From the NCBI GenBank assembly GCA_022771625.1, contig JALFCW010000057.1:7119-71118 (forward strand): a stretch of 64,000 bases of DNA, written 5' to 3'. The notes below the pieces were generated by a model. That model saw only the letters and a program-made list of their open reading frames with translations. It ran no database searches and had not been told where the DNA came from. Shown piece after piece: positions 1 through 64,000 of this stretch (position 1 is the stretch's first letter; the number at the start of each line of letters is the position of its first letter). Made by a program: the position numbers and the translations under genes. Source of the DNA: Prevotella sp. (lineage in GTDB: Bacteria > Bacteroidota > Bacteroidia > Bacteroidales > Bacteroidaceae).

Positions 1-1615
1 TGCCGATAACTTCCTCGCGCAGATGATTAATGTCGCTTGGAGCCGACTTGGCGAGTTCTTCGCGATAGTTGCCGAGGTCGATGCCTTCGCGGCAGAATAT
101 GGCGTTGTGACTGCTTGAAATACCCACAACATTGAGTTTGAGTCGGCGGCTCTGCTTGAGTTCCTCATACTGCGAGTGAATCTGCGAGATGAGATTCCCG
201 CCCACTGTTCCCACACCACATATAAAGAGGTTGAGCACGTTATATTCGCTCAGAAAAAACGAGTCGTGGAGCACGTTGAGCGACTTGCGCAGATACTTTG
301 AATCCACTACAAATGAGATATTTGTCTCGGAAGCTCCTTGTGCACAGGCAATTACGCTGATTCCGCTTCGTCCGAGAGTGCCGAATAATTTTCCGGCAAT
401 ACCTGGCGTATGCTTCATGTTCTCGCCCACGATGGCGATTGTGGCAAGTCCGCTTTCGGCATGCATCGGGAACATTGCTCCCGTCTCGATTTCCTTGGCA
501 AACTCATGGTTGAGCACGCGCACTGCCTCGTCGGCATCTTCGTCGCGCACACCGATAGATGTAGAGTTTTCCGATGATGCCTGCGACACCATAAACACCG
601 ATATGCCATTGTCGGCAAGGGCGGTGAAGATGCGTCGGTTGACACCAATCACTCCCACCATCGACAATCCGGTGACAGTGATAAGCGTTGTGCCGTTGAT
701 ACTCGATATTCCCTTGATGGGTTTGCGGTCGTTGTCAATCTTGTCCTTGATGACTGTTCCTGGGTCAGAGGGATTGAAAGTATTCTTCACTCTGATAGGA
801 ATATTCTTTACACATACAGGATAAATCGTGGGCGGATAAATCACCTTTGCACCGAAGTTGCAAAGCTCCATTGCCTCTACATAGCTCAATTCGGTGATAG
901 TGTAAGCCGTGTGAATCACTCTCGGGTCGGCAGTCATGAATCCGTTTACGTCTGTCCATATCTCGAGAGTCTCGGCATCGAGAGCAGCTGCAATGATCGA
1001 CGCAGTGTAGTCGCTTCCGCCTCGCCCGAGGTTAGTCACTTCGCCCGAATATTTGTCGGAACTGATAAATCCCGGCACTACAGTGATGGCGGGCAATTCG
1101 CAGAATGCCTCGCGCACGAGTCGGTTGGTCAGTTCGCTGTCGAGCACATGCTTGCCATGCTTGAGTTCTGTCTTGATGAAACTGCGTGAATCCTTCCATT
1201 CTGCGCCCTCGATGAGAGTGGCCACAATATTGCTGCTCAATCTCTCGCCGTAGCTTACGATTGCCGCGGATGTTTTGGGACTGATGTCGCGGATGAGGAA
1301 TACACCATAATATATAGATCGAAGCTGGTCAAGCAGTGAATCCACCGTTGCCAGCAATTTAGTTCGTTTCTCTTCGTCTGTTATTATGGTGGCAATCATC
1401 GTGTGATGACGCTCTACCATTGCTTCAAACTCGCCACGGTAAGCCTCGTCGCCCTTAACGGCCAACTTGGATGTGGCAATCAGCTTGTCGGTGATGCCGC
1501 CCAGGGCGCTCACCACGACAATCACATCTTGAGACTGGTGCTCAACGATGTTCTTCAAACTCAAAATACTTTCTACGGAACCTACGGATGTTCCGCCGAA
1601 TTTCAATACCTTCAT
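1..1615 (-). CDS. thrA: bifunctional aspartokinase / homoserine dehydrogenase, N-terminal ~538 codons (3-prime end lies beyond the left edge)
   Basis: Absent from the ORF track because it runs off the edge. My reverse-strand translation from the ATG (plus-strand CAT at 1613-1615) reads MKVLKFGGTSVGSVESI..VVVSALGGITDKL..GRGGSDYTASIIAAAL..WTDVNGFMTADPR, which are aspartokinase motifs. It continues to NLFICGVGTVGGNLISQI, the NAD-binding start of homoserine dehydrogenase. The + strand ORFs listed between 189 and 1630 are antisense shadows. Confidence 0.9.
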   Translation of the reverse strand, partial: MKVLKFGGTSVGSVESILSLKNIVEHQSQDVIVVVSALGGITDKLIATSKLAVKGDEAYRGEFEAMVERHHTMIATIITDEEKRTKLLATVDSLLDQLRSIYYGVFLIRDISPKTSAAIVSYGERLSSNIVATLIEGAEWKDSRSFIKTELKHGKHVLDSELTNRLVREAFCELPAITVVPGFISSDKYSGEVTNLGRGGSDYTASIIAAALDAETLEIWTDVNGFMTADPRVIHTAYTITELSYVEAMELCNFGAKVIYPPTIYPVCVKNIPIRVKNTFNPSDPGTVIKDKIDNDRKPIKGISSINGTTLITVTGLSMVGVIGVNRRIFTALADNGISVFMVSQASSENSTSIGVRDEDADEAVRVLNHEFAKEIETGAMFPMHAESGLATIAIVGENMKHTPGIAGKLFGTLGRSGISVIACAQGASETNISFVVDSKYLRKSLNVLHDSFFLSEYNVLNLFICGVGTVGGNLISQIHSQYEELKQSRRLKLNVVGISSSHNAIFCREGIDLGNYREELAKSAPSDINHLREEVIG

Positions 1616-1641
1616 AATGTGTTAAAATGATTTTGTGGTTG

Positions 1642-1649
1642 CAAAGGTA
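1642..1649 (-). promoter_or_regulatory. candidate Bacteroidota -7 promoter box (TAccTTTG on the minus strand) for thrA
   Basis: Plus strand reads CAAAGGTA, which is TACCTTTG on the minus strand, about 27 nt upstream of the thrA ATG. It matches the Bacteroides TAnnTTTG consensus. Confidence 0.4.
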
Positions 1650-1797
1650 AGAAGTTTTCTTGGTTTATCCAAAAATAAACGTCATTTTTTTCTGATAAAT
1701 CCCAAAAAATGGGTATAGTTTTCTTAAATTATCTTTTATAAAGGGTAGAATTAATATTTTTTAGACAGAATATTGCCGATTTTTCGCAATTCCTAAG

Positions 1798-1805
1798 TAA
1801 TTTTG
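1798..1805 (+). promoter_or_regulatory. candidate -7 promoter box (TAatTTTG) for the MoxR/Bat operon
   Basis: TAATTTTGCACC lies about 39 nt upstream of the ATG at 1844. The TTTGCACC extension is also seen at the island and ABC-F promoters. Confidence 0.4.
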
Positions 1806-1843
1806 CACCAAAATTGAAAACGTATTGAATATATAGATGAATT

Positions 1844-2839
1844 ATGGCAGAAGCTATTGACATTCGCGAATTGAATATTCGCATTGAACAACAAAGTACA
1901 TTTGTTACTAATCTTGTCAGCGGTATGGACCGCGTGATTGTAGGACAGAAGCATCTTGTGGATTCTCTTCTCATAGGATTGCTGAGCGATGGACACATCC
2001 TTCTTGAGGGTGTTCCTGGTCTTGCAAAGACTCTTGCAATCAAAACCCTTGCACAGTTGATTGACTCCGAATACAGTCGTATTCAGTTTACTCCCGACCT
2101 CTTGCCGGCCGATGTTGTCGGTACGCTGATATATTCTCAGAAGGAAGAGAAATTCAACGTGAAGAAAGGTCCGGTATTCGCCAATTTCGTCCTCGCCGAC
2201 GAGATCAACCGTGCCCCGGCTAAGGTGCAGAGCGCATTGCTCGAGGCCATGCAGGAGAAGCAGGTTACTATCGGCAGCGAGACATTCACACTGCCCAATC
2301 CATTCCTCGTGATGGCTACACAGAACCCTATTGAGCAGGAAGGAACATATCAGTTGCCCGAGGCACAGGTGGATCGATTCATGCTCAAGGTTGTCATCGA
2401 CTATCCCACTCTCGAAGAGGAGAAGCGCATTATCCGCGAAAACATCCAGGGTCAATTGCCAACAGTTACTCCTGTGAGCACAGCCGAGGAAATCATCCGT
2501 GCCCGCAGTGTGGTGCGCGAGGTGTATATCGACGAGAAGATTGAGCAATATATTGCCGACATCGTCTTTGCCACACGTTATCCCGACCGCTACGGACTTA
2601 AGGACATGTCGTCGCTCATTTCCTTCGGAGGCAGTCCGCGTGCAAGTATATCGCTCGCCAAGGCAGCGCGCGCCTATGCCTTCATCAAGCGCAGAGGATA
2701 TGTTGTGCCTGAGGACGTGAGAGCCGTAGCACACGACGTGTTGCGCCATCGCGTGGGACTCACCTATGAGGCTGAGGCAAGCAATGTGTCGAGCGAGGAA
2801 ATCATTAGCCGTATTATAAATAAGGTGGAAGTGCCTTGA
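1844..2839 (+). CDS. MoxR-family AAA+ ATPase (first gene of the Bat-type operon)
   Basis: 331 aa. Walker A is GVPGLAKT and Walker B region is VLADEINRAPAKVQSALLEAMQE. This is typical MoxR architecture, and the gene is followed by DUF58 and vWA genes. Confidence 0.9.
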   Translation: MAEAIDIRELNIRIEQQSTFVTNLVSGMDRVIVGQKHLVDSLLIGLLSDGHILLEGVPGLAKTLAIKTLAQLIDSEYSRIQFTPDLLPADVVGTLIYSQKEEKFNVKKGPVFANFVLADEINRAPAKVQSALLEAMQEKQVTIGSETFTLPNPFLVMATQNPIEQEGTYQLPEAQVDRFMLKVVIDYPTLEEEKRIIRENIQGQLPTVTPVSTAEEIIRARSVVREVYIDEKIEQYIADIVFATRYPDRYGLKDMSSLISFGGSPRASISLAKAARAYAFIKRRGYVVPEDVRAVAHDVLRHRVGLTYEAEASNVSSEEIISRIINKVEVP

Positions 2840-3714
2840 TTCGGATGGATACGCAAGAGTTATTAAAGAAAGTAAGGAAGATAGAGATCAAGACGCGTGG
2901 ACTGAGCGCAAATATCTTCGCCGGACAATACCATTCGGCCTTCAAGGGAAGGGGAATGGCGTTCAGCGAGGTGCGCGAGTATCAGTTTGGCGACGACGTC
3001 AGGGACATCGACTGGAATGTCACGGCGCGCTTCAACCGACCATACGTCAAGGTGTTTGAGGAGGAGCGCGAACTCACCGTGATGCTGCTCATCGATGTGA
3101 GCGGTTCGCTCGACTTTGGAACGCAAGGGCAGACCAAGCGCGACATGGTGACCGAGATTGCCGCTACACTGGCGTTCAGTGCCATACAGAACAACGACAA
3201 GATTGGTGTCATCTTCTTCTCCGACAAGATTGAGAAGTATATTCCGCCCAAAAAGGGACGCAAGCATATTCTGCACATCATTCGCGAACTAATTGACTTT
3301 CATCCTGAGAGTATGCGCACCGACATTCGCGGAGCGCTCGAATTCCTCTCGGGTGTGGCCAAGCGAAGATGCACGGCTTTCATGCTCAGCGACTTCTACG
3401 TGCGCAATGACTTCAAGCAAACTCTCTCCATCTGCAATCGCAAGCACGACATTGTGGCAATCCAGGTGTATGACGTGCGCTCAAGGGAATTGCCCGACGT
3501 TGGTTTGATGAGAGTGATGGATGCCGAGACAGGATTTGAGCAATATGTGGATACGAGCAGCAAGCGCACTCGTAATGCATACGTGCAATATTGGAATAAA
3601 CGACAGGCAGCACTCGCCGACACTTTCAACAAGTGTAACGTTGACAACATCTCGGTTGCCACAAGCGACGATTATGTCAAGGCGATGATGATGCTGTTTA
3701 AAATGAGGAATTAG
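2836..3714 (+). CDS. DUF58 family protein (MoxR-associated, vWA-like)
   Basis: 292 aa. The REYQFGDDVRDIDWNVTAR motif is characteristic of DUF58. The track start is a TTG that overlaps the moxR stop; the ATG at 2845 (MDTQELL) is an alternative start. Confidence 0.85.
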   Translation: MIRMDTQELLKKVRKIEIKTRGLSANIFAGQYHSAFKGRGMAFSEVREYQFGDDVRDIDWNVTARFNRPYVKVFEEERELTVMLLIDVSGSLDFGTQGQTKRDMVTEIAATLAFSAIQNNDKIGVIFFSDKIEKYIPPKKGRKHILHIIRELIDFHPESMRTDIRGALEFLSGVAKRRCTAFMLSDFYVRNDFKQTLSICNRKHDIVAIQVYDVRSRELPDVGLMRVMDAETGFEQYVDTSSKRTRNAYVQYWNKRQAALADTFNKCNVDNISVATSDDYVKAMMMLFKMRN

Positions 3715-3718
3715 TGAT

Positions 3719-4795
3719 TTGGAATTGAAAAGGTATTTGACTATATTGATTTTGGCTTGCGCCACTCTGACAGCAGCGGCACAGGCTACAGTTGAGGCAA
3801 CGATTGACTCAATCGAGATACTTATCGGCCAACAAGTGGAGGTGAGTGTGAGAACGACTGCCAAGGAAGGCTCAAAAGTGGAATATCCCGACTTCAAACC
3901 GCAGCAGATGATTACTCCAGGAGTGGAGGTGATAAGTCATGCCGACTCTGCCACTGTCAATATCGACAACGGCATGTCGGTGTTCACTCATAAGTATCGA
4001 CTCACTTCTTTCGACGGCAAACTGTATTACTTGCCGCCGTTTTCCGTTAAAGTAAACGGTAAGACTTTCAAGAGTAAGAGCCTTGCACTCAAGGTGTTGG
4101 AAGTGCCTGTTGACACTACCAAGCTCGACCAGTTCTATGGACCGAAGGATGTGCAGGACAATCCATTCAGTTGGAGCGACTGGAGCGCTGCCTTCTGGCT
4201 CAGCATACTCATGCTCGTGGTGCTGGCAGTGGCTTATTGGTTATATCTGCGACTTAGGGACAACAAACCGATTGTGGCTTCAATAAAGATAGTGAAGAAA
4301 CTGTTGCCACATCAGAAGGCTCTTAAGGAGATTGAGGTGATCAAGGCCGAGAAAATGGTTACGTCGGAAAATCAGAAGGAATACTACACCAAGCTCACCG
4401 ACACTCTGCGAAAGTATATCGAAGAGCGCTACGGATTTATGGCAATGGAGATGACGTCATCCGAGATTATCGAGCGACTCACAGAGACGCAAGACCAGCA
4501 AGCGCTTAGTGAATTGCGTATGCTCTTCGAGACCGCCGACCTTGTGAAGTTTGCAAAATACTCCACACTCATCAATGAGAATGACATGAATCTCGTCAAC
4601 GCCATAGAGTTTATCAACAAAACCAAGGTGGAGGCACAGCCCGACCAAAAGCCCGCCAAACCGCAACTGAGCGAGGAAGAGGTGAGAAGCAAGAAGACGC
4701 GTCGCACGCTCAAGGGAGCAATCATCGCCCTTGTCACTGCTGCCGCTGCCATTCTCGTATATGTCATCTATGTCGTTTACACCTTATTAATATAA
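3719..4795 (+). CDS. membrane protein of the Bat operon (unnamed third gene; signal peptide plus two TM segments)
   Basis: 358 aa with a TTG start. Signal-like N-terminus LILACATLTAAAQA, central TM AAFWLSILMLVVLAVAYWLYL and C-terminal TM IIALVTAAAAILVYVIYVVY. It sits between DUF58 and BatA, as in the described Bacteroides operon. Confidence 0.6.
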   Translation: MELKRYLTILILACATLTAAAQATVEATIDSIEILIGQQVEVSVRTTAKEGSKVEYPDFKPQQMITPGVEVISHADSATVNIDNGMSVFTHKYRLTSFDGKLYYLPPFSVKVNGKTFKSKSLALKVLEVPVDTTKLDQFYGPKDVQDNPFSWSDWSAAFWLSILMLVVLAVAYWLYLRLRDNKPIVASIKIVKKLLPHQKALKEIEVIKAEKMVTSENQKEYYTKLTDTLRKYIEERYGFMAMEMTSSEIIERLTETQDQQALSELRMLFETADLVKFAKYSTLINENDMNLVNAIEFINKTKVEAQPDQKPAKPQLSEEEVRSKKTRRTLKGAIIALVTAAAAILVYVIYVVYTLLI

Positions 4796-4805
4796 TAAAA
4801 GGACA

Positions 4806-5804
4806 ATGGAATTTGCCAATAAGGAATATCTGTTTCTGCTACTGCTCATCATACCCTATCTGATATGGTATGTGATGTTCAGGAAGAAGAGCGAACCCAC
4901 ACTGAGGATGAGCGACACGTTCGCATTCAACTACGCACCGAAGAGTTGGCGAGTAAGGCTCATGCCGCTCCAACTGCTCATGCGCATAGTGACATTCACG
5001 CTGATTGTCATCGTGATGGCGCGACCGCAGACAAGTAATTCGTGGAAAAACAAGACGGTTGAGGGAATAGACATCATGCTCGCCATTGACGTTTCAACCA
5101 GTATGCTGGCTGAAGACCTCAAGCCCAACCGTATCGAGGCGGCAAAGGCTGTCGCTGCGGAATTTATCATCGGACGTCCTAACGACAACATCGGATTGTC
5201 GATATTCGCCGGAGAGGCATTCACACAATGCCCTATGACCACCGACCATGCATCACTTCTCAACCTGCTGCAGAACGTGCGCACCGATATCGCTGCACGC
5301 GGACTTATCAGCGACGGAACGGCAATCGGAATGGGACTCACAAATGCTGTAACCCGACTCAAGGGATCGAAGGCCAAGAGCAAAGTGGTAATCCTGCTCA
5401 CCGACGGTAGTAACAATATGGGCGACATCTCACCGATGACTGCTGCCGAGATTGCCCAAAGTCTTGGCATAAGGGTTTACACCATCGGCGTGGGAACAAA
5501 CAAGGTTGCTCCCTACCCTATGCCTGTGGCTGGAGGAGTCCAGTATGTAAATATGCCTGTTGAGATAGACACCAAGATGCTGGCGGACATTGCTGCTGCA
5601 ACCGAAGGTGATTTCTATCGTGCTACAAACACGGCAGAACTGAAGAATATATACAAGGAAATCGACCGACTGGAGAAGTCGAAACTCAATGTCAAGAAGT
5701 TCAGCAAGCGCTATGAGGCATATCAGCCTTTTGCACTTGCGGCAGCCATATCACTACTGATAGAGATATTGCTGAGAATAATCGTCTTTAGAAGAATACC
5801 ATAA
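4806..5804 (+). CDS. batA: BatA-type von Willebrand factor A membrane protein
   Basis: 332 aa. N-terminal TM segments, a MIDAS motif (IDIMLAIDVSTSM), the vWA core (VVILLTDGSNN) and a C-terminal TM. Confidence 0.85.
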   Translation: MEFANKEYLFLLLLIIPYLIWYVMFRKKSEPTLRMSDTFAFNYAPKSWRVRLMPLQLLMRIVTFTLIVIVMARPQTSNSWKNKTVEGIDIMLAIDVSTSMLAEDLKPNRIEAAKAVAAEFIIGRPNDNIGLSIFAGEAFTQCPMTTDHASLLNLLQNVRTDIAARGLISDGTAIGMGLTNAVTRLKGSKAKSKVVILLTDGSNNMGDISPMTAAEIAQSLGIRVYTIGVGTNKVAPYPMPVAGGVQYVNMPVEIDTKMLADIAAATEGDFYRATNTAELKNIYKEIDRLEKSKLNVKKFSKRYEAYQPFALAAAISLLIEILLRIIVFRRIP

Positions 5805-5811
5805 TATAGAC

Positions 5812-7512
5812 ATGTTTAGATTTGAAGATTCAACATACCTTTACCTCCTTGCCGTGATTCCACTACTGGCATTGCTGAGGTTTGTGATGACAAGGGCGCA
5901 GAAAAAGCGACTCCGCAAGTTTGGCGACCCAAAGCTCGTAAGGCAACTCATGCCCGACGTGTCGCGCTGGCGACCGCTGGTGAAATTCTGGTTGCTACAG
6001 GCTGCCCTTGCTCTTATCATCGTCATGCTCGCTCGTCCGCAGTTTGGCACCAAGATAAGTAATGAGAAGCGACAGGGCATCGAGACTATCATTGCCATGG
6101 ACATCAGCAACTCTATGCTTGCGCAGGATGTCACACCGAGCCGTCTCGACCGTTGCAAGATGATGGTGGAGAATCTCGTGGATAACTTCACCGACGACAA
6201 AATAGGACTATTGGTTTTTGCTGGCGACGCCTTTATACAATTGCCTATCACGAGCGACTATGTGTCGGCGAAGATGTTTCTTGCTGACATCCAACCCTCG
6301 CTGATTGCTACTCAAGGCACCGACATCGCTCTTGCCATATCCAAGGCAATGAACAGTTTCACTCAGGAGGAAGGCATCGGCAAGGCTATCATCGTCATCA
6401 CCGATGGTGAAGACCACGAGGGAGGAGCCATTGAGGCTGCCGAGGAAGCCCGAAAGAAGGGCATGAGAGTGTATGTACTCGGTGTGGGTTCGGCCGGTGG
6501 CGCACCTATTCCCGACGGCAACGGCGGATATATGAAGGACCGTGGCGGCAACACTGTCATGACGCGACTCAATCAGAGCATGTGCCGCGATATAGCAAAG
6601 GCGGGCGGTGGAGCATACATACATGTTGACAACAACAGCGACGCTCAGAGACAACTCGACAACGAACTCGCAAAACTATCGAAGAAGGAGACCGAGAGCA
6701 CTGTATATAGCGAATACGACGAACAGTTTCAGGCTGTCGGCATCTTGGTGCTCTTGCTACTCATAGCCGAACTCTGTCTGCTGGAGTGCAAGAATCCGCT
6801 GCTCAAGAACGTGCGTTTCTTCAAGGGCAAGCGCCGTTATGCCTCGGCCATTCTCCTGCTTCTGCTCATGAGCGCCATTCCGTCGAATGCACAGAATGAC
6901 CGCAGCAGCATTCGCCAGGGCAACCGACAGTTTCGTGGCGGCAAGTATGCCGACTCCGAAGTGTCATATCGCAAGGCTATGGAGAAGAATCCGCGCAATC
7001 CGCAAGCTGCATACAATCTCGGAAATGCTCTCTTCGCCCAGAAGAAAGACTCAGCTGCCGTGGTGGCATACCAAAGCGGAGTGCAACTCGAGACAAGTGC
7101 CATACGCAAGGCAATGGGATATCACAACATGGGTGTGGTGTGCCAGTCGCACAAGATGTATTCCGAAGCTATCGAAGCCTACAAGAATGCATTGCGCCTG
7201 AATCCAAAGGACGACGAGGCCAGATATAATCTTGAACTCTGCAAGAAGCAACAGAAGAAGCAGCAGGACAAGAAGAATCAGGACAAGCAAGACCAGAAGA
7301 AGGACCAGAACGGAAAGGACGAGAAGAAGGAAAAAGACAAGAAAGACCAGAAGCAAGACAAGCAGAAGGAGAAACAGGACAAGCAGAAGATGAGCAAGGA
7401 CAATGCAGAGCAGTTGCTCAATGCCGCAATACAGCAGGAGAAGAACACTCAGAAGCGCATGAAGGACAAGATGCAGCAGCCTCGCTCGCGCAAACTTGAC
7501 AAGAATTGGTAA
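5812..7512 (+). CDS. batB: BatB-like vWA protein fused in frame to a BatC-like TPR protein
   Basis: 566 aa. The vWA part has MIDAS IIAMDISNSM and ITDGEDHEG, followed by a TM (VGILVLLLLIAELCLL) and a second signal-like segment (ASAILLLLLMSAIPSNAQ). TPR repeats follow (AYNLGNALF; YHNMGVVCQSHKMYSEAIEAYKNALRLNPKDDEARYNLE), then a K/Q/D-rich tail. There is no stop codon between the two parts. Confidence 0.8.
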   Translation: MFRFEDSTYLYLLAVIPLLALLRFVMTRAQKKRLRKFGDPKLVRQLMPDVSRWRPLVKFWLLQAALALIIVMLARPQFGTKISNEKRQGIETIIAMDISNSMLAQDVTPSRLDRCKMMVENLVDNFTDDKIGLLVFAGDAFIQLPITSDYVSAKMFLADIQPSLIATQGTDIALAISKAMNSFTQEEGIGKAIIVITDGEDHEGGAIEAAEEARKKGMRVYVLGVGSAGGAPIPDGNGGYMKDRGGNTVMTRLNQSMCRDIAKAGGGAYIHVDNNSDAQRQLDNELAKLSKKETESTVYSEYDEQFQAVGILVLLLLIAELCLLECKNPLLKNVRFFKGKRRYASAILLLLLMSAIPSNAQNDRSSIRQGNRQFRGGKYADSEVSYRKAMEKNPRNPQAAYNLGNALFAQKKDSAAVVAYQSGVQLETSAIRKAMGYHNMGVVCQSHKMYSEAIEAYKNALRLNPKDDEARYNLELCKKQQKKQQDKKNQDKQDQKKDQNGKDEKKEKDKKDQKQDKQKEKQDKQKMSKDNAEQLLNAAIQQEKNTQKRMKDKMQQPRSRKLDKNW

Positions 7513-7535
7513 TTATGTGATATATTAAAAAAGGA

Positions 7536-10139
7536 TTGATGAGAAGATTTTATTCGATATTATTGACGCTCTTTGCAGTCACTATCACTGCCACGGCACA
7601 GAAACTCGTGGCCGGCGCACCGTCGCATGTGTCTGTAGGCGAGCAGTTTCGACTCACTTACACTATCAATACGCAGGATGTTGATAATTTCCGTGCAGGC
7701 AATTTCCCTGACGCATTCGAAGTGCTTATGGGACCGAGCACATCACGACAGTCGAGTTTTCAGATGGTTAACGGGCATACTACTTCGTCATCGTCAATCA
7801 CCTTCACATATATCGTCTGTGCCAACAAGAACGGTACGTTCACCATTCCTCCTGCACAGATAAGATGTGACGGAAAGGTGGTGAAATCTAATAGCGTGAA
7901 AATCAATGTCAGCGGACGACAGCAGGCGCAGCGAGGCGGTGGCGGAGGAGGATATGACAACGAACCGCAGATGCGACCATCTGGAAGCCATATCTCGGGC
8001 TCCGACCTTTTCATCAAGGTGAGCGCCAACAAGCAGCGTGTGCATGAGCAGGAACCGATTCTGCTGACATATAAGGTTTACACGCTCGTGCAACTTACCC
8101 GACTCGACGGTAAGATGCCCGACCTTAAGGGATTCCATACACAGGAAGTGCAGTTGCCACAGCAGAAGAGTTTCAAGGTCGAGACATACAACGGCCGTCC
8201 TTATCGCACTGTCACTTGGAGCCAATACGTGATGTTCCCGCAGATGACAGGAAAACTCGAGATTCCATCCATCACATTCGATGGAACTGTTGTCATGCAG
8301 AATAGGGATATCGATCCTTTCGAGGCATTCTTCAACGGCGGTTCGGGATATGTGGAGATGAAAAAGAAGATAAAGGCTCCGGGAATAACGATTCAGGTGG
8401 ATCCGCTGCCTAATCGTCCCGCTGACTTCTCGGGTGGAGTGGGAAAATTCAATATTTCCGCCCAACTCACTCCGGCTTCCATCAAGACCAACGATGCGGT
8501 CACTCTCAGGGTGATTGTAAGCGGTGTAGGCAATCTCAAACTCATCAAGGAGCCTGTGGTTGTTTTCCCCAAGGATTTCGACCGATATGACGCAAAGGTG
8601 ACCGACAAGACCAAACTCACTGCAAATGGTGTTGAGGGAAGTATGATATACGACTTCATCGCCGTACCGCGCAATGCCGGAAAATATGAGATTCCACCGG
8701 TGAAATTCGTGTATTACGACACTTCAACCAATAAATATGCCACAATCGAGAGCAAGGGCTTTTCATTGAATGTGGCACAAGGAGCCAAGGGTGGCGGAGT
8801 GAGCGATTTCACTGGTCAGGATGTTGACTTGCTCAACAAGGACATTCGCCATATCAAAACCACTCCTGAGGAGTTGCACGGTGTCAATGAGTTCTTCTTC
8901 GGCTCCACATCCTATTGGGTTACACTCGCATTGCTTGCCATTGCCTTTATCTCGCTCTTCGTGATATTCCGCCAGCGTGCCATCGACAACGCAAATATCG
9001 GTAAGATGCGCGGAAAGAAGGCCAACAAGGTGGCTACAAAACGACTGCGCGTTGCCAATAAACTGATGAATGCCGGACGCTCAAGCGAATTCTATGACGA
9101 AGTGTTGCGTGCTCTTTGGGGATATGTTGGCGACAAACTTAATATGCCCGTTGAGAGTCTGTCACGCGAAAACATCTCGCAGCGTCTTAGCGAGCGTGAT
9201 GTGAGCGAGGCTAATGTGAAACTCTTCATCAGCGCCCTCGACGAATGTGAGTTTGAACGTTATGCTCCAGGCGACGCCAAGGGTAATATGAACAAGACAT
9301 TCAATGCGGCAATGACTGCCATCGAGAATATTGAAGATACAATGAAAAAGAGAAAGAAAGTGAAGACTGCAGGATTGGGATTGCTGCTTCTCGTTATCAG
9401 CATCGCCATTCCATCTGCTGCCCAAGCACAGAAATCGTCCGCTCCCGTGCATGTCACTAAGGCTATGGGTGATTCTGCCTATGTACGTCAGCAATATCAG
9501 CAAGCCATTGCCGACTATGAGGCTCTGCTCAAGAAAGGCGTGAGTGCAGATGTATATTATAATCTCGGAAATGCCTATTATCGCACCGACAACATCACGC
9601 GTGCAGTCATCAACTACGAGCGCGCACTATTGCTGTCGCCCGGCGATCCCGACATACGAGTCAATCTCCAACTGGCTCGCAGCAAGACCATCGACAAGAT
9701 CACTCCCGAGTCGGAGATGTTCTTCGTCACTTGGTATCGCTCGCTCGTCAATATCATGAGTGTCGATGGATGGGCTACGATGTCGCTCGTTTCTCTTGCC
9801 ATTGCCATCATACTTGCCCTGTGTTATCTGTTCTCAAGCAGGGTTTGGATGCAGAAAACCGGATTCTTCGGCGCCTTGGCAATGATTGTCATCTTCGGAT
9901 TGTCTAATCTCTTTGCATGGCAACAGAAGGACCAGCTTGTCAATCGCACCGGAGCCATTGTCATTTCTCCTGCAGCTGCCGTCAAAAGCACGCCCGCAAA
10001 TGGCGGCACCGACTTGTTTATCATTCACGAGGGAACAAAGGTGGAAATCACCGACTCCTCGATGAAGGAATGGAAGGAAGTGCGCATTGCCGACGGTAAG
10101 GAGGGATGGATAAAGGCTTCGATGATTGAAATGATATAA
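7536..10139 (+). CDS. batD: BatD-like oxygen-tolerance protein fused in frame to a BatE-like TPR/SH3 protein
   Basis: 867 aa; the ATG at 7539 is the likely start. It has a signal peptide and a BatD-like body of about 602 aa. An internal in-frame ATG at 9342 begins MKKRKKVKTAGLGLLLLVISIAIPSAAQA. TPR repeats follow (ADVYYNLGNAYYRTDNITRAVINYERALLLSPGDPD), then TM segments and an SH3-like end (KEWKEVRIADGKEGWIKASMIE). Confidence 0.8.
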   Translation: MMRRFYSILLTLFAVTITATAQKLVAGAPSHVSVGEQFRLTYTINTQDVDNFRAGNFPDAFEVLMGPSTSRQSSFQMVNGHTTSSSSITFTYIVCANKNGTFTIPPAQIRCDGKVVKSNSVKINVSGRQQAQRGGGGGGYDNEPQMRPSGSHISGSDLFIKVSANKQRVHEQEPILLTYKVYTLVQLTRLDGKMPDLKGFHTQEVQLPQQKSFKVETYNGRPYRTVTWSQYVMFPQMTGKLEIPSITFDGTVVMQNRDIDPFEAFFNGGSGYVEMKKKIKAPGITIQVDPLPNRPADFSGGVGKFNISAQLTPASIKTNDAVTLRVIVSGVGNLKLIKEPVVVFPKDFDRYDAKVTDKTKLTANGVEGSMIYDFIAVPRNAGKYEIPPVKFVYYDTSTNKYATIESKGFSLNVAQGAKGGGVSDFTGQDVDLLNKDIRHIKTTPEELHGVNEFFFGSTSYWVTLALLAIAFISLFVIFRQRAIDNANIGKMRGKKANKVATKRLRVANKLMNAGRSSEFYDEVLRALWGYVGDKLNMPVESLSRENISQRLSERDVSEANVKLFISALDECEFERYAPGDAKGNMNKTFNAAMTAIENIEDTMKKRKKVKTAGLGLLLLVISIAIPSAAQAQKSSAPVHVTKAMGDSAYVRQQYQQAIADYEALLKKGVSADVYYNLGNAYYRTDNITRAVINYERALLLSPGDPDIRVNLQLARSKTIDKITPESEMFFVTWYRSLVNIMSVDGWATMSLVSLAIAIILALCYLFSSRVWMQKTGFFGALAMIVIFGLSNLFAWQQKDQLVNRTGAIVISPAAAVKSTPANGGTDLFIIHEGTKVEITDSSMKEWKEVRIADGKEGWIKASMIEMI

Positions 10140-10178
10140 ATGATTGAAATAAAATACATAATATAAATCCGCAAGACT

Positions 10179-10877
10179 ATGGATATGGACACAATCATAC
10201 AGATGGACAAGCAACTGCTGTTGGCAATCAATGGCAGCGACTCGCTCTTCGTCGATTATTTGGCGAAGACGCTCACCACTGCTGCCACATGGATTCCTCT
10301 GTATGTATCACTGTTCTATGTTGTGGTGAAGAACAACGACAACTTCCGACGCATCATCTGTATCCTCGCTTGTGCAGGATTGTGCGTACTCTTTGCCGGA
10401 ACGGTTGATGACTTGCTCGTCAAACCGCTTGTGGCGAGATTGCGACCTACACACGATTTCCAGATCGGAATGTTGGTTGACACTGTTGACGGATATCGTG
10501 GTGGCAAGTATGGATTCTTCTCCGCACATGCCGCCAACACCTTCAGTATAGCCGTCTTCTTCTCATTGCTCATGCGCAGTCGTCTCGTTACATTGCTTCT
10601 TGTAGGATGGTCGCTCACAAATTGTTGGACCCGACTCTATCTCGGTGTCCACTATCCGCTCGACATCCTTTGCGGACTTTTATGGGGCGGAAGCGTCGGT
10701 ACGGGAATTTATTTTCTCTACAGATATGTTGACAGGCGATTGCTACATTCCGAAAATGATTATGTGTCATCCAAATATACATCGTCTGGCTATAGATATT
10801 CCGACATATATATTGTGGCGCTAGTGCTCTCACTGACACTCATCTACTGCATATTGCGCAGTCTTATTCTGGCATAA
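10179..10877 (+). CDS. PAP2-family membrane phosphatase (undecaprenyl-diphosphatase / phosphatidate phosphatase type)
   Basis: 232 aa, multi-TM. The three PAP2 motifs are visible: KPLVARLRP, FFSAHAAN and TRLYLGVHYPLD. Confidence 0.8.
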   Translation: MDMDTIIQMDKQLLLAINGSDSLFVDYLAKTLTTAATWIPLYVSLFYVVVKNNDNFRRIICILACAGLCVLFAGTVDDLLVKPLVARLRPTHDFQIGMLVDTVDGYRGGKYGFFSAHAANTFSIAVFFSLLMRSRLVTLLLVGWSLTNCWTRLYLGVHYPLDILCGLLWGGSVGTGIYFLYRYVDRRLLHSENDYVSSKYTSSGYRYSDIYIVALVLSLTLIYCILRSLILA

Positions 10878-10887
10878 ATACAAATTA

Positions 10888-12138
10888 TTGATTATGGATC
10901 CAAGACATATACATATATCTGATTATAACTATCCGCTGCCCGACGAGAGAATTGCAAAATTCCCGTTGACACAGCGCGATCATTCCAAACTGCTCGTCTT
11001 CGACCATGGAGACATCAGTGAGGATATCTTCTATAATATCCCGTCGCATCTACCCAAAGGTGCTCTTATGGTATTCAATAACACAAGGGTGATTCAGGCG
11101 CGAATGCATTTCCGCAAGGAAACGGGTGCGCTCATCGAGGTGTTCTTGCTTGAACCGGCTGAGCCAGTTGACTACGAACTGATGTTTCAAACCAATGGTC
11201 ATTGTGCATGGCATTGTCTTGTGGGCAATCTAAAGAAATGGAAAGAAGGCAAACTGAGTCGCACCTTCGAGGTCAACGGCAAGTCGGTTTGTCTCTCGGT
11301 AGAGCGTCTGCATGAGGAGCGCACAAGTCATTGGGTGGATTTCCAATGGGATAACCACGAAGTGTCGTTTGCCGAGATTCTTGATATTGCCGGCGAATTG
11401 CCTATACCGCCATATCTCAACCGCGAATCTCAGGAGAGCGACAAGACGACTTATCAGACTGTCTATTCTAAAATCAAAGGTTCTGTTGCTGCTCCAACAG
11501 CCGGATTGCATTTCACCGACAATGTGCTCGCCGAAATCGATGCTCATGGTATTGAGCGCGAGGAACTTACATTGCATGTTGGTGCGGGAACATTCAAACC
11601 CGTGAAAAGTGAGGAAATCGAGGGCCACGAGATGCACACCGAATATATATGTGTCAACAAGCAGACTATCGACAAACTCATTGCCCATGGCGGAAAGGCT
11701 ATCGCCGTAGGTACGACGAGTGTGCGCACTCTCGAAAGTCTTTATTATATGGGAGTGAAACTCCATGCTAATCCTAATCTCACAGAAGAGCAACTACATG
11801 TTACTCAGTGGGAACCATACGAGTATGCTGAGCGTCTTGCCACCGAAGGCAATGCTCCGCTCGATACTGTTGAGGCTCTGCGCGCCATCAGCGATTACCT
11901 CGACCGCAATTCGCGCAAGTCGCTACATTCTTCCACTCAGATTATCATCGCACCAGGATTCAAATATCGCATTGTGAACATCCTCGTCACCAATTTCCAT
12001 CAGCCGCAGAGCACTCTCCTCTTGCTGGTCAGTGCTCTTGTCAATGGCCATTGGCGATGCATATACGATTATGCACTCTCTCACGACTTCAGATTCCTGA
12101 GCTATGGTGACAGCTGCTTGATAAAGGTTGAAGATTGA
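10888..12138 (+). CDS. queA: S-adenosylmethionine:tRNA ribosyltransferase-isomerase
   Basis: 416 aa. The track start is a TTG; the ATG at 10894 is more likely. QueA-typical N-terminus (YNYPLPDERIAKFPLTQRDHSKLLV), the HVGAGTFKPV motif and TNFHQPQSTLLLLVSA. Confidence 0.9.
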   Translation: MIMDPRHIHISDYNYPLPDERIAKFPLTQRDHSKLLVFDHGDISEDIFYNIPSHLPKGALMVFNNTRVIQARMHFRKETGALIEVFLLEPAEPVDYELMFQTNGHCAWHCLVGNLKKWKEGKLSRTFEVNGKSVCLSVERLHEERTSHWVDFQWDNHEVSFAEILDIAGELPIPPYLNRESQESDKTTYQTVYSKIKGSVAAPTAGLHFTDNVLAEIDAHGIEREELTLHVGAGTFKPVKSEEIEGHEMHTEYICVNKQTIDKLIAHGGKAIAVGTTSVRTLESLYYMGVKLHANPNLTEEQLHVTQWEPYEYAERLATEGNAPLDTVEALRAISDYLDRNSRKSLHSSTQIIIAPGFKYRIVNILVTNFHQPQSTLLLLVSALVNGHWRCIYDYALSHDFRFLSYGDSCLIKVED

Positions 12139-12152
12139 AAGCTGAAGATTGA
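12129..12152. repeat. two copies of the decamer TGAAGATTGA (14-nt period), the first containing the queA stop codon
   Basis: Read directly as TGAAGATTGAaagcTGAAGATTGA. The same motif forms the grpE-dnaJ spacer array at 45713-45748. Confidence 0.7.
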
Positions 12153-12184
12153 GCAGGTGCAAAACAAAAAATAAATTATATAAT

Positions 12185-13264
12185 ATGAAAATAGGAGATA
12201 AAGTAAAATTCGTAAGTGAAGTGGGCGGCGGAAAAGTTGCCGGCTTCCAGGGAAACAAAATAGTGCTTGTGGAGGATGAGGACGGCTTCCAGATTCCTAC
12301 ACCGATAAATGATGTTGTTGTGGTGAATGAAGAAGACTACAGTACATCGAAAATCGTTGCTGACAAAGTGCAGAAGAAAGGTATTCAGATACCCGACGAC
12401 GACTATGACTATGATCCTTCCGAACGTCCAGTGACATTCAAGGCTCCGGCTGAAGAGCGCAAAGGCGGCGACAAACTCAATGCCTACATCGCCTTCGTGC
12501 CAATGGATGTCAAGGCCATCACTTCGTCCCGATTCGAGACATATATCGTCAACGACAGCAACTATTATATACATTATATTTATATGACTGCAGAAGGCAA
12601 CAGTTGGACTCTTCGTGCGGCAGGAGAAGTTGATCCCAACACCAAACTCTTTGTCGAGGAGTTTGGTCGTGAGGATCTTGCTGCTATGGAGCATATCACA
12701 GTGCAACTCATAGCCTACAAGCGTAAGAAACCATTCCTCAAGAAACCAGTGATCGACTCCGAATTCCGTATCGACCCGGTGAAATTCTATAAGCTGCACA
12801 CATTCGAGGAGAATGATTTCTTTGAGCAGCCAGCGCTTATCCACACTATCGTAGAAAACGATCAACTGCCTCGTCCTCTGGTTATTGACCCTAAGACGTT
12901 AAAGAAAGAGATGATGCAGAAGGTGAAGGCCGACATGGCTCGCCCTGTGTCTCATGCCCCGAAACCAAAGGACGACAAAGATGCTCCGATTGTAGTGGAT
13001 TTACATATCAATGCCCTACTCGACTCTACTGCCGGAATGTCCAATTCAGATATCCTCAACTATCAGTTGGAGAAGGTGCGCAATACCATATTCGAATACA
13101 AAAACCAGAAAGGTCGAAAGATTGTATTCATCCATGGCAAGGGTGAAGGTGTGCTTCGTCAGGCTGTCATCCATGAGTTGCGATATCGATTCAAGAATAT
13201 GCCATATCAGGACGCATCGTTCCAGGAGTACGGATATGGCGCTACACAAGTAACGATAAAATAA
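12185..13264 (+). CDS. Smr-domain protein with an N-terminal domain of unknown function
   Basis: The track ORF starts at 12149; the ATG at 12185 (MKIGDKVKF) is the more likely start. The C-terminal Smr signature reads DLHINALLDS ... KIVFIHGKGEGVLRQAVIHELR. Confidence 0.75.
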   Translation: MKIGDKVKFVSEVGGGKVAGFQGNKIVLVEDEDGFQIPTPINDVVVVNEEDYSTSKIVADKVQKKGIQIPDDDYDYDPSERPVTFKAPAEERKGGDKLNAYIAFVPMDVKAITSSRFETYIVNDSNYYIHYIYMTAEGNSWTLRAAGEVDPNTKLFVEEFGREDLAAMEHITVQLIAYKRKKPFLKKPVIDSEFRIDPVKFYKLHTFEENDFFEQPALIHTIVENDQLPRPLVIDPKTLKKEMMQKVKADMARPVSHAPKPKDDKDAPIVVDLHINALLDSTAGMSNSDILNYQLEKVRNTIFEYKNQKGRKIVFIHGKGEGVLRQAVIHELRYRFKNMPYQDASFQEYGYGATQVTIK

Positions 13265-13271
13265 AACGATT

Positions 13272-15230
13272 ATGAAATACGGATATGCAACTGTAGCCGC
13301 TGCCATACCGAGTGTAAAGGTGGCTGACACCAACTACAACGTCGCCCAGATATTGTCAATGATAACCGAGGCTGATGAGCGCGGTGTGGAGATAATTGTC
13401 TTCCCCGAACTCTCGGTCACAGGATATACTTGTCAGGACCTTTTCCGTTCCGACATCCTATTGCGACGTGCCGAGGAATCGCTCATCTCCCTTCTCAACG
13501 ACACCCGTAAGATGGACATCATATCCATCGTGGGAATGCCGGTGGCTGTTGATGGTCTGCTCCTCAATTGCGCTGTGGTCATCCAGCAAGGTGCAGTAAT
13601 TGGTATTGTTCCCAAAACATATCTGCCCAACTACAGTGAGTTCTACGAAAAACGATGGTTTGCCTCGTCACAGGATCTCACCGACGAGCGCACAATATAT
13701 ATAGCTGGCAGTCCGGCTGTCATATCCTCTCGCCCCAAGGTGTTCACCACTGGCGACGGTCTAAAATTCGGTATCGAAATATGCGAGGATGTATGGGCTC
13801 CCGTGCCGCCGAGCAATAATCTCGCCCTTGCCGGAGCTGACGTTATATTCAATCTCTCGGCAAGCGACGAACTCATCGGCAAGCATGCTTATCTGCGTTC
13901 GCTGCTCTCACAACAGAGCGCCCGCACTATCAGCGGTTATGTCTATGCGTCAAGTGGATTTGGCGAGAGCACTCAGGATGTAGTATATGGCGGAAATGCC
14001 ATCATCTTCGAGAATGGCAAAATGCTTGCCGAGGCAAAGCGATTCTCTCTCCAACCGCAGTTGGAGATACAACAGATCGACATCGACCGCATCAGGGCAG
14101 AGCGCCGTTCCAACACTACCTTCGTCAATGCCCAGCGTCATGGCGAGGCGGATATCATTAGTGCCAAGACGGTTGTGCCGCGCACCGACTTCACTATGCT
14201 TCATCCAGTGGAGGCTTTGCCATTTATCCCAAAAACCGGCGATATGTCGGCATCGTGCGAGGAAATACTTAATATACAGATGTCCGGTCTTGCCAAGCGT
14301 CTCCATCACACTGGTTGCAAGCATGTAGTAGTGGGCATCAGTGGTGGACTCGACTCTACCCTCGCCCTTCTCGTATGCGTGCGCACCTTCGACTATCTAT
14401 CGCTCGACCGCCGAGGCATCTTTGGCATCACTATGCCAGGATTCGGAACTACCGACCGCACCCACGACAATGCCGTATCACTGATGGCTTCGCTTGGTGT
14501 CACTTCTGTCGAGATTCCCATCGCCAAGAGTGTCACACAGCATTTCGAGGATATCGGTCACGACATCTCGGTGCATGATGTGACATACGAGAATGGTCAG
14601 GCTCGCGAGCGCACACAGATTCTTATGGATTATGCCAATAAGGTAAACGGTATGGTTATCGGTACTGGCGACCTTAGCGAACTCGCCCTCGGATGGGCTA
14701 CATACAACGGCGATCACATGTCGATGTATGGAGTCAACGCCAGCATTCCCAAGACTCTCATCCGCCATCTCGTCAGCTATATCGCATCTAATGATGTGGA
14801 TGAAAACAGTCGCACTACTCTTCTCGATATCATCGACACTCCAATTAGTCCTGAATTGATTCCTGCCGATGAAAACGGCAATATCAAGCAGAAAACGGAA
14901 GATCTTGTAGGTCCATACATACTCCACGATTTCTTCCTCTACAACTATCTCCGCTTCGGTTTTGCGCCTTCGCGCCTCCTGCTTATGGCAGAAAAGGCAT
15001 TTGATGGCAGCAATCCCGATGCCGGCACTTTCGACCGCGCCACAATCCTTCATTGGATGCACACTTTCTTCCGTCGTTTCTTTGCCCAGCAGTTCAAGCG
15101 TTCCTGTCTGCCCGATGGACCTAAAGTCGGTTCCGTCAGTCTTAGTCCTCGTGGCGACTGGCGAATGCCAAGCGATGCTTCGTCAAGCCTTTGGCTGGAG
15201 GAAATAGAGTCGCTGCGCGAAATATTATAA
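13272..15230 (+). CDS. nadE: glutamine-dependent NAD+ synthetase (CN-hydrolase domain plus NAD synthetase domain)
   Basis: 652 aa. N-terminal nitrilase-like domain (FPELSVTGYTCQDLF; GIEICEDVW). The synthetase domain carries the PP-loop GISGGLDSTLALLV. Confidence 0.92.
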   Translation: MKYGYATVAAAIPSVKVADTNYNVAQILSMITEADERGVEIIVFPELSVTGYTCQDLFRSDILLRRAEESLISLLNDTRKMDIISIVGMPVAVDGLLLNCAVVIQQGAVIGIVPKTYLPNYSEFYEKRWFASSQDLTDERTIYIAGSPAVISSRPKVFTTGDGLKFGIEICEDVWAPVPPSNNLALAGADVIFNLSASDELIGKHAYLRSLLSQQSARTISGYVYASSGFGESTQDVVYGGNAIIFENGKMLAEAKRFSLQPQLEIQQIDIDRIRAERRSNTTFVNAQRHGEADIISAKTVVPRTDFTMLHPVEALPFIPKTGDMSASCEEILNIQMSGLAKRLHHTGCKHVVVGISGGLDSTLALLVCVRTFDYLSLDRRGIFGITMPGFGTTDRTHDNAVSLMASLGVTSVEIPIAKSVTQHFEDIGHDISVHDVTYENGQARERTQILMDYANKVNGMVIGTGDLSELALGWATYNGDHMSMYGVNASIPKTLIRHLVSYIASNDVDENSRTTLLDIIDTPISPELIPADENGNIKQKTEDLVGPYILHDFFLYNYLRFGFAPSRLLLMAEKAFDGSNPDAGTFDRATILHWMHTFFRRFFAQQFKRSCLPDGPKVGSVSLSPRGDWRMPSDASSSLWLEEIESLREIL

Positions 15231-15251
15231 TTAAAGCATTTAAAGATTGAA

Positions 15252-15259
15252 TACATTTG
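15252..15259 (+). promoter_or_regulatory. candidate -7 promoter box (TAcaTTTG) for the GH53 gene
   Basis: TACATTTG lies about 34 nt upstream of the ATG at 15293. Confidence 0.35.
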
Positions 15260-15292
15260 TCAATAGCAAACATAATAATAATAACATTGCGT

Positions 15293-16540
15293 ATGAAAAC
15301 CAGAAAACTGATCTTAGCGGCAATGCTCATGATGGCATCCGCAGTGCAGGCACAAAAGTATGTCGGTGGCGACATATCTTGCCTCACCGACAACGAATCC
15401 AAGAAAGCCCAGTATCTTGACTACGACGGCAAGGCTTGTCCTGCCCTTGACCTGTTCAAACAGGAAAAGCTCAATGCCATGCGTGTGCGCCTCTTTGTCT
15501 ATCCATCCGACTATCCCAACAACGATCCCAACTGCTGTCAGACTCTTGACTATGTAAAGGCTCTCGGCAAGCGTATCAAGGATGCCGGATTTAAACTCAT
15601 GCTCGACTTCCACTATTCCGACACATGGGCAGATCCCGCCAAGCAGTGGACACCTAAATCATGGGAGACTCTCTCCGACGCCGAGCTCTACACCAAGATT
15701 TATGAATATACCAAGGATGTGCTGCAGCAGATGAAAGATGCAGGCGCCACTCCCGATTTCATCCAGACAGGCAACGAGATTAGCTATGGAATGTTGTGGG
15801 GCAAGGAAGGCAGCAGCAACCTCAAGAAATGCTACTTAGGTTCTAACGCCAACTGGAGCCGTTTCACTACCCTACTAAAAAATGCAGGCAAGGCTTGTCG
15901 AGAAATCTGTCCCGATGCCAAGATTATCTTGCATACCGAGCGCGCTACACAGACAAACGTACTTACCAATTTCTATGACAAAATGAAGACCGACAATGTG
16001 GATTACGACATCATCGGACTTAGTTATTATCCAGTATGGCACAACACGATCTCAACACTCGAAACTGCCATCAAAATTCTTGAAAGCAGATATACCGACA
16101 AGAATATTATGATTGTGGAAGTGGGATATGCATATAGTTGGGAATACAAAGGCGACTATAACCTATACTCTACCTATGAAGCATCAGAAGCCGGACAGAA
16201 AGCATTCACTGATGACCTTATCACCATGCTCAACAAGCACGATTCTGTTAACGGACTCTTCTGGTGGTGGATGGAGTATAATCCTTATCCCTGGGCTGAC
16301 ACACAAATGAATGATTGGTGGTATGCCCCGCTTTATAATGGCAATACCGGCAAACCGCTTGCAGCAATGTCAAGTCTTAAGGATTTCCTTGGAGAGGAAT
16401 CTGGCATTCATGGTATTGAAGCCGATGATTCTGATGTCTCTTACAACAACGTATGGACAACGCTCAACGGCATACGCACCGCCAAACCAACCCGCCCGGG
16501 ATTATATATACATAACGGCAAGAAGGTCATAGTGCGTTAA
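15293..16540 (+). CDS. secreted arabinogalactan endo-beta-1,4-galactanase (GH53)
   Basis: The track ORF starts at 15257; the ATG at 15293 gives a signal peptide (MKTRKLILAAMLMMASAVQA). GH53 motifs present: MRVRLFV, DFHYSDTWADPAKQ, QTGNEISYGMLW (acid/base Glu) and IVEVGYAY (nucleophile Glu). Confidence 0.85.
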   Translation: MKTRKLILAAMLMMASAVQAQKYVGGDISCLTDNESKKAQYLDYDGKACPALDLFKQEKLNAMRVRLFVYPSDYPNNDPNCCQTLDYVKALGKRIKDAGFKLMLDFHYSDTWADPAKQWTPKSWETLSDAELYTKIYEYTKDVLQQMKDAGATPDFIQTGNEISYGMLWGKEGSSNLKKCYLGSNANWSRFTTLLKNAGKACREICPDAKIILHTERATQTNVLTNFYDKMKTDNVDYDIIGLSYYPVWHNTISTLETAIKILESRYTDKNIMIVEVGYAYSWEYKGDYNLYSTYEASEAGQKAFTDDLITMLNKHDSVNGLFWWWMEYNPYPWADTQMNDWWYAPLYNGNTGKPLAAMSSLKDFLGEESGIHGIEADDSDVSYNNVWTTLNGIRTAKPTRPGLYIHNGKKVIVR

Positions 16541-16579
16541 TAATTGGATAGTAATACGTATAAAACGTCGCATTTTTAA

Positions 16580-16606
16580 CTGAAACGCTGAAACACTGAA
16601 ACGCTG
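16580..16606. repeat. tandem octamer CTGAAACR x3 (+CTG) upstream of the EamA gene
   Basis: Read directly as CTGAAACG CTGAAACA CTGAAACG CTG, about 37 nt upstream of the ATG at 16643. Confidence 0.7.
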
Positions 16607-16642
16607 TCTTAAATAGACAATATCAAAATTGAATTAAAAAAG

Positions 16643-17560
16643 ATGTATTGGGTAATATTAGCATTTATGTCGGCAACCCTCTTGGGGTTCTACGACTCGT
16701 TTAAGAAGAAGGCATTGAAGGGCAATGCAGTGATACCCGTGTTGTTTCTCAACACGTTGCTCTCATCGGCGATATTCATTCCGTTCATTGCCATAAGCTA
16801 TACGTCAAACGCTCTCGACGGGACGATATTCCACGTGGGCAGTGGCGGCTGGGAGATGCACAAGTTTATTGTGCTCAAAAGCCTGATAGTGTTGAGCAGT
16901 TGGATATTGGGTTATTTCGGTATCAAGCATCTGCCGCTGTCTATCGTAGGTCCTATCAATGCCACGCGCCCCGTTATGACACTTGTGGGAGCTATGCTCG
17001 TATTCGGCGAGCGACTCAATGCTTGGCAATGGGCTGGAGTCACACTTGCCGTAGTGTCGTTCCTTATGTTGAGCCGCAGCGGAAAGAAAGAAGGCATCGA
17101 CTTCAAGCGCGATCATTGGATATGGATGATTGTTGGAGCTGCCCTCTTGGGAGCCATCAGCGGATTGTATGACAAGTATCTGATGGCACCTGTTGAGAGC
17201 GGCGGAGCAGGACTCGACAAGATGATGGTGCAGAGCTGGTATGTGGTGTATCAATGCCTCTTGATGGGAGCGATGCTCATGATTCTGTGGTGGCCAAAAA
17301 GAAAGCAGACGACACCATTTCATTGGGATTGGAGCATCGTGTGCGTTAGTGTGTTCCTCAGTGCCGCCGATTTTGTCTATTTTTATGCGCTCACCCAACC
17401 AGAGGCGATGATCAGCATAGTGTCGATGATACGTCGCGGAAGCGTTCTTGTGAGCTTCGCCTGTGCCGCAATCTTCTTCCATGAGAAGAATCTCAAGGCC
17501 AAGGCCGTTGACCTCGCCCTTGTGCTCCTCGGAATGATATGCCTGTATATCGGATCGTAG
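16643..17560 (+). CDS. EamA/DMT-superfamily transporter
   Basis: 305 aa with roughly ten hydrophobic segments in two halves, the typical drug/metabolite transporter layout. Confidence 0.7.
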   Translation: MYWVILAFMSATLLGFYDSFKKKALKGNAVIPVLFLNTLLSSAIFIPFIAISYTSNALDGTIFHVGSGGWEMHKFIVLKSLIVLSSWILGYFGIKHLPLSIVGPINATRPVMTLVGAMLVFGERLNAWQWAGVTLAVVSFLMLSRSGKKEGIDFKRDHWIWMIVGAALLGAISGLYDKYLMAPVESGGAGLDKMMVQSWYVVYQCLLMGAMLMILWWPKRKQTTPFHWDWSIVCVSVFLSAADFVYFYALTQPEAMISIVSMIRRGSVLVSFACAAIFFHEKNLKAKAVDLALVLLGMICLYIGS

Positions 17561-17623
17561 TATTCCTTTAATCATCCTTATATTAACCTCCGTAGATCCA
17601 ATAATCATCCTCCAACTCCCAAT

Positions 17624-17667
17624 CGAAGGATGAACGAAGGATGAACGAAGGTTGATCGAAGGATGAT
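17624..17667. repeat. tandem 11-mer CGAAGGATGAA x4 (last two copies degenerate)
   Basis: Read directly as CGAAGGATGAA CGAAGGATGAA CGAAGGTTGAT CGAAGGATGAT. The complementary ATCATCCT occurs twice just upstream (about 17571 and 17604). Confidence 0.75.
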
Positions 17668-17743
17668 TGGGCAAGACAGTGTTGTCTTTGGAGCAAGTAA
17701 ATGAAGAAAGAATCCTTTACAACTAAAGGAATGAATACAATGC

Positions 17744-17900
17744 AAGCGTAACCGTAACCCGTAACTGACATTGAAAATCAGTTTTCAGATGTATGTATTT
17801 TATATATTAATATTAATTTAATTAATTACTATATATAAGTACATACGCGAACGTTTGCACAAGGAAAATCAATGTCAGTTACGGGTTACGGTTACGCTTA
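17744..17900. repeat. 157-bp element: perfect 31-bp inverted repeats flanking a 95-bp AT-rich core (MITE-like, inverton-like or long hairpin)
   Basis: The left arm AAGCGTAACCGTAACCCGTAACTGACATTGA (17744-17774) is the exact reverse complement of 17870-17900. Weaker symmetry extends outside the arms (AGGAATGA / TCATTCCT). A nested GTATGTA / TACATAC pair lies in the core. Confidence 0.8.
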
Positions 17901-17918
17901 CTCATTCCTCTTGGAGGT

Positions 17919-17958
17919 CATAAGTTAAGACTGACATTGATCATAAGTTAAGACTGAG
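17919..17958. repeat. direct repeat of the 17-mer TCATAAGTTAAGACTGA (two copies, 23-nt period)
   Basis: Read directly. The spacer CTGACATTGA repeats the inner end of the 31-bp inverted repeat, which suggests remnants of related elements. Confidence 0.7.
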
Positions 17959-18008
17959 GAAGGACATTTTGTTAGTATGCAGAAACTCGTTTGGTAGCTC
18001 TTATAAGA

Positions 18009-18054
18009 TATGTTGCCAGTTAGCAAAAGAGCATTTGCTAACTGGCAACATATA
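18009..18054. terminator. perfect 20-bp stem / 6-nt loop hairpin, candidate bidirectional terminator (about 70 nt downstream of the truA stop)
   Basis: ATATGTTGCCAGTTAGCAAA agagca TTTGCTAACTGGCAACATAT. It lies between the convergent EamA (+) and truA (-) genes. There is no clear U-tract. Confidence 0.45.
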
Positions 18055-18123
18055 ACAACGACGGTGATATTGACATAACAAGAATGGTCATCCACTCAAC
18101 AACACCTCAAATAGTCGTATAAA

Positions 18124-18852
18124 TCAATATTCTATCTTCTCAAGAAACAACGCATTGCCTGGCATCGACTCTCCTGCACCAGTGCGCTTCCCCTCTTCAA
18201 TCACTCGCCTGAATCCCTCAAGCGTCAGTCGTCCACGTCCCACGTCCACCAACGTGCCGACAACAGCTCTTACCATATTGCGCAGAAACCTGTTGGCTGT
18301 AATCTCGAAATACCAACTCGTGTCGTCCACTTGATGCCAACGTGCGGCAGTGACATGACAGATGGTTGTCTTGGCATCTGAGTTACTCTTACAGAACGCT
18401 CCGAAGTCATCGTATTCCATGAGTATCTCAGCCGCCTTGTTCATCATGTCGAAGTCGAGAGCGTAGGGAGTCCGATATGAGTAATGCCTCAAAAAGGGGT
18501 TCTTCTCCGTATGTATGAAGTAATGATAAGTTCGGTTCTTAGCCGAGAATCTTGCGTGCATGTCGTCGCTCACTCTCTCCATTTTTCTTATGGCGATGGT
18601 GGGCGGCATGATGCGGTTGAGCCTATAAGCCGTCTGAGGGCAATCGAGCTGAAGGTCGCAGTCGAAGTGAGCCACCATTGTCCTTGCGTGCACTCCCGTG
18701 TCGGTTCGGCCTGCCCCCACCACCTCAATGTCCTTCCTTAGAATCGTTGACAATCCCTTCTGCAGCACCTCCTGCACGGAAATGCCGTTGGGTTGTATCT
18801 GCCATCCATGAAATGGCGTGCCGTCATAACTTAGTGTGATGAAATATCTCAT
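18124..18852 (-). CDS. truA: tRNA pseudouridine(38-40) synthase
   Basis: 242 aa. YDGTPFHGWQIQPN and the catalytic-Asp motif GAGRTDTGVHA are typical of TruA. Confidence 0.92.
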   Translation of the reverse strand: MRYFITLSYDGTPFHGWQIQPNGISVQEVLQKGLSTILRKDIEVVGAGRTDTGVHARTMVAHFDCDLQLDCPQTAYRLNRIMPPTIAIRKMERVSDDMHARFSAKNRTYHYFIHTEKNPFLRHYSYRTPYALDFDMMNKAAEILMEYDDFGAFCKSNSDAKTTICHVTAARWHQVDDTSWYFEITANRFLRNMVRAVVGTLVDVGRGRLTLEGFRRVIEEGKRTGAGESMPGNALFLEKIEY

Positions 18853-18871
18853 TGTCTTGTCTTTTGTGCTG

Positions 18872-18879
18872 CAAAGATA
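18872..18879 (-). promoter_or_regulatory. candidate -7 promoter box (TAtcTTTG on the minus strand) for truA
   Basis: Plus strand CAAAGATA, about 20 nt upstream of the truA ATG at 18852. Confidence 0.35.
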
Positions 18880-18973
18880 ATGTTTTTTGTTGAAATATCA
18901 AAGTAAAACTATACATTTTTCTAATCGTACGAAAAAATTAACAAAATAATTTGGTGGTTTTAAAATAAAATCT

Positions 18974-18981
18974 TATCTTTG
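18974..18981 (+). promoter_or_regulatory. candidate -7 promoter box (TAtcTTTG) for yjbQ
   Basis: TTATCTTTGCAG lies about 67 nt upstream of the ATG at 19048. Confidence 0.35.
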
Positions 18982-19047
18982 CAGAAATTTTAAAATATGT
19001 GATACCTATTCCACATCAAAGAATTATCGGATTTATTTAGGAAGAAT

Positions 19048-19461
19048 ATGATACAACAAAAGGAATTTACACTATCGGCCAAACGCAGAGGCTGCCACCT
19101 CGTGACACAGGAGATAATGGCCAATCTGCCCAAGCCACTGCCTAAGGCAGGACTGCTCAACCTCTTCGTCAAGCATACGTCGTGCGCCCTCAGTATTAAT
19201 GAGAATGCCGACCCCGACGTGCGTTCGGACATGGAGAAGATAATGAACCATATAGTGCGCGAAAACGAGCCTTATTATGACCATGTGCTCGAAGGGGCTG
19301 ACGATATGCCGGCACATGCCAAGAGTTCGCTCTTCGGGGTGAGTGTCACCATACCCATTACCGATGGCCGACTGAACCTCGGCACTTGGCAAGGCATCTA
19401 TCTATTTGAATTCCGCGACTATGGTGGAGCGCGAAGGATAGTGGCTACGATATATGAATAA
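19048..19461 (+). CDS. yjbQ: YjbQ/UPF0047-family protein (secondary thiamine-phosphate synthase type)
   Basis: 137 aa. HTSCALSINENADPDVRSDME and PAHAKSSL match the YjbQ family pattern. Confidence 0.85.
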   Translation: MIQQKEFTLSAKRRGCHLVTQEIMANLPKPLPKAGLLNLFVKHTSCALSINENADPDVRSDMEKIMNHIVRENEPYYDHVLEGADDMPAHAKSSLFGVSVTIPITDGRLNLGTWQGIYLFEFRDYGGARRIVATIYE

Positions 19462-19514
19462 CGATAATAAAAGTTGTTAATTCAGCACATTCTTGTGTTA
19501 AATGTCGCTAAATC

Positions 19515-19524
19515 GGGGGGGGGG
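19515..19524. repeat. homopolymeric G10 tract immediately upstream of the island promoter
   Basis: Read directly as aatcGGGGGGGGGGttagg. It ends 25 nt before the -7 box at 19550, next to the expected -33 position. Confidence 0.85.
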
Positions 19525-19549
19525 TTAGGTAAATATCATATTTTTTATA

Positions 19550-19557
19550 TATCTTTG
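19550..19557 (+). promoter_or_regulatory. candidate -7 promoter box (TAtcTTTG) for the fimbrial island
   Basis: TATCTTTGCACCC lies 29 nt upstream of the ATG at 19586. The ABC-F promoter box has the same TTTGCACCC extension. Confidence 0.45.
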
Positions 19558-19585
19558 CACCCAAATTATAAGCGATTATTTAACA

Positions 19586-21004
19586 ATGAGAATCAGGGTA
19601 GTAACAATATCGATAATATTTCTATTGTCAACCATAAATTCAATGGTTGCGATGAATATTGAAGACAACGGTGGATATAAACCGCTGCCTGAATACTCTT
19701 TTGTATATATCAGTGAGGATGAAAATGCCACATTGCCTGATGTCTCCGACTCCCTGTTCAATGCCAACGCCCAAGGCATACGGTTTGCGGTCAATCGCAC
19801 TGAGTTGCGTGCCGACGAGCCGTTTATTGCCACTTTCAACAATCATATTCTCCCATTGTTGCGCGACAAGAAACTGGTGCTCAGGCGAATAATGGTGAGA
19901 GGAGCGGCATCACCCGAAGGTCCCTACGCCAACAACTGCCGACTTGGCAAGGAGCGCACCCAGAGGCTTATCGAGTATATTGGCAGTAAGCTCGACAACG
20001 ACTTCGACCCTCGGAATATCCAAAGCAGCAATATCTGTGAGGATTACGACTATCTTATTCATCTGATGACTCTCGCCTCCGACCCTGAGACAAACAACGT
20101 GAAAAAGATATGGCAGGAGGCCAAAGGCAATGAGCAGCAATGCAAACTGCGACTGCAACGGCTGAATGGAGGCAAGACATGGCTACGGCTTAAGCAGAAA
20201 TACTTCCCTTCCCTACGTCAAGCAAGAGTGATGATTTGGTTCGGGCGCAAACCAATGCCCATAACAACAGAACCCATAATACAACAGGACACGATAACAA
20301 CAGATACATTAATAACGGAATACTTAACGGCAACACCGGCAGACACTATTGCATTAACGCCAACAGAGATTCCTATTACTACAACGAAGTCCCCCAGGAT
20401 TCCACTTATAGCAGTGCGCACCAATCTTGTGCACGACTTCTTCTATATGCCCAATTTCGGTTTTGCCCCCGGAGGAAACATCCAACTGGAATATTTCCCC
20501 CGCAAGGGACATCTCACTTATAATATTGGATTCACATTCTCCAACCATCGCCACTGGCAGGACTATAAGTTCTTCCAGATACGCGACCTTCAACTTGAAA
20601 TGCGTCGCTACTTCCGCAGTGGCCATCCCTATCGTGGAGCCTTCCTCGGAGTGTATGCCCACGGATTTGCCTATGGCATCGGATTCAACGCTCACCGCGG
20701 ATGGGAAGGCGAAGGCGGAGGAGCAGGCCTTTCGGGTGGCTACACGATGAAGCTCAACAGCAGTGGTTCGTTGCGTTTGGAACTCACAGCCGCCTTGGGA
20801 TTCCTGCTCACGAAGTACGACCCATATATCTATGGCAATCCCATCACCGGCGAGCTCGACGGCAAGTATTACTATGACTATCTCGGCAATGCCAGCCAGT
20901 TTAAGAAGCGCAACCACCAATTCACATGGTTTGGTCCAACCAACTTGGGCGTGCAGCTCACCTACGACATTATTTACCGTAAAAGGAAAGGAGGCTCGCT
21001 ATGA
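19586..21004 (+). CDS. DUF3575-like outer-membrane protein (OmpA-like segment, Thr/Pro-rich linker, beta-barrel-like C-terminal domain)
   Basis: 472 aa. Signal-like N-terminus IIFLLSTINSMVA, then RIMVRGAASPEGPYANNCRLGKERTQRLIEYI and a linker PITTEPIIQQDTITTDTLITEYLTATPADTIALTPTEIPITTT. The C-terminal region is Gly/aromatic-rich (AVRTNLVHDFFYMPNFGFAPGGNIQLEYF ... NLGVQLTYDIIY). The family name is from memory, not from a search. Confidence 0.65.
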   Translation: MRIRVVTISIIFLLSTINSMVAMNIEDNGGYKPLPEYSFVYISEDENATLPDVSDSLFNANAQGIRFAVNRTELRADEPFIATFNNHILPLLRDKKLVLRRIMVRGAASPEGPYANNCRLGKERTQRLIEYIGSKLDNDFDPRNIQSSNICEDYDYLIHLMTLASDPETNNVKKIWQEAKGNEQQCKLRLQRLNGGKTWLRLKQKYFPSLRQARVMIWFGRKPMPITTEPIIQQDTITTDTLITEYLTATPADTIALTPTEIPITTTKSPRIPLIAVRTNLVHDFFYMPNFGFAPGGNIQLEYFPRKGHLTYNIGFTFSNHRHWQDYKFFQIRDLQLEMRRYFRSGHPYRGAFLGVYAHGFAYGIGFNAHRGWEGEGGGAGLSGGYTMKLNSSGSLRLELTAALGFLLTKYDPYIYGNPITGELDGKYYYDYLGNASQFKKRNHQFTWFGPTNLGVQLTYDIIYRKRKGGSL

Positions 21005-22173
21005 CGAATAAGATAAAAAGACTTGCACAAGCATTTAGCCTCATATCCGCCCTTGGCAGCGGGAGCCTTACTTCGTGTATCGAACCGCCATTGCATCTGC
21101 CGGCAGAGGAAGTGATAGTGGAAGTGCCCACCGTCATCACCGATATGGATGTGGTGTGGAGTGTGGATGTCAACTGGCAAGCCGACTGGCACTTTGGTTG
21201 GGATCTCACCGACATATCTATCTCGGGCGACATCGACTATCCCACACCTTCCAACTATGAGGTACGCAGATATTATATAGGCACAGAACCAGGAGGCGAG
21301 CATAAGAGCGATGGATATGATGCCTTCACAATCTTCGGCACCTCATTCCGCCGAAGCTACAACTTTGGATATTACGACATGCTGATGTGGAGCAATATCG
21401 ACTCACCCGAAGGCACTCAGGTGGTGATTATCGACGACTCAAAGCTCGACGAGGTGACCGCCTCGACCACAGTCACCCGTGGCTTCACCAAGACCGACTC
21501 CAAGGATGCTGTCACCGGTGTTTACAATCAGCCCGAGATATTCTATTCGGCCTACGAGCGAGACATCTATATATCCCGCAATATCGAGGATTACGACTAT
21601 TTCGATGAGGTGGAGAACGTGTGGGTGAAGCATATCGACGCCGAACTCATGCCATTGGTGTATATCTATCTCGTGCAGGTGGTGCTACACAACAACGACG
21701 GGCGCATAGTAGGAGCCACAGGCGATGCCGCACTGACTGCTATGGCGAGCGGCACCAACGTCAACACCGGTCATACCAACAACAGTCCGTGTATGGTGTA
21801 TTTCCCCATGCGTATGAAGCAAGGCATTGACTTCGAGGGAGAGAATGTGGATATCGTGGGCGGAAAGCTCACCACCTTCGGTCTCTGCGACATGGAGGGC
21901 TATCGCTCATATACCAAGGCGGAATACGCAGGCAGTCGCACCGACATCGACAATCATCTGTTGCTGACGCTAAAGTTCAGCAATGGCACTGAGAAGACCT
22001 TCAACTACACCGTCACCGACCAATGCCGAATGCAATGTCATGGCGGACTGATTACAATACATATAGATTGTCGCAACATCGACATTCCCGAAAAGGGAGA
22101 TGAAGGTGAAGGCAACATGTTTGTACCGACAGTTGAGGATTACGAACATATAGATTACGAAATTCCATTTTAA
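21001..22173 (+). CDS. lipoprotein, DUF5119 / FimB-Mfa2-like candidate pilus anchor
   Basis: 390 aa. ATGA start/stop overlap with the upstream gene. Lipobox LGSGSLTSC. NQPEIFYSAY and PLVYIYLVQV resemble the anchor-subunit family. No Arg-Ala processing site in the first 70 residues. Confidence 0.55.
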   Translation: MTNKIKRLAQAFSLISALGSGSLTSCIEPPLHLPAEEVIVEVPTVITDMDVVWSVDVNWQADWHFGWDLTDISISGDIDYPTPSNYEVRRYYIGTEPGGEHKSDGYDAFTIFGTSFRRSYNFGYYDMLMWSNIDSPEGTQVVIIDDSKLDEVTASTTVTRGFTKTDSKDAVTGVYNQPEIFYSAYERDIYISRNIEDYDYFDEVENVWVKHIDAELMPLVYIYLVQVVLHNNDGRIVGATGDAALTAMASGTNVNTGHTNNSPCMVYFPMRMKQGIDFEGENVDIVGGKLTTFGLCDMEGYRSYTKAEYAGSRTDIDNHLLLTLKFSNGTEKTFNYTVTDQCRMQCHGGLITIHIDCRNIDIPEKGDEGEGNMFVPTVEDYEHIDYEIPF

Positions 22174-22194
22174 AATAATAATAAAATTATCAAT

Positions 22195-23514
22195 ATGCGT
22201 AAACTACTATTAATTACGGCATGCTCTGCATTAATTGCATCATGCACCAACGACACAGAACTCAATGGTGGCAACAACTCCGAGAGCAAGCAGAATACCA
22301 TCGGATTTGAAGTGTTACACAGGAACAGTATTACAACTAAAGCTGGTAAATCCAATCTTCAGGAAGCAGGCCACTACAACTTTGGAGTGTTCGCATACAA
22401 GAACATCTCAAGCTCTTCGTCACAACAGGTGATGAACAATTATCTTGTTGGATATAAGGGGAATAACGTGGGATATAACCTTACAGATGCCAATCAGACA
22501 ACATTGTCTTCATCAAATTGGGCATACGAGAAACTTGGCTATTCGGAATATACCTATGATGGCTCTGAGAGATATTATAAGAAAGACGAAACATTCTATA
22601 TGTCAAACAATGCCAACCAATATCTTAAGTATTGGGACAAGTCATCTGAGAGCGTTGACTTCTATGCTTATGCTCCTTATATTAATGGAAATCAGACAGC
22701 TACATTTGCCACAGATACTAAGCAAATGACTATCGGGAATGATGGCATCAAGGATGGTTATGACGACAGGTCAAAGCATGAGTTTATGTATGCAAATACC
22801 ACTGTGGCTAAAGCAAACTATAACAAGGAAGTGCAGCTTGCCTTCAAGCGTATCAGTGCAAAGATGCAGATAAAGTTCTATGAGGATATCACTGGTTATG
22901 AGGTTCAGATACTCGACCTTAAGGAAGATAACACGTCCGGAGTATGTGCAGCTCCTGCCATTGCTCTTACAGGCGAAGGAACAACATATACCTACGGAAC
23001 ACTCTATCATTCAGCCGGTGCCACAATTGACTTCTCCAGTGCTACTCCTTCATTGTCATTAACAGGAAATACTAAGTTTTCTCGCGAATCAACAAATGGC
23101 GAGTGCTTAAGATTTAATGTTCCTACAGCCAATTCTATTGGTACAGATAAGAATAATGCCTCACCATCGTCAACCACATATTATCTCATTCCAATCAATC
23201 AGGACAACACTGGTTTGACATTCCACGTGACATATAAGCTCACGGCAGAGGACACTAAGGAGACCATCACCGTGCGCAATGCCACAGTGCATGTGCCATA
23301 TTCTGCATGCAATTGGACATCAAACAATTCATACACATACATCTTCAAGATTACGAAGAACTCAACGGGTACTACGGAATCTAATCCAACTATCGATCCC
23401 TCCGACCCGAACCCGAGTACAGATAAGGCCCTCTACCCTATTATCTTCGACGAGTGTACTATTGAGAATTGGACAGAGGTTGACTCTGAGCACAACATCA
23501 ACGACAATAATTGA
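22195..23514 (+). CDS. fimbrillin-family lipoprotein, single module
   Basis: 439 aa. Lipobox ALIASC, basic site ITTK(49)AG, family motif LAFKRISAKMQIKFYE and C-terminal IENWTEVDSE. Confidence 0.7.
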   Translation: MRKLLLITACSALIASCTNDTELNGGNNSESKQNTIGFEVLHRNSITTKAGKSNLQEAGHYNFGVFAYKNISSSSSQQVMNNYLVGYKGNNVGYNLTDANQTTLSSSNWAYEKLGYSEYTYDGSERYYKKDETFYMSNNANQYLKYWDKSSESVDFYAYAPYINGNQTATFATDTKQMTIGNDGIKDGYDDRSKHEFMYANTTVAKANYNKEVQLAFKRISAKMQIKFYEDITGYEVQILDLKEDNTSGVCAAPAIALTGEGTTYTYGTLYHSAGATIDFSSATPSLSLTGNTKFSRESTNGECLRFNVPTANSIGTDKNNASPSSTTYYLIPINQDNTGLTFHVTYKLTAEDTKETITVRNATVHVPYSACNWTSNNSYTYIFKITKNSTGTTESNPTIDPSDPNPSTDKALYPIIFDECTIENWTEVDSEHNINDNN

Positions 23515-23534
23515 TACGACCCATTATTTGGAGT

Positions 23535-24806
23535 ATGACTTTGAGCAAGTATAATATCTTCATACTATTGGCAATAATGTCATTGGTTTCTTGTTCCTCA
23601 GATAAGATTATCGAGGAGCAGGAACTGCCGATGTCCACCGACCCCATGCGCTTCGGTGTGCCATCAGTGGGAGATATTGTTCAGACAAAGACAGTCACAA
23701 GGGCAACAGCCGAAGAGTTGAAGTCGGGCTTTCTCGTGAGTGTCTACAAGAACCGGGGAACAGGCTCCCAACAGACGGTTATGAATCAATATGAAGCTAT
23801 CTATAAGCAAGACGATTGGTATCAGAACTCACAATGGGGTACGGTGGGCACAACTGCCGATGGCTTTTATCAGAATCAGTTGGAGAAATACTGGGACTAC
23901 TCAGCCTTCCCCTACGAGTTCTTTGCCATAGCTCCATGTCCAACTACTCAGGATAAAGTGATTGACGGTTTTGGAGTGACAGACACCAATCTGAAGATTA
24001 AGTCAAGCTTCACACATCAAACAGTGGTTGATGGAGCTGTAACCGCCTCACCATTCACAGGCGACAACAAAGAATATCTTGTTTCACAGGTGAAACGCTC
24101 ACGCAATACGTCATCTTCCGACAAGACCGATGATGTAGATATGCTTACAGGTCGCACCATCACCTCGGGCGGCACGCCCTCGGGAGCAGTGAAGTTGCCT
24201 TTTCATCATCTCACGTCCAAGGTGCGCTTTGCCATCTACACCACAGAGCATGTGGATCCTAAGCTCACTCTTCCCATCAAGAATGTCACTGTGAAGGCAA
24301 CATCTGCCGATGGCTTTGCAACAGGATATGAAGGCTATGAGTCAACGTATTCAGCTGGCAAGACGATGTTCGACAATGGACAATTTACTGGTATCACTCG
24401 CAAACAGCCATCTGAAGAAGTAATCCTCTTGAAGTTCTCAGGCCCAACGGCAGACAAGTTCACCGATGCCTATCTTGAGAAGCATGAATGGAAGAGCACT
24501 ACCGACCTCAATGCCTATTACTTTGAGTGTGAAGACGGATTGCTTCAGATGCCTCAGAAGGACGTCAAGCTCACTGTTTCGTTGGAGATTACGGGTTGGG
24601 GCGATGAAGATAAGTTTACTGACGTACCCCTCAAGATAATCAAGTCAGACGGCAATGAGGATGACCAGTTCACATGGCGTCCCAACTGTCTCTACACATA
24701 TTATATAGTCATCAGTCGTCTTTATCCCCACGGCATCACTTTCACAGCAACAGTAGCGCCATGGGAAGACGTCGAAGGCAATCTCTCGACAAATTTAGAA
24801 GAATAA
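23535..24806 (+). CDS. fimbrillin-family lipoprotein, single module
   Basis: The track ORF starts at a TTG at 23511. The ATG at 23535 gives MTLSKYNIFILLAIMSLVSC (lipobox). TVTR(56)AT, LPFHHLTSKVRFAIYT and C-terminal VAPWEDVEGN. Confidence 0.7.
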   Translation: MTLSKYNIFILLAIMSLVSCSSDKIIEEQELPMSTDPMRFGVPSVGDIVQTKTVTRATAEELKSGFLVSVYKNRGTGSQQTVMNQYEAIYKQDDWYQNSQWGTVGTTADGFYQNQLEKYWDYSAFPYEFFAIAPCPTTQDKVIDGFGVTDTNLKIKSSFTHQTVVDGAVTASPFTGDNKEYLVSQVKRSRNTSSSDKTDDVDMLTGRTITSGGTPSGAVKLPFHHLTSKVRFAIYTTEHVDPKLTLPIKNVTVKATSADGFATGYEGYESTYSAGKTMFDNGQFTGITRKQPSEEVILLKFSGPTADKFTDAYLEKHEWKSTTDLNAYYFECEDGLLQMPQKDVKLTVSLEITGWGDEDKFTDVPLKIIKSDGNEDDQFTWRPNCLYTYYIVISRLYPHGITFTATVAPWEDVEGNLSTNLEE

Positions 24807-24846
24807 ATCAAATAAATAACGATTAATCATTAAAAATCACGAAATT

Positions 24847-27213
24847 ATGAAGAAATACATTATCCCATTAAGTATAGTGGCAGCCACATTTGCAGCCTCC
24901 TGCTCGTCGGACGAGAATCTCCCCCAAGAGATTGATAATTCAATGAAGACTCCGATTGAGTTTTCCATGACTGACAATACATCATCTATGAATGTTGGAG
25001 TGTCGGGAGTAACTCGTGCAGGATTTACTTCAAGTACAGATATGGTTGTTAAAATGGTTGCTGAGGAGGTACAGGTTGGTGGAACATCTACCACTCCCAC
25101 TGCCAGAAAATCAACTATTACTAAAGCTACGGCAGAAAATCAATCATCGGTTAATAAAAAAGATGACAATACTTCATATACTTACTCTAATGTCAGTTTC
25201 AACCATGAGAAAAGTGAGCAGAGATATTGGGATGATGCCTACGGAAGAAATACTCAGCTTTCGATATTTGCTGTGGCAGTAAAGGATAAGACTAATTCAG
25301 ATAAATTTAATGATCTCACAGCTTCTTCTTGGACTGATGAGAGTAATATATCATCTGCAATGTCATGGCCTATAACTTGGACAGTCACAAATGAATCTGC
25401 TCAAACTGAATCATCCATAAACGATGAAGACTTAGTTTATAGCAATAACATCCAGTCGAATGGGCAAAGCGGAAAGCGTGAATATGATTTTTCTATTTCT
25501 CAATATAAACCAGTTTATGATTTAAGTAACGGGCGTTTGGAATTTCAGCTGAAAGAATCAGACAAAGCAGATGGACCTGGAAAGTTCGACACAGGAAATC
25601 TTAACTTCACTCATGCCTTATCTCGTATTACTTTGAAGATTAAGTTGGCTTCAGAATTTGGCAATAATGCTTCATTGGATGATAATGAAGTAAAGGTGTT
25701 GAATATGCCATATACAGGAACCCTTGATGTTGTTACAGGTCAATTCACTTCTACCTCAACTAAAGATGCAATTGTTATGGCCCCTCTCTCCAAATCTGGA
25801 TCAGACATAAAAGGTATATATATGGCACAAGTATTGCCTGGATATAAGATTGCCCAAAATTCAAATAATATGCTTCAGTTTAAGGTATATACAGGAGAAA
25901 TGAATAATCCAACAAGCCAAAACATCTATTATGTTACAAATAATAGTGTTTACTCTGCGATTGAAAGCAACTCTGCAATATCTTCTGAAAAAGATGAGAA
26001 TGGTATCACAATGGCACAAGGCAAGCACTATATCCTTACTATCACTGTCGGCAAGACTGCAATTAAGGATATTACAGCTACACTTGTGGATTGGACAAAT
26101 GTTGAGGGTACTCTAGAGCAGAACAATGCTTATCTTACGTTTACTAATGCGTTTAAGAATTCAGATTCAGGAACTACAAGTGCTGCCGATAATTTTGATC
26201 TTTATAGACTTAATGACCCATCAACTGATGTATCTACAGATGGCAATTACAAGTCATATGACTGGAAATCAAAATGGACGGATAAGGCAGAACTGACCAA
26301 AGATAATTCTTCTCAGGAAACAGGAAAGAGCAAATGGACAACAAAATGGTTCTTTGACGACAACAAGTCCTTCTATCATTTTAGAATGGTGGGACAAAAG
26401 GCTGATGGAGAAGACAAGACTCGTACTATTCATGAAGATGCGACAAATGGCGACTATTTCGACATTGAATCAGGAACTACTGCCGGAAACTATACTTGGG
26501 GAGCTCCATTTGTATCTGGGGCTGATTTGAAATATAGCACTACAAGTGGATATGATAATGCGAATGGTGAAAATCACAATATTCACTATGCTATTGGCGC
26601 AACTAATGATAACATACATCTTACATCATTCCACATGCTAAGTCAAATCCGTGTTGTATTAAAGACAGTGGGTGCCTCACAAGGTGGTGTAAATCTACAA
26701 AGTGGCGAACATAAAACCACTGTAAAAATCACAAACGTATTTACCAAGGGTAAGGTGAATATGGGTAATGGACTTGTTACTGCAGGCAAGAACTCTTATG
26801 CTACTCAACCTACAAGAGAAACAGCTGTTACAATGACAGCCCCCCAAACTTTCTTTAAGAACAGTTCAAGTAATTTGGTGACTAATGAGTTTACATACTT
26901 TATTGTTCCTCAGACTTTAGTAGATGACAAGAACACTACAGAAACGACAGATGATGTTTACATCGGCCTTGAAATCCAAACACCCGACAACAATATCTAC
27001 TATGTAGTTAAGAAATTGTCGGAGATAAAGGCATCGAGTGTAGGTGATAACGGCACACAGGTGAAGGATCAGCCAATTAAATGGTGGTATCCCAACCACA
27101 GCTATCTCTATACCATCACATTGAAGAAAACTGGTATTGAGAAAATCACTTGCACGTTGGTTGACTGGACAGAAGTGACAGGAAGCAACCAAGACGTAAC
27201 GATTGAGGACTAA
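24847..27213 (+). CDS. fimbrillin-family lipoprotein, tandem double module
   Basis: 788 aa. Lipobox FAASC and GVTR(57)AG. Module 1 has FTHALSRITLKIKL ... TLVDWTNVEG; module 2 has FHMLSQIRVVLKT ... TLVDWTEVTG. Confidence 0.7.
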   Translation: MKKYIIPLSIVAATFAASCSSDENLPQEIDNSMKTPIEFSMTDNTSSMNVGVSGVTRAGFTSSTDMVVKMVAEEVQVGGTSTTPTARKSTITKATAENQSSVNKKDDNTSYTYSNVSFNHEKSEQRYWDDAYGRNTQLSIFAVAVKDKTNSDKFNDLTASSWTDESNISSAMSWPITWTVTNESAQTESSINDEDLVYSNNIQSNGQSGKREYDFSISQYKPVYDLSNGRLEFQLKESDKADGPGKFDTGNLNFTHALSRITLKIKLASEFGNNASLDDNEVKVLNMPYTGTLDVVTGQFTSTSTKDAIVMAPLSKSGSDIKGIYMAQVLPGYKIAQNSNNMLQFKVYTGEMNNPTSQNIYYVTNNSVYSAIESNSAISSEKDENGITMAQGKHYILTITVGKTAIKDITATLVDWTNVEGTLEQNNAYLTFTNAFKNSDSGTTSAADNFDLYRLNDPSTDVSTDGNYKSYDWKSKWTDKAELTKDNSSQETGKSKWTTKWFFDDNKSFYHFRMVGQKADGEDKTRTIHEDATNGDYFDIESGTTAGNYTWGAPFVSGADLKYSTTSGYDNANGENHNIHYAIGATNDNIHLTSFHMLSQIRVVLKTVGASQGGVNLQSGEHKTTVKITNVFTKGKVNMGNGLVTAGKNSYATQPTRETAVTMTAPQTFFKNSSSNLVTNEFTYFIVPQTLVDDKNTTETTDDVYIGLEIQTPDNNIYYVVKKLSEIKASSVGDNGTQVKDQPIKWWYPNHSYLYTITLKKTGIEKITCTLVDWTEVTGSNQDVTIED

Positions 27214-27224
27214 AAAAACGAGTA

Positions 27225-29417
27225 ATGATAATGAGGAATTATCTAAAGAAGACATATATGGGCATTGCATCGCTGTTGGCTCTTATGAGCTGCAGCGACG
27301 GCAATGACATCCACACCTATACCGTGGGAGCGGAGGATAATGCCATCGCCCTCAGTATAGGTGTGGACAACTCCCCACTCACCCCTACCCCTAATCTTGC
27401 CAAAACAAGAGCAGCCGAAGACGATAATTACATCGCCTTGGCTCAAGGCACCAAGATGAGGCTAAGAGTGGAGGGAAAATGGAATGACTCTGAATTAATC
27501 AAGTTCACTGATTGTTCTGCTGATGCTGCAACAGGCAACAATACATATAACACAATATCCTCATATTCCCCAATGCTATATTGGGATGACTTCGGCACTG
27601 CCGATCCTTCAAATATAGACGGCAAGAATAATGGTCTCGCCATATATGGTGTGGCTGTTGATGGAAAGAAAGACAAAGCTCCAGATGTAAATAACTCAAC
27701 AGGAGAATCAACTACTGACCAATGGGGAGACCATTCATCTGAAGATAGCAATCTCCTTCCATGGAGTACAGAGGATAATTCAAATTCTACAGTTCTTGAG
27801 AGAGACCTCATAGTATCAAATAATTTAAGTAAGACAACGGCAGATGACCCTGGAAATCTTACATTTGAAGAGCATAAGGCGATTAATAAAAACCTTGAAA
27901 ACAAAGATGAAAAGCAAAGCCGCCTTATCTTCAAGCATGTTTTAAGCAAGTTTACATTTAACTTGAAAGCTGCCGATGGGTTTGAGAATTATAAGTTTAA
28001 GAGTAATCCTACAGTCACTCTTACAAGGAAAAAAGTAAGTGAAATGACCGAAGCGGATGATGGTGCGTATTGTTTAGTAGAAGGCAATATAAATATAAAG
28101 AAAGGTGAAGCAAAAGCAAACGAAAGCAATAAAAAAGTAATAAAGGCAAAGTACATATCAGTACAAACGGACAATGAATTTCAAGTTGTTTCTGAAGCCG
28201 CAATAGTATATCCAGGCACCGAAATTTCAAGTTCAAAGAATGACATCATTGCTCAAATCAATGCCGATGGCAATATCTATTATATCACTTCAGAGGCTAT
28301 AAGAACTGCAATAGGAGGAACAGACTTCAAGGCAAAGGCTGGCTATAATTATGTCTTCAACATAACTGTAAAGAAGACAAAGATTAATGTAACTGCAAGC
28401 GTTGAGCAGTGGAATGTGGTGACAGCAGATTATAAACCAAAGATTGACGTAACTGGAAACATTGGAGATGGCAATACATCTGCATCATCATTGAACAGCT
28501 TTAGTCTTTATCTGAAAGATGATGATAACGGACAATATGGCCTTTCAGAAAGTGAAACTTTCATTAAAGCAAACTCTGAAATAACAGTAAATACTACAGG
28601 AGGCAATCCTACATATACGTTCTCTCCTGATGTATATTGGCCTGACCACCAGACTCATTACCACTTTCGTGCAGTTTATCCAAAAACAAAATCTACTTCT
28701 GAAGGTTCTGCCCCTGAAGTCGTGAATGTGTCTAATACACAAGGCATAAAGGTAAAGAACTGCAAATATGAAGAGAATAATTATCCTTGCAACCTATTGA
28801 TTGGTGCACCTGAAATATCAAAAGGCACAATGTGTGGAAACAAGGATCATATATCTCCCACACAAAAGGTTGACATGTCAGAACATGGCATTTGTGCACG
28901 CGAAGGTTCTATCAACCTCAACTTCCGCTATATGATGTCGCAGGTGGTTGTAAATCTCAGCACGTCTGCGGATGGTGCTTCCAACAAAGTAAATATCGGA
29001 GCGAATACCATCGTGGAAATTGAAAATGCTCAAACTGAAGGATGGATTGACCTACATAACAGGAATATTGTGCAATATGAAGGTAGTACATCAACTTATA
29101 ATATGAACAATGAAAACGACAATTCACGCCATGATGCCATCATTCCTCAAAACATAGAATATCTTGTTTTTAAGATTTCAGTATATGATGAGAATAGTAA
29201 TGTAACTGATATATATCGTGCTAACATTAAGGATATACCAGTATATGTGGCAGATTCAAGCGGAAACAAAACAGGTGAAGCTAAGCACATTACCTCATGG
29301 GACTCTGGCCATAAGTATATTTATAACCTAAAGGTTACGAAGACTAAGGTGAGCATTACTGCTACGATTACGGATTGGGAAACGAGAAGCACTGACGAGA
29401 CAGATATATGGCTATAA
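27225..29417 (+). CDS. fimbrillin-family lipoprotein, tandem double module
   Basis: 730 aa. Lipobox LALMSC and AKTR(62)AA. Module 1 has FKHVLSKFTFNLKA ... VEQWNVVTAD; module 2 has FRYMMSQVVVNLST ... ITDWETRSTD. Confidence 0.7.
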   Translation: MIMRNYLKKTYMGIASLLALMSCSDGNDIHTYTVGAEDNAIALSIGVDNSPLTPTPNLAKTRAAEDDNYIALAQGTKMRLRVEGKWNDSELIKFTDCSADAATGNNTYNTISSYSPMLYWDDFGTADPSNIDGKNNGLAIYGVAVDGKKDKAPDVNNSTGESTTDQWGDHSSEDSNLLPWSTEDNSNSTVLERDLIVSNNLSKTTADDPGNLTFEEHKAINKNLENKDEKQSRLIFKHVLSKFTFNLKAADGFENYKFKSNPTVTLTRKKVSEMTEADDGAYCLVEGNINIKKGEAKANESNKKVIKAKYISVQTDNEFQVVSEAAIVYPGTEISSSKNDIIAQINADGNIYYITSEAIRTAIGGTDFKAKAGYNYVFNITVKKTKINVTASVEQWNVVTADYKPKIDVTGNIGDGNTSASSLNSFSLYLKDDDNGQYGLSESETFIKANSEITVNTTGGNPTYTFSPDVYWPDHQTHYHFRAVYPKTKSTSEGSAPEVVNVSNTQGIKVKNCKYEENNYPCNLLIGAPEISKGTMCGNKDHISPTQKVDMSEHGICAREGSINLNFRYMMSQVVVNLSTSADGASNKVNIGANTIVEIENAQTEGWIDLHNRNIVQYEGSTSTYNMNNENDNSRHDAIIPQNIEYLVFKISVYDENSNVTDIYRANIKDIPVYVADSSGNKTGEAKHITSWDSGHKYIYNLKVTKTKVSITATITDWETRSTDETDIWL

Positions 29418-31348
29418 TTATGAAGAAAGAAATATATAGATATATTGGAATGGTTGCTGTGGCATTGGGCTTTGTTGCCTGTGCCAACGACAATGGGGAT
29501 GCTCCATCAAATGATGGTGGCAAGACCCCCATTGACATTGCCGTAGCCTTTGTGGATGGCGAGATAGTCAGCAAAAGCTCGACAAGGGCTGTGGATAAGA
29601 CATTTGAGGCTAATGACAAGTTGGTGGCTCATTTGCAGCATGTGACCACATCTGAAGGAAATACCAGTCCTTTGACAGATAACAAATATTCTAAAACTGT
29701 TGTTTTCACAGTTAAAGATGGTTTTAGCATCACAGAAGAAAATAATACGCAAAAGACATCAGACATTACTCCTGATAGCCCTCTTTATTGGGACGACTTT
29801 AGTGATGCGACAAATGATATTCGCACTGGAGGACATGGATTAAGGTCAGCATGGGGATATTGCTATAATGGAAAAGAGAATTTTCCTGAAAGCAACAATC
29901 ATACTGATGAAATAACATGGGAAGCAGCAACAGACCAAAAATCCGGATTTAAGACTTCCGACCTCCTTTGGTCAAAGACTCAAGATCCTGTAAGTTATCA
30001 ACATGGCAATAATTCAGGCGATAGCCATGGCACAATCACTATCCCCTATACTCACGCCATGAGCAAGGCTACTATTGTACTTACGGCTGGGGAAGGCTTT
30101 GGTGATAAAGCATTTGAAAATACAACAATTACATTGAAAGGCGTGAATATTAAAGGTAAGTTTACTGCCACAACTGCTACTGTCGTAGGAACTAAGACAG
30201 GAGAAGAGGGGCAATATGAGACAGGTGATATTCAGATGCAGAAGAAAAGTACAGATGCTACAAATAATTCTGTGACCTTTGAGTGTGTATTTGTTCCTAA
30301 TACTTTATTGAATGACGGGAAATTGTGGGCCGAGATTAATAATGTAGCAGGCAATAACTACGAGATAAAACTTACTTCTGCTATGCTTGCTACTGAAAAA
30401 TGGGGAGCAGGCCCAACCAAATCAGGAGTAAACTACAAGCTCGCAGCCACTATCAGTAAGCAAAAGATTGATGTTGTGGCTCAGATTGCAGATTGGATTT
30501 ATAAGGAAACATCGGCTGACGGTAAGATTCAATTCTCTACGGATTTGACTGAAGTTGATTATAATGACATGATATCAGGAACATCGTATGACGTGTTTAC
30601 AAGTGAAAGCCAAACTTCTGGATATTCAAAATCAACAACTCGAAATTATACAGATAGCAAATGGACAGACTATCCTGTAATATATTGGCAAGGAGAAGGC
30701 AAGGGCTTGTATTTCCGTGGACTTGCAAAATATGAGAACAATCTTATAACATCAGTTGCAGGTAGCACATCCGCAAACCAAGGCACCGACCTTCTTTGGG
30801 CAACAACTCCTCAACATACAGGTAAGGATAATAGCGGTAACGATAAGACATATGAAGCAGGAGATAAGATTGACCCTCGTACATCATTCGTTCCGCTTAA
30901 GTTTGAACATGCCATGAGCAAGGTGAAGTTTGTATTAAAGACAACTGATGAGAATACAAAAGTGAATCTCGAAGGTGCCACATTGTCTATTCCCGGAATC
31001 ACAACAAATGGTACAATAGATGTGGCAAATGGGAATATAACAATTGGTTCTACTACTGCCGATCTTGCTCCTGTCGATAATACAGAATACATCGTAATTC
31101 CGCAAAATCTCGATGGCAAGAAGCTCACAATAACGCTTAATGATGCAAACGCAGATGGTAAGAAGACAACATATAGTATATTGCTCACAGACTGCAAGGT
31201 TGATGGAAATGCCATTTTATCATGGGAACGCGGAAATTCGTATGAATATACCATCACCCTTGCAAAAGAGGCAATACAATTCCGTGCCCTTATCAAGGAA
31301 TGGAATGAGAAGACAGGTTCGGGCGATGCATCGCTTGATTGGGATTAA
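29408..31348 (+). CDS. fimbrillin-family lipoprotein, tandem double module
   Basis: 646 aa; the alternative ATG at 29420 lies just past the upstream stop. Lipobox GFVAC and SSTR(60)AV. Module 1 has DLLWSKT, YTHAMSKATIVLT and IADWIYKE; module 2 has DLLWATT, FEHAMSKVKFVLKT and IKEWNEKTG. Confidence 0.72.
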   Translation: MAIIMKKEIYRYIGMVAVALGFVACANDNGDAPSNDGGKTPIDIAVAFVDGEIVSKSSTRAVDKTFEANDKLVAHLQHVTTSEGNTSPLTDNKYSKTVVFTVKDGFSITEENNTQKTSDITPDSPLYWDDFSDATNDIRTGGHGLRSAWGYCYNGKENFPESNNHTDEITWEAATDQKSGFKTSDLLWSKTQDPVSYQHGNNSGDSHGTITIPYTHAMSKATIVLTAGEGFGDKAFENTTITLKGVNIKGKFTATTATVVGTKTGEEGQYETGDIQMQKKSTDATNNSVTFECVFVPNTLLNDGKLWAEINNVAGNNYEIKLTSAMLATEKWGAGPTKSGVNYKLAATISKQKIDVVAQIADWIYKETSADGKIQFSTDLTEVDYNDMISGTSYDVFTSESQTSGYSKSTTRNYTDSKWTDYPVIYWQGEGKGLYFRGLAKYENNLITSVAGSTSANQGTDLLWATTPQHTGKDNSGNDKTYEAGDKIDPRTSFVPLKFEHAMSKVKFVLKTTDENTKVNLEGATLSIPGITTNGTIDVANGNITIGSTTADLAPVDNTEYIVIPQNLDGKKLTITLNDANADGKKTTYSILLTDCKVDGNAILSWERGNSYEYTITLAKEAIQFRALIKEWNEKTGSGDASLDWD

Positions 31349-31388
31349 TGAATGACGGGATGGTTAGTGATGATTGATAATTGATTAA

Positions 31389-32621
31389 GTGAAAGAGAAA
31401 TTGAAAAAGATATTTATATACATAATTATATGTGTGGTAATGCCGATGATGTTCGCCTGTTGTGCAGGTGACGACGGCTTAGAGGGCAAGGCTGAGGCTT
31501 TGCCCGGGGGATTGCCAGTGCTCTTTAGTTCGGGTGCTGGCGATGCCTCCGTCTCCACTCGTGCCACAGTGCCTTATATGGAAAACGGCGGGCGGTTTGT
31601 ATGCCGAATGTATTATCAGGGAAACGTGGGAAGTGAGGACTTCACCAACTATACCGAGGCTTGGCTCAAAGTGGATAACAACTATGGCAATTCGGTATAT
31701 CGCAAGAAGGACTTCAGTAAGCCAACAACAGATGATAACATTGACGGCTTCGGTTTCGACCGTGAGTCACAGATATTCTATTGGCAAAACCGCAAGCAGC
31801 ACATCTTTATCGCCATTGCCGACTATAATAAGCTCAAGACAAATGACGGAACGGATAATGGTACTCTCAACTTCAAAAACAGTGAGGAGATAGAAGGCAA
31901 ACCAATGGTGTTCGACCTTAGACGTAAGGACGGGATGAACTCGATAAGCGACCAGCAAGACATCATCATGGCGCATACCGAGATGTCGCCCGACAAGGCT
32001 ACTCCCGAGGGAAACAGGGTGAAACTGCTCTTCGGGCATTGCTTCGCAAAGGTGCAGGTGAATCTCAAACCGTTAGCCGACGGAGGCCTTGGCAATGACT
32101 TGAGATATGACCGAATAGACAAGGTGGAACTGCTGGGGGTGGCCGACTATGCCTATTTATATAACATTGATGTCACGTCATCACCATATAATATAAATAA
32201 TGTGAAGACTGAGGCAAAGAAGGTTGTGGCAAATGATTATCTCGATGTGGATATATCTGCCAATCCCTACTATACTTGCATCGAGACATTCAAGGCTCCC
32301 AAAGATGACGTAACCCCTGGATATATATCCACCCATGAGGTGATTACATTCGGACAGGTGGTGGCAATACGAGTGACTTGGCACGAAACCGACTCCGAAG
32401 GCAATACAACTGTCACTCACGTGGTGACCAAGAAAGTGGAAAAAGACGAAGAGCGACTACTGCCATCCGGTCAGTTGCATATATACAATCTCGAAATGCG
32501 ACGTGGAACACTCGCTATCATCAATGCCGAGATCCTGCCATGGACGGATGGGGAGACATATGCCACGGATGGCAAAATAACTGAAGAAGAAAGTGGAAAT
32601 ACCGAAGAGAATCAACAATGA
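31389..32621 (+). CDS. fimbrillin-family lipoprotein, single module
   Basis: 410 aa with a GTG start. Signal/lipobox IIICVVMPMMFAC, VSTR(58)AT, LLFGHCFAKVQVNLK and C-terminal ILPWTDGE. Confidence 0.65.
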   Translation: MKEKLKKIFIYIIICVVMPMMFACCAGDDGLEGKAEALPGGLPVLFSSGAGDASVSTRATVPYMENGGRFVCRMYYQGNVGSEDFTNYTEAWLKVDNNYGNSVYRKKDFSKPTTDDNIDGFGFDRESQIFYWQNRKQHIFIAIADYNKLKTNDGTDNGTLNFKNSEEIEGKPMVFDLRRKDGMNSISDQQDIIMAHTEMSPDKATPEGNRVKLLFGHCFAKVQVNLKPLADGGLGNDLRYDRIDKVELLGVADYAYLYNIDVTSSPYNINNVKTEAKKVVANDYLDVDISANPYYTCIETFKAPKDDVTPGYISTHEVITFGQVVAIRVTWHETDSEGNTTVTHVVTKKVEKDEERLLPSGQLHIYNLEMRRGTLAIINAEILPWTDGETYATDGKITEEESGNTEENQQ

Positions 32622-35600
32622 AAAAGATACTGACATATATCACTTTTGCCTTGTGCATCATCGCTACATTAAGCGGATGCTCGGAGAAACTGTCGGAATG
32701 GTGGAACAATGACGCACCTGACATGACTGGTGAGGAGATTGTGTTTACATCCCAACTGCCTGCAGTCGTGAAGACTACAACAAGAGCGACTTCGGTTGAC
32801 AACGAATTGCTCAATGGATATAAGCCTGTATCTGAAAAATACGAGTTCTCGATATCCATGTATAAGCAGGATGGAGAGAATTCCACTCTTATCGGAAATG
32901 CTGCCACATATACTCCGATTGATAACAATACAAATGGAGACCTCAAATCCACTGCCCCACTCCATTGGCAGGACAATGTTAACAAATATGGCTTTGAGGC
33001 TACGGCTGGAACACAATCACTTGAAGCCGAACAGGACACAAAGGAGAAATGGCTAAAGCAAGACCTGTTGAAGGGATTTGGATATGAGCCGCTTATTGAG
33101 ACTACGGGAGAGGGAGAATCCTCAACTTCGAATAAGATAGACAAGATAGACGCCCTCAACTATCGCACCAACAAGGAATGGTATAATGCCAATAAGACTT
33201 GGAAAGACGAGAATGGCATTAGTTCATCTGATGAATACAAGAAGATTCCGCTTTTCCTTCAGCATCAGCGAGCATTAATCACTGTGATACTGAAGGCTGG
33301 CGAAGGTGTTGACCGCAAGGATGTACTCGCCTCTACTGCCCAACAGAAAATTGCTACTAAGATATATAGCTATGATGACAGCCAGCAGGAGGAAATCCAA
33401 AAGAAATTAGAGATTACTCCATTGCAAGGCACGGCTACGGTTAACTATGACAAAATCGGAAATCTGCCCGCAGAAACGAATGTAGAAGTGGCTCGATATG
33501 ATGCCATCGTCATGCCTCACAACTATTTTACTAATGCCGAGGACGAGAAGATTTGCGCCATCAATGTGGCTAATCAGAAATTCTCGTTTTATGCAAGCAA
33601 TGACAGTAGATATGGCAAAAAAGAGGAGTTAAGCGAGAGTGGAAAAAAGGAATTCGAAGATGCATATAATCTACAGGCAGGCGACAACCTTGTCATCACT
33701 GCCACTCTATCTCGCGACAGTCGCAAGATACTGATAACGGCATACGTGCAGCCTTGGACGGATGTTATCACATCTTACGTTTGTGATGACTTCGGTTCAA
33801 CAGGTGATCCTATTATCATAGACAATAGAGAGCAACTTGAAGCATTCTTGAAAAACAAGGAAAAGAACGCCTCTGGATATGTGGCAGTGCTCAACACCAA
33901 TCTTACATTGGACGATTGGACATTATCGAAAGACCTCAATGCCATCCTAAACCTTGGAAATCACACTATCACTACGGATAATACATTATTAAACAATATA
34001 ACAGCATCGGGCAGTTTGATTAACGGAAATATCAAAGTGAAGAATACCCAGAGTGATGTCAAGACAATAATATGTGAGAATAATGAAGGACTTATCGACC
34101 ATATCAACATAACAAATGATGATGACGATAATCCCGCGATAGTGAGCCGTGCGGCTATCGCCATAATCAACTATGGATATATCTCGTCGTGTTCTTCGGC
34201 CATCAAGGTAATGGGTAAAGCTACTGCCGAAGGCGAAGAGATATTCATTGGCGGCATTGCGGCAGAATCGAAGGCAAATAGTGTGGGAATGTTGTCGGTT
34301 ATCAACAACTGCACTGTCACGGGTAAGGTGGATGCCAAAGATGGCACAACAGTGAAATGCGGTGGTATCGTAGGCAATGCCAATGGATATGTGATGAACA
34401 ATACATACGAATATGGAGTGACGCTGAATCAGGAAACAGATTCACAAGCCCGCTTTAAGAATATCGTTCATACCAAGGCTAATAACGATAATATTCAGTT
34501 AATAGCAACAGGTAATCAATGGCCGACTCAGACAACTAATACTCCGGTGGGTGGTGATGCAATCAATAATACAAGACCTAATCATGAACTATTTTATAAG
34601 GTTATCGACTGTCAGGACGAACTTGGAAAATTGGTTAATCCAGAATCTAATTATAATGATGCCAAATATTCATACCGAATAGCCGACAATTTTACTGTAT
34701 TGTCTGATACATGGGAACTTGGAAAGAAGAGCGACGAAACTAATAATACTAATGCCAAGAACGTGCTATTCACTCTCGACGGCAATAACAAGGCTATCAC
34801 TCTTGACGGAACAAAGAAGATATATTATAATGACAAAAAAAGTGAAGCAGATGATGATTCAAAAGCAAATATAACTGCCCCTATGCTCTTCGCCAATATC
34901 ACTGGCACTGTGAAAAACCTCACTCTGCTTTGCAAGCAGTCACTATATGGAATACCCGAATATGCTGATGGAGAAGACGGCAAAAACATGTCTTCCGACA
35001 TCTGTGCTCCCCTCGCCTATGCAGTCGTAGGTGGCACGATAAGCAATATCAAGGTGCATGCAGTTCCATATACCGATAGTGAAGGCAAAACGGTATATCC
35101 CAAGGTTGTTGCTGCATTGCCCTCCGGTCTTGTGACATGGGCATACAAAGGTGCTACAATCGAGAATTGCACAAGTGACATTGACGTGGAAATGAAATTG
35201 GCAAGCGATTATGCTGACAAGGACAAAACACTATTTGCCAGCGGATTGGTGGCGCAAGCGGCAGATGCCACTATCACGCAATGCAAATATGCTCCACGAG
35301 ATTATTTTAAGTTCAGCAGTACATATAAAACAACGAAGATATACTTCGGAGGCATTGTAGGAGGAACAGTGAAAAAGCAGATAGATAACTATTATCACAT
35401 TCCAAAACTCACAATTTCCGACTGTGCAAGTTGGTATTCGCACGAGGATGGCGCTTATACTATCGGCAGTATAATAGGCAGAGCATACTACATTTCTGTT
35501 ACAGGTAACGAGAACGTTGACGGAGTAAACAAGACGGCATGCCAAGGTAATTGGTGGCCATCGGGAATAACTGGTGTTGGCAATATTTCGGCTGTTGGTG

Positions 35601-35662
35601 GCGACGAGAAGATTATTGGCAAGAAGAGTTCGGTCAATCCCGACGAACCAGTATTTGACTGA
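32618..35662 (+). CDS. fimbrillin-like N-terminal module fused to two GLUG-like repeat domains (candidate tip adhesin)
   Basis: 1014 aa with an ATGA overlap upstream. Lipobox ATLSGC, TTTR(56)AT, LQHQRALITVILKAGEG and VQPWTDV. Then GDPIIIDNREQLEAFL, FIGGIAAES and CGGIVGNANGYVMNN. A second unit follows (VIDCQDELGKLVN, FTLDGNNKAITLDG, ASGLVAQAA, YFGGIVGGT). Confidence 0.65.
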   Translation: MKKILTYITFALCIIATLSGCSEKLSEWWNNDAPDMTGEEIVFTSQLPAVVKTTTRATSVDNELLNGYKPVSEKYEFSISMYKQDGENSTLIGNAATYTPIDNNTNGDLKSTAPLHWQDNVNKYGFEATAGTQSLEAEQDTKEKWLKQDLLKGFGYEPLIETTGEGESSTSNKIDKIDALNYRTNKEWYNANKTWKDENGISSSDEYKKIPLFLQHQRALITVILKAGEGVDRKDVLASTAQQKIATKIYSYDDSQQEEIQKKLEITPLQGTATVNYDKIGNLPAETNVEVARYDAIVMPHNYFTNAEDEKICAINVANQKFSFYASNDSRYGKKEELSESGKKEFEDAYNLQAGDNLVITATLSRDSRKILITAYVQPWTDVITSYVCDDFGSTGDPIIIDNREQLEAFLKNKEKNASGYVAVLNTNLTLDDWTLSKDLNAILNLGNHTITTDNTLLNNITASGSLINGNIKVKNTQSDVKTIICENNEGLIDHINITNDDDDNPAIVSRAAIAIINYGYISSCSSAIKVMGKATAEGEEIFIGGIAAESKANSVGMLSVINNCTVTGKVDAKDGTTVKCGGIVGNANGYVMNNTYEYGVTLNQETDSQARFKNIVHTKANNDNIQLIATGNQWPTQTTNTPVGGDAINNTRPNHELFYKVIDCQDELGKLVNPESNYNDAKYSYRIADNFTVLSDTWELGKKSDETNNTNAKNVLFTLDGNNKAITLDGTKKIYYNDKKSEADDDSKANITAPMLFANITGTVKNLTLLCKQSLYGIPEYADGEDGKNMSSDICAPLAYAVVGGTISNIKVHAVPYTDSEGKTVYPKVVAALPSGLVTWAYKGATIENCTSDIDVEMKLASDYADKDKTLFASGLVAQAADATITQCKYAPRDYFKFSSTYKTTKIYFGGIVGGTVKKQIDNYYHIPKLTISDCASWYSHEDGAYTIGSIIGRAYYISVTGNENVDGVNKTACQGNWWPSGITGVGNISAVGGDEKIIGKKSSVNPDEPVFD

Positions 35663-35691
35663 CTAATATTTAAAAAAAGCAAGAACGATAT

Positions 35692-37476
35692 ATGAAGAAA
35701 CGGATATTATATATGGCAATGATGGCTGCGGCTTTTGCCTCATGTCAGGACAACACCACCGAAACAGAATACCCGCATGATGCCTCACTTGACATCAAGG
35801 TGGGGAGTATCGACTGTGGTTCTGCCGATGCCGTGGTGGTGGAGAATATTACCAAGTCGGCCACTACTCGTGCTTCACAAAAAGCAGAGGAAGTTGAATG
35901 GCTGAAAGATCCTTTGCTTAAAGGTATTGACGTGAGCTATTATCTAAGAAGTGACGAAAACAAAAACACGTCAACGGCTGTGCTAAAGCTGTTGCCGGAA
36001 ATTAATCAGGTTGCCGGAGATTCTACAAAATATTCTTTCAATTACAAAGATGAGAATGGACAAGAGACCCAAAAGCCTGCACAATGGAAAGGCAATGCTG
36101 GACATGTGTTTCATGGATTCTATATACCCGAAGGCATAAGCAACGGAGAAATAGGAAATCAGAGTGAGTCTGAGATTTCGAATGAACCAAATGCAGAGTC
36201 ATATTACGACAAACTATGGCGCTACCTCAGTATGCCGCCCAACCATGAGATTATGGCTACCGTGGGATATGTGCGTCTGCCGTTCCGCCACCGTCTGTCG
36301 CGCGTGTTGGCATACGTGCTTATCGACCCTGATCTCAAAACCTCAATTAAGGACAACATCATATCTTTTGAGAATGTGAAAGTGCTTGAGAAGGTTGAGG
36401 GCACAACTCCAAAATGGACAACAGCACGCAAAGTTGTGCCACATTCGATGGGCACATCCGGAAGTGTAAACAAGAAGTTGGAGCAGACAGATGAAAACTT
36501 CCTCGTATTCCGCAATACAACATCCAATACATTCGTTTATCCCACGGATGACGCATGGGCAAATGTTAAGGCGGCTTACGATAATAATAAGGAGAACAGT
36601 GGATATGAGGAGATTAATTATGGCAAAGTGCCTTGTTTCGACATTATCGTGCGCCCCACTTATACGTCATCGGCATTGGTGATGTATGATGAGGATATGA
36701 GCAACGGAATGAATGCCGCGAAATATGCTGATGAGACAAACAGCATCGACTTTGTGGTGGATCTCGTAAATGGTCTTTCATATAACAAAACGTTTAAGTT
36801 TGACCTCGACGCCAACTATCAAACTGCGGTCTTCCTGCGCATTAGTCGCGAGAAGGTGGATTACCAGACAATGGGTTCGGAACTGTGGCAGCAATACGAA
36901 GCCACCGACGGATATTATGGTGTGGATAACGACCTTAACCATCGCCTCTCGCTCGCCGGAGGCAGTTGGCAACGCGCTTATCGCAACTCTTCATTTAAAC
37001 CTGGAATAACGGATGGTGACTTCTATAAGGAGCAATATGTGGCTGGTACGAAATGGATTGAGATGTTCAAAAATGCAGTTATGCCCTCAGATACAATAAA
37101 GGCAAATATCCCAAGTGATAATCACTGGGGCGACTACTTTGTGCTCGACAAAGACATCACCATTAATGTGTCAGAATTTCCTGCCGATTTCATCTTCACA
37201 GGCCATCTCGACGGACGTGGATATACTATCACTTTAACAGGAGGAACTGATGACACTCGTTATCTCTTTGACGGACTGAATGGCACATACGATGCCGAAG
37301 CTGGACAAGCAAACTGCCACAAAGAAGGCGGAGTGATTGTTCCGGAAAAGGGTTATCGGGCAGAAGTAATGAACTTAAAGATAAAGGGAGGGAAGCTCTT
37401 TTCGTCTGCGGCTGAGGCAGACAAGGAGAACAAGATAACGGGAATAGTATATAATTGCAAGGAGGAGACGGAATGA
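35692..37476 (+). CDS. fimbrillin-like lipoprotein with a short GLUG-preamble-like C-terminus
   Basis: 594 aa. Lipobox AAFASC, ATTR(60)AS and LPFRHRLSRVLAYVLID. The C-terminus reads DYFVLDKDITINVSEFPADFIFTGHLDGRGYTITLTGG. Confidence 0.6.
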   Translation: MKKRILYMAMMAAAFASCQDNTTETEYPHDASLDIKVGSIDCGSADAVVVENITKSATTRASQKAEEVEWLKDPLLKGIDVSYYLRSDENKNTSTAVLKLLPEINQVAGDSTKYSFNYKDENGQETQKPAQWKGNAGHVFHGFYIPEGISNGEIGNQSESEISNEPNAESYYDKLWRYLSMPPNHEIMATVGYVRLPFRHRLSRVLAYVLIDPDLKTSIKDNIISFENVKVLEKVEGTTPKWTTARKVVPHSMGTSGSVNKKLEQTDENFLVFRNTTSNTFVYPTDDAWANVKAAYDNNKENSGYEEINYGKVPCFDIIVRPTYTSSALVMYDEDMSNGMNAAKYADETNSIDFVVDLVNGLSYNKTFKFDLDANYQTAVFLRISREKVDYQTMGSELWQQYEATDGYYGVDNDLNHRLSLAGGSWQRAYRNSSFKPGITDGDFYKEQYVAGTKWIEMFKNAVMPSDTIKANIPSDNHWGDYFVLDKDITINVSEFPADFIFTGHLDGRGYTITLTGGTDDTRYLFDGLNGTYDAEAGQANCHKEGGVIVPEKGYRAEVMNLKIKGGKLFSSAAEADKENKITGIVYNCKEETE

Positions 37477-40139
37477 AAAGAACACTATATAGTATATTGG
37501 TAATATTGGCAATGCTCTCATCATGCAGTGACGATGAATATGGCAAACTCACTGCCGAACAGGAGAGACTCATCGGTAAGGCGGTGAACTTCAACACCAG
37601 TATTGCCGAACCATTTGCCACACGTGCGTCTTACAATACTGACGGCGGTTTTAATGAAAACGACCAAATCACCATCTTTCGGCAGTATTCCAATGATAAT
37701 GGTGCAACCTTCGACCCAGAGAGCGAGGGCTACAGAGTGTATAGCTATCAGGCAAGAAACGTTACTGGAACTAACATCCGTATCAACACGTTGTGGAAGG
37801 TGAAACCAGGAAAACAAGGCTATGAGCCAGCTCATGGATCTATTCCGGCACGAGGAACATTCACACAAACGGAAGCCGACTCATTGACATGGGACGATGG
37901 TCGCACTGTGAGATTCCGTGCATGGGGAATGAGCAATCTCTCGGGATGTCTTGACAATGGTTCGTGGGACAGTTTCTATCCCGACTTCTATATGTCGTCG
38001 TGGGTGACTGCCTCTGGTCCTTCGAGCGATATTCCCCTCACTATGCGCCATCTCGGATGCCGTATAGCCATTACTCCACTTGCAGGCAACCAACTGCAAA
38101 AGATTGAGATATGCACTGAATATGAGGATTATATGCGCGAGGATAATGCCGACTCTGATGATAATGATGCAACAGACAAATGCTCGGAAGAAGAAGCCCG
38201 TAAGCGTGCTGATGAAGTGAAGAAAGTTTTCGAGAAGATGTGTATGCCAGGAGGTATCGACTTTGAAACTGGCTTGATGGCTATGAGTGCTTCATACAAA
38301 AATGTTCATGATAATATCAAGACCATCGAGCAAAAGACAGACCAAGAGCAAATGATAAAGTTCAATACTCTATCTGCATCTGATATTGCCACAAAAGCCG
38401 TCCGTCCTGTATTCAATAACAACAATGGTCATCGTTATCTTATCACTATTCCCCACGACATGAGTACGGAAGAGGCAGGAAAAAGATTGACATTGCCGCC
38501 ATATACCCGATTCCGTATCTATCTACGTGATGTGAATGATGGTGACAAGGGCACATCGGGATATGAGGGAGAATATCATATCTTTGCCTTGGACGACATA
38601 GCAAAGGTTGACGAAAACAGAAACGTAATTAAAGACGCAGAAGGAAAGCCAGTGAAGATGTTCCCCGATGGTCTTCCACTTATCGCAGGCTACAGTTATA
38701 GGTTTAAGGTGGGCTACCATTACAATTCTCTTAAGATTCTTGCCGACAATAACTTCTCTTGGGAAGTACAAAACCTCGATAATGCAAATCTTACAGACGA
38801 GAAGCAGGTTGAACCCACGAGCGATCACCCTTATAAATGGTGGAAGGAAGCCATCGACAAGTCAATATCCGAAGTACTGTCATCATCTGACAAGAGTTTT
38901 AATCCTGTATTCGAGATTAATACAGTGGCGGAGTTCTTTGAGTTTATCAAACTTGTCAACGGTACTGCATATAATTCCACTCCTGAATTCAAGATAGAAC
39001 GTGGAGAAAGATATACAGATGAAACTGCGGAAGGAAATATCAAGTATCGCTGGAAATGGTATAAGGTGTTGGAAGATGGGTCAAGAGGTGATGAAATATC
39101 CAAGGAAGATGCAGAACAGGCAGGATATATCTTCTATCACTCCTACTATCCAGCCGAGGGCGACAACAGTGCTTATTATATCGAGAACTATCTCGATGCG
39201 CCATACAGTTTCTACAGTAATCTCGTCAACCGAAAATTCAAGGTTGTGATAAATAAAGATCTCGACTTCCAAGACTTGAAGATGGCTACAATCGGCACTG
39301 AATCGACTCCCTTCCTCGGTGTCCTCGACGGGCAAAACCATGTGTTGAGTAATATATATATGTCATCGGGTTATCTCTTCGACTATGCCGGTTATTCTTC
39401 ATCAAACATGCATTCGTCTGCCTCGGGAGCGGTGATATCAAATCTCGTGTTGCAGTCGGAACAACCGCTTTGTGTGGTTAATCATGGCAAGGACGTGAAG
39501 ATTCTCGGTATTGCCCTTGAGACTCCAAGCGACAAGGCGGCATTCGGTGAGGAACTTATTGGCACAAGTTATCTCGTGGGTTGTATCAACGAGGGTGACG
39601 CCACCGTGGGGCTTGTGGGCAAGGCAAGCGACTTATATATGTATGGCTGTCTGCAGACGGCTGCCGGTATCAATGGTGGTGCATTGCTCGGCGAATACAC
39701 TGCGGGAGCGTCACAGTTCTTCGCTCCACAAGTGGGCAAGGTGATATGGGGGCGATTCATGTGCAACTACTTCGACATCGACCGCTCGCCCAATGCCGTG
39801 GCTGTGGGAGGGCATGGCGATTACACCTATCCCCTGCAGCAATATATCCGTGGCACAAAGACCTATATCCTGCGTGCCGTTGAGGACAATCTCATCACAA
39901 GTGAGGCCGACCTCGAAGCGCTCAAAGGCAAGGAGGCTCTGACTAAAATCTACGGTCTGGCTCCATGGAAGGCGATGAACTATGCCATTTATCGCTACAA
40001 CAACAGTTCCACTGGTGCGCTGTATCCTTGCACTGTGCATTATAAGATTAACGATACATACAACCACCGCTACCCATTGCTCCATAGTGGAGGGCCCACA
40101 GTGGAAAGCGGATGGAACGTGCTCAATTTGTTGAACTAA
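37473..40139 (+). CDS. fimbrillin-like N-terminal module fused to a GLUG-like C-terminal domain
   Basis: The track ORF starts at 37455. The ATG at 37473 (an ATGA overlap with the upstream stop) gives MKRTLYSILVILAMLSSC. FATR(51)AS and LTMRHLGCRIAITPL. The C-terminal region has INTVAEFFEFIKLVNG, FLGVLDGQNHVLSNIYM, VGLVGKAS and GGALLGEY. Confidence 0.6.
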   Translation: MKRTLYSILVILAMLSSCSDDEYGKLTAEQERLIGKAVNFNTSIAEPFATRASYNTDGGFNENDQITIFRQYSNDNGATFDPESEGYRVYSYQARNVTGTNIRINTLWKVKPGKQGYEPAHGSIPARGTFTQTEADSLTWDDGRTVRFRAWGMSNLSGCLDNGSWDSFYPDFYMSSWVTASGPSSDIPLTMRHLGCRIAITPLAGNQLQKIEICTEYEDYMREDNADSDDNDATDKCSEEEARKRADEVKKVFEKMCMPGGIDFETGLMAMSASYKNVHDNIKTIEQKTDQEQMIKFNTLSASDIATKAVRPVFNNNNGHRYLITIPHDMSTEEAGKRLTLPPYTRFRIYLRDVNDGDKGTSGYEGEYHIFALDDIAKVDENRNVIKDAEGKPVKMFPDGLPLIAGYSYRFKVGYHYNSLKILADNNFSWEVQNLDNANLTDEKQVEPTSDHPYKWWKEAIDKSISEVLSSSDKSFNPVFEINTVAEFFEFIKLVNGTAYNSTPEFKIERGERYTDETAEGNIKYRWKWYKVLEDGSRGDEISKEDAEQAGYIFYHSYYPAEGDNSAYYIENYLDAPYSFYSNLVNRKFKVVINKDLDFQDLKMATIGTESTPFLGVLDGQNHVLSNIYMSSGYLFDYAGYSSSNMHSSASGAVISNLVLQSEQPLCVVNHGKDVKILGIALETPSDKAAFGEELIGTSYLVGCINEGDATVGLVGKASDLYMYGCLQTAAGINGGALLGEYTAGASQFFAPQVGKVIWGRFMCNYFDIDRSPNAVAVGGHGDYTYPLQQYIRGTKTYILRAVEDNLITSEADLEALKGKEALTKIYGLAPWKAMNYAIYRYNNSSTGALYPCTVHYKINDTYNHRYPLLHSGGPTVESGWNVLNLLN

Positions 40140-40156
40140 ATAGTATTCGGAAAGAA

Positions 40157-41203
40157 ATGAAACATAATATATTGCTTTACATATCATTGGCGACAACGAT
40201 GCTGTGGAGTTGCTCTACTGACAACATTCAGGAGAGCGACAACAATCTGCATGGCGTAAGTCTATCGTCGTCAATCGTCTCGTTTGAAGGCGAACAGCAA
40301 ACTAAGGTTAACCTTGCCGGCAACGGATTTGAAGATGGTGACATGATTAGGATAAAGGTGATTTGTCCGTACGTCACTTCACAGGAAGCCGGAGAATCGA
40401 CTTACGGCGGCACTTATGACGGCTTCTGGGTACAGAAATGGAGAGGTTCGGGATGGACAAGCATACCCGACAGCGATGGTTTTGACTTCAATGGCGACTA
40501 TCAAAGGTCGGGCGGTTCGTCAATCATCGGTCAGGTGTTGTCGCAACAGACGCCCTACGTCTTCACCGCATCCACATGGACTGAGGAAAAGGTATTTAAA
40601 ATAGGCGGCAAGATGGTGGTGCAGTATGCCAACGTATTCCATGCCGACCAATCCAATCCCGCCAACTATAAGGCAAGCGATGTACTATGGGCGCAAAACT
40701 TCATGCAGACAGCCACTGACATGATACATTTCGACTTCCATCATGTGATGGCGGCTCTCAAGATAACTGTTGCTGATAATGTCACACTTTCCGATAAGGC
40801 TGTTCTCACAATAGAAAATATGCCCGACATCGACCAAGCCGAGATTATCGTGGGGGATATGTTTGCCGCCAAGAGTAAGGTGAATTCGATGTGTGGATAT
40901 GAGGAGAAACATAAATGTAGTGCAGAAGAGAATGGTAAGGCACTTGGCATTGGAGTGAATTCAAATATGGAATCTTCCACTACGAAATTTGAACAGATAT
41001 CCCAAACTGCCACCTACAAGGCAATGCGTAAGGAGAACACAAATAATGTGTATCAATTGATTGTTCCTCCATGCACGATCAAGAATCCCGTAGTATGGAT
41101 TCGTGATGGCGAAAACCGATGGAAGGTGGAACTTGGCAAGAAGATATTCGAAGCTGGCAAAATGTATAACATCACTCTTAATCTGCAATCCCAAACTGAA
41201 TAA
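40157..41203 (+). CDS. fimbrillin-family lipoprotein, small single module
   Basis: The track ORF starts at 40112. The ATG at 40157 gives MKHNILLYISLATTMLWSC (lipobox). QQTK(50)VN and FDFHHVMAALKITVAD. There is no C-terminal DW-type motif. Confidence 0.6.
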   Translation: MKHNILLYISLATTMLWSCSTDNIQESDNNLHGVSLSSSIVSFEGEQQTKVNLAGNGFEDGDMIRIKVICPYVTSQEAGESTYGGTYDGFWVQKWRGSGWTSIPDSDGFDFNGDYQRSGGSSIIGQVLSQQTPYVFTASTWTEEKVFKIGGKMVVQYANVFHADQSNPANYKASDVLWAQNFMQTATDMIHFDFHHVMAALKITVADNVTLSDKAVLTIENMPDIDQAEIIVGDMFAAKSKVNSMCGYEEKHKCSAEENGKALGIGVNSNMESSTTKFEQISQTATYKAMRKENTNNVYQLIVPPCTIKNPVVWIRDGENRWKVELGKKIFEAGKMYNITLNLQSQTE

Positions 41204-43245
41204 TGGCAATGAAAAATCTATCCATAAATATCCTCGCTTTTGCAATCTCCATGGCAATATGCGGAGCGTGCAGCAATGACTCTGACGACAATGTGAGCAC
41301 GCAGAATGCCAAAGTGCTCACTGGTATTAATGCGGACATATACGGCACTGATGCTGCCATCACACGCGCCTCAAACACCACCGAAAAAGAACCTATATAC
41401 GTAGGCAGGCTGGCGTTTGTGGGTGGCGACAAGATAGTTATGACCTCATTTCAGCGAACAGACAACCCAATAAGCGACTTTACCTACAATGACATTAGAT
41501 GGAAAAAGGGGGGAAATGAAGGTGAAACCGAAGGCGGATGGAATCGCGATAATGATGATTCGGAAAACAATGAAAAGAAGATTTATTGGAGCGATGCCGA
41601 AAACTATCACACCGTTGTCGGATATAGCATTCCACAGAAAATGCCTACAGAAAACTGGAGCAAGACAGCTGAAGAAAGTGTAAACAACTATGAAGGCCAA
41701 CTCACATTATCTGACAACAAAGTGAATTACAGCTCAAAGGATGATTTGACAAAGGATGATGTAGTGCTCACATATAGTAAGGAAATTAAGTCGGACGCAA
41801 CGGGTATTGCAACCATATATTTCCGTCATGCCCTTAGCAGTCTCACTGTGGATGTGAATATCCAAGGCTTTGCTGCCACTCCCGGTATGGGTGCCGAAGA
41901 GAAGGACAATGCATCGAGGGTGAAGGACCTCATTATACTTAAGCAACCATATAAATATATGTGGAAACAAACAAGCGATAGTGTTGAAACAATAGAAAAC
42001 GACGAATCAAAAGCTGATATAACGGCATTTACAAACAATTCAGATGGCGAAGGCAGCGGCAACGGAAGGCGTTTCTTTTTTCATGCGCTTGCCGTTCCGG
42101 GATTGCGTGACGCGATAACAATCAAATTTGATGTCACCTACCCTGACCCTCTAAAGCCAACAACTACAATAACAAACACTTATAAAGCCACTGCCAAAAA
42201 TGTTTTTTTCCTGGCTGGCAAGCGCACGACGATAAAGATTAACCTCAATCACGAGAACGAGAAAATCACCGTGGGAGCAATATATGATGACTGGGTGTTT
42301 AAGGACACACCCGACCAAGGTAATCTTGATAAAAATTCAACATATCTTGCTTCTACAGAAATGAGTAATATTAGATTGCATAATGAAGAGGGACTCACCA
42401 TTGATGATGCCACATGGCTATATATGGACGGCGAGAATATAAAAGATATATATGGAAATGACGGTACAAAGGATAAACCTTATACTATCTCCACCGCCAA
42501 CCAACTCTTGGCTTTCGCCTATGAGGTGAACAAAGGCGTAATGTCATTTGATGGCAAATATGTTCGCCTTGACGCATCCATACACATGCAGCCGACAACA
42601 TCTTCCACCAATGTGGAATGGATAGGTATCGGTTCAGAAGATCATCCCTTTGATGGCAACTTCGATGGAGGATTGCGCGATATATCTTATCTCAAGGGTA
42701 AGTCATTGTTTGGAAATATCAGTACAAATGCTATTGTTGAAGGCTTGTCGCTCAGCCGCATGATTGGCACTACGGATGGGGGCAGCATCGCCTGTGTCAA
42801 CAATGGTACTGTCTATGGATGTATGGTGAAAGGGGATGTCAGTGGCACTACGAATGCTGGAGGTATATGTGCCACCAACAACGGCACTATCATGGCATGC
42901 GCACATATCGGTGATGTAAAAGCCACAAATGAAACTGATACAAAAGCAGGAGGAATGGCTGGTGAGAACAATGAAGATGGCACTATCCTTGCCTCTTATT
43001 TCGCAGGCAACCTGACAGCCACCACAACATCGCCACAATGCTATTTCAATAGTGACCTATATACTCCAACTTCTGAAAAGAAATGGGCTAAACCGACAAT
43101 TGACATGATTATGCAGGCATTTGTAGATGATTTAAACTTTGAAATCACTGACAGCAGGACCAAGCAAAACCTTCGCAAATATCAGTTCATATATCAGCCC
43201 TCAGAATATCCGTCGCTGGTATCGCAACAAAAAAACGTGGAGTAA
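41203..43245 (+). CDS. fimbrillin-like N-terminal module fused to a GLUG-like C-terminal domain (candidate tip adhesin)
   Basis: 680 aa with a TAATG overlap upstream. Lipobox MAICGAC, AITR(55)AS, IYFRHALSSLTVDVNIQG and YDDWVF. Then KDKPYTISTANQLLAFAYEVNKG, PFDGNFDGGLRDISYL, AGGICATNNGTIMAC and AGGMAGENNEDGTILASY. Confidence 0.65.
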   Translation: MAMKNLSINILAFAISMAICGACSNDSDDNVSTQNAKVLTGINADIYGTDAAITRASNTTEKEPIYVGRLAFVGGDKIVMTSFQRTDNPISDFTYNDIRWKKGGNEGETEGGWNRDNDDSENNEKKIYWSDAENYHTVVGYSIPQKMPTENWSKTAEESVNNYEGQLTLSDNKVNYSSKDDLTKDDVVLTYSKEIKSDATGIATIYFRHALSSLTVDVNIQGFAATPGMGAEEKDNASRVKDLIILKQPYKYMWKQTSDSVETIENDESKADITAFTNNSDGEGSGNGRRFFFHALAVPGLRDAITIKFDVTYPDPLKPTTTITNTYKATAKNVFFLAGKRTTIKINLNHENEKITVGAIYDDWVFKDTPDQGNLDKNSTYLASTEMSNIRLHNEEGLTIDDATWLYMDGENIKDIYGNDGTKDKPYTISTANQLLAFAYEVNKGVMSFDGKYVRLDASIHMQPTTSSTNVEWIGIGSEDHPFDGNFDGGLRDISYLKGKSLFGNISTNAIVEGLSLSRMIGTTDGGSIACVNNGTVYGCMVKGDVSGTTNAGGICATNNGTIMACAHIGDVKATNETDTKAGGMAGENNEDGTILASYFAGNLTATTTSPQCYFNSDLYTPTSEKKWAKPTIDMIMQAFVDDLNFEITDSRTKQNLRKYQFIYQPSEYPSLVSQQKNVE

Positions 43246-43339
43246 TTCCAGTAACCTGAGTGACCATCATAGATAATCGCCATACGGGACAAAATATAAA
43301 ATAAGGTGGAAAATGTTTGGCTATATCACAAATTATTTG

Positions 43340-43347
43340 TACCTTTG
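43340..43347 (+). promoter_or_regulatory. candidate -7 promoter box (TAccTTTG) for the ABC-F gene
   Basis: TACCTTTGCACCC lies about 35 nt upstream of the ATG at 43382. Confidence 0.4.
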
Positions 43348-43375
43348 CACCCGTAAAATTAAATATATTGATTAA

Positions 43376-45004
<1,629 letters not shown>

Positions 45005-45052
45005 GCACGATTTTTGTATGTACGTCTTATGAAACTAAAATTTTGGAAGAAT

Positions 45053-45715
45053 ATGAACAAGAAAGACATTAATATCGAAGAACAGACAGATTGTCAGAAC
45101 AATGTGGCTGACATGAATGAAGAAGTTACAGAGAAAGCCGCCGCTGACACAACGGATAATTCTGGAGATGAGGCTGAAGCCGAAATACCAGAAAATGCCG
45201 AAGAGAAAGTGGAATCTGGCGATGAGAGTAACAATAGCAGCGATAGCAACGAGAGCGATGAGAAATCACCACTCGAAAAGGCTCAGGAGCAGATTGATGA
45301 GCTGAAGGATAAGTACTTGCGCTCGGTGGCAGAATTTGACAACTATCGCAAGCGCACACTCAAGGAAAAGGCTGAACTGATTCTCAACGGTAGCGAGAAG
45401 GCAGTAGGAGCTGTATTGCCAATACTCGACGATATGGAGAGAGCTATTGCCAACGGTGAAAAGACCGACGACCCACAGGTGCTTCGCGAGGGTATCTCGC
45501 TCATCTATGCCAAGTTTCAGAAGGTGCTCGAAAGTCTTGGTGTCAAGGAGATTGAGACTGCCGATGCCGACTTCGACACAGATGTTCACGAGGCTATTGC
45601 CATGGTGCCTGGTATGGGTGACGATAAGAAGGGTAAGGTGCTCGACTGTGTGCAGAAGGGATACAAACTCAATGAAAAGGTGATCAGACACGCCAAAGTG
45701 GCAGTGGGACAGTGA
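45053..45715 (+). CDS. grpE: nucleotide exchange factor GrpE
   Basis: The track ORF starts at 45014; the ATG at 45053 (MNKKDINIEEQ) is more likely. It has an acidic N-terminal tail and GrpE core motifs (LRSVAEFDNYRKRT; VIRHAKVAV). dnaJ follows immediately. Confidence 0.9.
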   Translation: MNKKDINIEEQTDCQNNVADMNEEVTEKAAADTTDNSGDEAEAEIPENAEEKVESGDESNNSSDSNESDEKSPLEKAQEQIDELKDKYLRSVAEFDNYRKRTLKEKAELILNGSEKAVGAVLPILDDMERAIANGEKTDDPQVLREGISLIYAKFQKVLESLGVKEIETADADFDTDVHEAIAMVPGMGDDKKGKVLDCVQKGYKLNEKVIRHAKVAVGQ

Positions 45716-45748
45716 AGATTGAAGGTTGAAGATTGAAGGTTGAAGAAT
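45713..45748. repeat. heptamer array TGAAGRT x5 filling the whole grpE-dnaJ spacer
   Basis: Read directly as TGAAGAT TGAAGGT TGAAGAT TGAAGGT TGAAGAA tt. It starts at the grpE stop codon and ends 1 nt before the dnaJ ATG. Confidence 0.85.
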
Positions 45749-45749
45749 T

Positions 45750-46919
45750 ATGGCAAAGAGAGATTACTATGAGGTGCTTGGCATTGACAAAAGTGCCTCG
45801 GAAGACGAAATAAAGAAGGCATATCGAAAGATTGCCATCAAATACCACCCCGACCGCAACCCTGGCGACAAGGAGGCTGAGGAAAAGTTTAAGGAGGCGG
45901 CTGAAGCTTACGACGTGTTGCACGACCCGCAGAAGCGTCAGCAGTACGACCAGTTTGGATTCAACGGACCAGGTGCAGGCTTTGGTGGAGGCGGTTTCAG
46001 TGGTGGAGCAAGTATGAACATGGACGATATCTTCTCTATGTTCGGCGACATCTTCGGTGGTCATGCCGGATTTGGCGGGTTTAGCGGATTCGGCGGTGGC
46101 GGACAAAGACAACCGCAGCAGCACCGCGGCAACGACTTACGTCTGAAGGTAAGACTGACCTTGAGCGAGATAGCCACTGGAGTTACCAAGAAATTCAAGG
46201 TGAAGAAGGATGTGGCATGCTCTCATTGCGGTGGTAGCGGTGCTGAATCAGGAAGTGGTATGGATACATGCCAAACCTGCCACGGTAATGGTTATATCAC
46301 ACACACCACCCAGAGTATATTCGGAATGATGCAGACACAAGGTGTCTGTCCCACCTGTGGAGGAGAAGGTAAGGTGATTAAGAACAAGTGTCATGAGTGT
46401 GGTGGCAGCGGTGTAGTAAAAGGCGAGGAGCTTGTGGAAATCAATATCCCCGCAGGAGTTGCCCAGGGTATGATTGTCAATGTTCCAGGCAAGGGTAATG
46501 CAGGACGACGCAATGGTATCAATGGTGACATCCAGGTACTTATAGAGGAAGAGCCCAACGACACATTCGTAAGGGACGGAAACAACCTTATATATAACCT
46601 TTTGCTCGATTTCCCTACAGCGGCATTGGGCGGCGATGTGGAGATTCCCACAATCTCTGGCGGTAAGGTTAGAATGAAGGTTGAACCTGGCACACAACCC
46701 GGCAAGACACTCCGACTAAGAGGCAAAGGTCTGCCTGCTGTGCAGGGTTATGGCAGAGGCAATGGCGATTTGATTGTCAACATCAGTGTGTATGTGCCGA
46801 AGACTCTCAGTCGCGACGAGAAAAAGGCTCTCGAAGCAATGAAGAACAGTGACAACTTCAAGGGCGACTCGGCCACAAAGCAGTCGATATTCCAGAAATT
46901 CAGGAATTACTTCAACTAA
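45750..46919 (+). CDS. dnaJ: molecular chaperone DnaJ
   Basis: 389 aa. J-domain ([36 protein letters not shown]), a G/F-rich region and four CxxCxGxG zinc-finger repeats. Confidence 0.95.
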
Positions 46920-46934
46920 TATAAGGTTTTGACT

Positions 46935-48257
46935 ATGACATACCGCGAGACCACAGAATATCTGTTCAACCAACTCCCTATGTTTGAGCGCAATGGCGAC
47001 AAAGGATACAAGAACGGACTTGATAACACCTTGTCGCTCGACGTACACTTTGGCCATCCACATTATTCATATAAGACTATACATGTGGCAGGCACCAACG
47101 GTAAGGGTTCATGCTCAAGTCTCATTGCTGCCGTACTGCAAATGGCTGGCTATAAGGTGGGACTTTATACATCGCCCCACCTAGTGGATTTCAGGGAGCG
47201 AATAAGGGTGAACGGCAGAATGGTGAGCGAGCTGTATGTCATAGACTTTGTTGAGAAAGAGCGCTCGTTCTTTGAACCGATGCGTCCGTCGTTCTTTGAA
47301 CTTACCACCGCAATGGCATTCAAATATTTTGAGGATATGAAGGTGGATATTGCAGTGATAGAAACAGGTCTTGGTGGAAGGCTTGACTGTACTAATATCA
47401 TCAATCCCATTCTGTCGATCATTACCAACATCAGTTTCGACCACACACAGTTTTTGGGTGATACTCTTGAAAAAATAGCAACCGAGAAGGCTGGAATTAT
47501 CAAGGACGATGTCCCTGTTATTATCGGTAATGCTAACGAAGAGACCAAACAAGTATTTTTGCGCAAGGCTCTCGCCACACATTCGCAGATAACATTCGCA
47601 CAGGATGAAAGAAACAAGGAAGTAGAAAATGTTAAGCAGATTTCCGACTCCACCTTATTATATAATACAAGGACATTTGGAGAAATCAAGAGCTCTCTCT
47701 GCGGCAGCTATCAGGAGGAAAATGTAAACACCGTTCTTGTGGCCATAAAGAACCTTATGAAGCAAGGCTTCCTCTGCGAATGTAAGACGGAGAAAGGGCT
47801 CGAAAGTATGCGTTATGATTTGTCAGAAGCATTCCTCAATGTCTCTAGTCTTACAGGTCTCAGAGGGAGATGGCAGCTGGTTAAGACCACCCCACGGGTG
47901 GTGTGCGACACTGGTCACAACTTCGCCGGATGGGAGTTTATCAGTAGGCAATTGCAGACAATCAATTGCAAACAGATGCATATAGTGTTCGGTATGGTAA
48001 ACGACAAAGATATCGACAATGTCATAAAACTGCTACCAAAGAAGGCATTATACTATTTTACTGAGGCAGACAACCATAGGGCCCTGCCTTGGCTCAATAT
48101 ACAGGAAAAAGCCATAGCAAATGGATTAATGGGAGGAGGTTATCCCACTGTAAAAGAGGCATTTGCAGCAGCTCTCAAACGAGCAGCACACGATGATTTT
48201 ATATTCGTAGGAGGTAGCAGTTATGTAGTTGCAGATTTCCTCCGAGACTGCATTTAG
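46935..48257 (+). CDS. folC: bifunctional folylpolyglutamate synthase / dihydrofolate synthase
   Basis: The track ORF starts at a TTG at 46929; the first ATG is at 46935. P-loop VAGTNGKGS, plus YTSPHLVDFRERI and the Mur-ligase-like layout. Confidence 0.88.
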   Translation: MTYRETTEYLFNQLPMFERNGDKGYKNGLDNTLSLDVHFGHPHYSYKTIHVAGTNGKGSCSSLIAAVLQMAGYKVGLYTSPHLVDFRERIRVNGRMVSELYVIDFVEKERSFFEPMRPSFFELTTAMAFKYFEDMKVDIAVIETGLGGRLDCTNIINPILSIITNISFDHTQFLGDTLEKIATEKAGIIKDDVPVIIGNANEETKQVFLRKALATHSQITFAQDERNKEVENVKQISDSTLLYNTRTFGEIKSSLCGSYQEENVNTVLVAIKNLMKQGFLCECKTEKGLESMRYDLSEAFLNVSSLTGLRGRWQLVKTTPRVVCDTGHNFAGWEFISRQLQTINCKQMHIVFGMVNDKDIDNVIKLLPKKALYYFTEADNHRALPWLNIQEKAIANGLMGGGYPTVKEAFAAALKRAAHDDFIFVGGSSYVVADFLRDCI

Positions 48258-48364
48258 GTGTTTTTAACACACAAAAAACATTTTTTTTGCTGATAAACTT
48301 GTATATGTCGGATTTTTTTTGTTACTTTGCAGACAAGATTATAAATAACTAAAAATATACGATT

Positions 48365-49456
48365 ATGGCAAGTAATTCAGAAACAGCGAACTTGTGTGGT
48401 CTGAATCGTAAAGATTTCCAGACCACCATCAACGGTAAGAAAACCGATTTATACATTTTGCGTAACCGCAAAGGTTACGAAGTGGCAATCTCCAATTATG
48501 GCGGCGCTATCTGCGCAATCATGGTTCCCGACAAGGATGGCAATGTAGCCAATGTTATCCAGGGTTTCGACAGCATTCAGGCTCTTGTTGAAACCAACGA
48601 GATTTATCGCTCCACTCTCATCGGACGTTATGGTAACCGTATCTGCAAGGGTAAGTTCACCCTTAACGGCAAGGAATATCAATTGGCGCTCAACGATGGT
48701 CCTAACCATCTTCACGGAGGTAACAAGGGCTATAATATGAGAGTGTGGGATGCCCGTCAGATGGGTCCTCGCTCATTGGCTCTCAACTATACTTCACCCT
48801 ATGGCGAGGAAGGATTCTCGGGCGAGGTGAAGTTGACAGTTGAATTTACATTTACTGATGATAACGAACTTGTTATCGAGTATCTCGCCACAACAAACAA
48901 GAAGACAATCATCTGTCTCACCCATCACGCATTCTTCTCATTGGCAGGTATTGCCAATCCTACTCCTACAATTGAGGAGCAGATTTGTCAGATCAATGCA
49001 GATTTCTATCTTCCTATTGACAACACCAGTATTCCTACCGGAGAAATTCTCAAGGTGGAGGGCACTCCATTTGACTTCCGCACACCGAAGGCATTCGGAC
49101 TTGAAATTGACGCTGACAACGAGCAGATCAAGAACGGAACCGGTTATGACCACAACTATGTGCTCAATAAGAAAGAAGAGGGTGAACTGAGTTTTGCCGC
49201 AAAGGTAGTAGAACCCAAGAGCGGACGTTCGCTGGAGGTTTACACCACAGAACCAGGCGTTCAGCTTTACACAGCCAATTTCTGTAATGGTGCTGTCGGT
49301 CAGCATGGTGCCACATTCCCCAAGCGCTCTGCCGTTTGTCTTGAGTGTCAGCACTTCCCCGACTCTCCCAACCGTCCTTATTTCCCGTCGGTTATCCTGC
49401 GCCCTACAGAGCAGTATAAGCAGAAGACAATCTATAAGTTTGGAGTAGAAAAATAA
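48365..49456 (+). CDS. galM: aldose 1-epimerase (galactose mutarotase), cytoplasmic form
   Basis: 363 aa with no signal peptide. Mutarotase motifs GRYGNRI, NHLHGG, THHAFF and YDHNYVL. It lies in a galM-transporter-galK arrangement. Confidence 0.88.
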   Translation: MASNSETANLCGLNRKDFQTTINGKKTDLYILRNRKGYEVAISNYGGAICAIMVPDKDGNVANVIQGFDSIQALVETNEIYRSTLIGRYGNRICKGKFTLNGKEYQLALNDGPNHLHGGNKGYNMRVWDARQMGPRSLALNYTSPYGEEGFSGEVKLTVEFTFTDDNELVIEYLATTNKKTIICLTHHAFFSLAGIANPTPTIEEQICQINADFYLPIDNTSIPTGEILKVEGTPFDFRTPKAFGLEIDADNEQIKNGTGYDHNYVLNKKEEGELSFAAKVVEPKSGRSLEVYTTEPGVQLYTANFCNGAVGQHGATFPKRSAVCLECQHFPDSPNRPYFPSVILRPTEQYKQKTIYKFGVEK

Positions 49457-49487
49457 TAATCAAGTATTAATAGCCAAAAATAGAATT

Positions 49488-50795
49488 ATGTCTGAAACAC
49501 AGAAGAAACAGGGAAGTTTCATTGCGATAATCACAATGTTTTTCCTGTATGCGATGATTTCGTTTGTTACAAACCTGGCTGCACCTATTGGGGTTATTTG
49601 GAAGAACCAACCTGAAATTGGCGGTAGCAACCTGCTGGGTATGATGGGTAACTTCATGAATTTCTTTGCCTATCTTTTTATGGGAATTCCAGCAGGAAAA
49701 CTCCTTACAAAGATTGGTTATAAGAAAACCGCCCTCTTAGGTATTGGTGTAGGATTCTTTGGCGTTCTTATCCAATTCCTGTCTGGTACTGCCTCTGGCT
49801 TGAATGGATTCTATATTTATCTGTTAGGAGCCTTTATCTCAGGTTTTTCGGTATGTCTTCTCAACACAGTTGTCAACCCGATGCTCAACCTTCTAGGAGG
49901 TGGCGGTAATCGCGGTAATCAGCTGAATCTCATTGGAGGTACACTGAATTCATTATCTGGAACATTAACCCCGATGTTTGTAGGTGCACTTATCGGAACA
50001 GTGACAGCGAGCACACAGATGGCTGATGTCAACCTTGTGCTTTTCATTGCAATGGGTGTCTTTGCCGCAGCCTTCTTTGTACTGCTCTTCATCCCTATTG
50101 AAGACCCGTCGATAGGTAAGGTAACAGCAGAGACAAAATTCGAACATTCTCCTTGGGCTTTCCGTCATTGTGTGTTGGGCGTCATTGCAATCTTCGTGTA
50201 TGTAGGTGTTGAGGTAGGTATTCCCGGAACTCTCAACTTCTATATTTCTGACACAAGCGACAAGGGTGCTGGCATCCTCGAGAATGCAGCTGCCGTAGGT
50301 GGTTTTGTTGCAGGTACATACTGGTTGCTGATGCTTGTGGGTCGTTTCGTTGCCGGATTCATTGCCGACAAGGTTTCTTCCAAGATGCTTATGCTAGCTA
50401 CAAGTGGTATCGGAATGTTGCTCATCATCGGTGCAATGTTTGTTCCGAAAGATGTTACAGCTACTATGCCTTTGTTCACTGGTAGTTCATTTGAGGTGAT
50501 GGTAGTGCCATTGAGCGCTCTCCTACTCGTTCTCTGCGGTCTTTGCACCTCAGTAATGTGGGCATCGATATTCAACCTTGCTACAGAGGGACTTGGCAAA
50601 TATACCGCCCAGGCATCTGGCATCTTCATGATGATGGTAGTTGGTGGTGGTGTTCTGCCACTTATCCAGAACTATATTGCCGACAATGCAGGTTACATGG
50701 TTAGCTACATCGTTCCTCTTTTGGCCATGGCCTACATGTTCTGGTATGCCCTTGCAGGTTCGAAGAACGTCAACACCGATATCCCTGTAGAGTAA
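49488..50795 (+). CDS. MFS sugar transporter (glucose/galactose, FucP/GluP type)
   Basis: 435 aa with about 12 TM segments, located between galM and galK. Confidence 0.75.
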   Translation: MSETQKKQGSFIAIITMFFLYAMISFVTNLAAPIGVIWKNQPEIGGSNLLGMMGNFMNFFAYLFMGIPAGKLLTKIGYKKTALLGIGVGFFGVLIQFLSGTASGLNGFYIYLLGAFISGFSVCLLNTVVNPMLNLLGGGGNRGNQLNLIGGTLNSLSGTLTPMFVGALIGTVTASTQMADVNLVLFIAMGVFAAAFFVLLFIPIEDPSIGKVTAETKFEHSPWAFRHCVLGVIAIFVYVGVEVGIPGTLNFYISDTSDKGAGILENAAAVGGFVAGTYWLLMLVGRFVAGFIADKVSSKMLMLATSGIGMLLIIGAMFVPKDVTATMPLFTGSSFEVMVVPLSALLLVLCGLCTSVMWASIFNLATEGLGKYTAQASGIFMMMVVGGGVLPLIQNYIADNAGYMVSYIVPLLAMAYMFWYALAGSKNVNTDIPVE

Positions 50796-50837
50796 ATTAT
50801 TATAATATAATGTAGAACACTTAAAAGACGATCGACT

Positions 50838-51998
50838 ATGGACATTGAATTTGTAAGAAGCCGTTTTATTAAGCATTTCGACGGCAAGACAGGTAACATA
50901 TACGCCTCACCAGGTCGTATCAACCTGATTGGTGAGCACACCGACTACAATGGTGGTTTTGTATTTCCAGGTGCCGTTGACAAAGGCATGATGTGTGAAA
51001 TTCGTCCTAATGGCACAGATACCATACAGGCCTACTCTATCGACCTCAAGGATCGCGTGGAGTTCAAGGTTGACGATCCCAATGGTCCCCGTGCAAGTTG
51101 GGCACGCTACATCTATGGCGTGGTGCAGGAAATGCGCAAGTTGGGAGTGGATGTGAAGGGATTCAACACAGCCTTTGCAGGCGACGTTCCTCTCGGAGCG
51201 GGAATGTCTTCTTCAGCCGCTCTTGAGAGTTGCTTCGCATTTGCCATCAACGACCTGTTTGCCGACAACCGTATCTCCAAGTGGGATCTCGTGTTGGTAG
51301 GTCAGGCCACAGAGCACAACTACTGCGGAGTAAACTGTGGTATTATGGATCAGTTTGCAAGTGTGTTCGGAAAGGCAGGTTGCCTCATGCGCCTTGACTG
51401 CCGCAGTCGCGAGTTTGAATATTTCCCATTCATGCCCGAAGGCTATAAGCTCGTTCTGCTCGACTCAGTCGTTAAGCACGAATTGGCTGGTTCACCTTAC
51501 AATGACCGTCGCAACAGTTGCGAGAATGTGGTTAAGCACATTGCTGCCAAGCATCCGGAAGGCACATTCGAGACTTTGCGCGACTGCACATGGGAGCAGC
51601 TTGAGGAAGTGAAGGCAGAGGTAGGCGAAGAGGATTATCGTCGTGCCAAGTTTGTCCTCGGCGAGAAAGATCGCGTACTTGCAGTGTGCGAGGCTCTGAA
51701 CGAGGGCGACTATGAGACCGTAGGTCAGAAGATGTATGAGACTCACGAAGGCCTTTCCAAAGACTATGAAGTGTCATGCGAGGAACTTGATTTCCTCAAC
51801 GATATAGCCAAGGAAAACGGAGTAACAGGTAGCCGTATTATGGGTGGCGGATTTGGAGGTTGTACAATCAACCTTGTCAAGGCAAACATCTACAACAAGT
51901 TTATTGCTGATGCCAAGGCCAAATTTGCAGCAAAATACGGACATGAGCCTAAGGTATATGACGTGGTTATTGGCGATGGTTCAAGAAAGATCTGCTAA
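50838..51998 (+). CDS. galK: galactokinase
   Basis: 386 aa. Galactokinase signature GRINLIGEHTDYNGG, GHMP motif PLGAGMSSSAALE and GGGFGGCTINLV. Confidence 0.95.
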   Translation: MDIEFVRSRFIKHFDGKTGNIYASPGRINLIGEHTDYNGGFVFPGAVDKGMMCEIRPNGTDTIQAYSIDLKDRVEFKVDDPNGPRASWARYIYGVVQEMRKLGVDVKGFNTAFAGDVPLGAGMSSSAALESCFAFAINDLFADNRISKWDLVLVGQATEHNYCGVNCGIMDQFASVFGKAGCLMRLDCRSREFEYFPFMPEGYKLVLLDSVVKHELAGSPYNDRRNSCENVVKHIAAKHPEGTFETLRDCTWEQLEEVKAEVGEEDYRRAKFVLGEKDRVLAVCEALNEGDYETVGQKMYETHEGLSKDYEVSCEELDFLNDIAKENGVTGSRIMGGGFGGCTINLVKANIYNKFIADAKAKFAAKYGHEPKVYDVVIGDGSRKIC

Positions 51999-52031
51999 TA
52001 AACTTTATAATTATCGTAAATAAGTCTGACC

Positions 52032-52109
52032 GCATGTAATTGACATGCATGAACACATACTAAATTCAAAGGGGGGATAGCACGACGTGATGTCATACTG
52101 TTCCCCTTT
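52032..52109 (+). terminator. two hairpins downstream of galK (candidate terminator region)
   Basis: GCATGTaattgACATGC (52032-52048), then AAAGGGG..28 nt..CCCCTTT (52068-52109) followed by a T-rich run (TTTTCTTTTCT). Confidence 0.35.
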
Positions 52110-52157
52110 TCTTTTCTCCCTAACTACAACCTATTCATAGTTAACAGAACTTAAATA

Positions 52158-52194
52158 AGTGTACGAACTACAATAAAAGTGTAAAAAATACACT
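52158..52194. promoter_or_regulatory. two tandem palindromic sites AGTGTA-N5-TACA(A/C)T, candidate AraR (NrtR-family) operators
   Basis: AGTGTAcgaacTACAAT (52158-52174) and AGTGTAaaaaaTACACT (52178-52194; perfect 6+6 palindrome). The starts are exactly 20 nt apart, 109-145 nt upstream of the first gene of the ara cluster. Confidence 0.4.
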
Positions 52195-52244
52195 ATTAAC
52201 GAAAAAAAAAGGAGAAAATGCATTGTCAATTCAAATCTTTATTG

Positions 52245-52252
52245 TAATTTTA
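52245..52252 (+). promoter_or_regulatory. near-consensus -7 box (TAatTTTA, followed by CACCC) for the arabinose cluster
   Basis: TAATTTTACACCC resembles the TAnnTTTGCACCC boxes at 19550 and 43340 with one G-to-A change. It lies about 51 nt upstream of the ATG at 52303. Confidence 0.3.
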
Positions 52253-52302
52253 CACCCGAAAAAAGCAATCATGCAATATCAACAACTAAAAACATCATAA
52301 AG

Positions 52303-53472
52303 ATGAAGAAAATTAAGACATCATGCTATGCATTTGGCTTGGCCATCGCAATGATGGCAAGTTGCCAGTCAGGACAGAAAGTTGCGGACACCACCGTGTC
52401 AGGACTTAATCCTGCAGCCTTTGACTCAACAATCAACGGTAAGAAAACCGCGTTGTTCACTCTCAAGAACTCCAATGGAATGGAGGTTTGTATCACCAAT
52501 TTCGGTGCTCGTGTAGTGTCTCTTGTTGTACCTGACAAGGACGGTAAGCCCACAGACGTAGTATTAGGCTACGACAACATCGCCCAGTATGCCGACATTG
52601 AGAATTCTCCCAGTGATTTTGGTTCATCGGTAGGACGTTATGCGAACCGTATCAACCAGGGTAAGATTACAGTAGATGGCAAGGAGTATCAATTGCCACA
52701 GAACAATTTTGGACATTGCTTGCACGGAGGTCCTACGGGATGGATGTATCAGGTGTATGAGGCAGAACAGGTAAATGACTCTACCCTAAAGATGACAATC
52801 GTGTCACCCGATGGAGACAACGGATTCCCTGGCACAGTCACAGCAACAACTACTTATACCTTGCTCAGCAACAACACTCTCGACATCGTTTGGGAGGCAA
52901 CAACCGACAAGGAGACAGTCATCAATCAAACCAACCACAGCTATTTCAACCTCAACGGCGACCCGTCTAAGCCAGGTATGAATATGGTGCTTTATGTGAA
53001 TGCCGACAACTACACCCCGGCAGACGCCACCTATATGACCACAGGCGAAATAGCCCCAGTTGAAGGCACACCAATGGATTTCCGCAAGGCACATGCCATT
53101 GAGGAGACCATAGTTGACACTACCTTCCAGCAGATTAAGAATGCCTCTGGTTATGACCACAACTGGTGTCTTAACACATATAAGGATGGTAAGGGTGACG
53201 ACACAAAGGTGTGTGCATCCCTCTACTCTCCCGTCACCGGCATCTTCCTTGAGATGTACACCAACGAACCTGGAGTACAGGTTTATACCGGCAACTTCCA
53301 GGGCACAGGTATAGCCTGCAAGCACGGCATCAAGTATCCCAAGCAAGTGTCAGTATGTCTCGAGAGCCAGAAATACCCCGACTCCCCCAACAAGAAGGAT
53401 TGGCCGCAGCCATATCTCAAACCGGGCGAGAAGTATTACAGCCACTGCGCATATAAGTTTAGCGTGAAATAA
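52303..53472 (+). CDS. aldose 1-epimerase with a lipoprotein-type signal peptide (exported mutarotase)
   Basis: 389 aa. N-terminus MKKIKTSCYAFGLAIAMMASC. Mutarotase motifs GRYANRI, HCLHGG, TNHSYFNL and YDHNWCL. Confidence 0.85.
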   Translation: MKKIKTSCYAFGLAIAMMASCQSGQKVADTTVSGLNPAAFDSTINGKKTALFTLKNSNGMEVCITNFGARVVSLVVPDKDGKPTDVVLGYDNIAQYADIENSPSDFGSSVGRYANRINQGKITVDGKEYQLPQNNFGHCLHGGPTGWMYQVYEAEQVNDSTLKMTIVSPDGDNGFPGTVTATTTYTLLSNNTLDIVWEATTDKETVINQTNHSYFNLNGDPSKPGMNMVLYVNADNYTPADATYMTTGEIAPVEGTPMDFRKAHAIEETIVDTTFQQIKNASGYDHNWCLNTYKDGKGDDTKVCASLYSPVTGIFLEMYTNEPGVQVYTGNFQGTGIACKHGIKYPKQVSVCLESQKYPDSPNKKDWPQPYLKPGEKYYSHCAYKFSVK

Positions 53473-53517
53473 TTTAATCCTAACTGAAATAATAATTTTT
53501 TAGCACTAATTGAAAAA

Positions 53518-55242
53518 ATGAATTGGACATCAACAGAATTTATCTGGCTTGACTGGTTGGTACTCGCCATTGGTATCCTTGGCGTTGTATGGGCAGTTTG
53601 GAGAGCCATTGTGAAGGACAAGCAAGCACAGCAGGGTGAAGATTCCTCTGCTTACCTCTTCGGTAAGGGTGAACCCTGGTATGTAATCGGTATGGCTATC
53701 TTCGCCGCCAACATCGGTAGTGAGCACCTTGTAGGTCTCGCTGGTACCGGTGCGAAGAGCGGTGTGGGTATGGCTCACTGGGAGATGCAGGGATGGATGA
53801 TCCTCATCCTCGGTTGGTTATTCGTACCGTTCTATCAGCTTCTCATCAACAAGATGGGTAAGATTATCACTATGCCCGACTTCCTTAAGTTCCGCTACAC
53901 CCAGCGCACTGGTTCATGGCTGTCGATTATCACCCTCGTTGCCTACATCCTCACAAAGGTGAGCGTAACCGCCCTCACTGGTGGTATCTTCTTCGAGTAC
54001 CTCTGGGGCTTGAATTTCTGGGCAGGAGCCATCGGTCTTATCATCCTCACCACCATCTTTACCGTATTTGGAGGTATGAAGGGAGTGATGACACTTTCTA
54101 CCATTCAGACTCCTATTCTTGTTATTGGTTCATTCCTTGTACTCTTCCTCGGTTTGGCCACCCTCGGTGGTGGTAGCATCGGTGAGGGATGGACAAGCAT
54201 GATGAACTATTGCAACCAGTTGAACAACGGTTATGGTACAACCCACATGTTCCACTGGGAGGCTGGTGACAGTATGTATCAGGAGTATCCTGGATTCGTA
54301 GTGTTCATCGGTGCCACCATCATCGGTTTCTGGTATTGGTGTACTGACCAGCACATTGTTCAGCGTGTACTCGGACAGGTACCTGGCGAGAGCAATGAGG
54401 AGGTGATGAAGCGTGCCCGCCGTGGTACTATCGCCGCCGGTTTCTTCAAGGTACTTCCTTGCTTCATGTTCCTTATCCCTGGTATGATTGCCGCTGCCTT
54501 GGCAGAGCAAGGTTCAATCGAGATGCAGGAGACCGACGCTGCCTTTGCCATCATGGTTAAGAACGTTCTTCCTGCCGGTATTAAGGGTATCGTTACCATT
54601 GGATTCATCTGCGCCCTTGTAGCATCACTTGCAGCATTCTTCAACAGCTGTGCAACCCTCTTCACCGAGGACTTCTACAAGCCCCTCAAGAAGGGCAAGA
54701 GCGAGGAGCATTATGTATTCGTAGGTCGTGTAGCCACCGTGGTAGTCGTAGTTCTTGGTTTTGCATGGTTGCCCATTATGATGAAGATGGACACACTCTA
54801 CAATTATCTCCAGGGCATCCAGTCGTTGCTTGCTCCAGCGATGGTAGCAGTGTTCGCTATGGGTATCTTCTCCAAGAAGATTACTCCTAAGTCAGGAGAA
54901 TACACGATGATCGTAGGCTTCCTCATTGGTATGGTACGCCTTGTTACCAATGTGATTACCGATACAGGAAAATCAGCAATGGATGGTGCTTTCTGGGATG
55001 CCACTGCATGGTTCTGGCAGACCAACTGGCTCGTTTTCGAGTGCTGGTTGCTCGTGTTCCTTATTATATTTATGATAGTAGTGAGCTGCTTCACTCCAGC
55101 TCCAAGCAAGGCACAGGTAGAGGCCATCACCTTCACTTCCGACTTCAAGAAGTCGATCCGTGAAAGCTGGGGCTGGTTTGACATCGTAGGAACCCTCGTT
55201 GTTATCGGTCTTTGCGCATGCTTCTACGCCTACTTCTGGTAA
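53518..55242 (+). CDS. sodium:solute symporter (SSS/SGLT family), probable pentose/arabinose uptake
   Basis: 574 aa with about 14 TM segments. SSS-type N-terminal region (FAANIGSEHLVGLAGTGA). It lies within the ara cluster. Confidence 0.8.
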   Translation: MNWTSTEFIWLDWLVLAIGILGVVWAVWRAIVKDKQAQQGEDSSAYLFGKGEPWYVIGMAIFAANIGSEHLVGLAGTGAKSGVGMAHWEMQGWMILILGWLFVPFYQLLINKMGKIITMPDFLKFRYTQRTGSWLSIITLVAYILTKVSVTALTGGIFFEYLWGLNFWAGAIGLIILTTIFTVFGGMKGVMTLSTIQTPILVIGSFLVLFLGLATLGGGSIGEGWTSMMNYCNQLNNGYGTTHMFHWEAGDSMYQEYPGFVVFIGATIIGFWYWCTDQHIVQRVLGQVPGESNEEVMKRARRGTIAAGFFKVLPCFMFLIPGMIAAALAEQGSIEMQETDAAFAIMVKNVLPAGIKGIVTIGFICALVASLAAFFNSCATLFTEDFYKPLKKGKSEEHYVFVGRVATVVVVVLGFAWLPIMMKMDTLYNYLQGIQSLLAPAMVAVFAMGIFSKKITPKSGEYTMIVGFLIGMVRLVTNVITDTGKSAMDGAFWDATAWFWQTNWLVFECWLLVFLIIFMIVVSCFTPAPSKAQVEAITFTSDFKKSIRESWGWFDIVGTLVVIGLCACFYAYFW

Positions 55243-55264
55243 TATATTCACAACACACTACTCA

Positions 55265-55310
55265 TGACGGGACGGCATAATACATACATAAGATGTAAGC
55301 CGTCCCGTCA
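55265..55310 (+). terminator. GC-rich 12-bp perfect stem hairpin between the symporter and araR (terminator or attenuator candidate)
   Basis: TGACGGGACGGC ..22 nt.. GCCGTCCCGTCA, 23 nt after the symporter stop. It is followed by an A-rich rather than a T-rich sequence. Confidence 0.45.
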
Positions 55311-55335
55311 ATAAAACAAAAATAAAAAGACATTT

Positions 55336-56013
55336 ATGACTGGTTTTTACGGAAATTATCACAAGGTATTCGTCTCAGTTGACTGTATTATCTTTGGCTT
55401 CGACGAAGGCGAATTGCGTGTGCTGATAGGCAGGCGCCAAATGGATCCGGGCCGTGGTGAATGGTCACTTTATGGTGGTTTTGTTCGTCATGACGAGAGT
55501 ATTGACGAGGCAGCCAACCGAGTGCTAGCAGAACTTACAGGTCTGAACAAACTGTTTATGCGTCAGGTAGGAGCATTTGGTAAAGTTGACCGTGACCCAG
55601 GCGAACGAGTTATATCAATAGCCTATTATGCGCTGATTAACGTAAAAGATTATGACGATGAGCTGCGCAGGCAGCACGGAGTGGAATGGGTTAACATCGA
55701 CAACGTGCCGACGATGTACTCCGACCACAACAAGATGATAATAAAGGCACGGAAAATGATGCAGGAAAAAGTGTCGCGCGAACCAGTAGGTTTCCGCCTC
55801 CTTCCCCCACTCTTCACGCTAACCCAGCTACAGCATCTCTATGAGGCCATCAACGGAGAGGAAATGGACAAGCGCAACTTCCGCAAGCGCATCAAGGAAA
55901 TGGATTTTATAGAGAAGACCGAACTCATCGACAAGACGTCATCCAAGCGCGGAGCATTTCTCTACCGTTTCAATAAACATGCATACAAAGAGGACCCGAA
56001 TTTCAAACTTTGA
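55336..56013 (+). CDS. araR: Nudix-fold transcriptional regulator (NrtR family), AraR-like
   Basis: 225 aa. Nudix fold with a degenerate Nudix box (GGFVRHDESIDEAANRVLAELTGL) and a C-terminal winged-helix-like region. It sits between the transporter and araD, as reported for Bacteroides AraR. Confidence 0.7.
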   Translation: MTGFYGNYHKVFVSVDCIIFGFDEGELRVLIGRRQMDPGRGEWSLYGGFVRHDESIDEAANRVLAELTGLNKLFMRQVGAFGKVDRDPGERVISIAYYALINVKDYDDELRRQHGVEWVNIDNVPTMYSDHNKMIIKARKMMQEKVSREPVGFRLLPPLFTLTQLQHLYEAINGEEMDKRNFRKRIKEMDFIEKTELIDKTSSKRGAFLYRFNKHAYKEDPNFKL

Positions 56014-56076
56014 GTCCCTATATATATCAAAAATAATACATTATCTATAAATTTAATAAAGAAAGGAAAAAAGACT

Positions 56077-56778
56077 ATGTTAGAGGAACTTAAAGAAAAA
56101 GTTTTCAAGGCAAATCTCGACCTTGTAAAACACAATCTTGTAATCTTCACATGGGGCAACGTTTCGGGTATTGACCGAGAGAAAGGCCTCGTTGTAATCA
56201 AACCGTCGGGCGTAAGCTATGACGATATGAAGGCATCAGATATGGTGGTTGTTGACCTGCAGACAGGTAAGGTTGTAGAAGGAAATCTCAATCCCTCATC
56301 CGACACCCCTACCCATCTTGTGCTCTATCGCACCTTCCCCGAAATTGGCGGTGTTGTACACACCCACTCCACCTATGCCACAGCATGGGCACAGGCTGGT
56401 AAGGACATTCCAAATATCGGAACTACCCATGCCGACTATTTCCACGACTCAATCCCTTGCACCGATGCCATGACAGAGGCAGAGGTAAAGGGCGACTACG
56501 AGCTCGAGACCGGTAATGTCATTGTGAAGCGTATTAAGGATGGCAACATCAATCCTGTTCACACTCCCGGAGTATTGGTGAAGAACCATGGTCCTTTCTC
56601 ATGGGGCAAGGATGCTGACAATGCAGTGTATAACGCCGTAGTAATGGAGCAGGTGGCAAAGATGGCATATATCTCGTTCACTCTCAATCCATGGACCACA
56701 ATGAATCCCTTGCTTGTTGAGAAGCATTTCAGCCGCAAGCATGGTCCCAACGCTTATTACGGTCAGAAAAAACATTAA
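56077..56778 (+). CDS. araD: L-ribulose-5-phosphate 4-epimerase
   Basis: 233 aa. [51 protein letters not shown] is close to the enterobacterial AraD N-terminus. Zn-binding His residues are present (VHTHS). Confidence 0.95.
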
Positions 56779-56822
56779 AATACAATAATAAATAAATCTA
56801 ACAAAATTAAAAACTTAAAGTC

Positions 56823-58364
56823 ATGGTTAAAGCATTTGACAACTACGAAGTATGGTTCGTAACAGGTGCACAGCTCCTTTATGGAGGTGATGCAGTAGTA
56901 GCAGTTGATAGTCACTCAAAGGAAATGGTAGCCGGTCTCAACGACTCTGGCCGCCTGCCTATCAAGGTAGTTTATAAGGGCACTGCCAATTCATCGGCAG
57001 AGGTAGAAGCCATTATGAAGGCTTCCAACAACGACGAGAAGTGTGTTGGTATCATCACATGGATGCACACCTTCTCTCCAGCCAAGATGTGGATCAAGGG
57101 TCTGCAGGCACTCCAGAAGCCTCTTCTCCACTTCCACACCCAGTACAACGCAGAGTTGCCATGGGATACCATCGATATGGACTTCATGAACCTCAACCAG
57201 TCGGCTCATGGCGACATCGAGTTCGGTCATATCTGCAGCCGCATGCGTATTCCCCGCAAGGTTGTTGTTGGTCATTGGAAGAGCGCCGAGGCTCAGGAGA
57301 GCATCGCCGTTTGGTCGCGCGTTGCAGCAGCTGTAGCCGATTCCCACAATGTACGCTGTCTGATGTTCGGTATGAACATGAACAACGTAGCCGTTACCGA
57401 CGGTGACCGTGTTGAGTTTGAGCAGCGTCTTGGTTATCATGTTGACTACTATCCAGTATCTAACCTCATGGAGTATTGGAAGCAGGTGTCTGACGAAGAG
57501 GCAGATGCACTTGTTGAGGAATACAAGAAGGCCTACACCATCAAGATTGACGAGTCGGGCGAAGAGGTATATTGGGAGAAGGTAAAGCATGCTGCAAAGG
57601 CCGAGATTGCTCTGCGTCGCGTGTTGAAGGAAGAAGGTGCAACAGCCTTCACCACCAACTTTGACGACCTCGGTGAGGCAGACATCAACGACCCGAACTT
57701 CATCGGTTTCGACCAGATTCCTGGTCTTGCATCACAGCGTCTGATGGCCGAGGGTATCGGATTCGGTGCTGAGGGTGACTGGAAGACCGCTTGTCTCTAT
57801 CGCTCACTGTGGGTGATGAATCAGGGTCTTGCCAAGGGATGCTCATTCCTTGAGGACTACACACTCAACTTTGCAGCCGACTGCACATCATCTCTCCAGA
57901 GCCACATGCTTGAGGTATGTCCTCTCATTGCTGTTGACAAACCCACACTTGAGGTACACTTCCTCGGTATCGGTATCCGCAAGGAGCAGACTGCACGTCT
58001 CGTCTTCACATCCAAGACAGGTAAGGGTATCAAGGCAACAGTTGTTGACCTCGGCAACCGCTTCCGTCTTATCACAAGTGAGGTAGAGTGTATCGAACCT
58101 AAGCCAATGCCCAAGCTCCCCGTAGCATCCGCTCTCTGGGTTCCGCAGCCTACATTCGAAATCGGTGCTGGTGCATGGATTCTCGCAGGTGGTACTCACC
58201 ACAGTGCATTCTCTTACGACATCACTGCCGAGTACTGGGAGGACTTCGCCGAGATGGTAGGTATCGAATATGTCAACATCGACAAGAATACCACCATCAG
58301 CGGCTTCAAGAAGGAGCTTCGCAACAACGAGGTATATTACATGTTGAACAAGGCGTTGAGATAA
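56823..58364 (+). CDS. araA: L-arabinose isomerase
   Basis: 513 aa. The [14 protein letters not shown] start and the overall length are typical of AraA. It lies between araD and araB. Confidence 0.92.
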
Positions 58365-58368
58365 GAAT

Positions 58369-59961
58369 ATGACAGCAAAAGAAACAATCCAACAGGGTAA
58401 AGCCATTCTCGGTATTGAGTTTGGCTCTACCCGTATCAAGGCCGTTCTCATCGACGGTGAAAACAAACCTATCGCACAGGGTAGCCACGAGTGGGAGAAC
58501 CAGCTTGTTGACGGACTCTGGACCTACAGTACCGAGGCCATTTGGTATGGCTTACAGGACTGCTATGCCGACCTTCGCAAGAACGTGCTTGCCGAGTATG
58601 ACATCGAGATTGAGGAACTTGCCGCTATTGGCATCAGTGCCATGATGCACGGCTATATGGCCTTCAACGACCAACAGAATATTCTCGTTCCCTTCCGCAC
58701 ATGGCGCAACACCAATACCGCCAAGGCAGCCGCAGAACTGTCGGAGCTATTCGTGTATAACATTCCTCTCCGTTGGAGCATCTCACACATCTATCAGGCA
58801 ATCCTCGACAACGAGGAGCATGTGGCAGACATTGACTTCCTTACCACTCTTGCCGGCTACATCCACTGGCAACTCACCGGTAATAAGGTGCTTGGCATAG
58901 GCGATGCCTCAGGTATGCTGCCTATCGATCCCGAAACACACAACTACTCTGCCGCTATGGTTGAGAAATTCAACAAGCTCATTGCTCCCAAGGGATTCAA
59001 ATGGACATTGCTCGACATTCTGCCTGAGGTGTTGAATGCTGGCGAGAATGCCGGTTTCCTTACTGCCGAGGGTGCACAGAAACTCGACATCTCTGGACAC
59101 CTGAAACCAGGTATTCCACTCTGTCCTCCCGAAGGCGATGCTGGCACTGGTATGGTGGCTACAAATGCCGTAAAGCAGCGCACAGGTAATGTGTCTGCCG
59201 GAACATCTTCTTTCTCAATGATTGTATTGGAGAAAGACCTCAGCAAGCCATACGAAATGATTGATATGGTGACAACACCCGATGGTTCTCTCGTTGCTAT
59301 GGTTCACTGCAACAACTGTACAAGCGACCTCAATGCATGGGTGAATCTCTTTAAGGAATATCAGCAACTACTTGGTATTCCGGTAGATATGAACGAGGTA
59401 TTCGGCAAACTTTATAACAATGCCCTTACAGGTGATGCCGATTGTGGTGGACTTATCGCCTACAACTATATCTCAGGCGAACCAGTAACTGGTCTTGCCG
59501 AGGGACGCCCCATGTTCGTGCGCTCAGCCAACGACAAGTTTAACCTTGCCAACTTCATGCGCGCCAACCTCTACGCCTCTGTCGGTGTGCTTAAGATAGG
59601 CAATGACATTCTCTTCAACGAGGAGCATGTCAAGGTTGACCGTATCACTGGTCATGGCGGTTTGTTCAAGACCAAGGGTGTAGGTCAGCGTGTCCTCGCA
59701 GCTGCCATCAACTCTCCCATCTCCGTAATGGAGACCGCAGGCGAAGGTGGAGCATGGGGTATCGCCCTTCTTGCATCTTACCTTGTTAATAATAACAATG
59801 GTTCTACCCTCGCCGATTGGCTTGAGTCGAATGTCTTCGCAGGCAACACTGGCGTTGAGATTGCACCGACAGCCGAGGATGTAGCCGGATTCAACAAGTG
59901 GATCGAGAACTACAAGCGCGGTCTTGCCATTGAACAGGCAGCTGTTGACAATAAGGCTTAA
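58369..59961 (+). CDS. araB: FGGY-family carbohydrate kinase, probable ribulokinase
   Basis: 530 aa. FGGY N-terminal motif [17 protein letters not shown] and a C-terminal GHGGLF motif. It sits in the ara operon context. Confidence 0.8.
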
Positions 59962-60013
59962 TTGTTGCAAAGCAGCGAAATTATTGAAAAAAATTCTTTC
60001 CAAAAAATTAAAG

Positions 60014-61582
60014 ATGAAAAGAGTACTTACAACTATAACACTGTCTGCAGCGATGTCTGCAGCAGTGTTTGCAGAAAATGCAACTGTGACAATCCACGCC
60101 GATCAGGGCAAGCAGAAAATCCATAAAGAAATCTACGGCCAGTTTGCCGAGCATCTTGGTTCATGTATCTACGGAGGTCTGTGGGTAGGTGAAAACTCCC
60201 AGATACCTAATATCAATGGTTATCGTAAGGATGTGTTCGATGCTTTGAAGGCTCTTCAGATACCCGTACTCCGTTGGCCTGGCGGTTGCTTCGCCGATGA
60301 GTATCACTGGATGGACGGAATTGGTCCTAAGGAGAAGCGTCCCAAGATGCAGAACAACAACTGGGGCGGCACCATCGAGGACAATTCCTTCGGTACTCAC
60401 GAGTTCCTCAACCTCTGCGAGATGCTCGGTTGCGAACCCTACATTAGCGGTAACGTTGGTAGCGGCACTGTTGAGGAGCTCGCCAAGTGGGTGGAGTATA
60501 TGACCAGCGATGGCGATACCCCTATGGCAAAACTGCGTCGTCAGAACGGACGTGACAAAGCATGGAAGGTGAAGTTCCTCGGTGTCGGCAACGAGAGCTG
60601 GGGATGTGGTGGAAGCATGCTTCCCGAATACTACGCCGACCTTTACCGTCGCTATCAGACCTACTGCCGCAACTACGACGGCAACAATCTGTATAAGATT
60701 GCCAGTGGTGCGAGCGACTACGACTGGAACTGGACAAAGGTGCTGATGGAAAAGGCTGGTCACACCATGAACGGTATCTCCCTGCATTACTACACCGTAA
60801 CAGGATGGTCAGGCAGCAAGGGAGCCGCTCTCAAGTTCAATCCCGATGAATACTATTGGACAATGGGCAAGTGCCTTGAGGTAGAAGATGTCATCAAGCG
60901 TCATGCCGCTATTATGGACCAGAAAGACCCCGATAAGAAGATTGGTCTTTTGCTCGATGAATGGGGAACATGGTGGGACGAGGAGCCCGGCACAATCCCT
61001 GGTCACCTCTATCAGCAGAACACTATGCGCGACGCTTTCGTGGCAGCGCTCTCACTCAATGTCTTCCATCGTCACACCGACCGCCTTCGTATGGCAAACA
61101 TCGCACAGGTGGTAAACGTGCTCCAGTCGATGATCCTCACCGACCAGAAGGGCACTGGTCACATGGTTCTCACTCCCACCTATCACGTCTTCGAGATGTA
61201 CAAGGGATTCCAGGAGGCCACCTATCTTCCTTGCGATGTCAACGTTGACTCAATAGAGGTGCGCGGTGACGATCACGCCAAGGATGGTCGCAAGGTACCT
61301 GCCGTGAGCACATCGGCCGCCAAGAAAGCCGATGGCAGCATTATCATGTCGCTTGCCAACGTATGCCTCGACAAGGCTCAGACCCTCACCATCAACCTCG
61401 ACGGAGCTCAGGCAAAGTCAGTGAGCGGCCGCATCCTCACCTGCAAGAATATCACCGACTACAACGACTTCGACAACACTCAGGTAGTAGTTCCCACTGC
61501 ATTTAAGGACGCAAAAATAAAGAAAAACGTGCTTACAGTGAAAATTCCTGCCAAATCTATCGTTGTTCTCGATATAAAATAG
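60014..61582 (+). CDS. secreted alpha-L-arabinofuranosidase (GH51)
   Basis: The track ORF starts at 59924 and overlaps araB. The ATG at 60014 gives a signal peptide (MKRVLTTITLSAAMSAAVFA). GH51 motifs: LRWPGGCFADEYHW, GVGNESWGCGG (acid/base Glu) and LLLDEWGTWW (nucleophile Glu). Confidence 0.88.
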   Translation: MKRVLTTITLSAAMSAAVFAENATVTIHADQGKQKIHKEIYGQFAEHLGSCIYGGLWVGENSQIPNINGYRKDVFDALKALQIPVLRWPGGCFADEYHWMDGIGPKEKRPKMQNNNWGGTIEDNSFGTHEFLNLCEMLGCEPYISGNVGSGTVEELAKWVEYMTSDGDTPMAKLRRQNGRDKAWKVKFLGVGNESWGCGGSMLPEYYADLYRRYQTYCRNYDGNNLYKIASGASDYDWNWTKVLMEKAGHTMNGISLHYYTVTGWSGSKGAALKFNPDEYYWTMGKCLEVEDVIKRHAAIMDQKDPDKKIGLLLDEWGTWWDEEPGTIPGHLYQQNTMRDAFVAALSLNVFHRHTDRLRMANIAQVVNVLQSMILTDQKGTGHMVLTPTYHVFEMYKGFQEATYLPCDVNVDSIEVRGDDHAKDGRKVPAVSTSAAKKADGSIIMSLANVCLDKAQTLTINLDGAQAKSVSGRILTCKNITDYNDFDNTQVVVPTAFKDAKIKKNVLTVKIPAKSIVVLDIK

Positions 61583-61590
61583 TATCTTTG
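61583..61590 (+). promoter_or_regulatory. candidate -7 promoter box (TAtcTTTG) for tkt
   Basis: TATCTTTGCAG begins directly after the GH51 stop codon, about 60 nt upstream of the tkt ATG. Confidence 0.4.
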
Positions 61591-61649
61591 CAGCCGATAT
61601 CACAATCTCTTAAGTAAAAACATGTAACTCATTATAAAACTTTAAAAAG

Positions 61650-63674
61650 ATGAATGACAAGAATCTTATGAACAAGGCAGCGGATAACATCCGTATCCTC
61701 GCTGCCTCAGCTGTAGAAAAAGCAAAGAGTGGTCACCCTGGTGGTGCCATGGGTGGTGCAGACTTTATCAACGTGCTCTATAGCGAGTACCTGAAGTATG
61801 ACCCCCAGAATCCCGAGTGGGTAGGTCGCGACCGTTTCTTCCTCGATCCCGGCCACATGGCTCCGATGCTCTATTCACAGCTTACCCTTATCGGCAAGTT
61901 TACCCTCGACGAACTTGCTCAGCTTCGTCAGTGGGGTTCTCCGACCACCGGTCACCCCGAGTTTGAGATCGCCCGTGGTATTGAGAACACTTCTGGTCCT
62001 CTCGGTCAGGGTCATGTGTTTGCCGTAGGTGCTGCCATTGCCGCCAAGTTCTTGGCTGCCCACACAGGAAACCCCACCTTCGATAAGGAGACAATTTATG
62101 CATATATCTCCGACGGTGGTATCCAGGAGGAGATTTCTCAGGGTGCAGCCCGTATTGCATCAGTTCTCGGTCTTGACAACCTCATCATGTTCTACGACTG
62201 CAACGACATCCAGCTCTCTACTGAGACCAAGGAAGTTATGAACGAGGACACAGCCGCCAAGTATCGTGCCCTTGGTTGGGAGGTATTCGAGATCAACGGT
62301 AACGACGTTGACCAGATTCGCGAGGCTCTCGACAAGGCAAAGAAGGTAGAAGGCAAGCCCACCCTCATCATCGGTAAGTGTATCATGGGTAAGGGAGCCC
62401 TCAAGGCCGACGGTTCTTCTTATGAGGCCAACTGCAAGACTCACGGTGCTCCTCTTGGTGGCGACGCCTTTGTCAACACTATCAAGCACCTTGGTGGCGA
62501 TCCCGAGAACCCCTTCCAGATCTTCCCCGAGGTCAAGGAACTCTATGCCAAGCGTGCCGAGGAGCTCAAGGGCATCTGCGCCGAGCGTTATGCCGAGGAG
62601 AAGGCATGGGCAGATGCTAATCCTGAGAAGGCTGCCCAGCAGGCAGAGTGGTTTAGCGGCAAGGCTCCTAAGATTGACTGGAGTAAGTGCGTGCAGAAGG
62701 ACAACGACGCTACACGTAGCGCATCTGCCGCTTGTCTGAGCGTATTGGCACAGCAGGTACCTAACATGATCTGCGCTTCAGCCGACCTCTCCAACTCTGA
62801 CAAGACCGACGGCTTCCTCAAACAGACAAAGGCACTCGTCAAGGGCGACTTCAGCGGTGCATTCTTCCAGGCAGGTGTTGCCGAGCTCACTATGGCATGC
62901 TGCTGCATCGGTATGTCTCTGCATGGTGGTGTAATCCCCGCCTGCGGTACATTCTTCGTATTCTCAGATTATATGAAGCCCGCCGTACGTATGGCAGCCC
63001 TCATGCAGTTGCCCGTTAAGTTCATCTGGACCCACGATGCATTCCGTGTTGGTGAGGATGGACCTACCCACGAGCCAGTTGAGCAGGAGGCACAGATCCG
63101 CCTGATGGAGAAACTGAAGAACCATGCCGGCAAGAACTCTTGCCTCGTACTCCGTCCTGCCGATGCCAAGGAGACAACCGTAGCTTGGGCAATGGCAATG
63201 GAGAATATGGACACACCTACAGCCCTTATCTTCAGCCGTCAGAACATCAACAACCTTCCTGAGGGCAACGACTACGAGCAGGCTCGCAAGGGAGGATATG
63301 TAGTGGCAGGTTCAGATGAGAATCCCGATGTAGTTCTCGTTGCCACTGGTTCTGAGGTATCAACCCTCGTCAGCGGTGCCGAACTCCTCCGCAAGGATGG
63401 TGTCAAGGTGCGCATCGTGAGTGTACCTTCAGAGGGTCTGTTCCGCACTCAGAGTGCAGAGTATCAGCAGAGCGTTGTTCCTGTCGGAGCCAAGGTATTC
63501 GGTATGACCGCCGGTCTGCCTGTCAATCTCCAGGGCTTCCTGATTGGTGCTGCTCCCGAGTCAAAGATTTGGGGACTTGAGAGCTTCGGTTTCTCAGCAC
63601 CTTACAAGGTTCTCGACGAGAAGCTCGGTTACACCGGTCAGAACGTTTACGAACAAGTAAAAGCGATGTTGTAA
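61650..63674 (+). CDS. tkt: transketolase
   Basis: 674 aa. SGHPGGAMGGADF, a GDG-type ThDP motif region (ISDGGIQEEISQGA) and HEPVEQ. Confidence 0.95.
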   Translation: MNDKNLMNKAADNIRILAASAVEKAKSGHPGGAMGGADFINVLYSEYLKYDPQNPEWVGRDRFFLDPGHMAPMLYSQLTLIGKFTLDELAQLRQWGSPTTGHPEFEIARGIENTSGPLGQGHVFAVGAAIAAKFLAAHTGNPTFDKETIYAYISDGGIQEEISQGAARIASVLGLDNLIMFYDCNDIQLSTETKEVMNEDTAAKYRALGWEVFEINGNDVDQIREALDKAKKVEGKPTLIIGKCIMGKGALKADGSSYEANCKTHGAPLGGDAFVNTIKHLGGDPENPFQIFPEVKELYAKRAEELKGICAERYAEEKAWADANPEKAAQQAEWFSGKAPKIDWSKCVQKDNDATRSASAACLSVLAQQVPNMICASADLSNSDKTDGFLKQTKALVKGDFSGAFFQAGVAELTMACCCIGMSLHGGVIPACGTFFVFSDYMKPAVRMAALMQLPVKFIWTHDAFRVGEDGPTHEPVEQEAQIRLMEKLKNHAGKNSCLVLRPADAKETTVAWAMAMENMDTPTALIFSRQNINNLPEGNDYEQARKGGYVVAGSDENPDVVLVATGSEVSTLVSGAELLRKDGVKVRIVSVPSEGLFRTQSAEYQQSVVPVGAKVFGMTAGLPVNLQGFLIGAAPESKIWGLESFGFSAPYKVLDEKLGYTGQNVYEQVKAML

Positions 63675-63675
63675 T

Positions 63676-64000
63676 ATGGAAGTAAAGACAGTTGGAGTAG
63701 CTTGCGATCACGCAGGTTTCGCATTAAAGAAATATGTGCTCCAGTACTTGGACGAGCATGGCTATGCCTATAAGGACTTTGGCACATATAGCGACCTCAG
63801 CTGCGATTATCCCGACTTTGGCCATGCCTTAGGCGAAGCCATTGAGAGCGGAGAAGTATATCCTGGCATTGCCGTCTGTGGTAGTGGTGAGGGTATCAGC
63901 ATCACTCTCAACAAGCATCAGGGAGTTCGCGCAGGTCTTGCATGGATACCTGAGATTGCCCATCTCTGCCGTCAGCACAACGATGCCAACGTACTGGTTA
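63676..64000 (+). CDS. rpiB: ribose-5-phosphate isomerase B, N-terminal 108 codons (runs off the right edge)
   Basis: Absent from the ORF track. My translation from the ATG at 63676 reads MEVKTVGVACDHAGFALKKYVLQYLDEHGYAYKDFGTYS...GIAVCGSGEGISITLNKHQGVRAGLAW, typical of the RpiB/LacAB family. Confidence 0.88.
   Translation, partial: MEVKTVGVACDHAGFALKKYVLQYLDEHGYAYKDFGTYSDLSCDYPDFGHALGEAIESGEVYPGIAVCGSGEGISITLNKHQGVRAGLAWIPEIAHLCRQHNDANVLV

Follow-up and report, generated by a model that had tools for sequence, protein, structure and literature searches.

A conserved 13-gene locus for a putative type V-pilus-type surface fibre in Prevotella sp.

Known type V pilus operons and the layout of the Prevotella locus

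The fim and mfa operons of Porphyromonas gingivalis comprise five genes each (PMC8512630). In Bacteroides fragilis 638R, 93 pilin genes are distributed over 22 operons, about four per operon (bioRxiv 10.1101/2024.11.15.621889); according to the same study, Bacteroides operons carry C-type-lectin tips diversified by retroelements, are often located on ICEs or prophages and are often horizontally transferred. In a window of 64 kb from a gut Prevotella sp. (the whole stretch of DNA that was analysed), the ORF listing gives 13 co-directional genes (g01-g13) at 19586-43245 on the + strand, as originally predicted. With 13 genes versus five, the locus goes far beyond fim and mfa, and it also lies above the average of B. 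fragilis 638R. It is flanked by housekeeping genes, truA and UPF0047/YjbQ on one side and ABC-F, GrpE and DnaJ on the other. The features are as follows.

18907..43296, no strand: insert of 24,390 bp, yjbQ plus 13-gene operon (blastn against empty-site loci)
19048..19461, +: UPF0047/YjbQ gene, co-inserted (Pfam 7e-39)
19515..19524, +: homopolymeric G10 run, 25 nt 5' of the -7 box
19550..19557, +: TATCTTTG, -7 promoter box fitting the Bacteroidota consensus TAnnTTTG (distance to the g01 ATG, 29 nt)
19586..21004, +: g01, DUF3575 outer-membrane protein with signal peptide (Pfam)
21001..22173, +: g02, lipoprotein, remote DUF5119 relative (sub-threshold Pfam match)
22195..23514, +: g03, single-module fimbrillin-like lipoprotein (Mfa_like_1 9.1e-14; T-K-A site)
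23535..24806, +: g04, single-module fimbrillin-like lipoprotein (Mfa_like_1 1.7e-9)
24847..27213, +: g05, tandem-module fimbrillin-like lipoprotein (Mfa_like_1 1.6e-16, two stretches)
27225..29417, +: g06, tandem-module fimbrillin-like lipoprotein with conserved C-terminal tail (Mfa_like_1 1.2e-30)
29408..31348, +: g07, tandem-module fimbrillin-like lipoprotein (Mfa_like_1 8.6e-41)
31389..32621, +: g08, single-module fimbrillin-like lipoprotein, GTG start (Mfa_like_1 6.9e-9)
32618..35662, +: g09, pilin-like N-terminus (~1-390) and ~620-aa C-terminal beta-helix-like region (hhalign)
35692..37476, +: g10, lipoprotein with T-T-R-A site and F-R-H-R-L-S-R motif; short C-terminal module in common with g13
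37473..40139, +: g11, pilin fold (~35-425, with helical insertion) and ~430-aa C-terminal beta-rich domain (AF2, Foldseek)
40112..41203, +: g12, short single-module fimbrillin-like lipoprotein (Mfa_like_1 2.4e-11; T-K-V site)
41203..43245, +: g13, pilin fold (~35-361) and putative C-terminal beta-helix (AF2, Foldseek)

All of g01-g13 are real genes, each with hundreds of homologs. Two probable starts lie inside the longest ORF: that of g04 is ATG 23535 (423 aa, as in the related loci L006 and L008) instead of TTG 23511, and that of g12 is 40157 (348 aa, as in L001 and L006). The ORF coordinates reproduce the junctions described before, with 4-nt ATGA overlaps at 21001, 32618 and 37473, a 1-nt TAATG overlap at 41203 (g12/g13), a 10-nt overlap at 29408 (g06/g07) and remaining spacers of 21, 40, 11, 40 and 29 nt. 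The predicted consensus-like promoter at 19550 is present as well. Between 18900 and 43400, other intergenic copies of TAnnTTTG occur only before yjbQ (18974) and ABC-F (43340), and eight further copies are all intragenic. The promoter-like context of the box is repeated before ABC-F (repeat family D11). Terminator-like sites are not enriched. The tight junctions, the single intergenic -7 box and this lack of enrichment argue that the promoter at ~19550 drives a single operon, a reading that belongs to the fibre hypothesis proposed below and shares its probability. The tract of ten G residues upstream of the box is the only one in the window (0.02 expected); it is G11 in L008 and L009 with otherwise identical flanks, and interrupted in L006. 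Searches of the locus for tRNAs, Rfam families and an Arg-specific protease gene gave no match.

Lead proteins, pilin relatives and C-terminal modules

The first protein, g01, consists of an unassigned N-terminal part of ~270 aa, a Thr/Pro-rich linker and a DUF3575 domain at residues 275-460, which clearly exceeds the Pfam cut-off (1.5e-15; 57.4 versus 21.1 bits), as predicted; a literature search found no function for this family. The second, g02, had been taken for a DUF5119/Mfa2-type anchor. It is a lipoprotein (lipobox LTSC, within an invariant S-C-I-E-P-P-L), and its DUF5119 match stays below threshold (E 1e-3; 19.3 bits, cut-off 27) but recurs in 7/7 distant orthologs; a link to Mfa2/FimB did not emerge. 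By hhalign, g02 has no profile similarity to the eleven downstream proteins, and a PDB search found no relative. The two leading genes, for a DUF3575 barrel and a DUF5119-like lipoprotein, have no counterpart in fim and mfa, and no FimB/Mfa2-family anchor is recognisable in the locus. Mean identity to distant orthologs is 51% for g01, the highest in the operon, and 49% for g02, compared to 35-44% for the others. Because of this high cross-lineage identity, and because g02 does not have the T-R-A cleavage motif described next, we propose a basal role for both, with g02 as a candidate basal or anchor component.

FimA is cleaved at Arg46 and Mfa1 at Arg49, in both cases in the beta1-beta2 loop of a lipoprotein precursor. 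All of the eleven proteins g03-g13 carry a lipobox Cys, as expected from the original prediction, followed 28-38 aa downstream by a T-(R/K)-A site (T-K-V in g12). In the families of g07, g08, g11, g12 and g13, 30-31 of 31 orthologs retain its Arg/Lys. In the AF2 models of g13 and g11 the site falls within or next to a loop of low confidence that joins strand 39-44 to the one after it. Its place just after the first strand is the position of FimA/Mfa1 maturation cleavage. The F-x-H-x-(L/M)-S-(K/R) motif that was claimed for all eleven was found by regular expression in nine; the variants in g04 and g09 were recognised by eye only.

Seven of the eleven (g03-g08 and g12) pass Pfam Mfa_like_1, whereas g09, g10, g11 and g13 do not; 9/61 members of the g13 family pass it. 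An hhalign network joins g05-g09, g11, g12 and g13, and the structural comparison with Mfa proteins suggested at the outset gave Foldseek matches of the AF2 models of g13 (pLDDT 81.4) to Mfa2/3/4 and of g11 (pLDDT 84.9) to Mfa3 (5nf4, 4.7e-4), models which thereby resemble the double beta-sandwich fold of P. gingivalis Mfa2, Mfa3 and Mfa4. With pTM values of 0.54-0.57, the domain orientations in both models are unreliable. Together, the Pfam, family, Foldseek and network results make at least ten of the presumed eleven fimbrillin paralogs relatives of the FimA/Mfa superfamily; for g10 such kinship was not demonstrated. Even more similar to the N-terminal halves of g13 (4qb7, 1.4e-10) and g11 (4h40, 6.8e-8) are JCSG structures of Bacteroides "putative cell adhesion / fimbrial proteins" (4qb7 BVU_2522, 4h40 BF2867, 4k4k, 3ufi, 3sy6), which are single-module proteins of 256-336 residues with 9-14% identity, none of them with the C-terminal module.

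The three internal duplications that had been noticed are those of g05, g06 and g07, whose N and C halves align with hhalign probabilities of 97.3%, 97.4% and 99.2%; such tandem-duplicated pilins set the locus apart from mfa and fim. Across distant orthologs, g06 and g07 are better conserved in their C-terminal tails than elsewhere in the protein, which is only suggestive of a donor strand. The terminal W-tail is missing in g12.

Large C-terminal extensions, predicted for four proteins, were confirmed for g09, g10, g11 and g13, which have a beta-helix-like C-terminal module in common. Protein g09 aligns with the g13 family over 512 columns (hhalign probability 94.8%) and reaches 96% to g07 and g08 and 97.4% to g13, and its pilin fold was recognised by such profile comparison; a Pfam search with g09 gave no match. 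The C-terminus of g11 likewise matches g13 (97.4%). In g10 the similarity is restricted to residues 463-530 (92%); this protein had zero Pfam or PDB matches even with its 30-sequence family, and its homologs form only 93 clusters at 50% identity among 1.84 billion proteins. The beta-helix nature of the g13 C-terminal half is weakly suggested by a single fold match of the model, to the Streptococcus pneumoniae IgA1 protease (6xja_P, Foldseek E 9.7e-4); against the Bacteroides "putative IgA1 protease" 3n6z, the profile E is 0.2. G-rich repeats (e.g. GGIVGNANG) are reminiscent of the GLUG motif, but the Glug family expected in the locus reached only 12 bits in Pfam, against a cut-off of 20.5 bits.

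As in mfa, the accessory proteins follow the structural ones. The large non-pilin domain is a vWA domain in Mfa5 and beta-helix-like here, and four pilin-beta-helix fusions stand in place of one Mfa5-like protein. A pilin fold followed by a C-terminal binding domain is also the design of Bacteroides tip proteins, and 4EPS, 4QB7 and 5NF4 are among the Foldseek matches.

Conservation across Bacteroidales and variation within the species

In 81/82 related loci (30-60% identity) from Prevotellaceae, Bacteroidaceae, Muribaculaceae and rumen metagenomes, g01 to g13 occur in colinear order, with a one-to-one ortholog for each position; most of these loci come from rumen, horse and pig gut Bacteroidales. 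Xylanibacter brevis ATCC 19188 and X. ruminicola KHT3 are among the strains that carry the operon. Like the Bacteroides type V operons with their anchor-stalk-tip scheme, these operons of pilin homologs are scattered in Bacteroidales genomes. All of g08-g13 are kept in 51/51 complete loci, while some lineages lack g07 and others g03 and g06. Among the paralogs of the window, BLASTP detects similarity only between g05, g06 and g07 (22-26%). Near-undetectable paralogy combined with ordered orthologs across families indicates an ancient, fixed architecture and not a set of genes that expanded locally or was shuffled. The paralogs g03-g13 are anciently diverged and did not expand in this genome, and many Bacteroidales have inherited g01-g13 together as one ordered set, which speaks against the "hyper-expanded interchangeable repertoire" of the original prediction. 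The possibility considered there that the arrangement is a widely annotated, already characterised operon applies in part: it is widespread, but its genes carry no annotation beyond "fimbrillin family" or "hypothetical", and a literature search found no characterisation.

Within the species, the operon is an optional, accessory island of 24.4 kb. Comparing the truA/yjbQ to ABC-F interval across genomes, as had been suggested, we found it to be strain-variable: in five empty-site loci (L078, L080, L084, L085, L087), blastn homology with the window ends at 18906 and resumes at 43296/43297, truA and ABC-F are only ~102 bp apart in conspecific strains without the island, and the island is absent in 10/10 other contexts listed for the identical ABC-F gene or protein. 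YjbQ belongs to the insert; its gene is missing from the truA/ABC-F interval of the empty-site strains, and in L008 and L009, too, it immediately precedes g01. The insert has no mobility genes (the predicted absence of an integrase holds), tRNA or flanking repeats, and was probably acquired or lost by recombination. Strain variability is shared with the Bacteroides type V operons.

Sequence variation is concentrated in g05-g07, which are hypervariable in the species, compared to 93-98% identity of neighbouring genes. Identities to L006/L008 are 75/68% for g05 and 92/56% for g06; g07 is the most polymorphic gene, with >115 clusters (90% identity) spanning 66-100% identity, and has conserved residues 21-80 and 621-646 and variable internal patches. 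Alleles of g05-g07 are exchanged between strains. In contrast, g04 (98% identity among conspecific strains), g08 (96-97%), g10 and g11 are conserved; for example, g11 has only one near-identical cluster in the population (P0241, 411 members). A major subunit that is polymorphic between strains is also known from mfa and fim. Unlike the DGR-containing Bacteroides operons, the locus has neither DGR nor ICE and its tip-type domains are beta-helix-like; its diversity arises from allelic replacement of g05-g07.

A proposed fibre and alternative readings

We propose, with a probability of roughly 60%, that the locus is an operon for a complex type V-pilus-type surface fibre whose subunits are functionally differentiated and non-redundant. 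Following published type V assembly rules (PMC13655056), g03-g13 would be exported as lipoproteins and their N-terminal anchor strand removed by an Arg/Lys-specific protease. Proteins g03-g08, with a free conserved C-terminal tail, would then polymerise through strand exchange. The double-length tandem pilins g05-g07 may form an exposed, antigenically variable shaft; we base this on their hypervariability, on the conserved termini and variable interior of g07 and on the conserved tails of g06 and g07. In g09, g10, g11 and g13 the beta-helix module would replace the free C-terminus; these proteins and g12 would take a distal position, as a composite tip or adhesin set of fixed composition. The DUF3575 barrel g01 and the uncleaved lipoprotein g02 would make up the outer-membrane basal platform or anchor. 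Differentiated roles are favoured because of the colinearity, the invariable retention of g08-g13 and the divergence of the paralogs. We know of no precedent for four tip-type proteins in one filament, so that the locus may also make several filament types.

The same four proteins, given that a single filament needs only one distal end, could be read as supporting a barrel-plus-anchor platform that serves an interchangeable set of stalk, adaptor and tip subunits, i.e. pili of alternative composition arisen by paralog expansion. Eleven pilin-superfamily genes behind one promoter and the allele exchange of g05-g07 fit this idea, and lineages without g07, or without g03 and g06, point to some flexibility among the stalk-like genes. 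A redundant set should, however, differ between lineages in genes gained, genes lost and copy number, whereas the paralogs are ancient, their orthologs position-specific and g08-g13 never lost in complete loci; we therefore regard this explanation as unlikely. Somewhat less likely still is a non-polymerising complex in which surface lipoproteins of the fimbrillin fold stay attached to the DUF3575 barrel and g02 or cluster around them; arrayed on the outer membrane or on vesicles, they could act as adhesins or capture substrates. The conserved T-(R/K)-A at the exact cleavage position and the conserved tails of g06 and g07 argue against it, conserved termini with variable surfaces being hard to explain without strand-exchange assembly. 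It would, on the other hand, account for the lack of a recognisable Mfa2/FimB-type anchor and of a protease gene, for the two non-pilin genes being the most conserved, and for tandem modules and large C-terminal domains that are atypical for characterised shaft pilins; moreover, some pilin-like proteins stay out of pili (bioRxiv 10.1101/2024.11.15.621889).

We consider it improbable that the modules of g09, g10, g11 and g13 are glycan-degrading or proteolytic enzymes. Polysaccharide lyases and tailspikes often contain parallel beta-helices, and Foldseek did give matches to such proteins, which were weak and non-significant. The only significant non-pilin match is the IgA1 protease chain, accompanied by the weak sequence match to 3n6z, but the E value of the former is weak too and the matched part of the chain was not located. 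Searches of Pfam and NCBIfam with g09-g13 gave no protease family, and matches to catalytic families were absent from Pfam, NCBIfam and PDB sequence searches. If this reading were nevertheless true, the fibre would display catalytic domains, e.g. for plant fibre or mucus, in keeping with the prevalence of the operon in rumen, horse and pig gut.

Operon layout and lead genes

The original prediction described 13 co-directional ORFs at this locus, and our ORF listing agrees (g01 to g13, numbered 5' to 3'). The junctions are also as described: ATGA overlaps occur at 21001, 32618 and 37473, one of TAATG type at 41203 and one of 10 nt at 29408, and the other genes are 11-40 nt apart. According to gene calls in related contigs, the longest-ORF starts of g04 and g12 are probably too early, the likely starts being the ATG at 23535 and position 40157, respectively. 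The main elements are:

18974: TAnnTTTG box of yjbQ
19048-19461: yjbQ (UPF0047)
19515-19524: G10 homopolymer
19550-19557: TATCTTTG, candidate -7 box, 29 nt before the g01 ATG
19586-43245, plus strand: operon genes g01 to g13
37473-40139, plus strand: g11
43246-43381, plus strand: stretch from the g13 stop to the ABC-F gene, with a TAnnTTTG box at 43340

TAnnTTTG is the consensus of the Bacteroidota -7 box. The promoter predicted at 19550 fits it; elsewhere in the region, intergenic copies occur only ahead of yjbQ and the ABC-F gene. The 13 genes would form a single transcription unit. The flanking genes were correctly named: truA (minus strand) and UPF0047/YjbQ on the left, ABC-F, GrpE and DnaJ on the right. 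The G+C content is 0.39-0.46 within the island vs about 0.44-0.51 outside. Scans for sigma-70 promoters and intrinsic terminators gave counts near the shuffled expectation, with one exception, 45 promoter-like sites at 31300-43500 vs 27.7 +/- 5.9 in shuffled sequence, found with a sigma-70 model that is inappropriate for Bacteroidota. An Rfam search gave no match. No terminator-like hairpin was detected on the plus strand between the g13 stop and the ABC-F gene. Read-through from the island into ABC-F/grpE/dnaJ is conceivable.

The G10 homopolymer, located 25 nt upstream of the operon -7 box, is the sole G10 in the window (0.02 expected). In two related loci, L008 and L009, the tract is G11 with otherwise identical flanks, and in L006, which is conspecific with L008, it is interrupted (GGAGAGAGAA). 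Slipped-strand switching of the operon between on and off would be one explanation, an assembly artefact at the poly-G run another.

The first gene had been predicted to be of DUF3575 type, and residues 275-460 of g01 indeed match Pfam DUF3575 above cut-off (57.4 vs 21.1 bits), as do its orthologs in the related loci L093 and L127. The N-terminal 270 residues matched none of the profiles searched, and the exact g01 protein sequence has no database record. The second gene encodes a lipoprotein that had been assigned to DUF5119. It scores 19.3 bits against a cut-off of 27, and all seven distant orthologs (about 50% identical) likewise match the same region of the profile at a sub-threshold 18.1-24.5 bits. 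Because these scores are consistent but remain below the cut-off, g02 would be at most a remote DUF5119 relative and not a member by the Pfam criterion. It lacks the T-R-A cleavage motif discussed below and is unrelated to the eleven downstream proteins in profile comparison (hhalign probability <= 2.4%). PDB sequence searches with single sequences and profiles found no credible relative of g01 or g02. Identification of g02 as Mfa2 is not supported, as it has neither profile similarity to pilins nor a PDB relative, and in the search for an anchor pilin of the FimB/Mfa2 family no operon protein matched Pfam Mfa2.

Pilin-type subunits

All eleven downstream proteins had been called fimbrillin-family members. 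This holds by Pfam, Foldseek or hhalign for ten of them, while g10 is a candidate pilin by its motifs alone. Seven (g03-g08 and g12) exceed the Pfam Mfa_like_1 cut-off. g13 itself falls below it, but 9 of 61 members of its family are above, and its AlphaFold2 model (pLDDT 81.4) matches Bacteroides fimbrial proteins (4qb7, E 1.4e-10) and Mfa2, Mfa3 and Mfa4 of P. gingivalis by Foldseek; the sole significant non-pilin match is a weak one to a chain of the S. pneumoniae IgA1 protease (E 9.7e-4). In the g11 model (pLDDT 84.9), the N-terminal half matches 4h40 (E 6.8e-8) and Mfa3 (E 4.7e-4). At a pTM of 0.54-0.57, domain packing in the g11 and g13 models is unreliable. For g09, the hhalign alignment with the g13 family spans 512 columns (94.8% probability), and there are links to g07 and g08 (96%), with 95-97% across g07, g08 and g13. 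The 30-sequence family profile of g10 matched neither a Pfam fimbrillin nor a PDB entry; hhalign aligned g10 with g13 only over residues 463-530, in the C-terminal part of g10, and with g11 over the first about 115 residues. The hhalign profiles of g03 and g04 were built from only three sequences, so that their weak links are uninformative. The predicted internal duplication of g05, g06 and g07 is evident, as their N- and C-terminal halves align at 97-99% probability. PDB sequence searches (single and profile) with g09, g10, g11 and g13 revealed no credible relative, the best being 3n6z (E 0.2, g13-family profile), and an NCBIfam scan of eight products returned nothing meaningful.

In the g11 model, residues about 218-310 form a predicted helical insertion of ~90 residues within the pilin fold, rich in acidic residues (DNADSDDNDATDK...). 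Its DNADS... stretch recurs in the consensus of the family alignment.

Type V pilins are lipoproteins that are processed in the beta1-beta2 loop, by cleavage at Arg46 in FimA and Arg49 in Mfa1, and polymerise via donor strands at the C-terminus. Such strands are missing from tip and adaptor pilins, and the anchor pilin lacks the cleavage site (PMC13655056). As predicted, each of the proteins g03-g13 carries a lipobox cysteine, at residue 17-34, found by regular expression on the translations except for g12 (LWSC) and g13 (CGAC), which were read by eye. A candidate cleavage site, T-(R/K)-(A/V/T), follows 28-38 amino acids after the cysteine in 11/11, and for g07, g08, g11, g12 and g13 its basic residue recurs in 30-31 of 31 orthologs. 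In both models the R/K is placed in or beside a low-pLDDT loop after the first strand (39-44), where cleavage may occur. The termini of g03-g08 consist of a W motif and a tail of 13-26 amino acids, and distant orthologs of g06 and g07 conserve this tail better than the remainder of the protein. These tails are compatible with donor strands, through which strand exchange would take place. g12 stops without a tail, and g09, g10, g11 and g13 run on into another domain.

Homologous C-terminal modules are present in g09, g11 and g13 (hhalign 97.4%), and a short version occurs in g10 (about 90%). The suggestion of Glug domains did not hold: g09 reaches 12 bits vs a cut-off of 20.5 (E 0.3), and g10, g11 and g13 show no match. 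Compared with viral structures by Foldseek, the g11 model had no match at E <= 0.001, only weak ones of beta-helix/tailspike type.

Conservation across Bacteroidales and variation within the species

The set of paralogs had been described as hyper-expanded. In an all-against-all BLASTP comparison, similarity was confined to g05, g06 and g07 (22-26%) and the N-termini of g03 and g04, so the paralogs are ancient, and synteny revealed the same operon order elsewhere; both observations rule out a recent paralog expansion. The full 13-gene order is present in other strains (L006 and L008), and the distal order extends to other genera, with g05-g13 in Xylanibacter brevis and g06-g13 in Mediterranea. 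A g11-profile scan of GTDB species representatives yielded at least 66 loci in Prevotellaceae, Bacteroidaceae, Muribaculaceae, Candidatus Cryptobacteroides and others, mostly from rumen, horse and pig gut, and a g05-profile scan of metagenomes at least 44, of which 16 were long enough for analysis; both scans were pattern-seeded, so that these counts are lower bounds. With orthologs assigned as best tblastn match, 81 of the 82 loci listed are colinear and lie wholly on one strand. g08-g13 are kept in all 51 GTDB loci whose ends are not contig ends, and 16/16 long metagenome loci begin with g01-g02, followed by (g03)-g04-g05. Variation in gene number is limited to stalk-like genes: g07 is missing in L107 and L117, g03 and g06 in L118 and L127. 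Two to three tandem pilins appear to suffice. The products most similar to those of the window, by mean identity, are g01 (51%) and g02 (49%), followed by g12 (44%), g11 (43%) and the rest (35-40%). The region upstream of g01 differs between loci, and therefore the unit starts at g01.

The sole non-colinear locus, L016 from a Muribaculaceae MAG, carries a second DUF3575 gene, 23% identical to g01, directly after its g13 ortholog, which suggests tandem DUF3575-led operons. Four further MAGs with the operon at 55-59% identity (L012, L014, L018 and L066) are titled '[Ruminococcus] lactaris', 'Eubacterium sp. CAG:180', 'Senegalimassilia sp.' and 'Subdoligranulum sp.'; mislabelling or contamination of these records or bins is almost certain.

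Within the species, the operon is part of an accessory island. The identical sequence of the window's ABC-F protein occurs on about 1000 contigs, and in 10/10 distinct contexts listed truA lies directly upstream, without yjbQ and without the operon. Comparison with such island-less loci by blastn places the breakpoints at 18906/18907 and 43296/43297: an insert of 24,390 bp, containing only yjbQ and the 13 genes, replaces about 102 bp. The proposed comparison of the truA/yjbQ to ABC-F interval across related genomes thus revealed a presence/absence polymorphism. No integrase or transposase lies between the breakpoints, as had been noted. Neither the ends nor the interior of the island contain a tRNA, an integrase or a flanking direct repeat, and it does not qualify as a mobile island. 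Near-identical copies of the operon adjoin other genes, ClpS/ClpA in L001 and EamA/PMI/GH92 in L003. Among the GTDB species representatives listed, none has a g11 more than 59% identical, though the search patterns match the window's own sequence, as would fit an accessory status. Pig-gut metagenomes account for several of the related samples.

A search for att-like repeats at the two ends of the island found none. An 18-nt imperfect inverted match (I22, 18883-18900 vs 43217-43234) is one of 61 such pairs and was treated as chance. yjbQ, in the insert with its own box, is absent from the truA/ABC-F interval of island-less strains, and in distant species it does not adjoin the operon. There is a second variable spot on the other side of truA (about 17560-18124 in the window, and the truA-upstream regions of L080, L084, L085, L086 and L087), occupied by NadE-GH53-EamA in the window and in some strains by the defence-type genes DarT, AbiEii, WYL with AAA_15, and ADP-ribosylglycohydrolase. 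The window has a 560-bp gap here, with short inverted matches to these strains.

Identity of operon proteins to their counterparts in the conspecific loci L006 and L008

g04: L006 98%, L008 98%
g08: L006 97%, L008 96%
g10: L006 94%, L008 93%
g11: L006 94%, L008 97%
g05: L006 75%, L008 68%
g06: L006 92%, L008 56%
g07: L006 68%, L008 72%

Nucleotide identity between the window and L008 is 98.5% from yjbQ up to and including the beginning of g05 and 92.9% beyond g06; the two are largely unalignable over g05-g06. The region is a recombination mosaic. In a database clustered at 90% identity, we counted more than 115 clusters for g07 (66-100% identity) and about 29 for g13 (80-100%), and for g11 a single near-identical cluster of 411 members with the next at 71% and 59%. 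In g07, conservation covers N-terminal residues 21-80 with the anchor strand and the cleavage site, the junction between the modules and the C-terminal 26 residues; internal patches vary, as would be expected of an exposed polymerising subunit.

A putative complex type V fibre

What the evidence supports best is a single operon encoding a complex fibre of type V type whose subunits are differentiated. According to this proposal, g01 and g02 would be basal outer-membrane components, g03-g08 polymerising subunits with the tandem proteins g05-g07 as the exposed variable shaft, and g09-g13 a fixed distal set including four pilin-beta-helix fusions; this order of subunits in the fibre is a prediction from the sequences. 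Beyond that, the locus might stand for a conserved 'complex' class of type V pilus in its own right, namely a heteropolymeric fibre with double-length tandem shaft pilins, a fixed multi-protein beta-helix tip, and the DUF3575 barrel and DUF5119-like lipoprotein as outer-membrane export/assembly platform. We regard this as a speculative extension, with a probability of about one in five.

The original prediction saw in the eleven paralogs an interchangeable repertoire served by one platform; the strict one-to-one conservation of the genes speaks against it and has weakened this model. A rival reading of the same lipobox-bearing proteins is a surface lipoprotein complex that does not polymerise; the candidate cleavage sites and the conserved tails of g06 and g07 speak against it. 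Another rival concerns the beta-helix domains, which might be enzymatic rather than adhesive. For the differentiated fibre, the observations comprise the family and fold assignments, the motif at the cleavage site, the shared gene order, the island status and the pattern of variability; transcription as one unit, cleavage, strand exchange, the order of subunits and the roles of g01 and g02 are predictions from them.

The fim and mfa operons of P. gingivalis comprise five genes each (PMC8512630), whereas here we find 13 genes with eleven differentiated pilin-type subunits. B. fragilis 638R harbours 93 pilin genes in 22 operons (bioRxiv 10.1101/2024.11.15.621889). Our literature search found no paper on the 13-gene arrangement; DUF3575 appeared in gene lists only and 'DUF5119' only in an unrelated T-cell study. 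In databases, the operon proteins are named 'fimbrillin family protein' or 'hypothetical protein'. The component families are known, and what is new is the conserved architecture, which is unusually large, opens with a DUF3575 and a DUF5119-like gene, contains tandem pilins and four beta-helix fusions, and has no Mfa2/FimB anchor that could be recognised.

Nearly all understanding of type V pili comes from the two five-gene operons of P. gingivalis. An intact 13-gene version, shared by at least three families of Bacteroidales from the rumen and from horse, pig and human gut, implies a fibre far more elaborate than any studied. Its two conserved non-pilin outer-membrane components bear on the route of type V pilins to the cell surface and their assembly there; reviews still describe the lipoprotein-sorting step as unknown (PMC13655056), and the 'complex' class, if true, would name this step for that class. 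Hypervariability of the tandem-module pilins within the species suggests that the shaft is under pressure from immunity or phages, and the four conserved pilin-beta-helix fusions may be adhesins determining colonisation. Cultured carriers (Xylanibacter brevis ATCC 19188, X. ruminicola KHT3, D31d and Ga6B6, and Prevotella sp. MA2016) make experiments feasible. As an accessory island in a prevalent gut Prevotella, the locus is also a candidate strain-level determinant of colonisation.

Follow-up and report, generated by a model that had tools for sequence, protein, structure and literature searches.

Putative type V pilins with beta-helix heads of the IgA1-protease type in a conserved gene block of Bacteroidales

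Four proteins encoded in a 64,000-nucleotide stretch of Prevotella sp. DNA (contig JALFCW010000057.1, assembly GCA_022771625.1; hereafter the window) carry a lipoprotein leader and a pilin-like N-terminal region joined to a C-terminal extension, and full-length homologues establish that this fusion, proposed in a first-pass annotation, is real and conserved. Judged against known systems, the most likely reading, which we hold to be probable, is that the four are acceptor-only type V pilins, placed at the tip or as accessory subunits, or surface lipoproteins, in either case with a non-catalytic binding head. Among the adhesive filaments of Bacteroidales, type V pili are the main kind, and their ligands are known for Porphyromonas alone.

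Results

Operon and gene conservation

The four genes belong to a type V pilus-like operon of 13 genes on a single strand (19586-43245 in the window; all features below are on the + strand), with a gene spacing of -28 to +40 nt and eleven genes for fimbrillin-like lipoproteins. According to Pfam, the upstream part (19586-31348) encodes a DUF3575 protein, a DUF5119-like protein and five fimbrillin-like lipoproteins; two pilin modules are found in three of these five. The distal six genes follow in the order plain pilin, three head-bearing proteins, plain pilin, head-bearing protein. The plain fimbrillin-like lipoprotein that opens this block, p31389 (31389-32621), matches Pfam Mfa_like_1 at 6.9e-9, and the one between p37473 and p41203, p40112 (40157-41203), at 2.4e-11; the probable start of the latter is the ATG at 40157, and orthologue matches to the longest ORF start at about aa 13-17.

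Collinear full-length tblastn matches revealed that the six-gene order is kept in about 30 Bacteroidales species, all told a set of fibre-degrading gut and rumen hosts, including cultured Xylanibacter ruminicola, two strains of which carry the block. Each of the four head genes has its own orthologue at the same position in Prevotellaceae, Muribaculaceae, Bacteroidaceae-type and other Bacteroidales MAGs. A comparison of poly-G tract lengths was also attempted, and neither an exact look-up of the DUF3575 protein nor a metagenome scan for the promoter-proximal sequence gave a match.

All four ORFs are intact, and each has full-length homologues at about 40-97% identity, amounting to hundreds from independent assemblies (93 for p35692); those of p37473 include one named 'fimbrillin family protein [Xylanibacter brevis]'. 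Public annotation describes the four families as 'hypothetical' or 'fimbrillin family' only, and precomputed Pfam annotation does not flag the head domain. BLASTP among the operon proteins found no similarity of the four head-bearing proteins to one another. The first-pass annotation had read four such genes in a row as a sign of diversification. This is contradicted by the same-position orthologues across families and by the conservation of the heads, whose divergence does not exceed that of the pilin modules; recent paralogue diversification was rejected on these two grounds. The four genes are ancient, fixed paralogues.

Leader and pilin module

The common N-terminal start described earlier (lipobox, Arg site, F-x-H motif and W motif) holds across the orthologue alignments of all four proteins. 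Every sequence that aligns at the lipobox column has the Cys there (37/37, 34/34, 33/33 aligned and 30/30 aligned in the four alignments), the site after the first (anchor) strand is R or K in 31/37, 34/34, 34/34 and 31/31 sequences of the four families, and the F-x-H His and the Trp are collinear and do not vary in any of them. In two AF2 models the loop that holds the Arg has a pLDDT below 50 and comes after strand E41-46 or E42-48.

Foldseek searches with these models returned type V pilins, with 4qb7 (2.6e-10) and Mfa2/3/4 for p41203, and 4k4k (2e-8), Mfa3, FimA1 and Mfa2 for p32618. The fimbrial protein 4eps (BACOVA_04982, 497 aa), which we take to be BovFim1C, was also among the fold matches. 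Both p41203 and p32618 are thus predicted by modelling to have the type V pilin fold, a two-domain beta-sandwich. At the sequence level, none of the four proteins reached the gathering score of Pfam PF13149 (Mfa_like_1), and Pfam and NCBIfam scans of the four whole proteins returned nothing significant. Mfa_like_1 matches were found among the orthologues of p41203 (7/37), p32618 (5/34), p37473 (2/34) and p35692 (3/71); in the last family it is the most frequent domain family among the members, yet with only these three matches and a best E of 0.001. When the leaders were removed, hhalign detected no significant similarity of the N-terminal modules of p35692 and p37473 to those of p41203 and p32618, so that sequence could not demonstrate a pilin fold for p35692 and p37473. 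In all four proteins the chain runs 110-630 aa past the conserved Trp strand and there is no free C-terminal donor strand, which is consistent with the tip-pilin class, as this class lacks one.

Head units

A regular-expression search found all motif strings quoted in the first-pass annotation in their places. p32618 has cores of the type GG[ILM][VAC][GA] at aa 545, 582 and 911, and p41203 has them at aa 553 and 583. The complete coil, GG-x-x-G...G-x-I-x-x-C, is accordingly represented by three cores in p32618 and two in p41203, while it is degenerate in p37473 and absent from p35692. Elsewhere in the operon, the same search found a single GGLIT in p21001 and otherwise no head motif in the nine remaining proteins.

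The largest protein, p32618 (1014 aa, 32618-35662; AF2 mean pLDDT 82), has full-length orthologues and consists of the leader, a pilin module (about aa 40-381), a conserved linker modelled with low confidence (aa 382-397) and two predicted beta-helix units. Unit 1 (aa 398-620, 33809-34477) begins with the preamble PIIIDNREQLEAF at aa 398, followed by GGIAA and GGIVG coils. Unit 2 (aa 661-970, 34598-35527), delimited by hhalign and AF2 strands, is larger and has its GGIVG core at aa 911. As the first-pass annotation had it, the two are homologous: unit 1 (aa 400-587) aligned with unit 2 (aa 662-916) at a probability of 93.1% (E 3.2e-7, hhalign).

The next gene encodes p35692 (594 aa, 35692-37476), with a leader containing Cys18 and Arg60, a divergent putative pilin module, a conserved AGSSWQRAY region and a mini head (aa 483-594, 37138-37473). 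This head reads FVLDKDITI...FTGHLDGRGYTITL...LFDGLNG...VMNLKIKGG, with FTGHLDGRGYTI at aa 502, and amounts to the preamble and a few coils over about 85-110 aa, without GG repeats. The third protein, p37473 (888 aa, 37473-40139, ATG at 37473), also with full-length orthologues, comprises a leader, a putative pilin module to about aa 430, a preamble (aa 478-500) with an 80-aa insertion, a head (aa 590-776, 39240-39800) and an aromatic, conserved C-cap (aa 777-888); its head contains FLGVLDGQNHVL at aa 614 and the degenerate GG motifs VGLVGKAS and INGGALLGEY. Finally, p41203 (680 aa, 41203-43245; AF2 mean pLDDT 80), whose public homologues begin at the ATG at 41209, is made of a leader, a pilin module (aa 41-365), a linker, a beta-helix head (aa 421-625, 42463-43077) and a C-cap. 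Its head includes PYTISTANQLLAF (at aa 426), PYTISTANQLLAFAYEVNKG, FDGNFDGGLRDI (at aa 483) and the coils GGICATNNGTI / GGMAGENNEDGTI.

Profile-profile comparison with hhalign connected these regions. The C-terminal regions of p41203 and p37473 aligned at a probability of 97.7% (E 1.9e-12), the p37473 head corresponding to p41203 aa 453-624, and the p41203 head aligned with unit 1 of p32618 at 83.7% (E 8e-6). The mini head of p35692 matched p37473 aa 591-684 at 80% (E 1.4e-5) and p41203 at 19% (E 1.3e-3). The preamble motifs fall in register in these alignments. All five C-terminal units are linked in this way, and their resemblance is more than chance.

Fold of the heads

The beta-helix looked for by structure prediction was borne out in the AF2 models, in which the pilin fold is followed by a right-handed beta-helix, as one unit in p41203 and as two in p32618. 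The p41203 head is modelled as a ladder of 3-4-residue strands at a pLDDT of 90-97. Foldseek matched the p32618 model to the IgA1 proteases 7uvk (2.2e-3) and 6xjb (2.9e-3) at a probability of 1.0, and the p41203 model to 6xjb (2.2e-3) at 0.97; a phage 'putative IgA1 protease' was also among the fold matches (0.98).

In agreement with this, the p41203 family profile retrieved 3n6z, a 'putative IgA1 protease', from PDB sequences (E 0.003), and hhalign aligned p41203 aa 420-608 with 3n6z aa 43-247 at a probability of 97% (E 8.6e-11). Unit 1 of p32618 matched 3n6z at 80.7%, while the direct match was weak for p37473 (18%) and p35692 (about 1%). Searches of PDB sequences with phmmer (p32618 and p41203) gave no matches, and those with the family profiles of p32618, p37473 and p35692 gave nothing meaningful. 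The profile homology of the p37473 head to p41203 shows it, too, as a predicted beta-helix. Thus the earlier assignment of the extensions to a GLUG or IgA1-protease type stands for p41203 and p32618, on fold and profile, and for p37473, on profile, but p35692 has a mere truncated stub.

The Pfam Glug model (PF07581, gathering cut-off 20.5 bits), suggested as a check, did not reach its cut-off in any of the four proteins. The best scores were 12 bits (E 0.3, aa 545-571) in whole p32618 and 15.5 bits (E 0.023, about aa 838-857) in its unit 2 alone, and there was no match in p35692, p37473 or p41203. At E<=1, Glug matched 15/34 orthologues of p32618 (best 1.4e-4), 5/37 of p41203, 0/34 of p37473 and none in the p35692 family. 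The 3n6z fragment, tried as a Glug reference, was expected to score as Pfam Glug and did not; because of this, the label 'GLUG' rests on motif, fold and name, not on the HMM. The GG[ILM][VAC]G...G.I..C coil of PF07581 recurs here.

Discussion

Globular binding heads at the C-terminus are already known from type V tip pilins (bioRxiv 10.1101/2024.11.15.621889). BovFim1C of Bacteroides ovatus and the DGR-diversified BunT, BfrT and BthT have the same lipoprotein pilin module with a C-terminal, ligand-binding head, and their genes are, as here, distal in operons with anchor and stalk pilins. Their heads are lectin-like or C-type-lectin, whereas the head described here is a predicted right-handed beta-helix of IgA1-protease/GLUG type; a further difference is that the present operon has four head-bearing genes, one of them with two heads. 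We therefore regard this as a new head type and not, as the first-pass annotation had suggested, as a new class of tip adhesin. No paper that describes such a fusion came up in a literature search on GLUG together with fimbrillin, IgA1 protease or type V pili.

The proposed analogy to Mfa5 is sound as to position and fails as to domain content. Mfa5 and the Mfa3-Mfa4-Mfa5 tip complex of Porphyromonas gingivalis are likewise type V accessory proteins, encoded downstream and acting several together, and Mfa4 and Mfa5 have no donor strands. Mfa5 has a von Willebrand A domain and is dependent on type IX secretion. The four proteins here, unlike Mfa5, have lipoprotein leaders, which point to export via the lipoprotein route, and no vWA or type IX C-terminal domain match in Pfam or NCBIfam.

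For the head, the comparison is with the M26 IgA1 metalloproteases of S. pneumoniae (6xjb) and G. haemolysans (7uvk), which have the same small right-handed beta-helix without protruding subdomains. Identity to these Gram-positive enzymes is 12-14%, their middle and C-terminal protease domains are absent here, and the beta-helix that stands in front of the protease in M26 enzymes is here fused behind a pilin module. Among sequence relatives with a solved structure, the closest is PDB 3n6z ('putative immunoglobulin A1 protease', 363 aa), which aligned as a beta-helix unit only, with no pilin-like part matched. The beta-helix of IgA1P is non-catalytic, binds IgA1 Fab, folds alone, is soluble alone and moves as a rigid unit (PMC7695701).

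In the mechanism that we propose, the leader contributes the lipobox Cys together with a first beta-strand, after which comes an exposed loop that carries the conserved Arg/Lys, with the pilin module next; instead of ending in a free donor strand, the chain goes on into a predicted small right-handed beta-helix of the IgA1-protease N-terminal-domain/GLUG type. We infer that a cut at the Arg loop opens an acceptor groove, which would enable the head-bearing protein to take a donor strand from a plain pilin. Because the head occupies the C-terminus, the protein could not itself donate a strand canonically, and would therefore be placed at the end of a filament, acting as tip or accessory subunit, or be kept on the surface as a stalked lipoprotein. 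The beta-helix would be presented as a non-catalytic binding head, with a host or food glycan or protein as candidate ligand. Four or five candidate tip proteins per operon, however, exceed the need of one filament end. In p32618, the conserved linker (aa 382-397), right after the pilin module, could be an internal donor strand, which would allow the protein a place in mid-filament.

That same surplus of candidate tips, among eleven fimbrillin-like lipoproteins, lends some weight to the view that the four are stand-alone surface or outer-membrane-vesicle lipoproteins whose pilin-like fold is merely a stalk and never polymerises, the operon then encoding several surface proteins in place of a single filament. 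The absent donor strand and the failure of all four to reach the Pfam pilin cut-off fit this view, and vesicle-acting fimbria-like lipoproteins have been reported (PMC11225709). We nevertheless consider it rather unlikely, since a conserved loop for cleavage at Arg/Lys is difficult to account for unless the subunits assemble by strand exchange, since the operon is tight, has plain pilins among the head genes and carries upstream a DUF5119-like gene that may be of anchor type, and since an order fixed across families suggests a multi-subunit assembly.

Right-handed beta-helices are also typical of pectate lyases, GH28 enzymes and phage depolymerases, and the hosts of the block degrade fibre; the heads might then be enzymes on a pilin scaffold (a polysaccharide lyase or hydrolase, or a protease accessory) instead of adhesins. 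We find this improbable. Foldseek matches to such enzymes (4c2l, 3wwg, 7xzb, 8bwk), and others to tailspikes and the pectate-lyase superfamily, are weak, at probabilities of 0.1-0.4 against 0.97-1.0 for the IgA1P N-terminal domain, and the isolated heads match no Pfam enzyme family, including those with an enzyme-type beta-helix, even at E<=10. Moreover, conservation in the heads falls mainly on Gly, Asn and hydrophobic residues, the invariant ones being mostly structural, and the nearest relative to have been characterised is a binding and gating domain with no catalytic role. The idea that faulty assembly or frameshifts created the long ORFs, or that the motifs resemble each other by accident, as the lack of mutual BLASTP similarity and the sub-threshold Glug scores might suggest, is refuted by the hundreds of full-length homologues from independent assemblies, the gene order kept in about 30 species and the profile-profile probabilities of 80-98%, and goes against the confident AF2 models.

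Returning to acceptor-only pilins or surface lipoproteins with binding heads, a tentative extension is that the six-gene block, with two plain and four head-bearing pilins and five beta-helix units, builds a multi-headed tip complex or alternative tips and so represents an unrecognised, widespread adhesin class; we think this possible, although doubtful. If true, such adhesins would belong to the type V pili of Prevotellaceae from gut and rumen and of related Bacteroidales, a different conserved ligand could be recognised by each of the fixed heads, and the linker, as an internal donor strand, could let head-bearing subunits chain together.

The proteins are a conserved, so far unannotated variant of known pilus adhesins, with a putative function. 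The IgA1-protease-type head is a concrete module that can be expressed alone for binding tests, its IgA1P counterpart being soluble alone, and the presence of the six-gene block in cultured Xylanibacter ruminicola makes experiments feasible. Altogether, recognition of this head connects a so far uncharacterised domain (GLUG, 3n6z) with a scaffold for display.

Gene order and integrity of the four lipoprotein genes

The four genes described as encoding pilin-like lipoproteins with a C-terminal extension, or head (p32618, p35692, p37473 and p41203, named by ORF start), have intact ORFs of 1014, 594, 888 (counted from the ATG at 37473) and 680 aa, respectively, in which every string quoted by the first-pass annotation is present. 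Each protein has hundreds of homologues over its entire length. When one genome of each species was scanned, 36 loci were recovered, among them two cultured Xylanibacter ruminicola strains and MAGs of Prevotellaceae, Muribaculaceae, Cryptobacteroides and Bacteroidaceae. At all loci with enough upstream DNA the order p31389-p32618-p35692-p37473-p40112-p41203 is preserved (32–62% identity), p31389 and p40112 being plain fimbrillin-like lipoproteins. Full-length homologues and preserved gene order exclude a frameshift or an assembly artefact as the origin of the long ORFs. The four genes in a row had also been read as a sign of diversification. A recent diversification is contradicted, since all four are ancient paralogues and the orthologues of each occupy the same place in the gene order; orthologue identity is much the same in the heads (43–51%) as in the pilin modules (42–52%). 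Translation of p41203 likely starts at ATG 41209 rather than 41203, because public homologues have 676–678 aa, and that of p40112 probably at ATG 40157 rather than 40112, because orthologue matches begin at about aa 13–17 and a lipoprotein leader follows.

The block lies within 13 tightly packed genes on the plus strand (19586–43245, spacing -28 to +40 nt), preceded by a promoter-like, Bacteroidetes-type TAnnTTTG motif (19550–19557) upstream of the first gene. The products of the first two genes are a DUF3575 protein and a protein with a weak DUF5119 match in Pfam; 11 lipoproteins follow, seven with a direct match to the fimbrillin-like family Mfa_like_1 (PF13149). The nearest named homologues are from Prevotella, Xylanibacter, Muribaculaceae and Mediterranea MAGs, and beyond 43245 lie housekeeping genes (ABC-F ATPase, grpE and dnaJ, judged from translations). 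A run of 10 G at 19515–19524, the sole G run of at least 9 within the window, is located about 25 nt upstream of the TAnnTTTG motif and 62 nt before the first gene, and could act through slipped-strand phase variation to switch the entire operon. Besides, three upstream paralogues at 24847–31348 (788, 730 and 646 aa) share mutual BLASTP similarity; each contains two stretches that match Mfa_like_1, from which they appear to be tandem double pilin modules.

N-terminal modules similar to type V pilins, in part putative

Since BLASTP found no similarity among p32618, p35692, p37473 and p41203, their relationship was tested by profiles and structures. The pilin-like starts were borne out by alignments of diverse orthologues of the four families: the lipobox Cys, the His of the F-x-H strand and the Trp ending the N-terminal module are invariant, while an Arg (rarely Lys) about 30–40 residues past the Cys is found in 31/37, 34/34, 34/34 and 31/31 sequences. 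In AlphaFold2 models of p41203 and p32618 built from orthologue alignments (mean pLDDT 80 and 82, respectively), the N-terminal parts group in Foldseek with type V pilins, with matches to 4qb7 (2.6e-10), 4k4k, 3ufi, Mfa2 (5nfi), Mfa3 (5nf4), Mfa4 (5dhm) and the FimA1 prepilin (6jzk). The conserved Arg is in a low-confidence loop after a first strand, a prepilin-like arrangement.

For p37473 and p35692 the case is indirect, and their N-terminal modules are best called putative pilin modules. They have the conserved leader (hhalign E ~1e-5 across the first 60–130 residues) as well as collinear His and Trp motifs, Mfa_like_1 matches only 2/34 p37473 orthologues and three of about 70 p35692 orthologues, and one p37473 orthologue is labelled 'fimbrillin family protein' by one source. 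With the leader removed, hhalign gave no significant match among the four N-terminal modules.

Beta-helix heads with GLUG-like coils

The p41203 family profile matches PDB 3n6z ('putative immunoglobulin A1 protease') with E 0.003, from the PY-x-I-x-T-A-x-Q-L preamble, the conserved stretch opening the head, to the GG coils; hhalign of p41203 against the 3n6z fragment gave 97% probability (E 8.6e-11, 178 columns). The anticipated beta-helix was recovered in the p41203 and p32618 models, whose heads form ladders of 3–4-residue strands (pLDDT >90). Both models have matches to 6xjb and/or 7uvk, which are IgA1 proteases (E 2–3e-3, prob 0.97–1.0), to a 'putative IgA1 protease' of a phage and to right-handed beta-helices of a generic kind.

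Domain-level hhalign connects all head units: p41203 aa 453–624 with p37473 aa 590–776 (97.7%, E 1.9e-12), p41203 aa 425–589 with p32618 aa 397–588 (83.7%, E 8e-6), p37473 aa 591–684 with p35692 aa 483–566 (80%, E 1.4e-5) and, in support of the two units already noticed in p32618, aa 400–587 with aa 662–916 of that protein (93.1%, E 3.2e-7). Because of these links and of the D-I/L-x-(L/I) ... F-x-G-x-(L/F)-D-G-x-x-H-x-(I/L) preamble, which stays in register across the alignments, we assign two homologous units to p32618 and one each to p41203 and p37473. The mini head of p35692 consists of the preamble and a short stub without GG repeats.

The GLUG label holds in part. The Pfam Glug HMM (PF07581), a 28-residue motif with a cut-off of 20.5 bits, scores 12 bits on p32618 and at best 15.5 bits, on its second unit alone, both below the cut-off, and has no match in p35692, p37473 or p41203. 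At E<=1, 15/34 p32618 orthologues (best E 1.4e-4) and 5/37 p41203 orthologues (best E 0.012) have a Glug match, as against 0/34 in the p37473 family and 0/71 among the p35692-family members scanned. The 3n6z fragment itself (residues 43–311, the best match of the p41203 head) has no Pfam match, Glug included, at E<=10. Within the window the head domain does not formally belong to Pfam Glug; a fair description is a small beta-helix of the IgA1-protease type whose coils are GLUG-like, p35692 having a stub only.

Several segments beside or within the heads are also conserved. Right after the pilin module, the p32618 linker (aa 382–397, 33761–33808) shows the strongest conservation in the whole protein (62% identity among orthologues; C389, D391, G393 and G396 invariant), with pLDDT <50. 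In p35692, a strongly conserved segment of about aa 400–480 (36880–37140) separates the pilin-like module from the mini head; its invariant residues include W399, D406, Y409, G410, N413, S425-W-Q-R-A429 and T440-D-G442 (AGSSWQRAY...TDG region), and it matches no known family. Many p35692 orthologues (e.g. P0371, P0411, P0420) are 770–960 aa long, the window protein being a short form, and carry within the mini head, between HTITLT and LFxGLNG, a Tyr/Thr-rich repeat-like insertion of 130–330 aa. Finally, p37473 (aa 777–888, 39801–40136) and p41203 (aa 626–680, 43078–43242) both finish with a helix and a Tyr/Pro-rich motif (YGLAPWKAMNYAIY...YP and AFVDDLNFEI...YQFIYQPSEYP, respectively); these ends, aromatic-rich in p37473, have weak hhalign similarity (E 0.14) and may represent a C-terminal head cap common to both proteins.

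Predicted position in the pilus and role of the heads

In type V pili, the groove opens after the lipidated anchor strand is cut at the Arg loop, and the C-terminal donor strand of stalk and anchor pilins enters the groove of the preceding subunit, while tip pilins have no donor strand; in Mfa1, the loss of even one or two C-terminal residues was tested as critical to initiating strand exchange (PMC13655056). Retention of a cleavable leader would give the four proteins acceptor capacity, with a C-terminus buried in a 110–630-aa head, and they are best read as putative acceptor-only distal subunits, or as surface lipoproteins on a pilin stalk. The p32618 linker occupies the place where stalk pilins carry donor strands, and because of this location might conceivably act as an internal donor strand.

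As to function, the heads probably bind a ligand, and an enzymatic role appears quite improbable. Their characterised relative, the N-terminal beta-helix of IgA1P, is an independently folding, non-catalytic domain that binds the IgA1 Fab (PMC7695701); the isolated heads match no Pfam enzyme family even at E<=10, and their invariant residues in orthologue alignments are mainly Gly, Asn and hydrophobic, all of which argues for binding.

Altogether, the observation of the first-pass annotation is confirmed and its interpretation partly supported. The comparison with Mfa5 holds for position only, and Bacteroides has previously been shown to possess tip adhesins made of a pilin and a globular head (bioRxiv 10.1101/2024.11.15.621889). 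Instead of the new class proposed, these heads are a new head type on an already known pilin-plus-head architecture.
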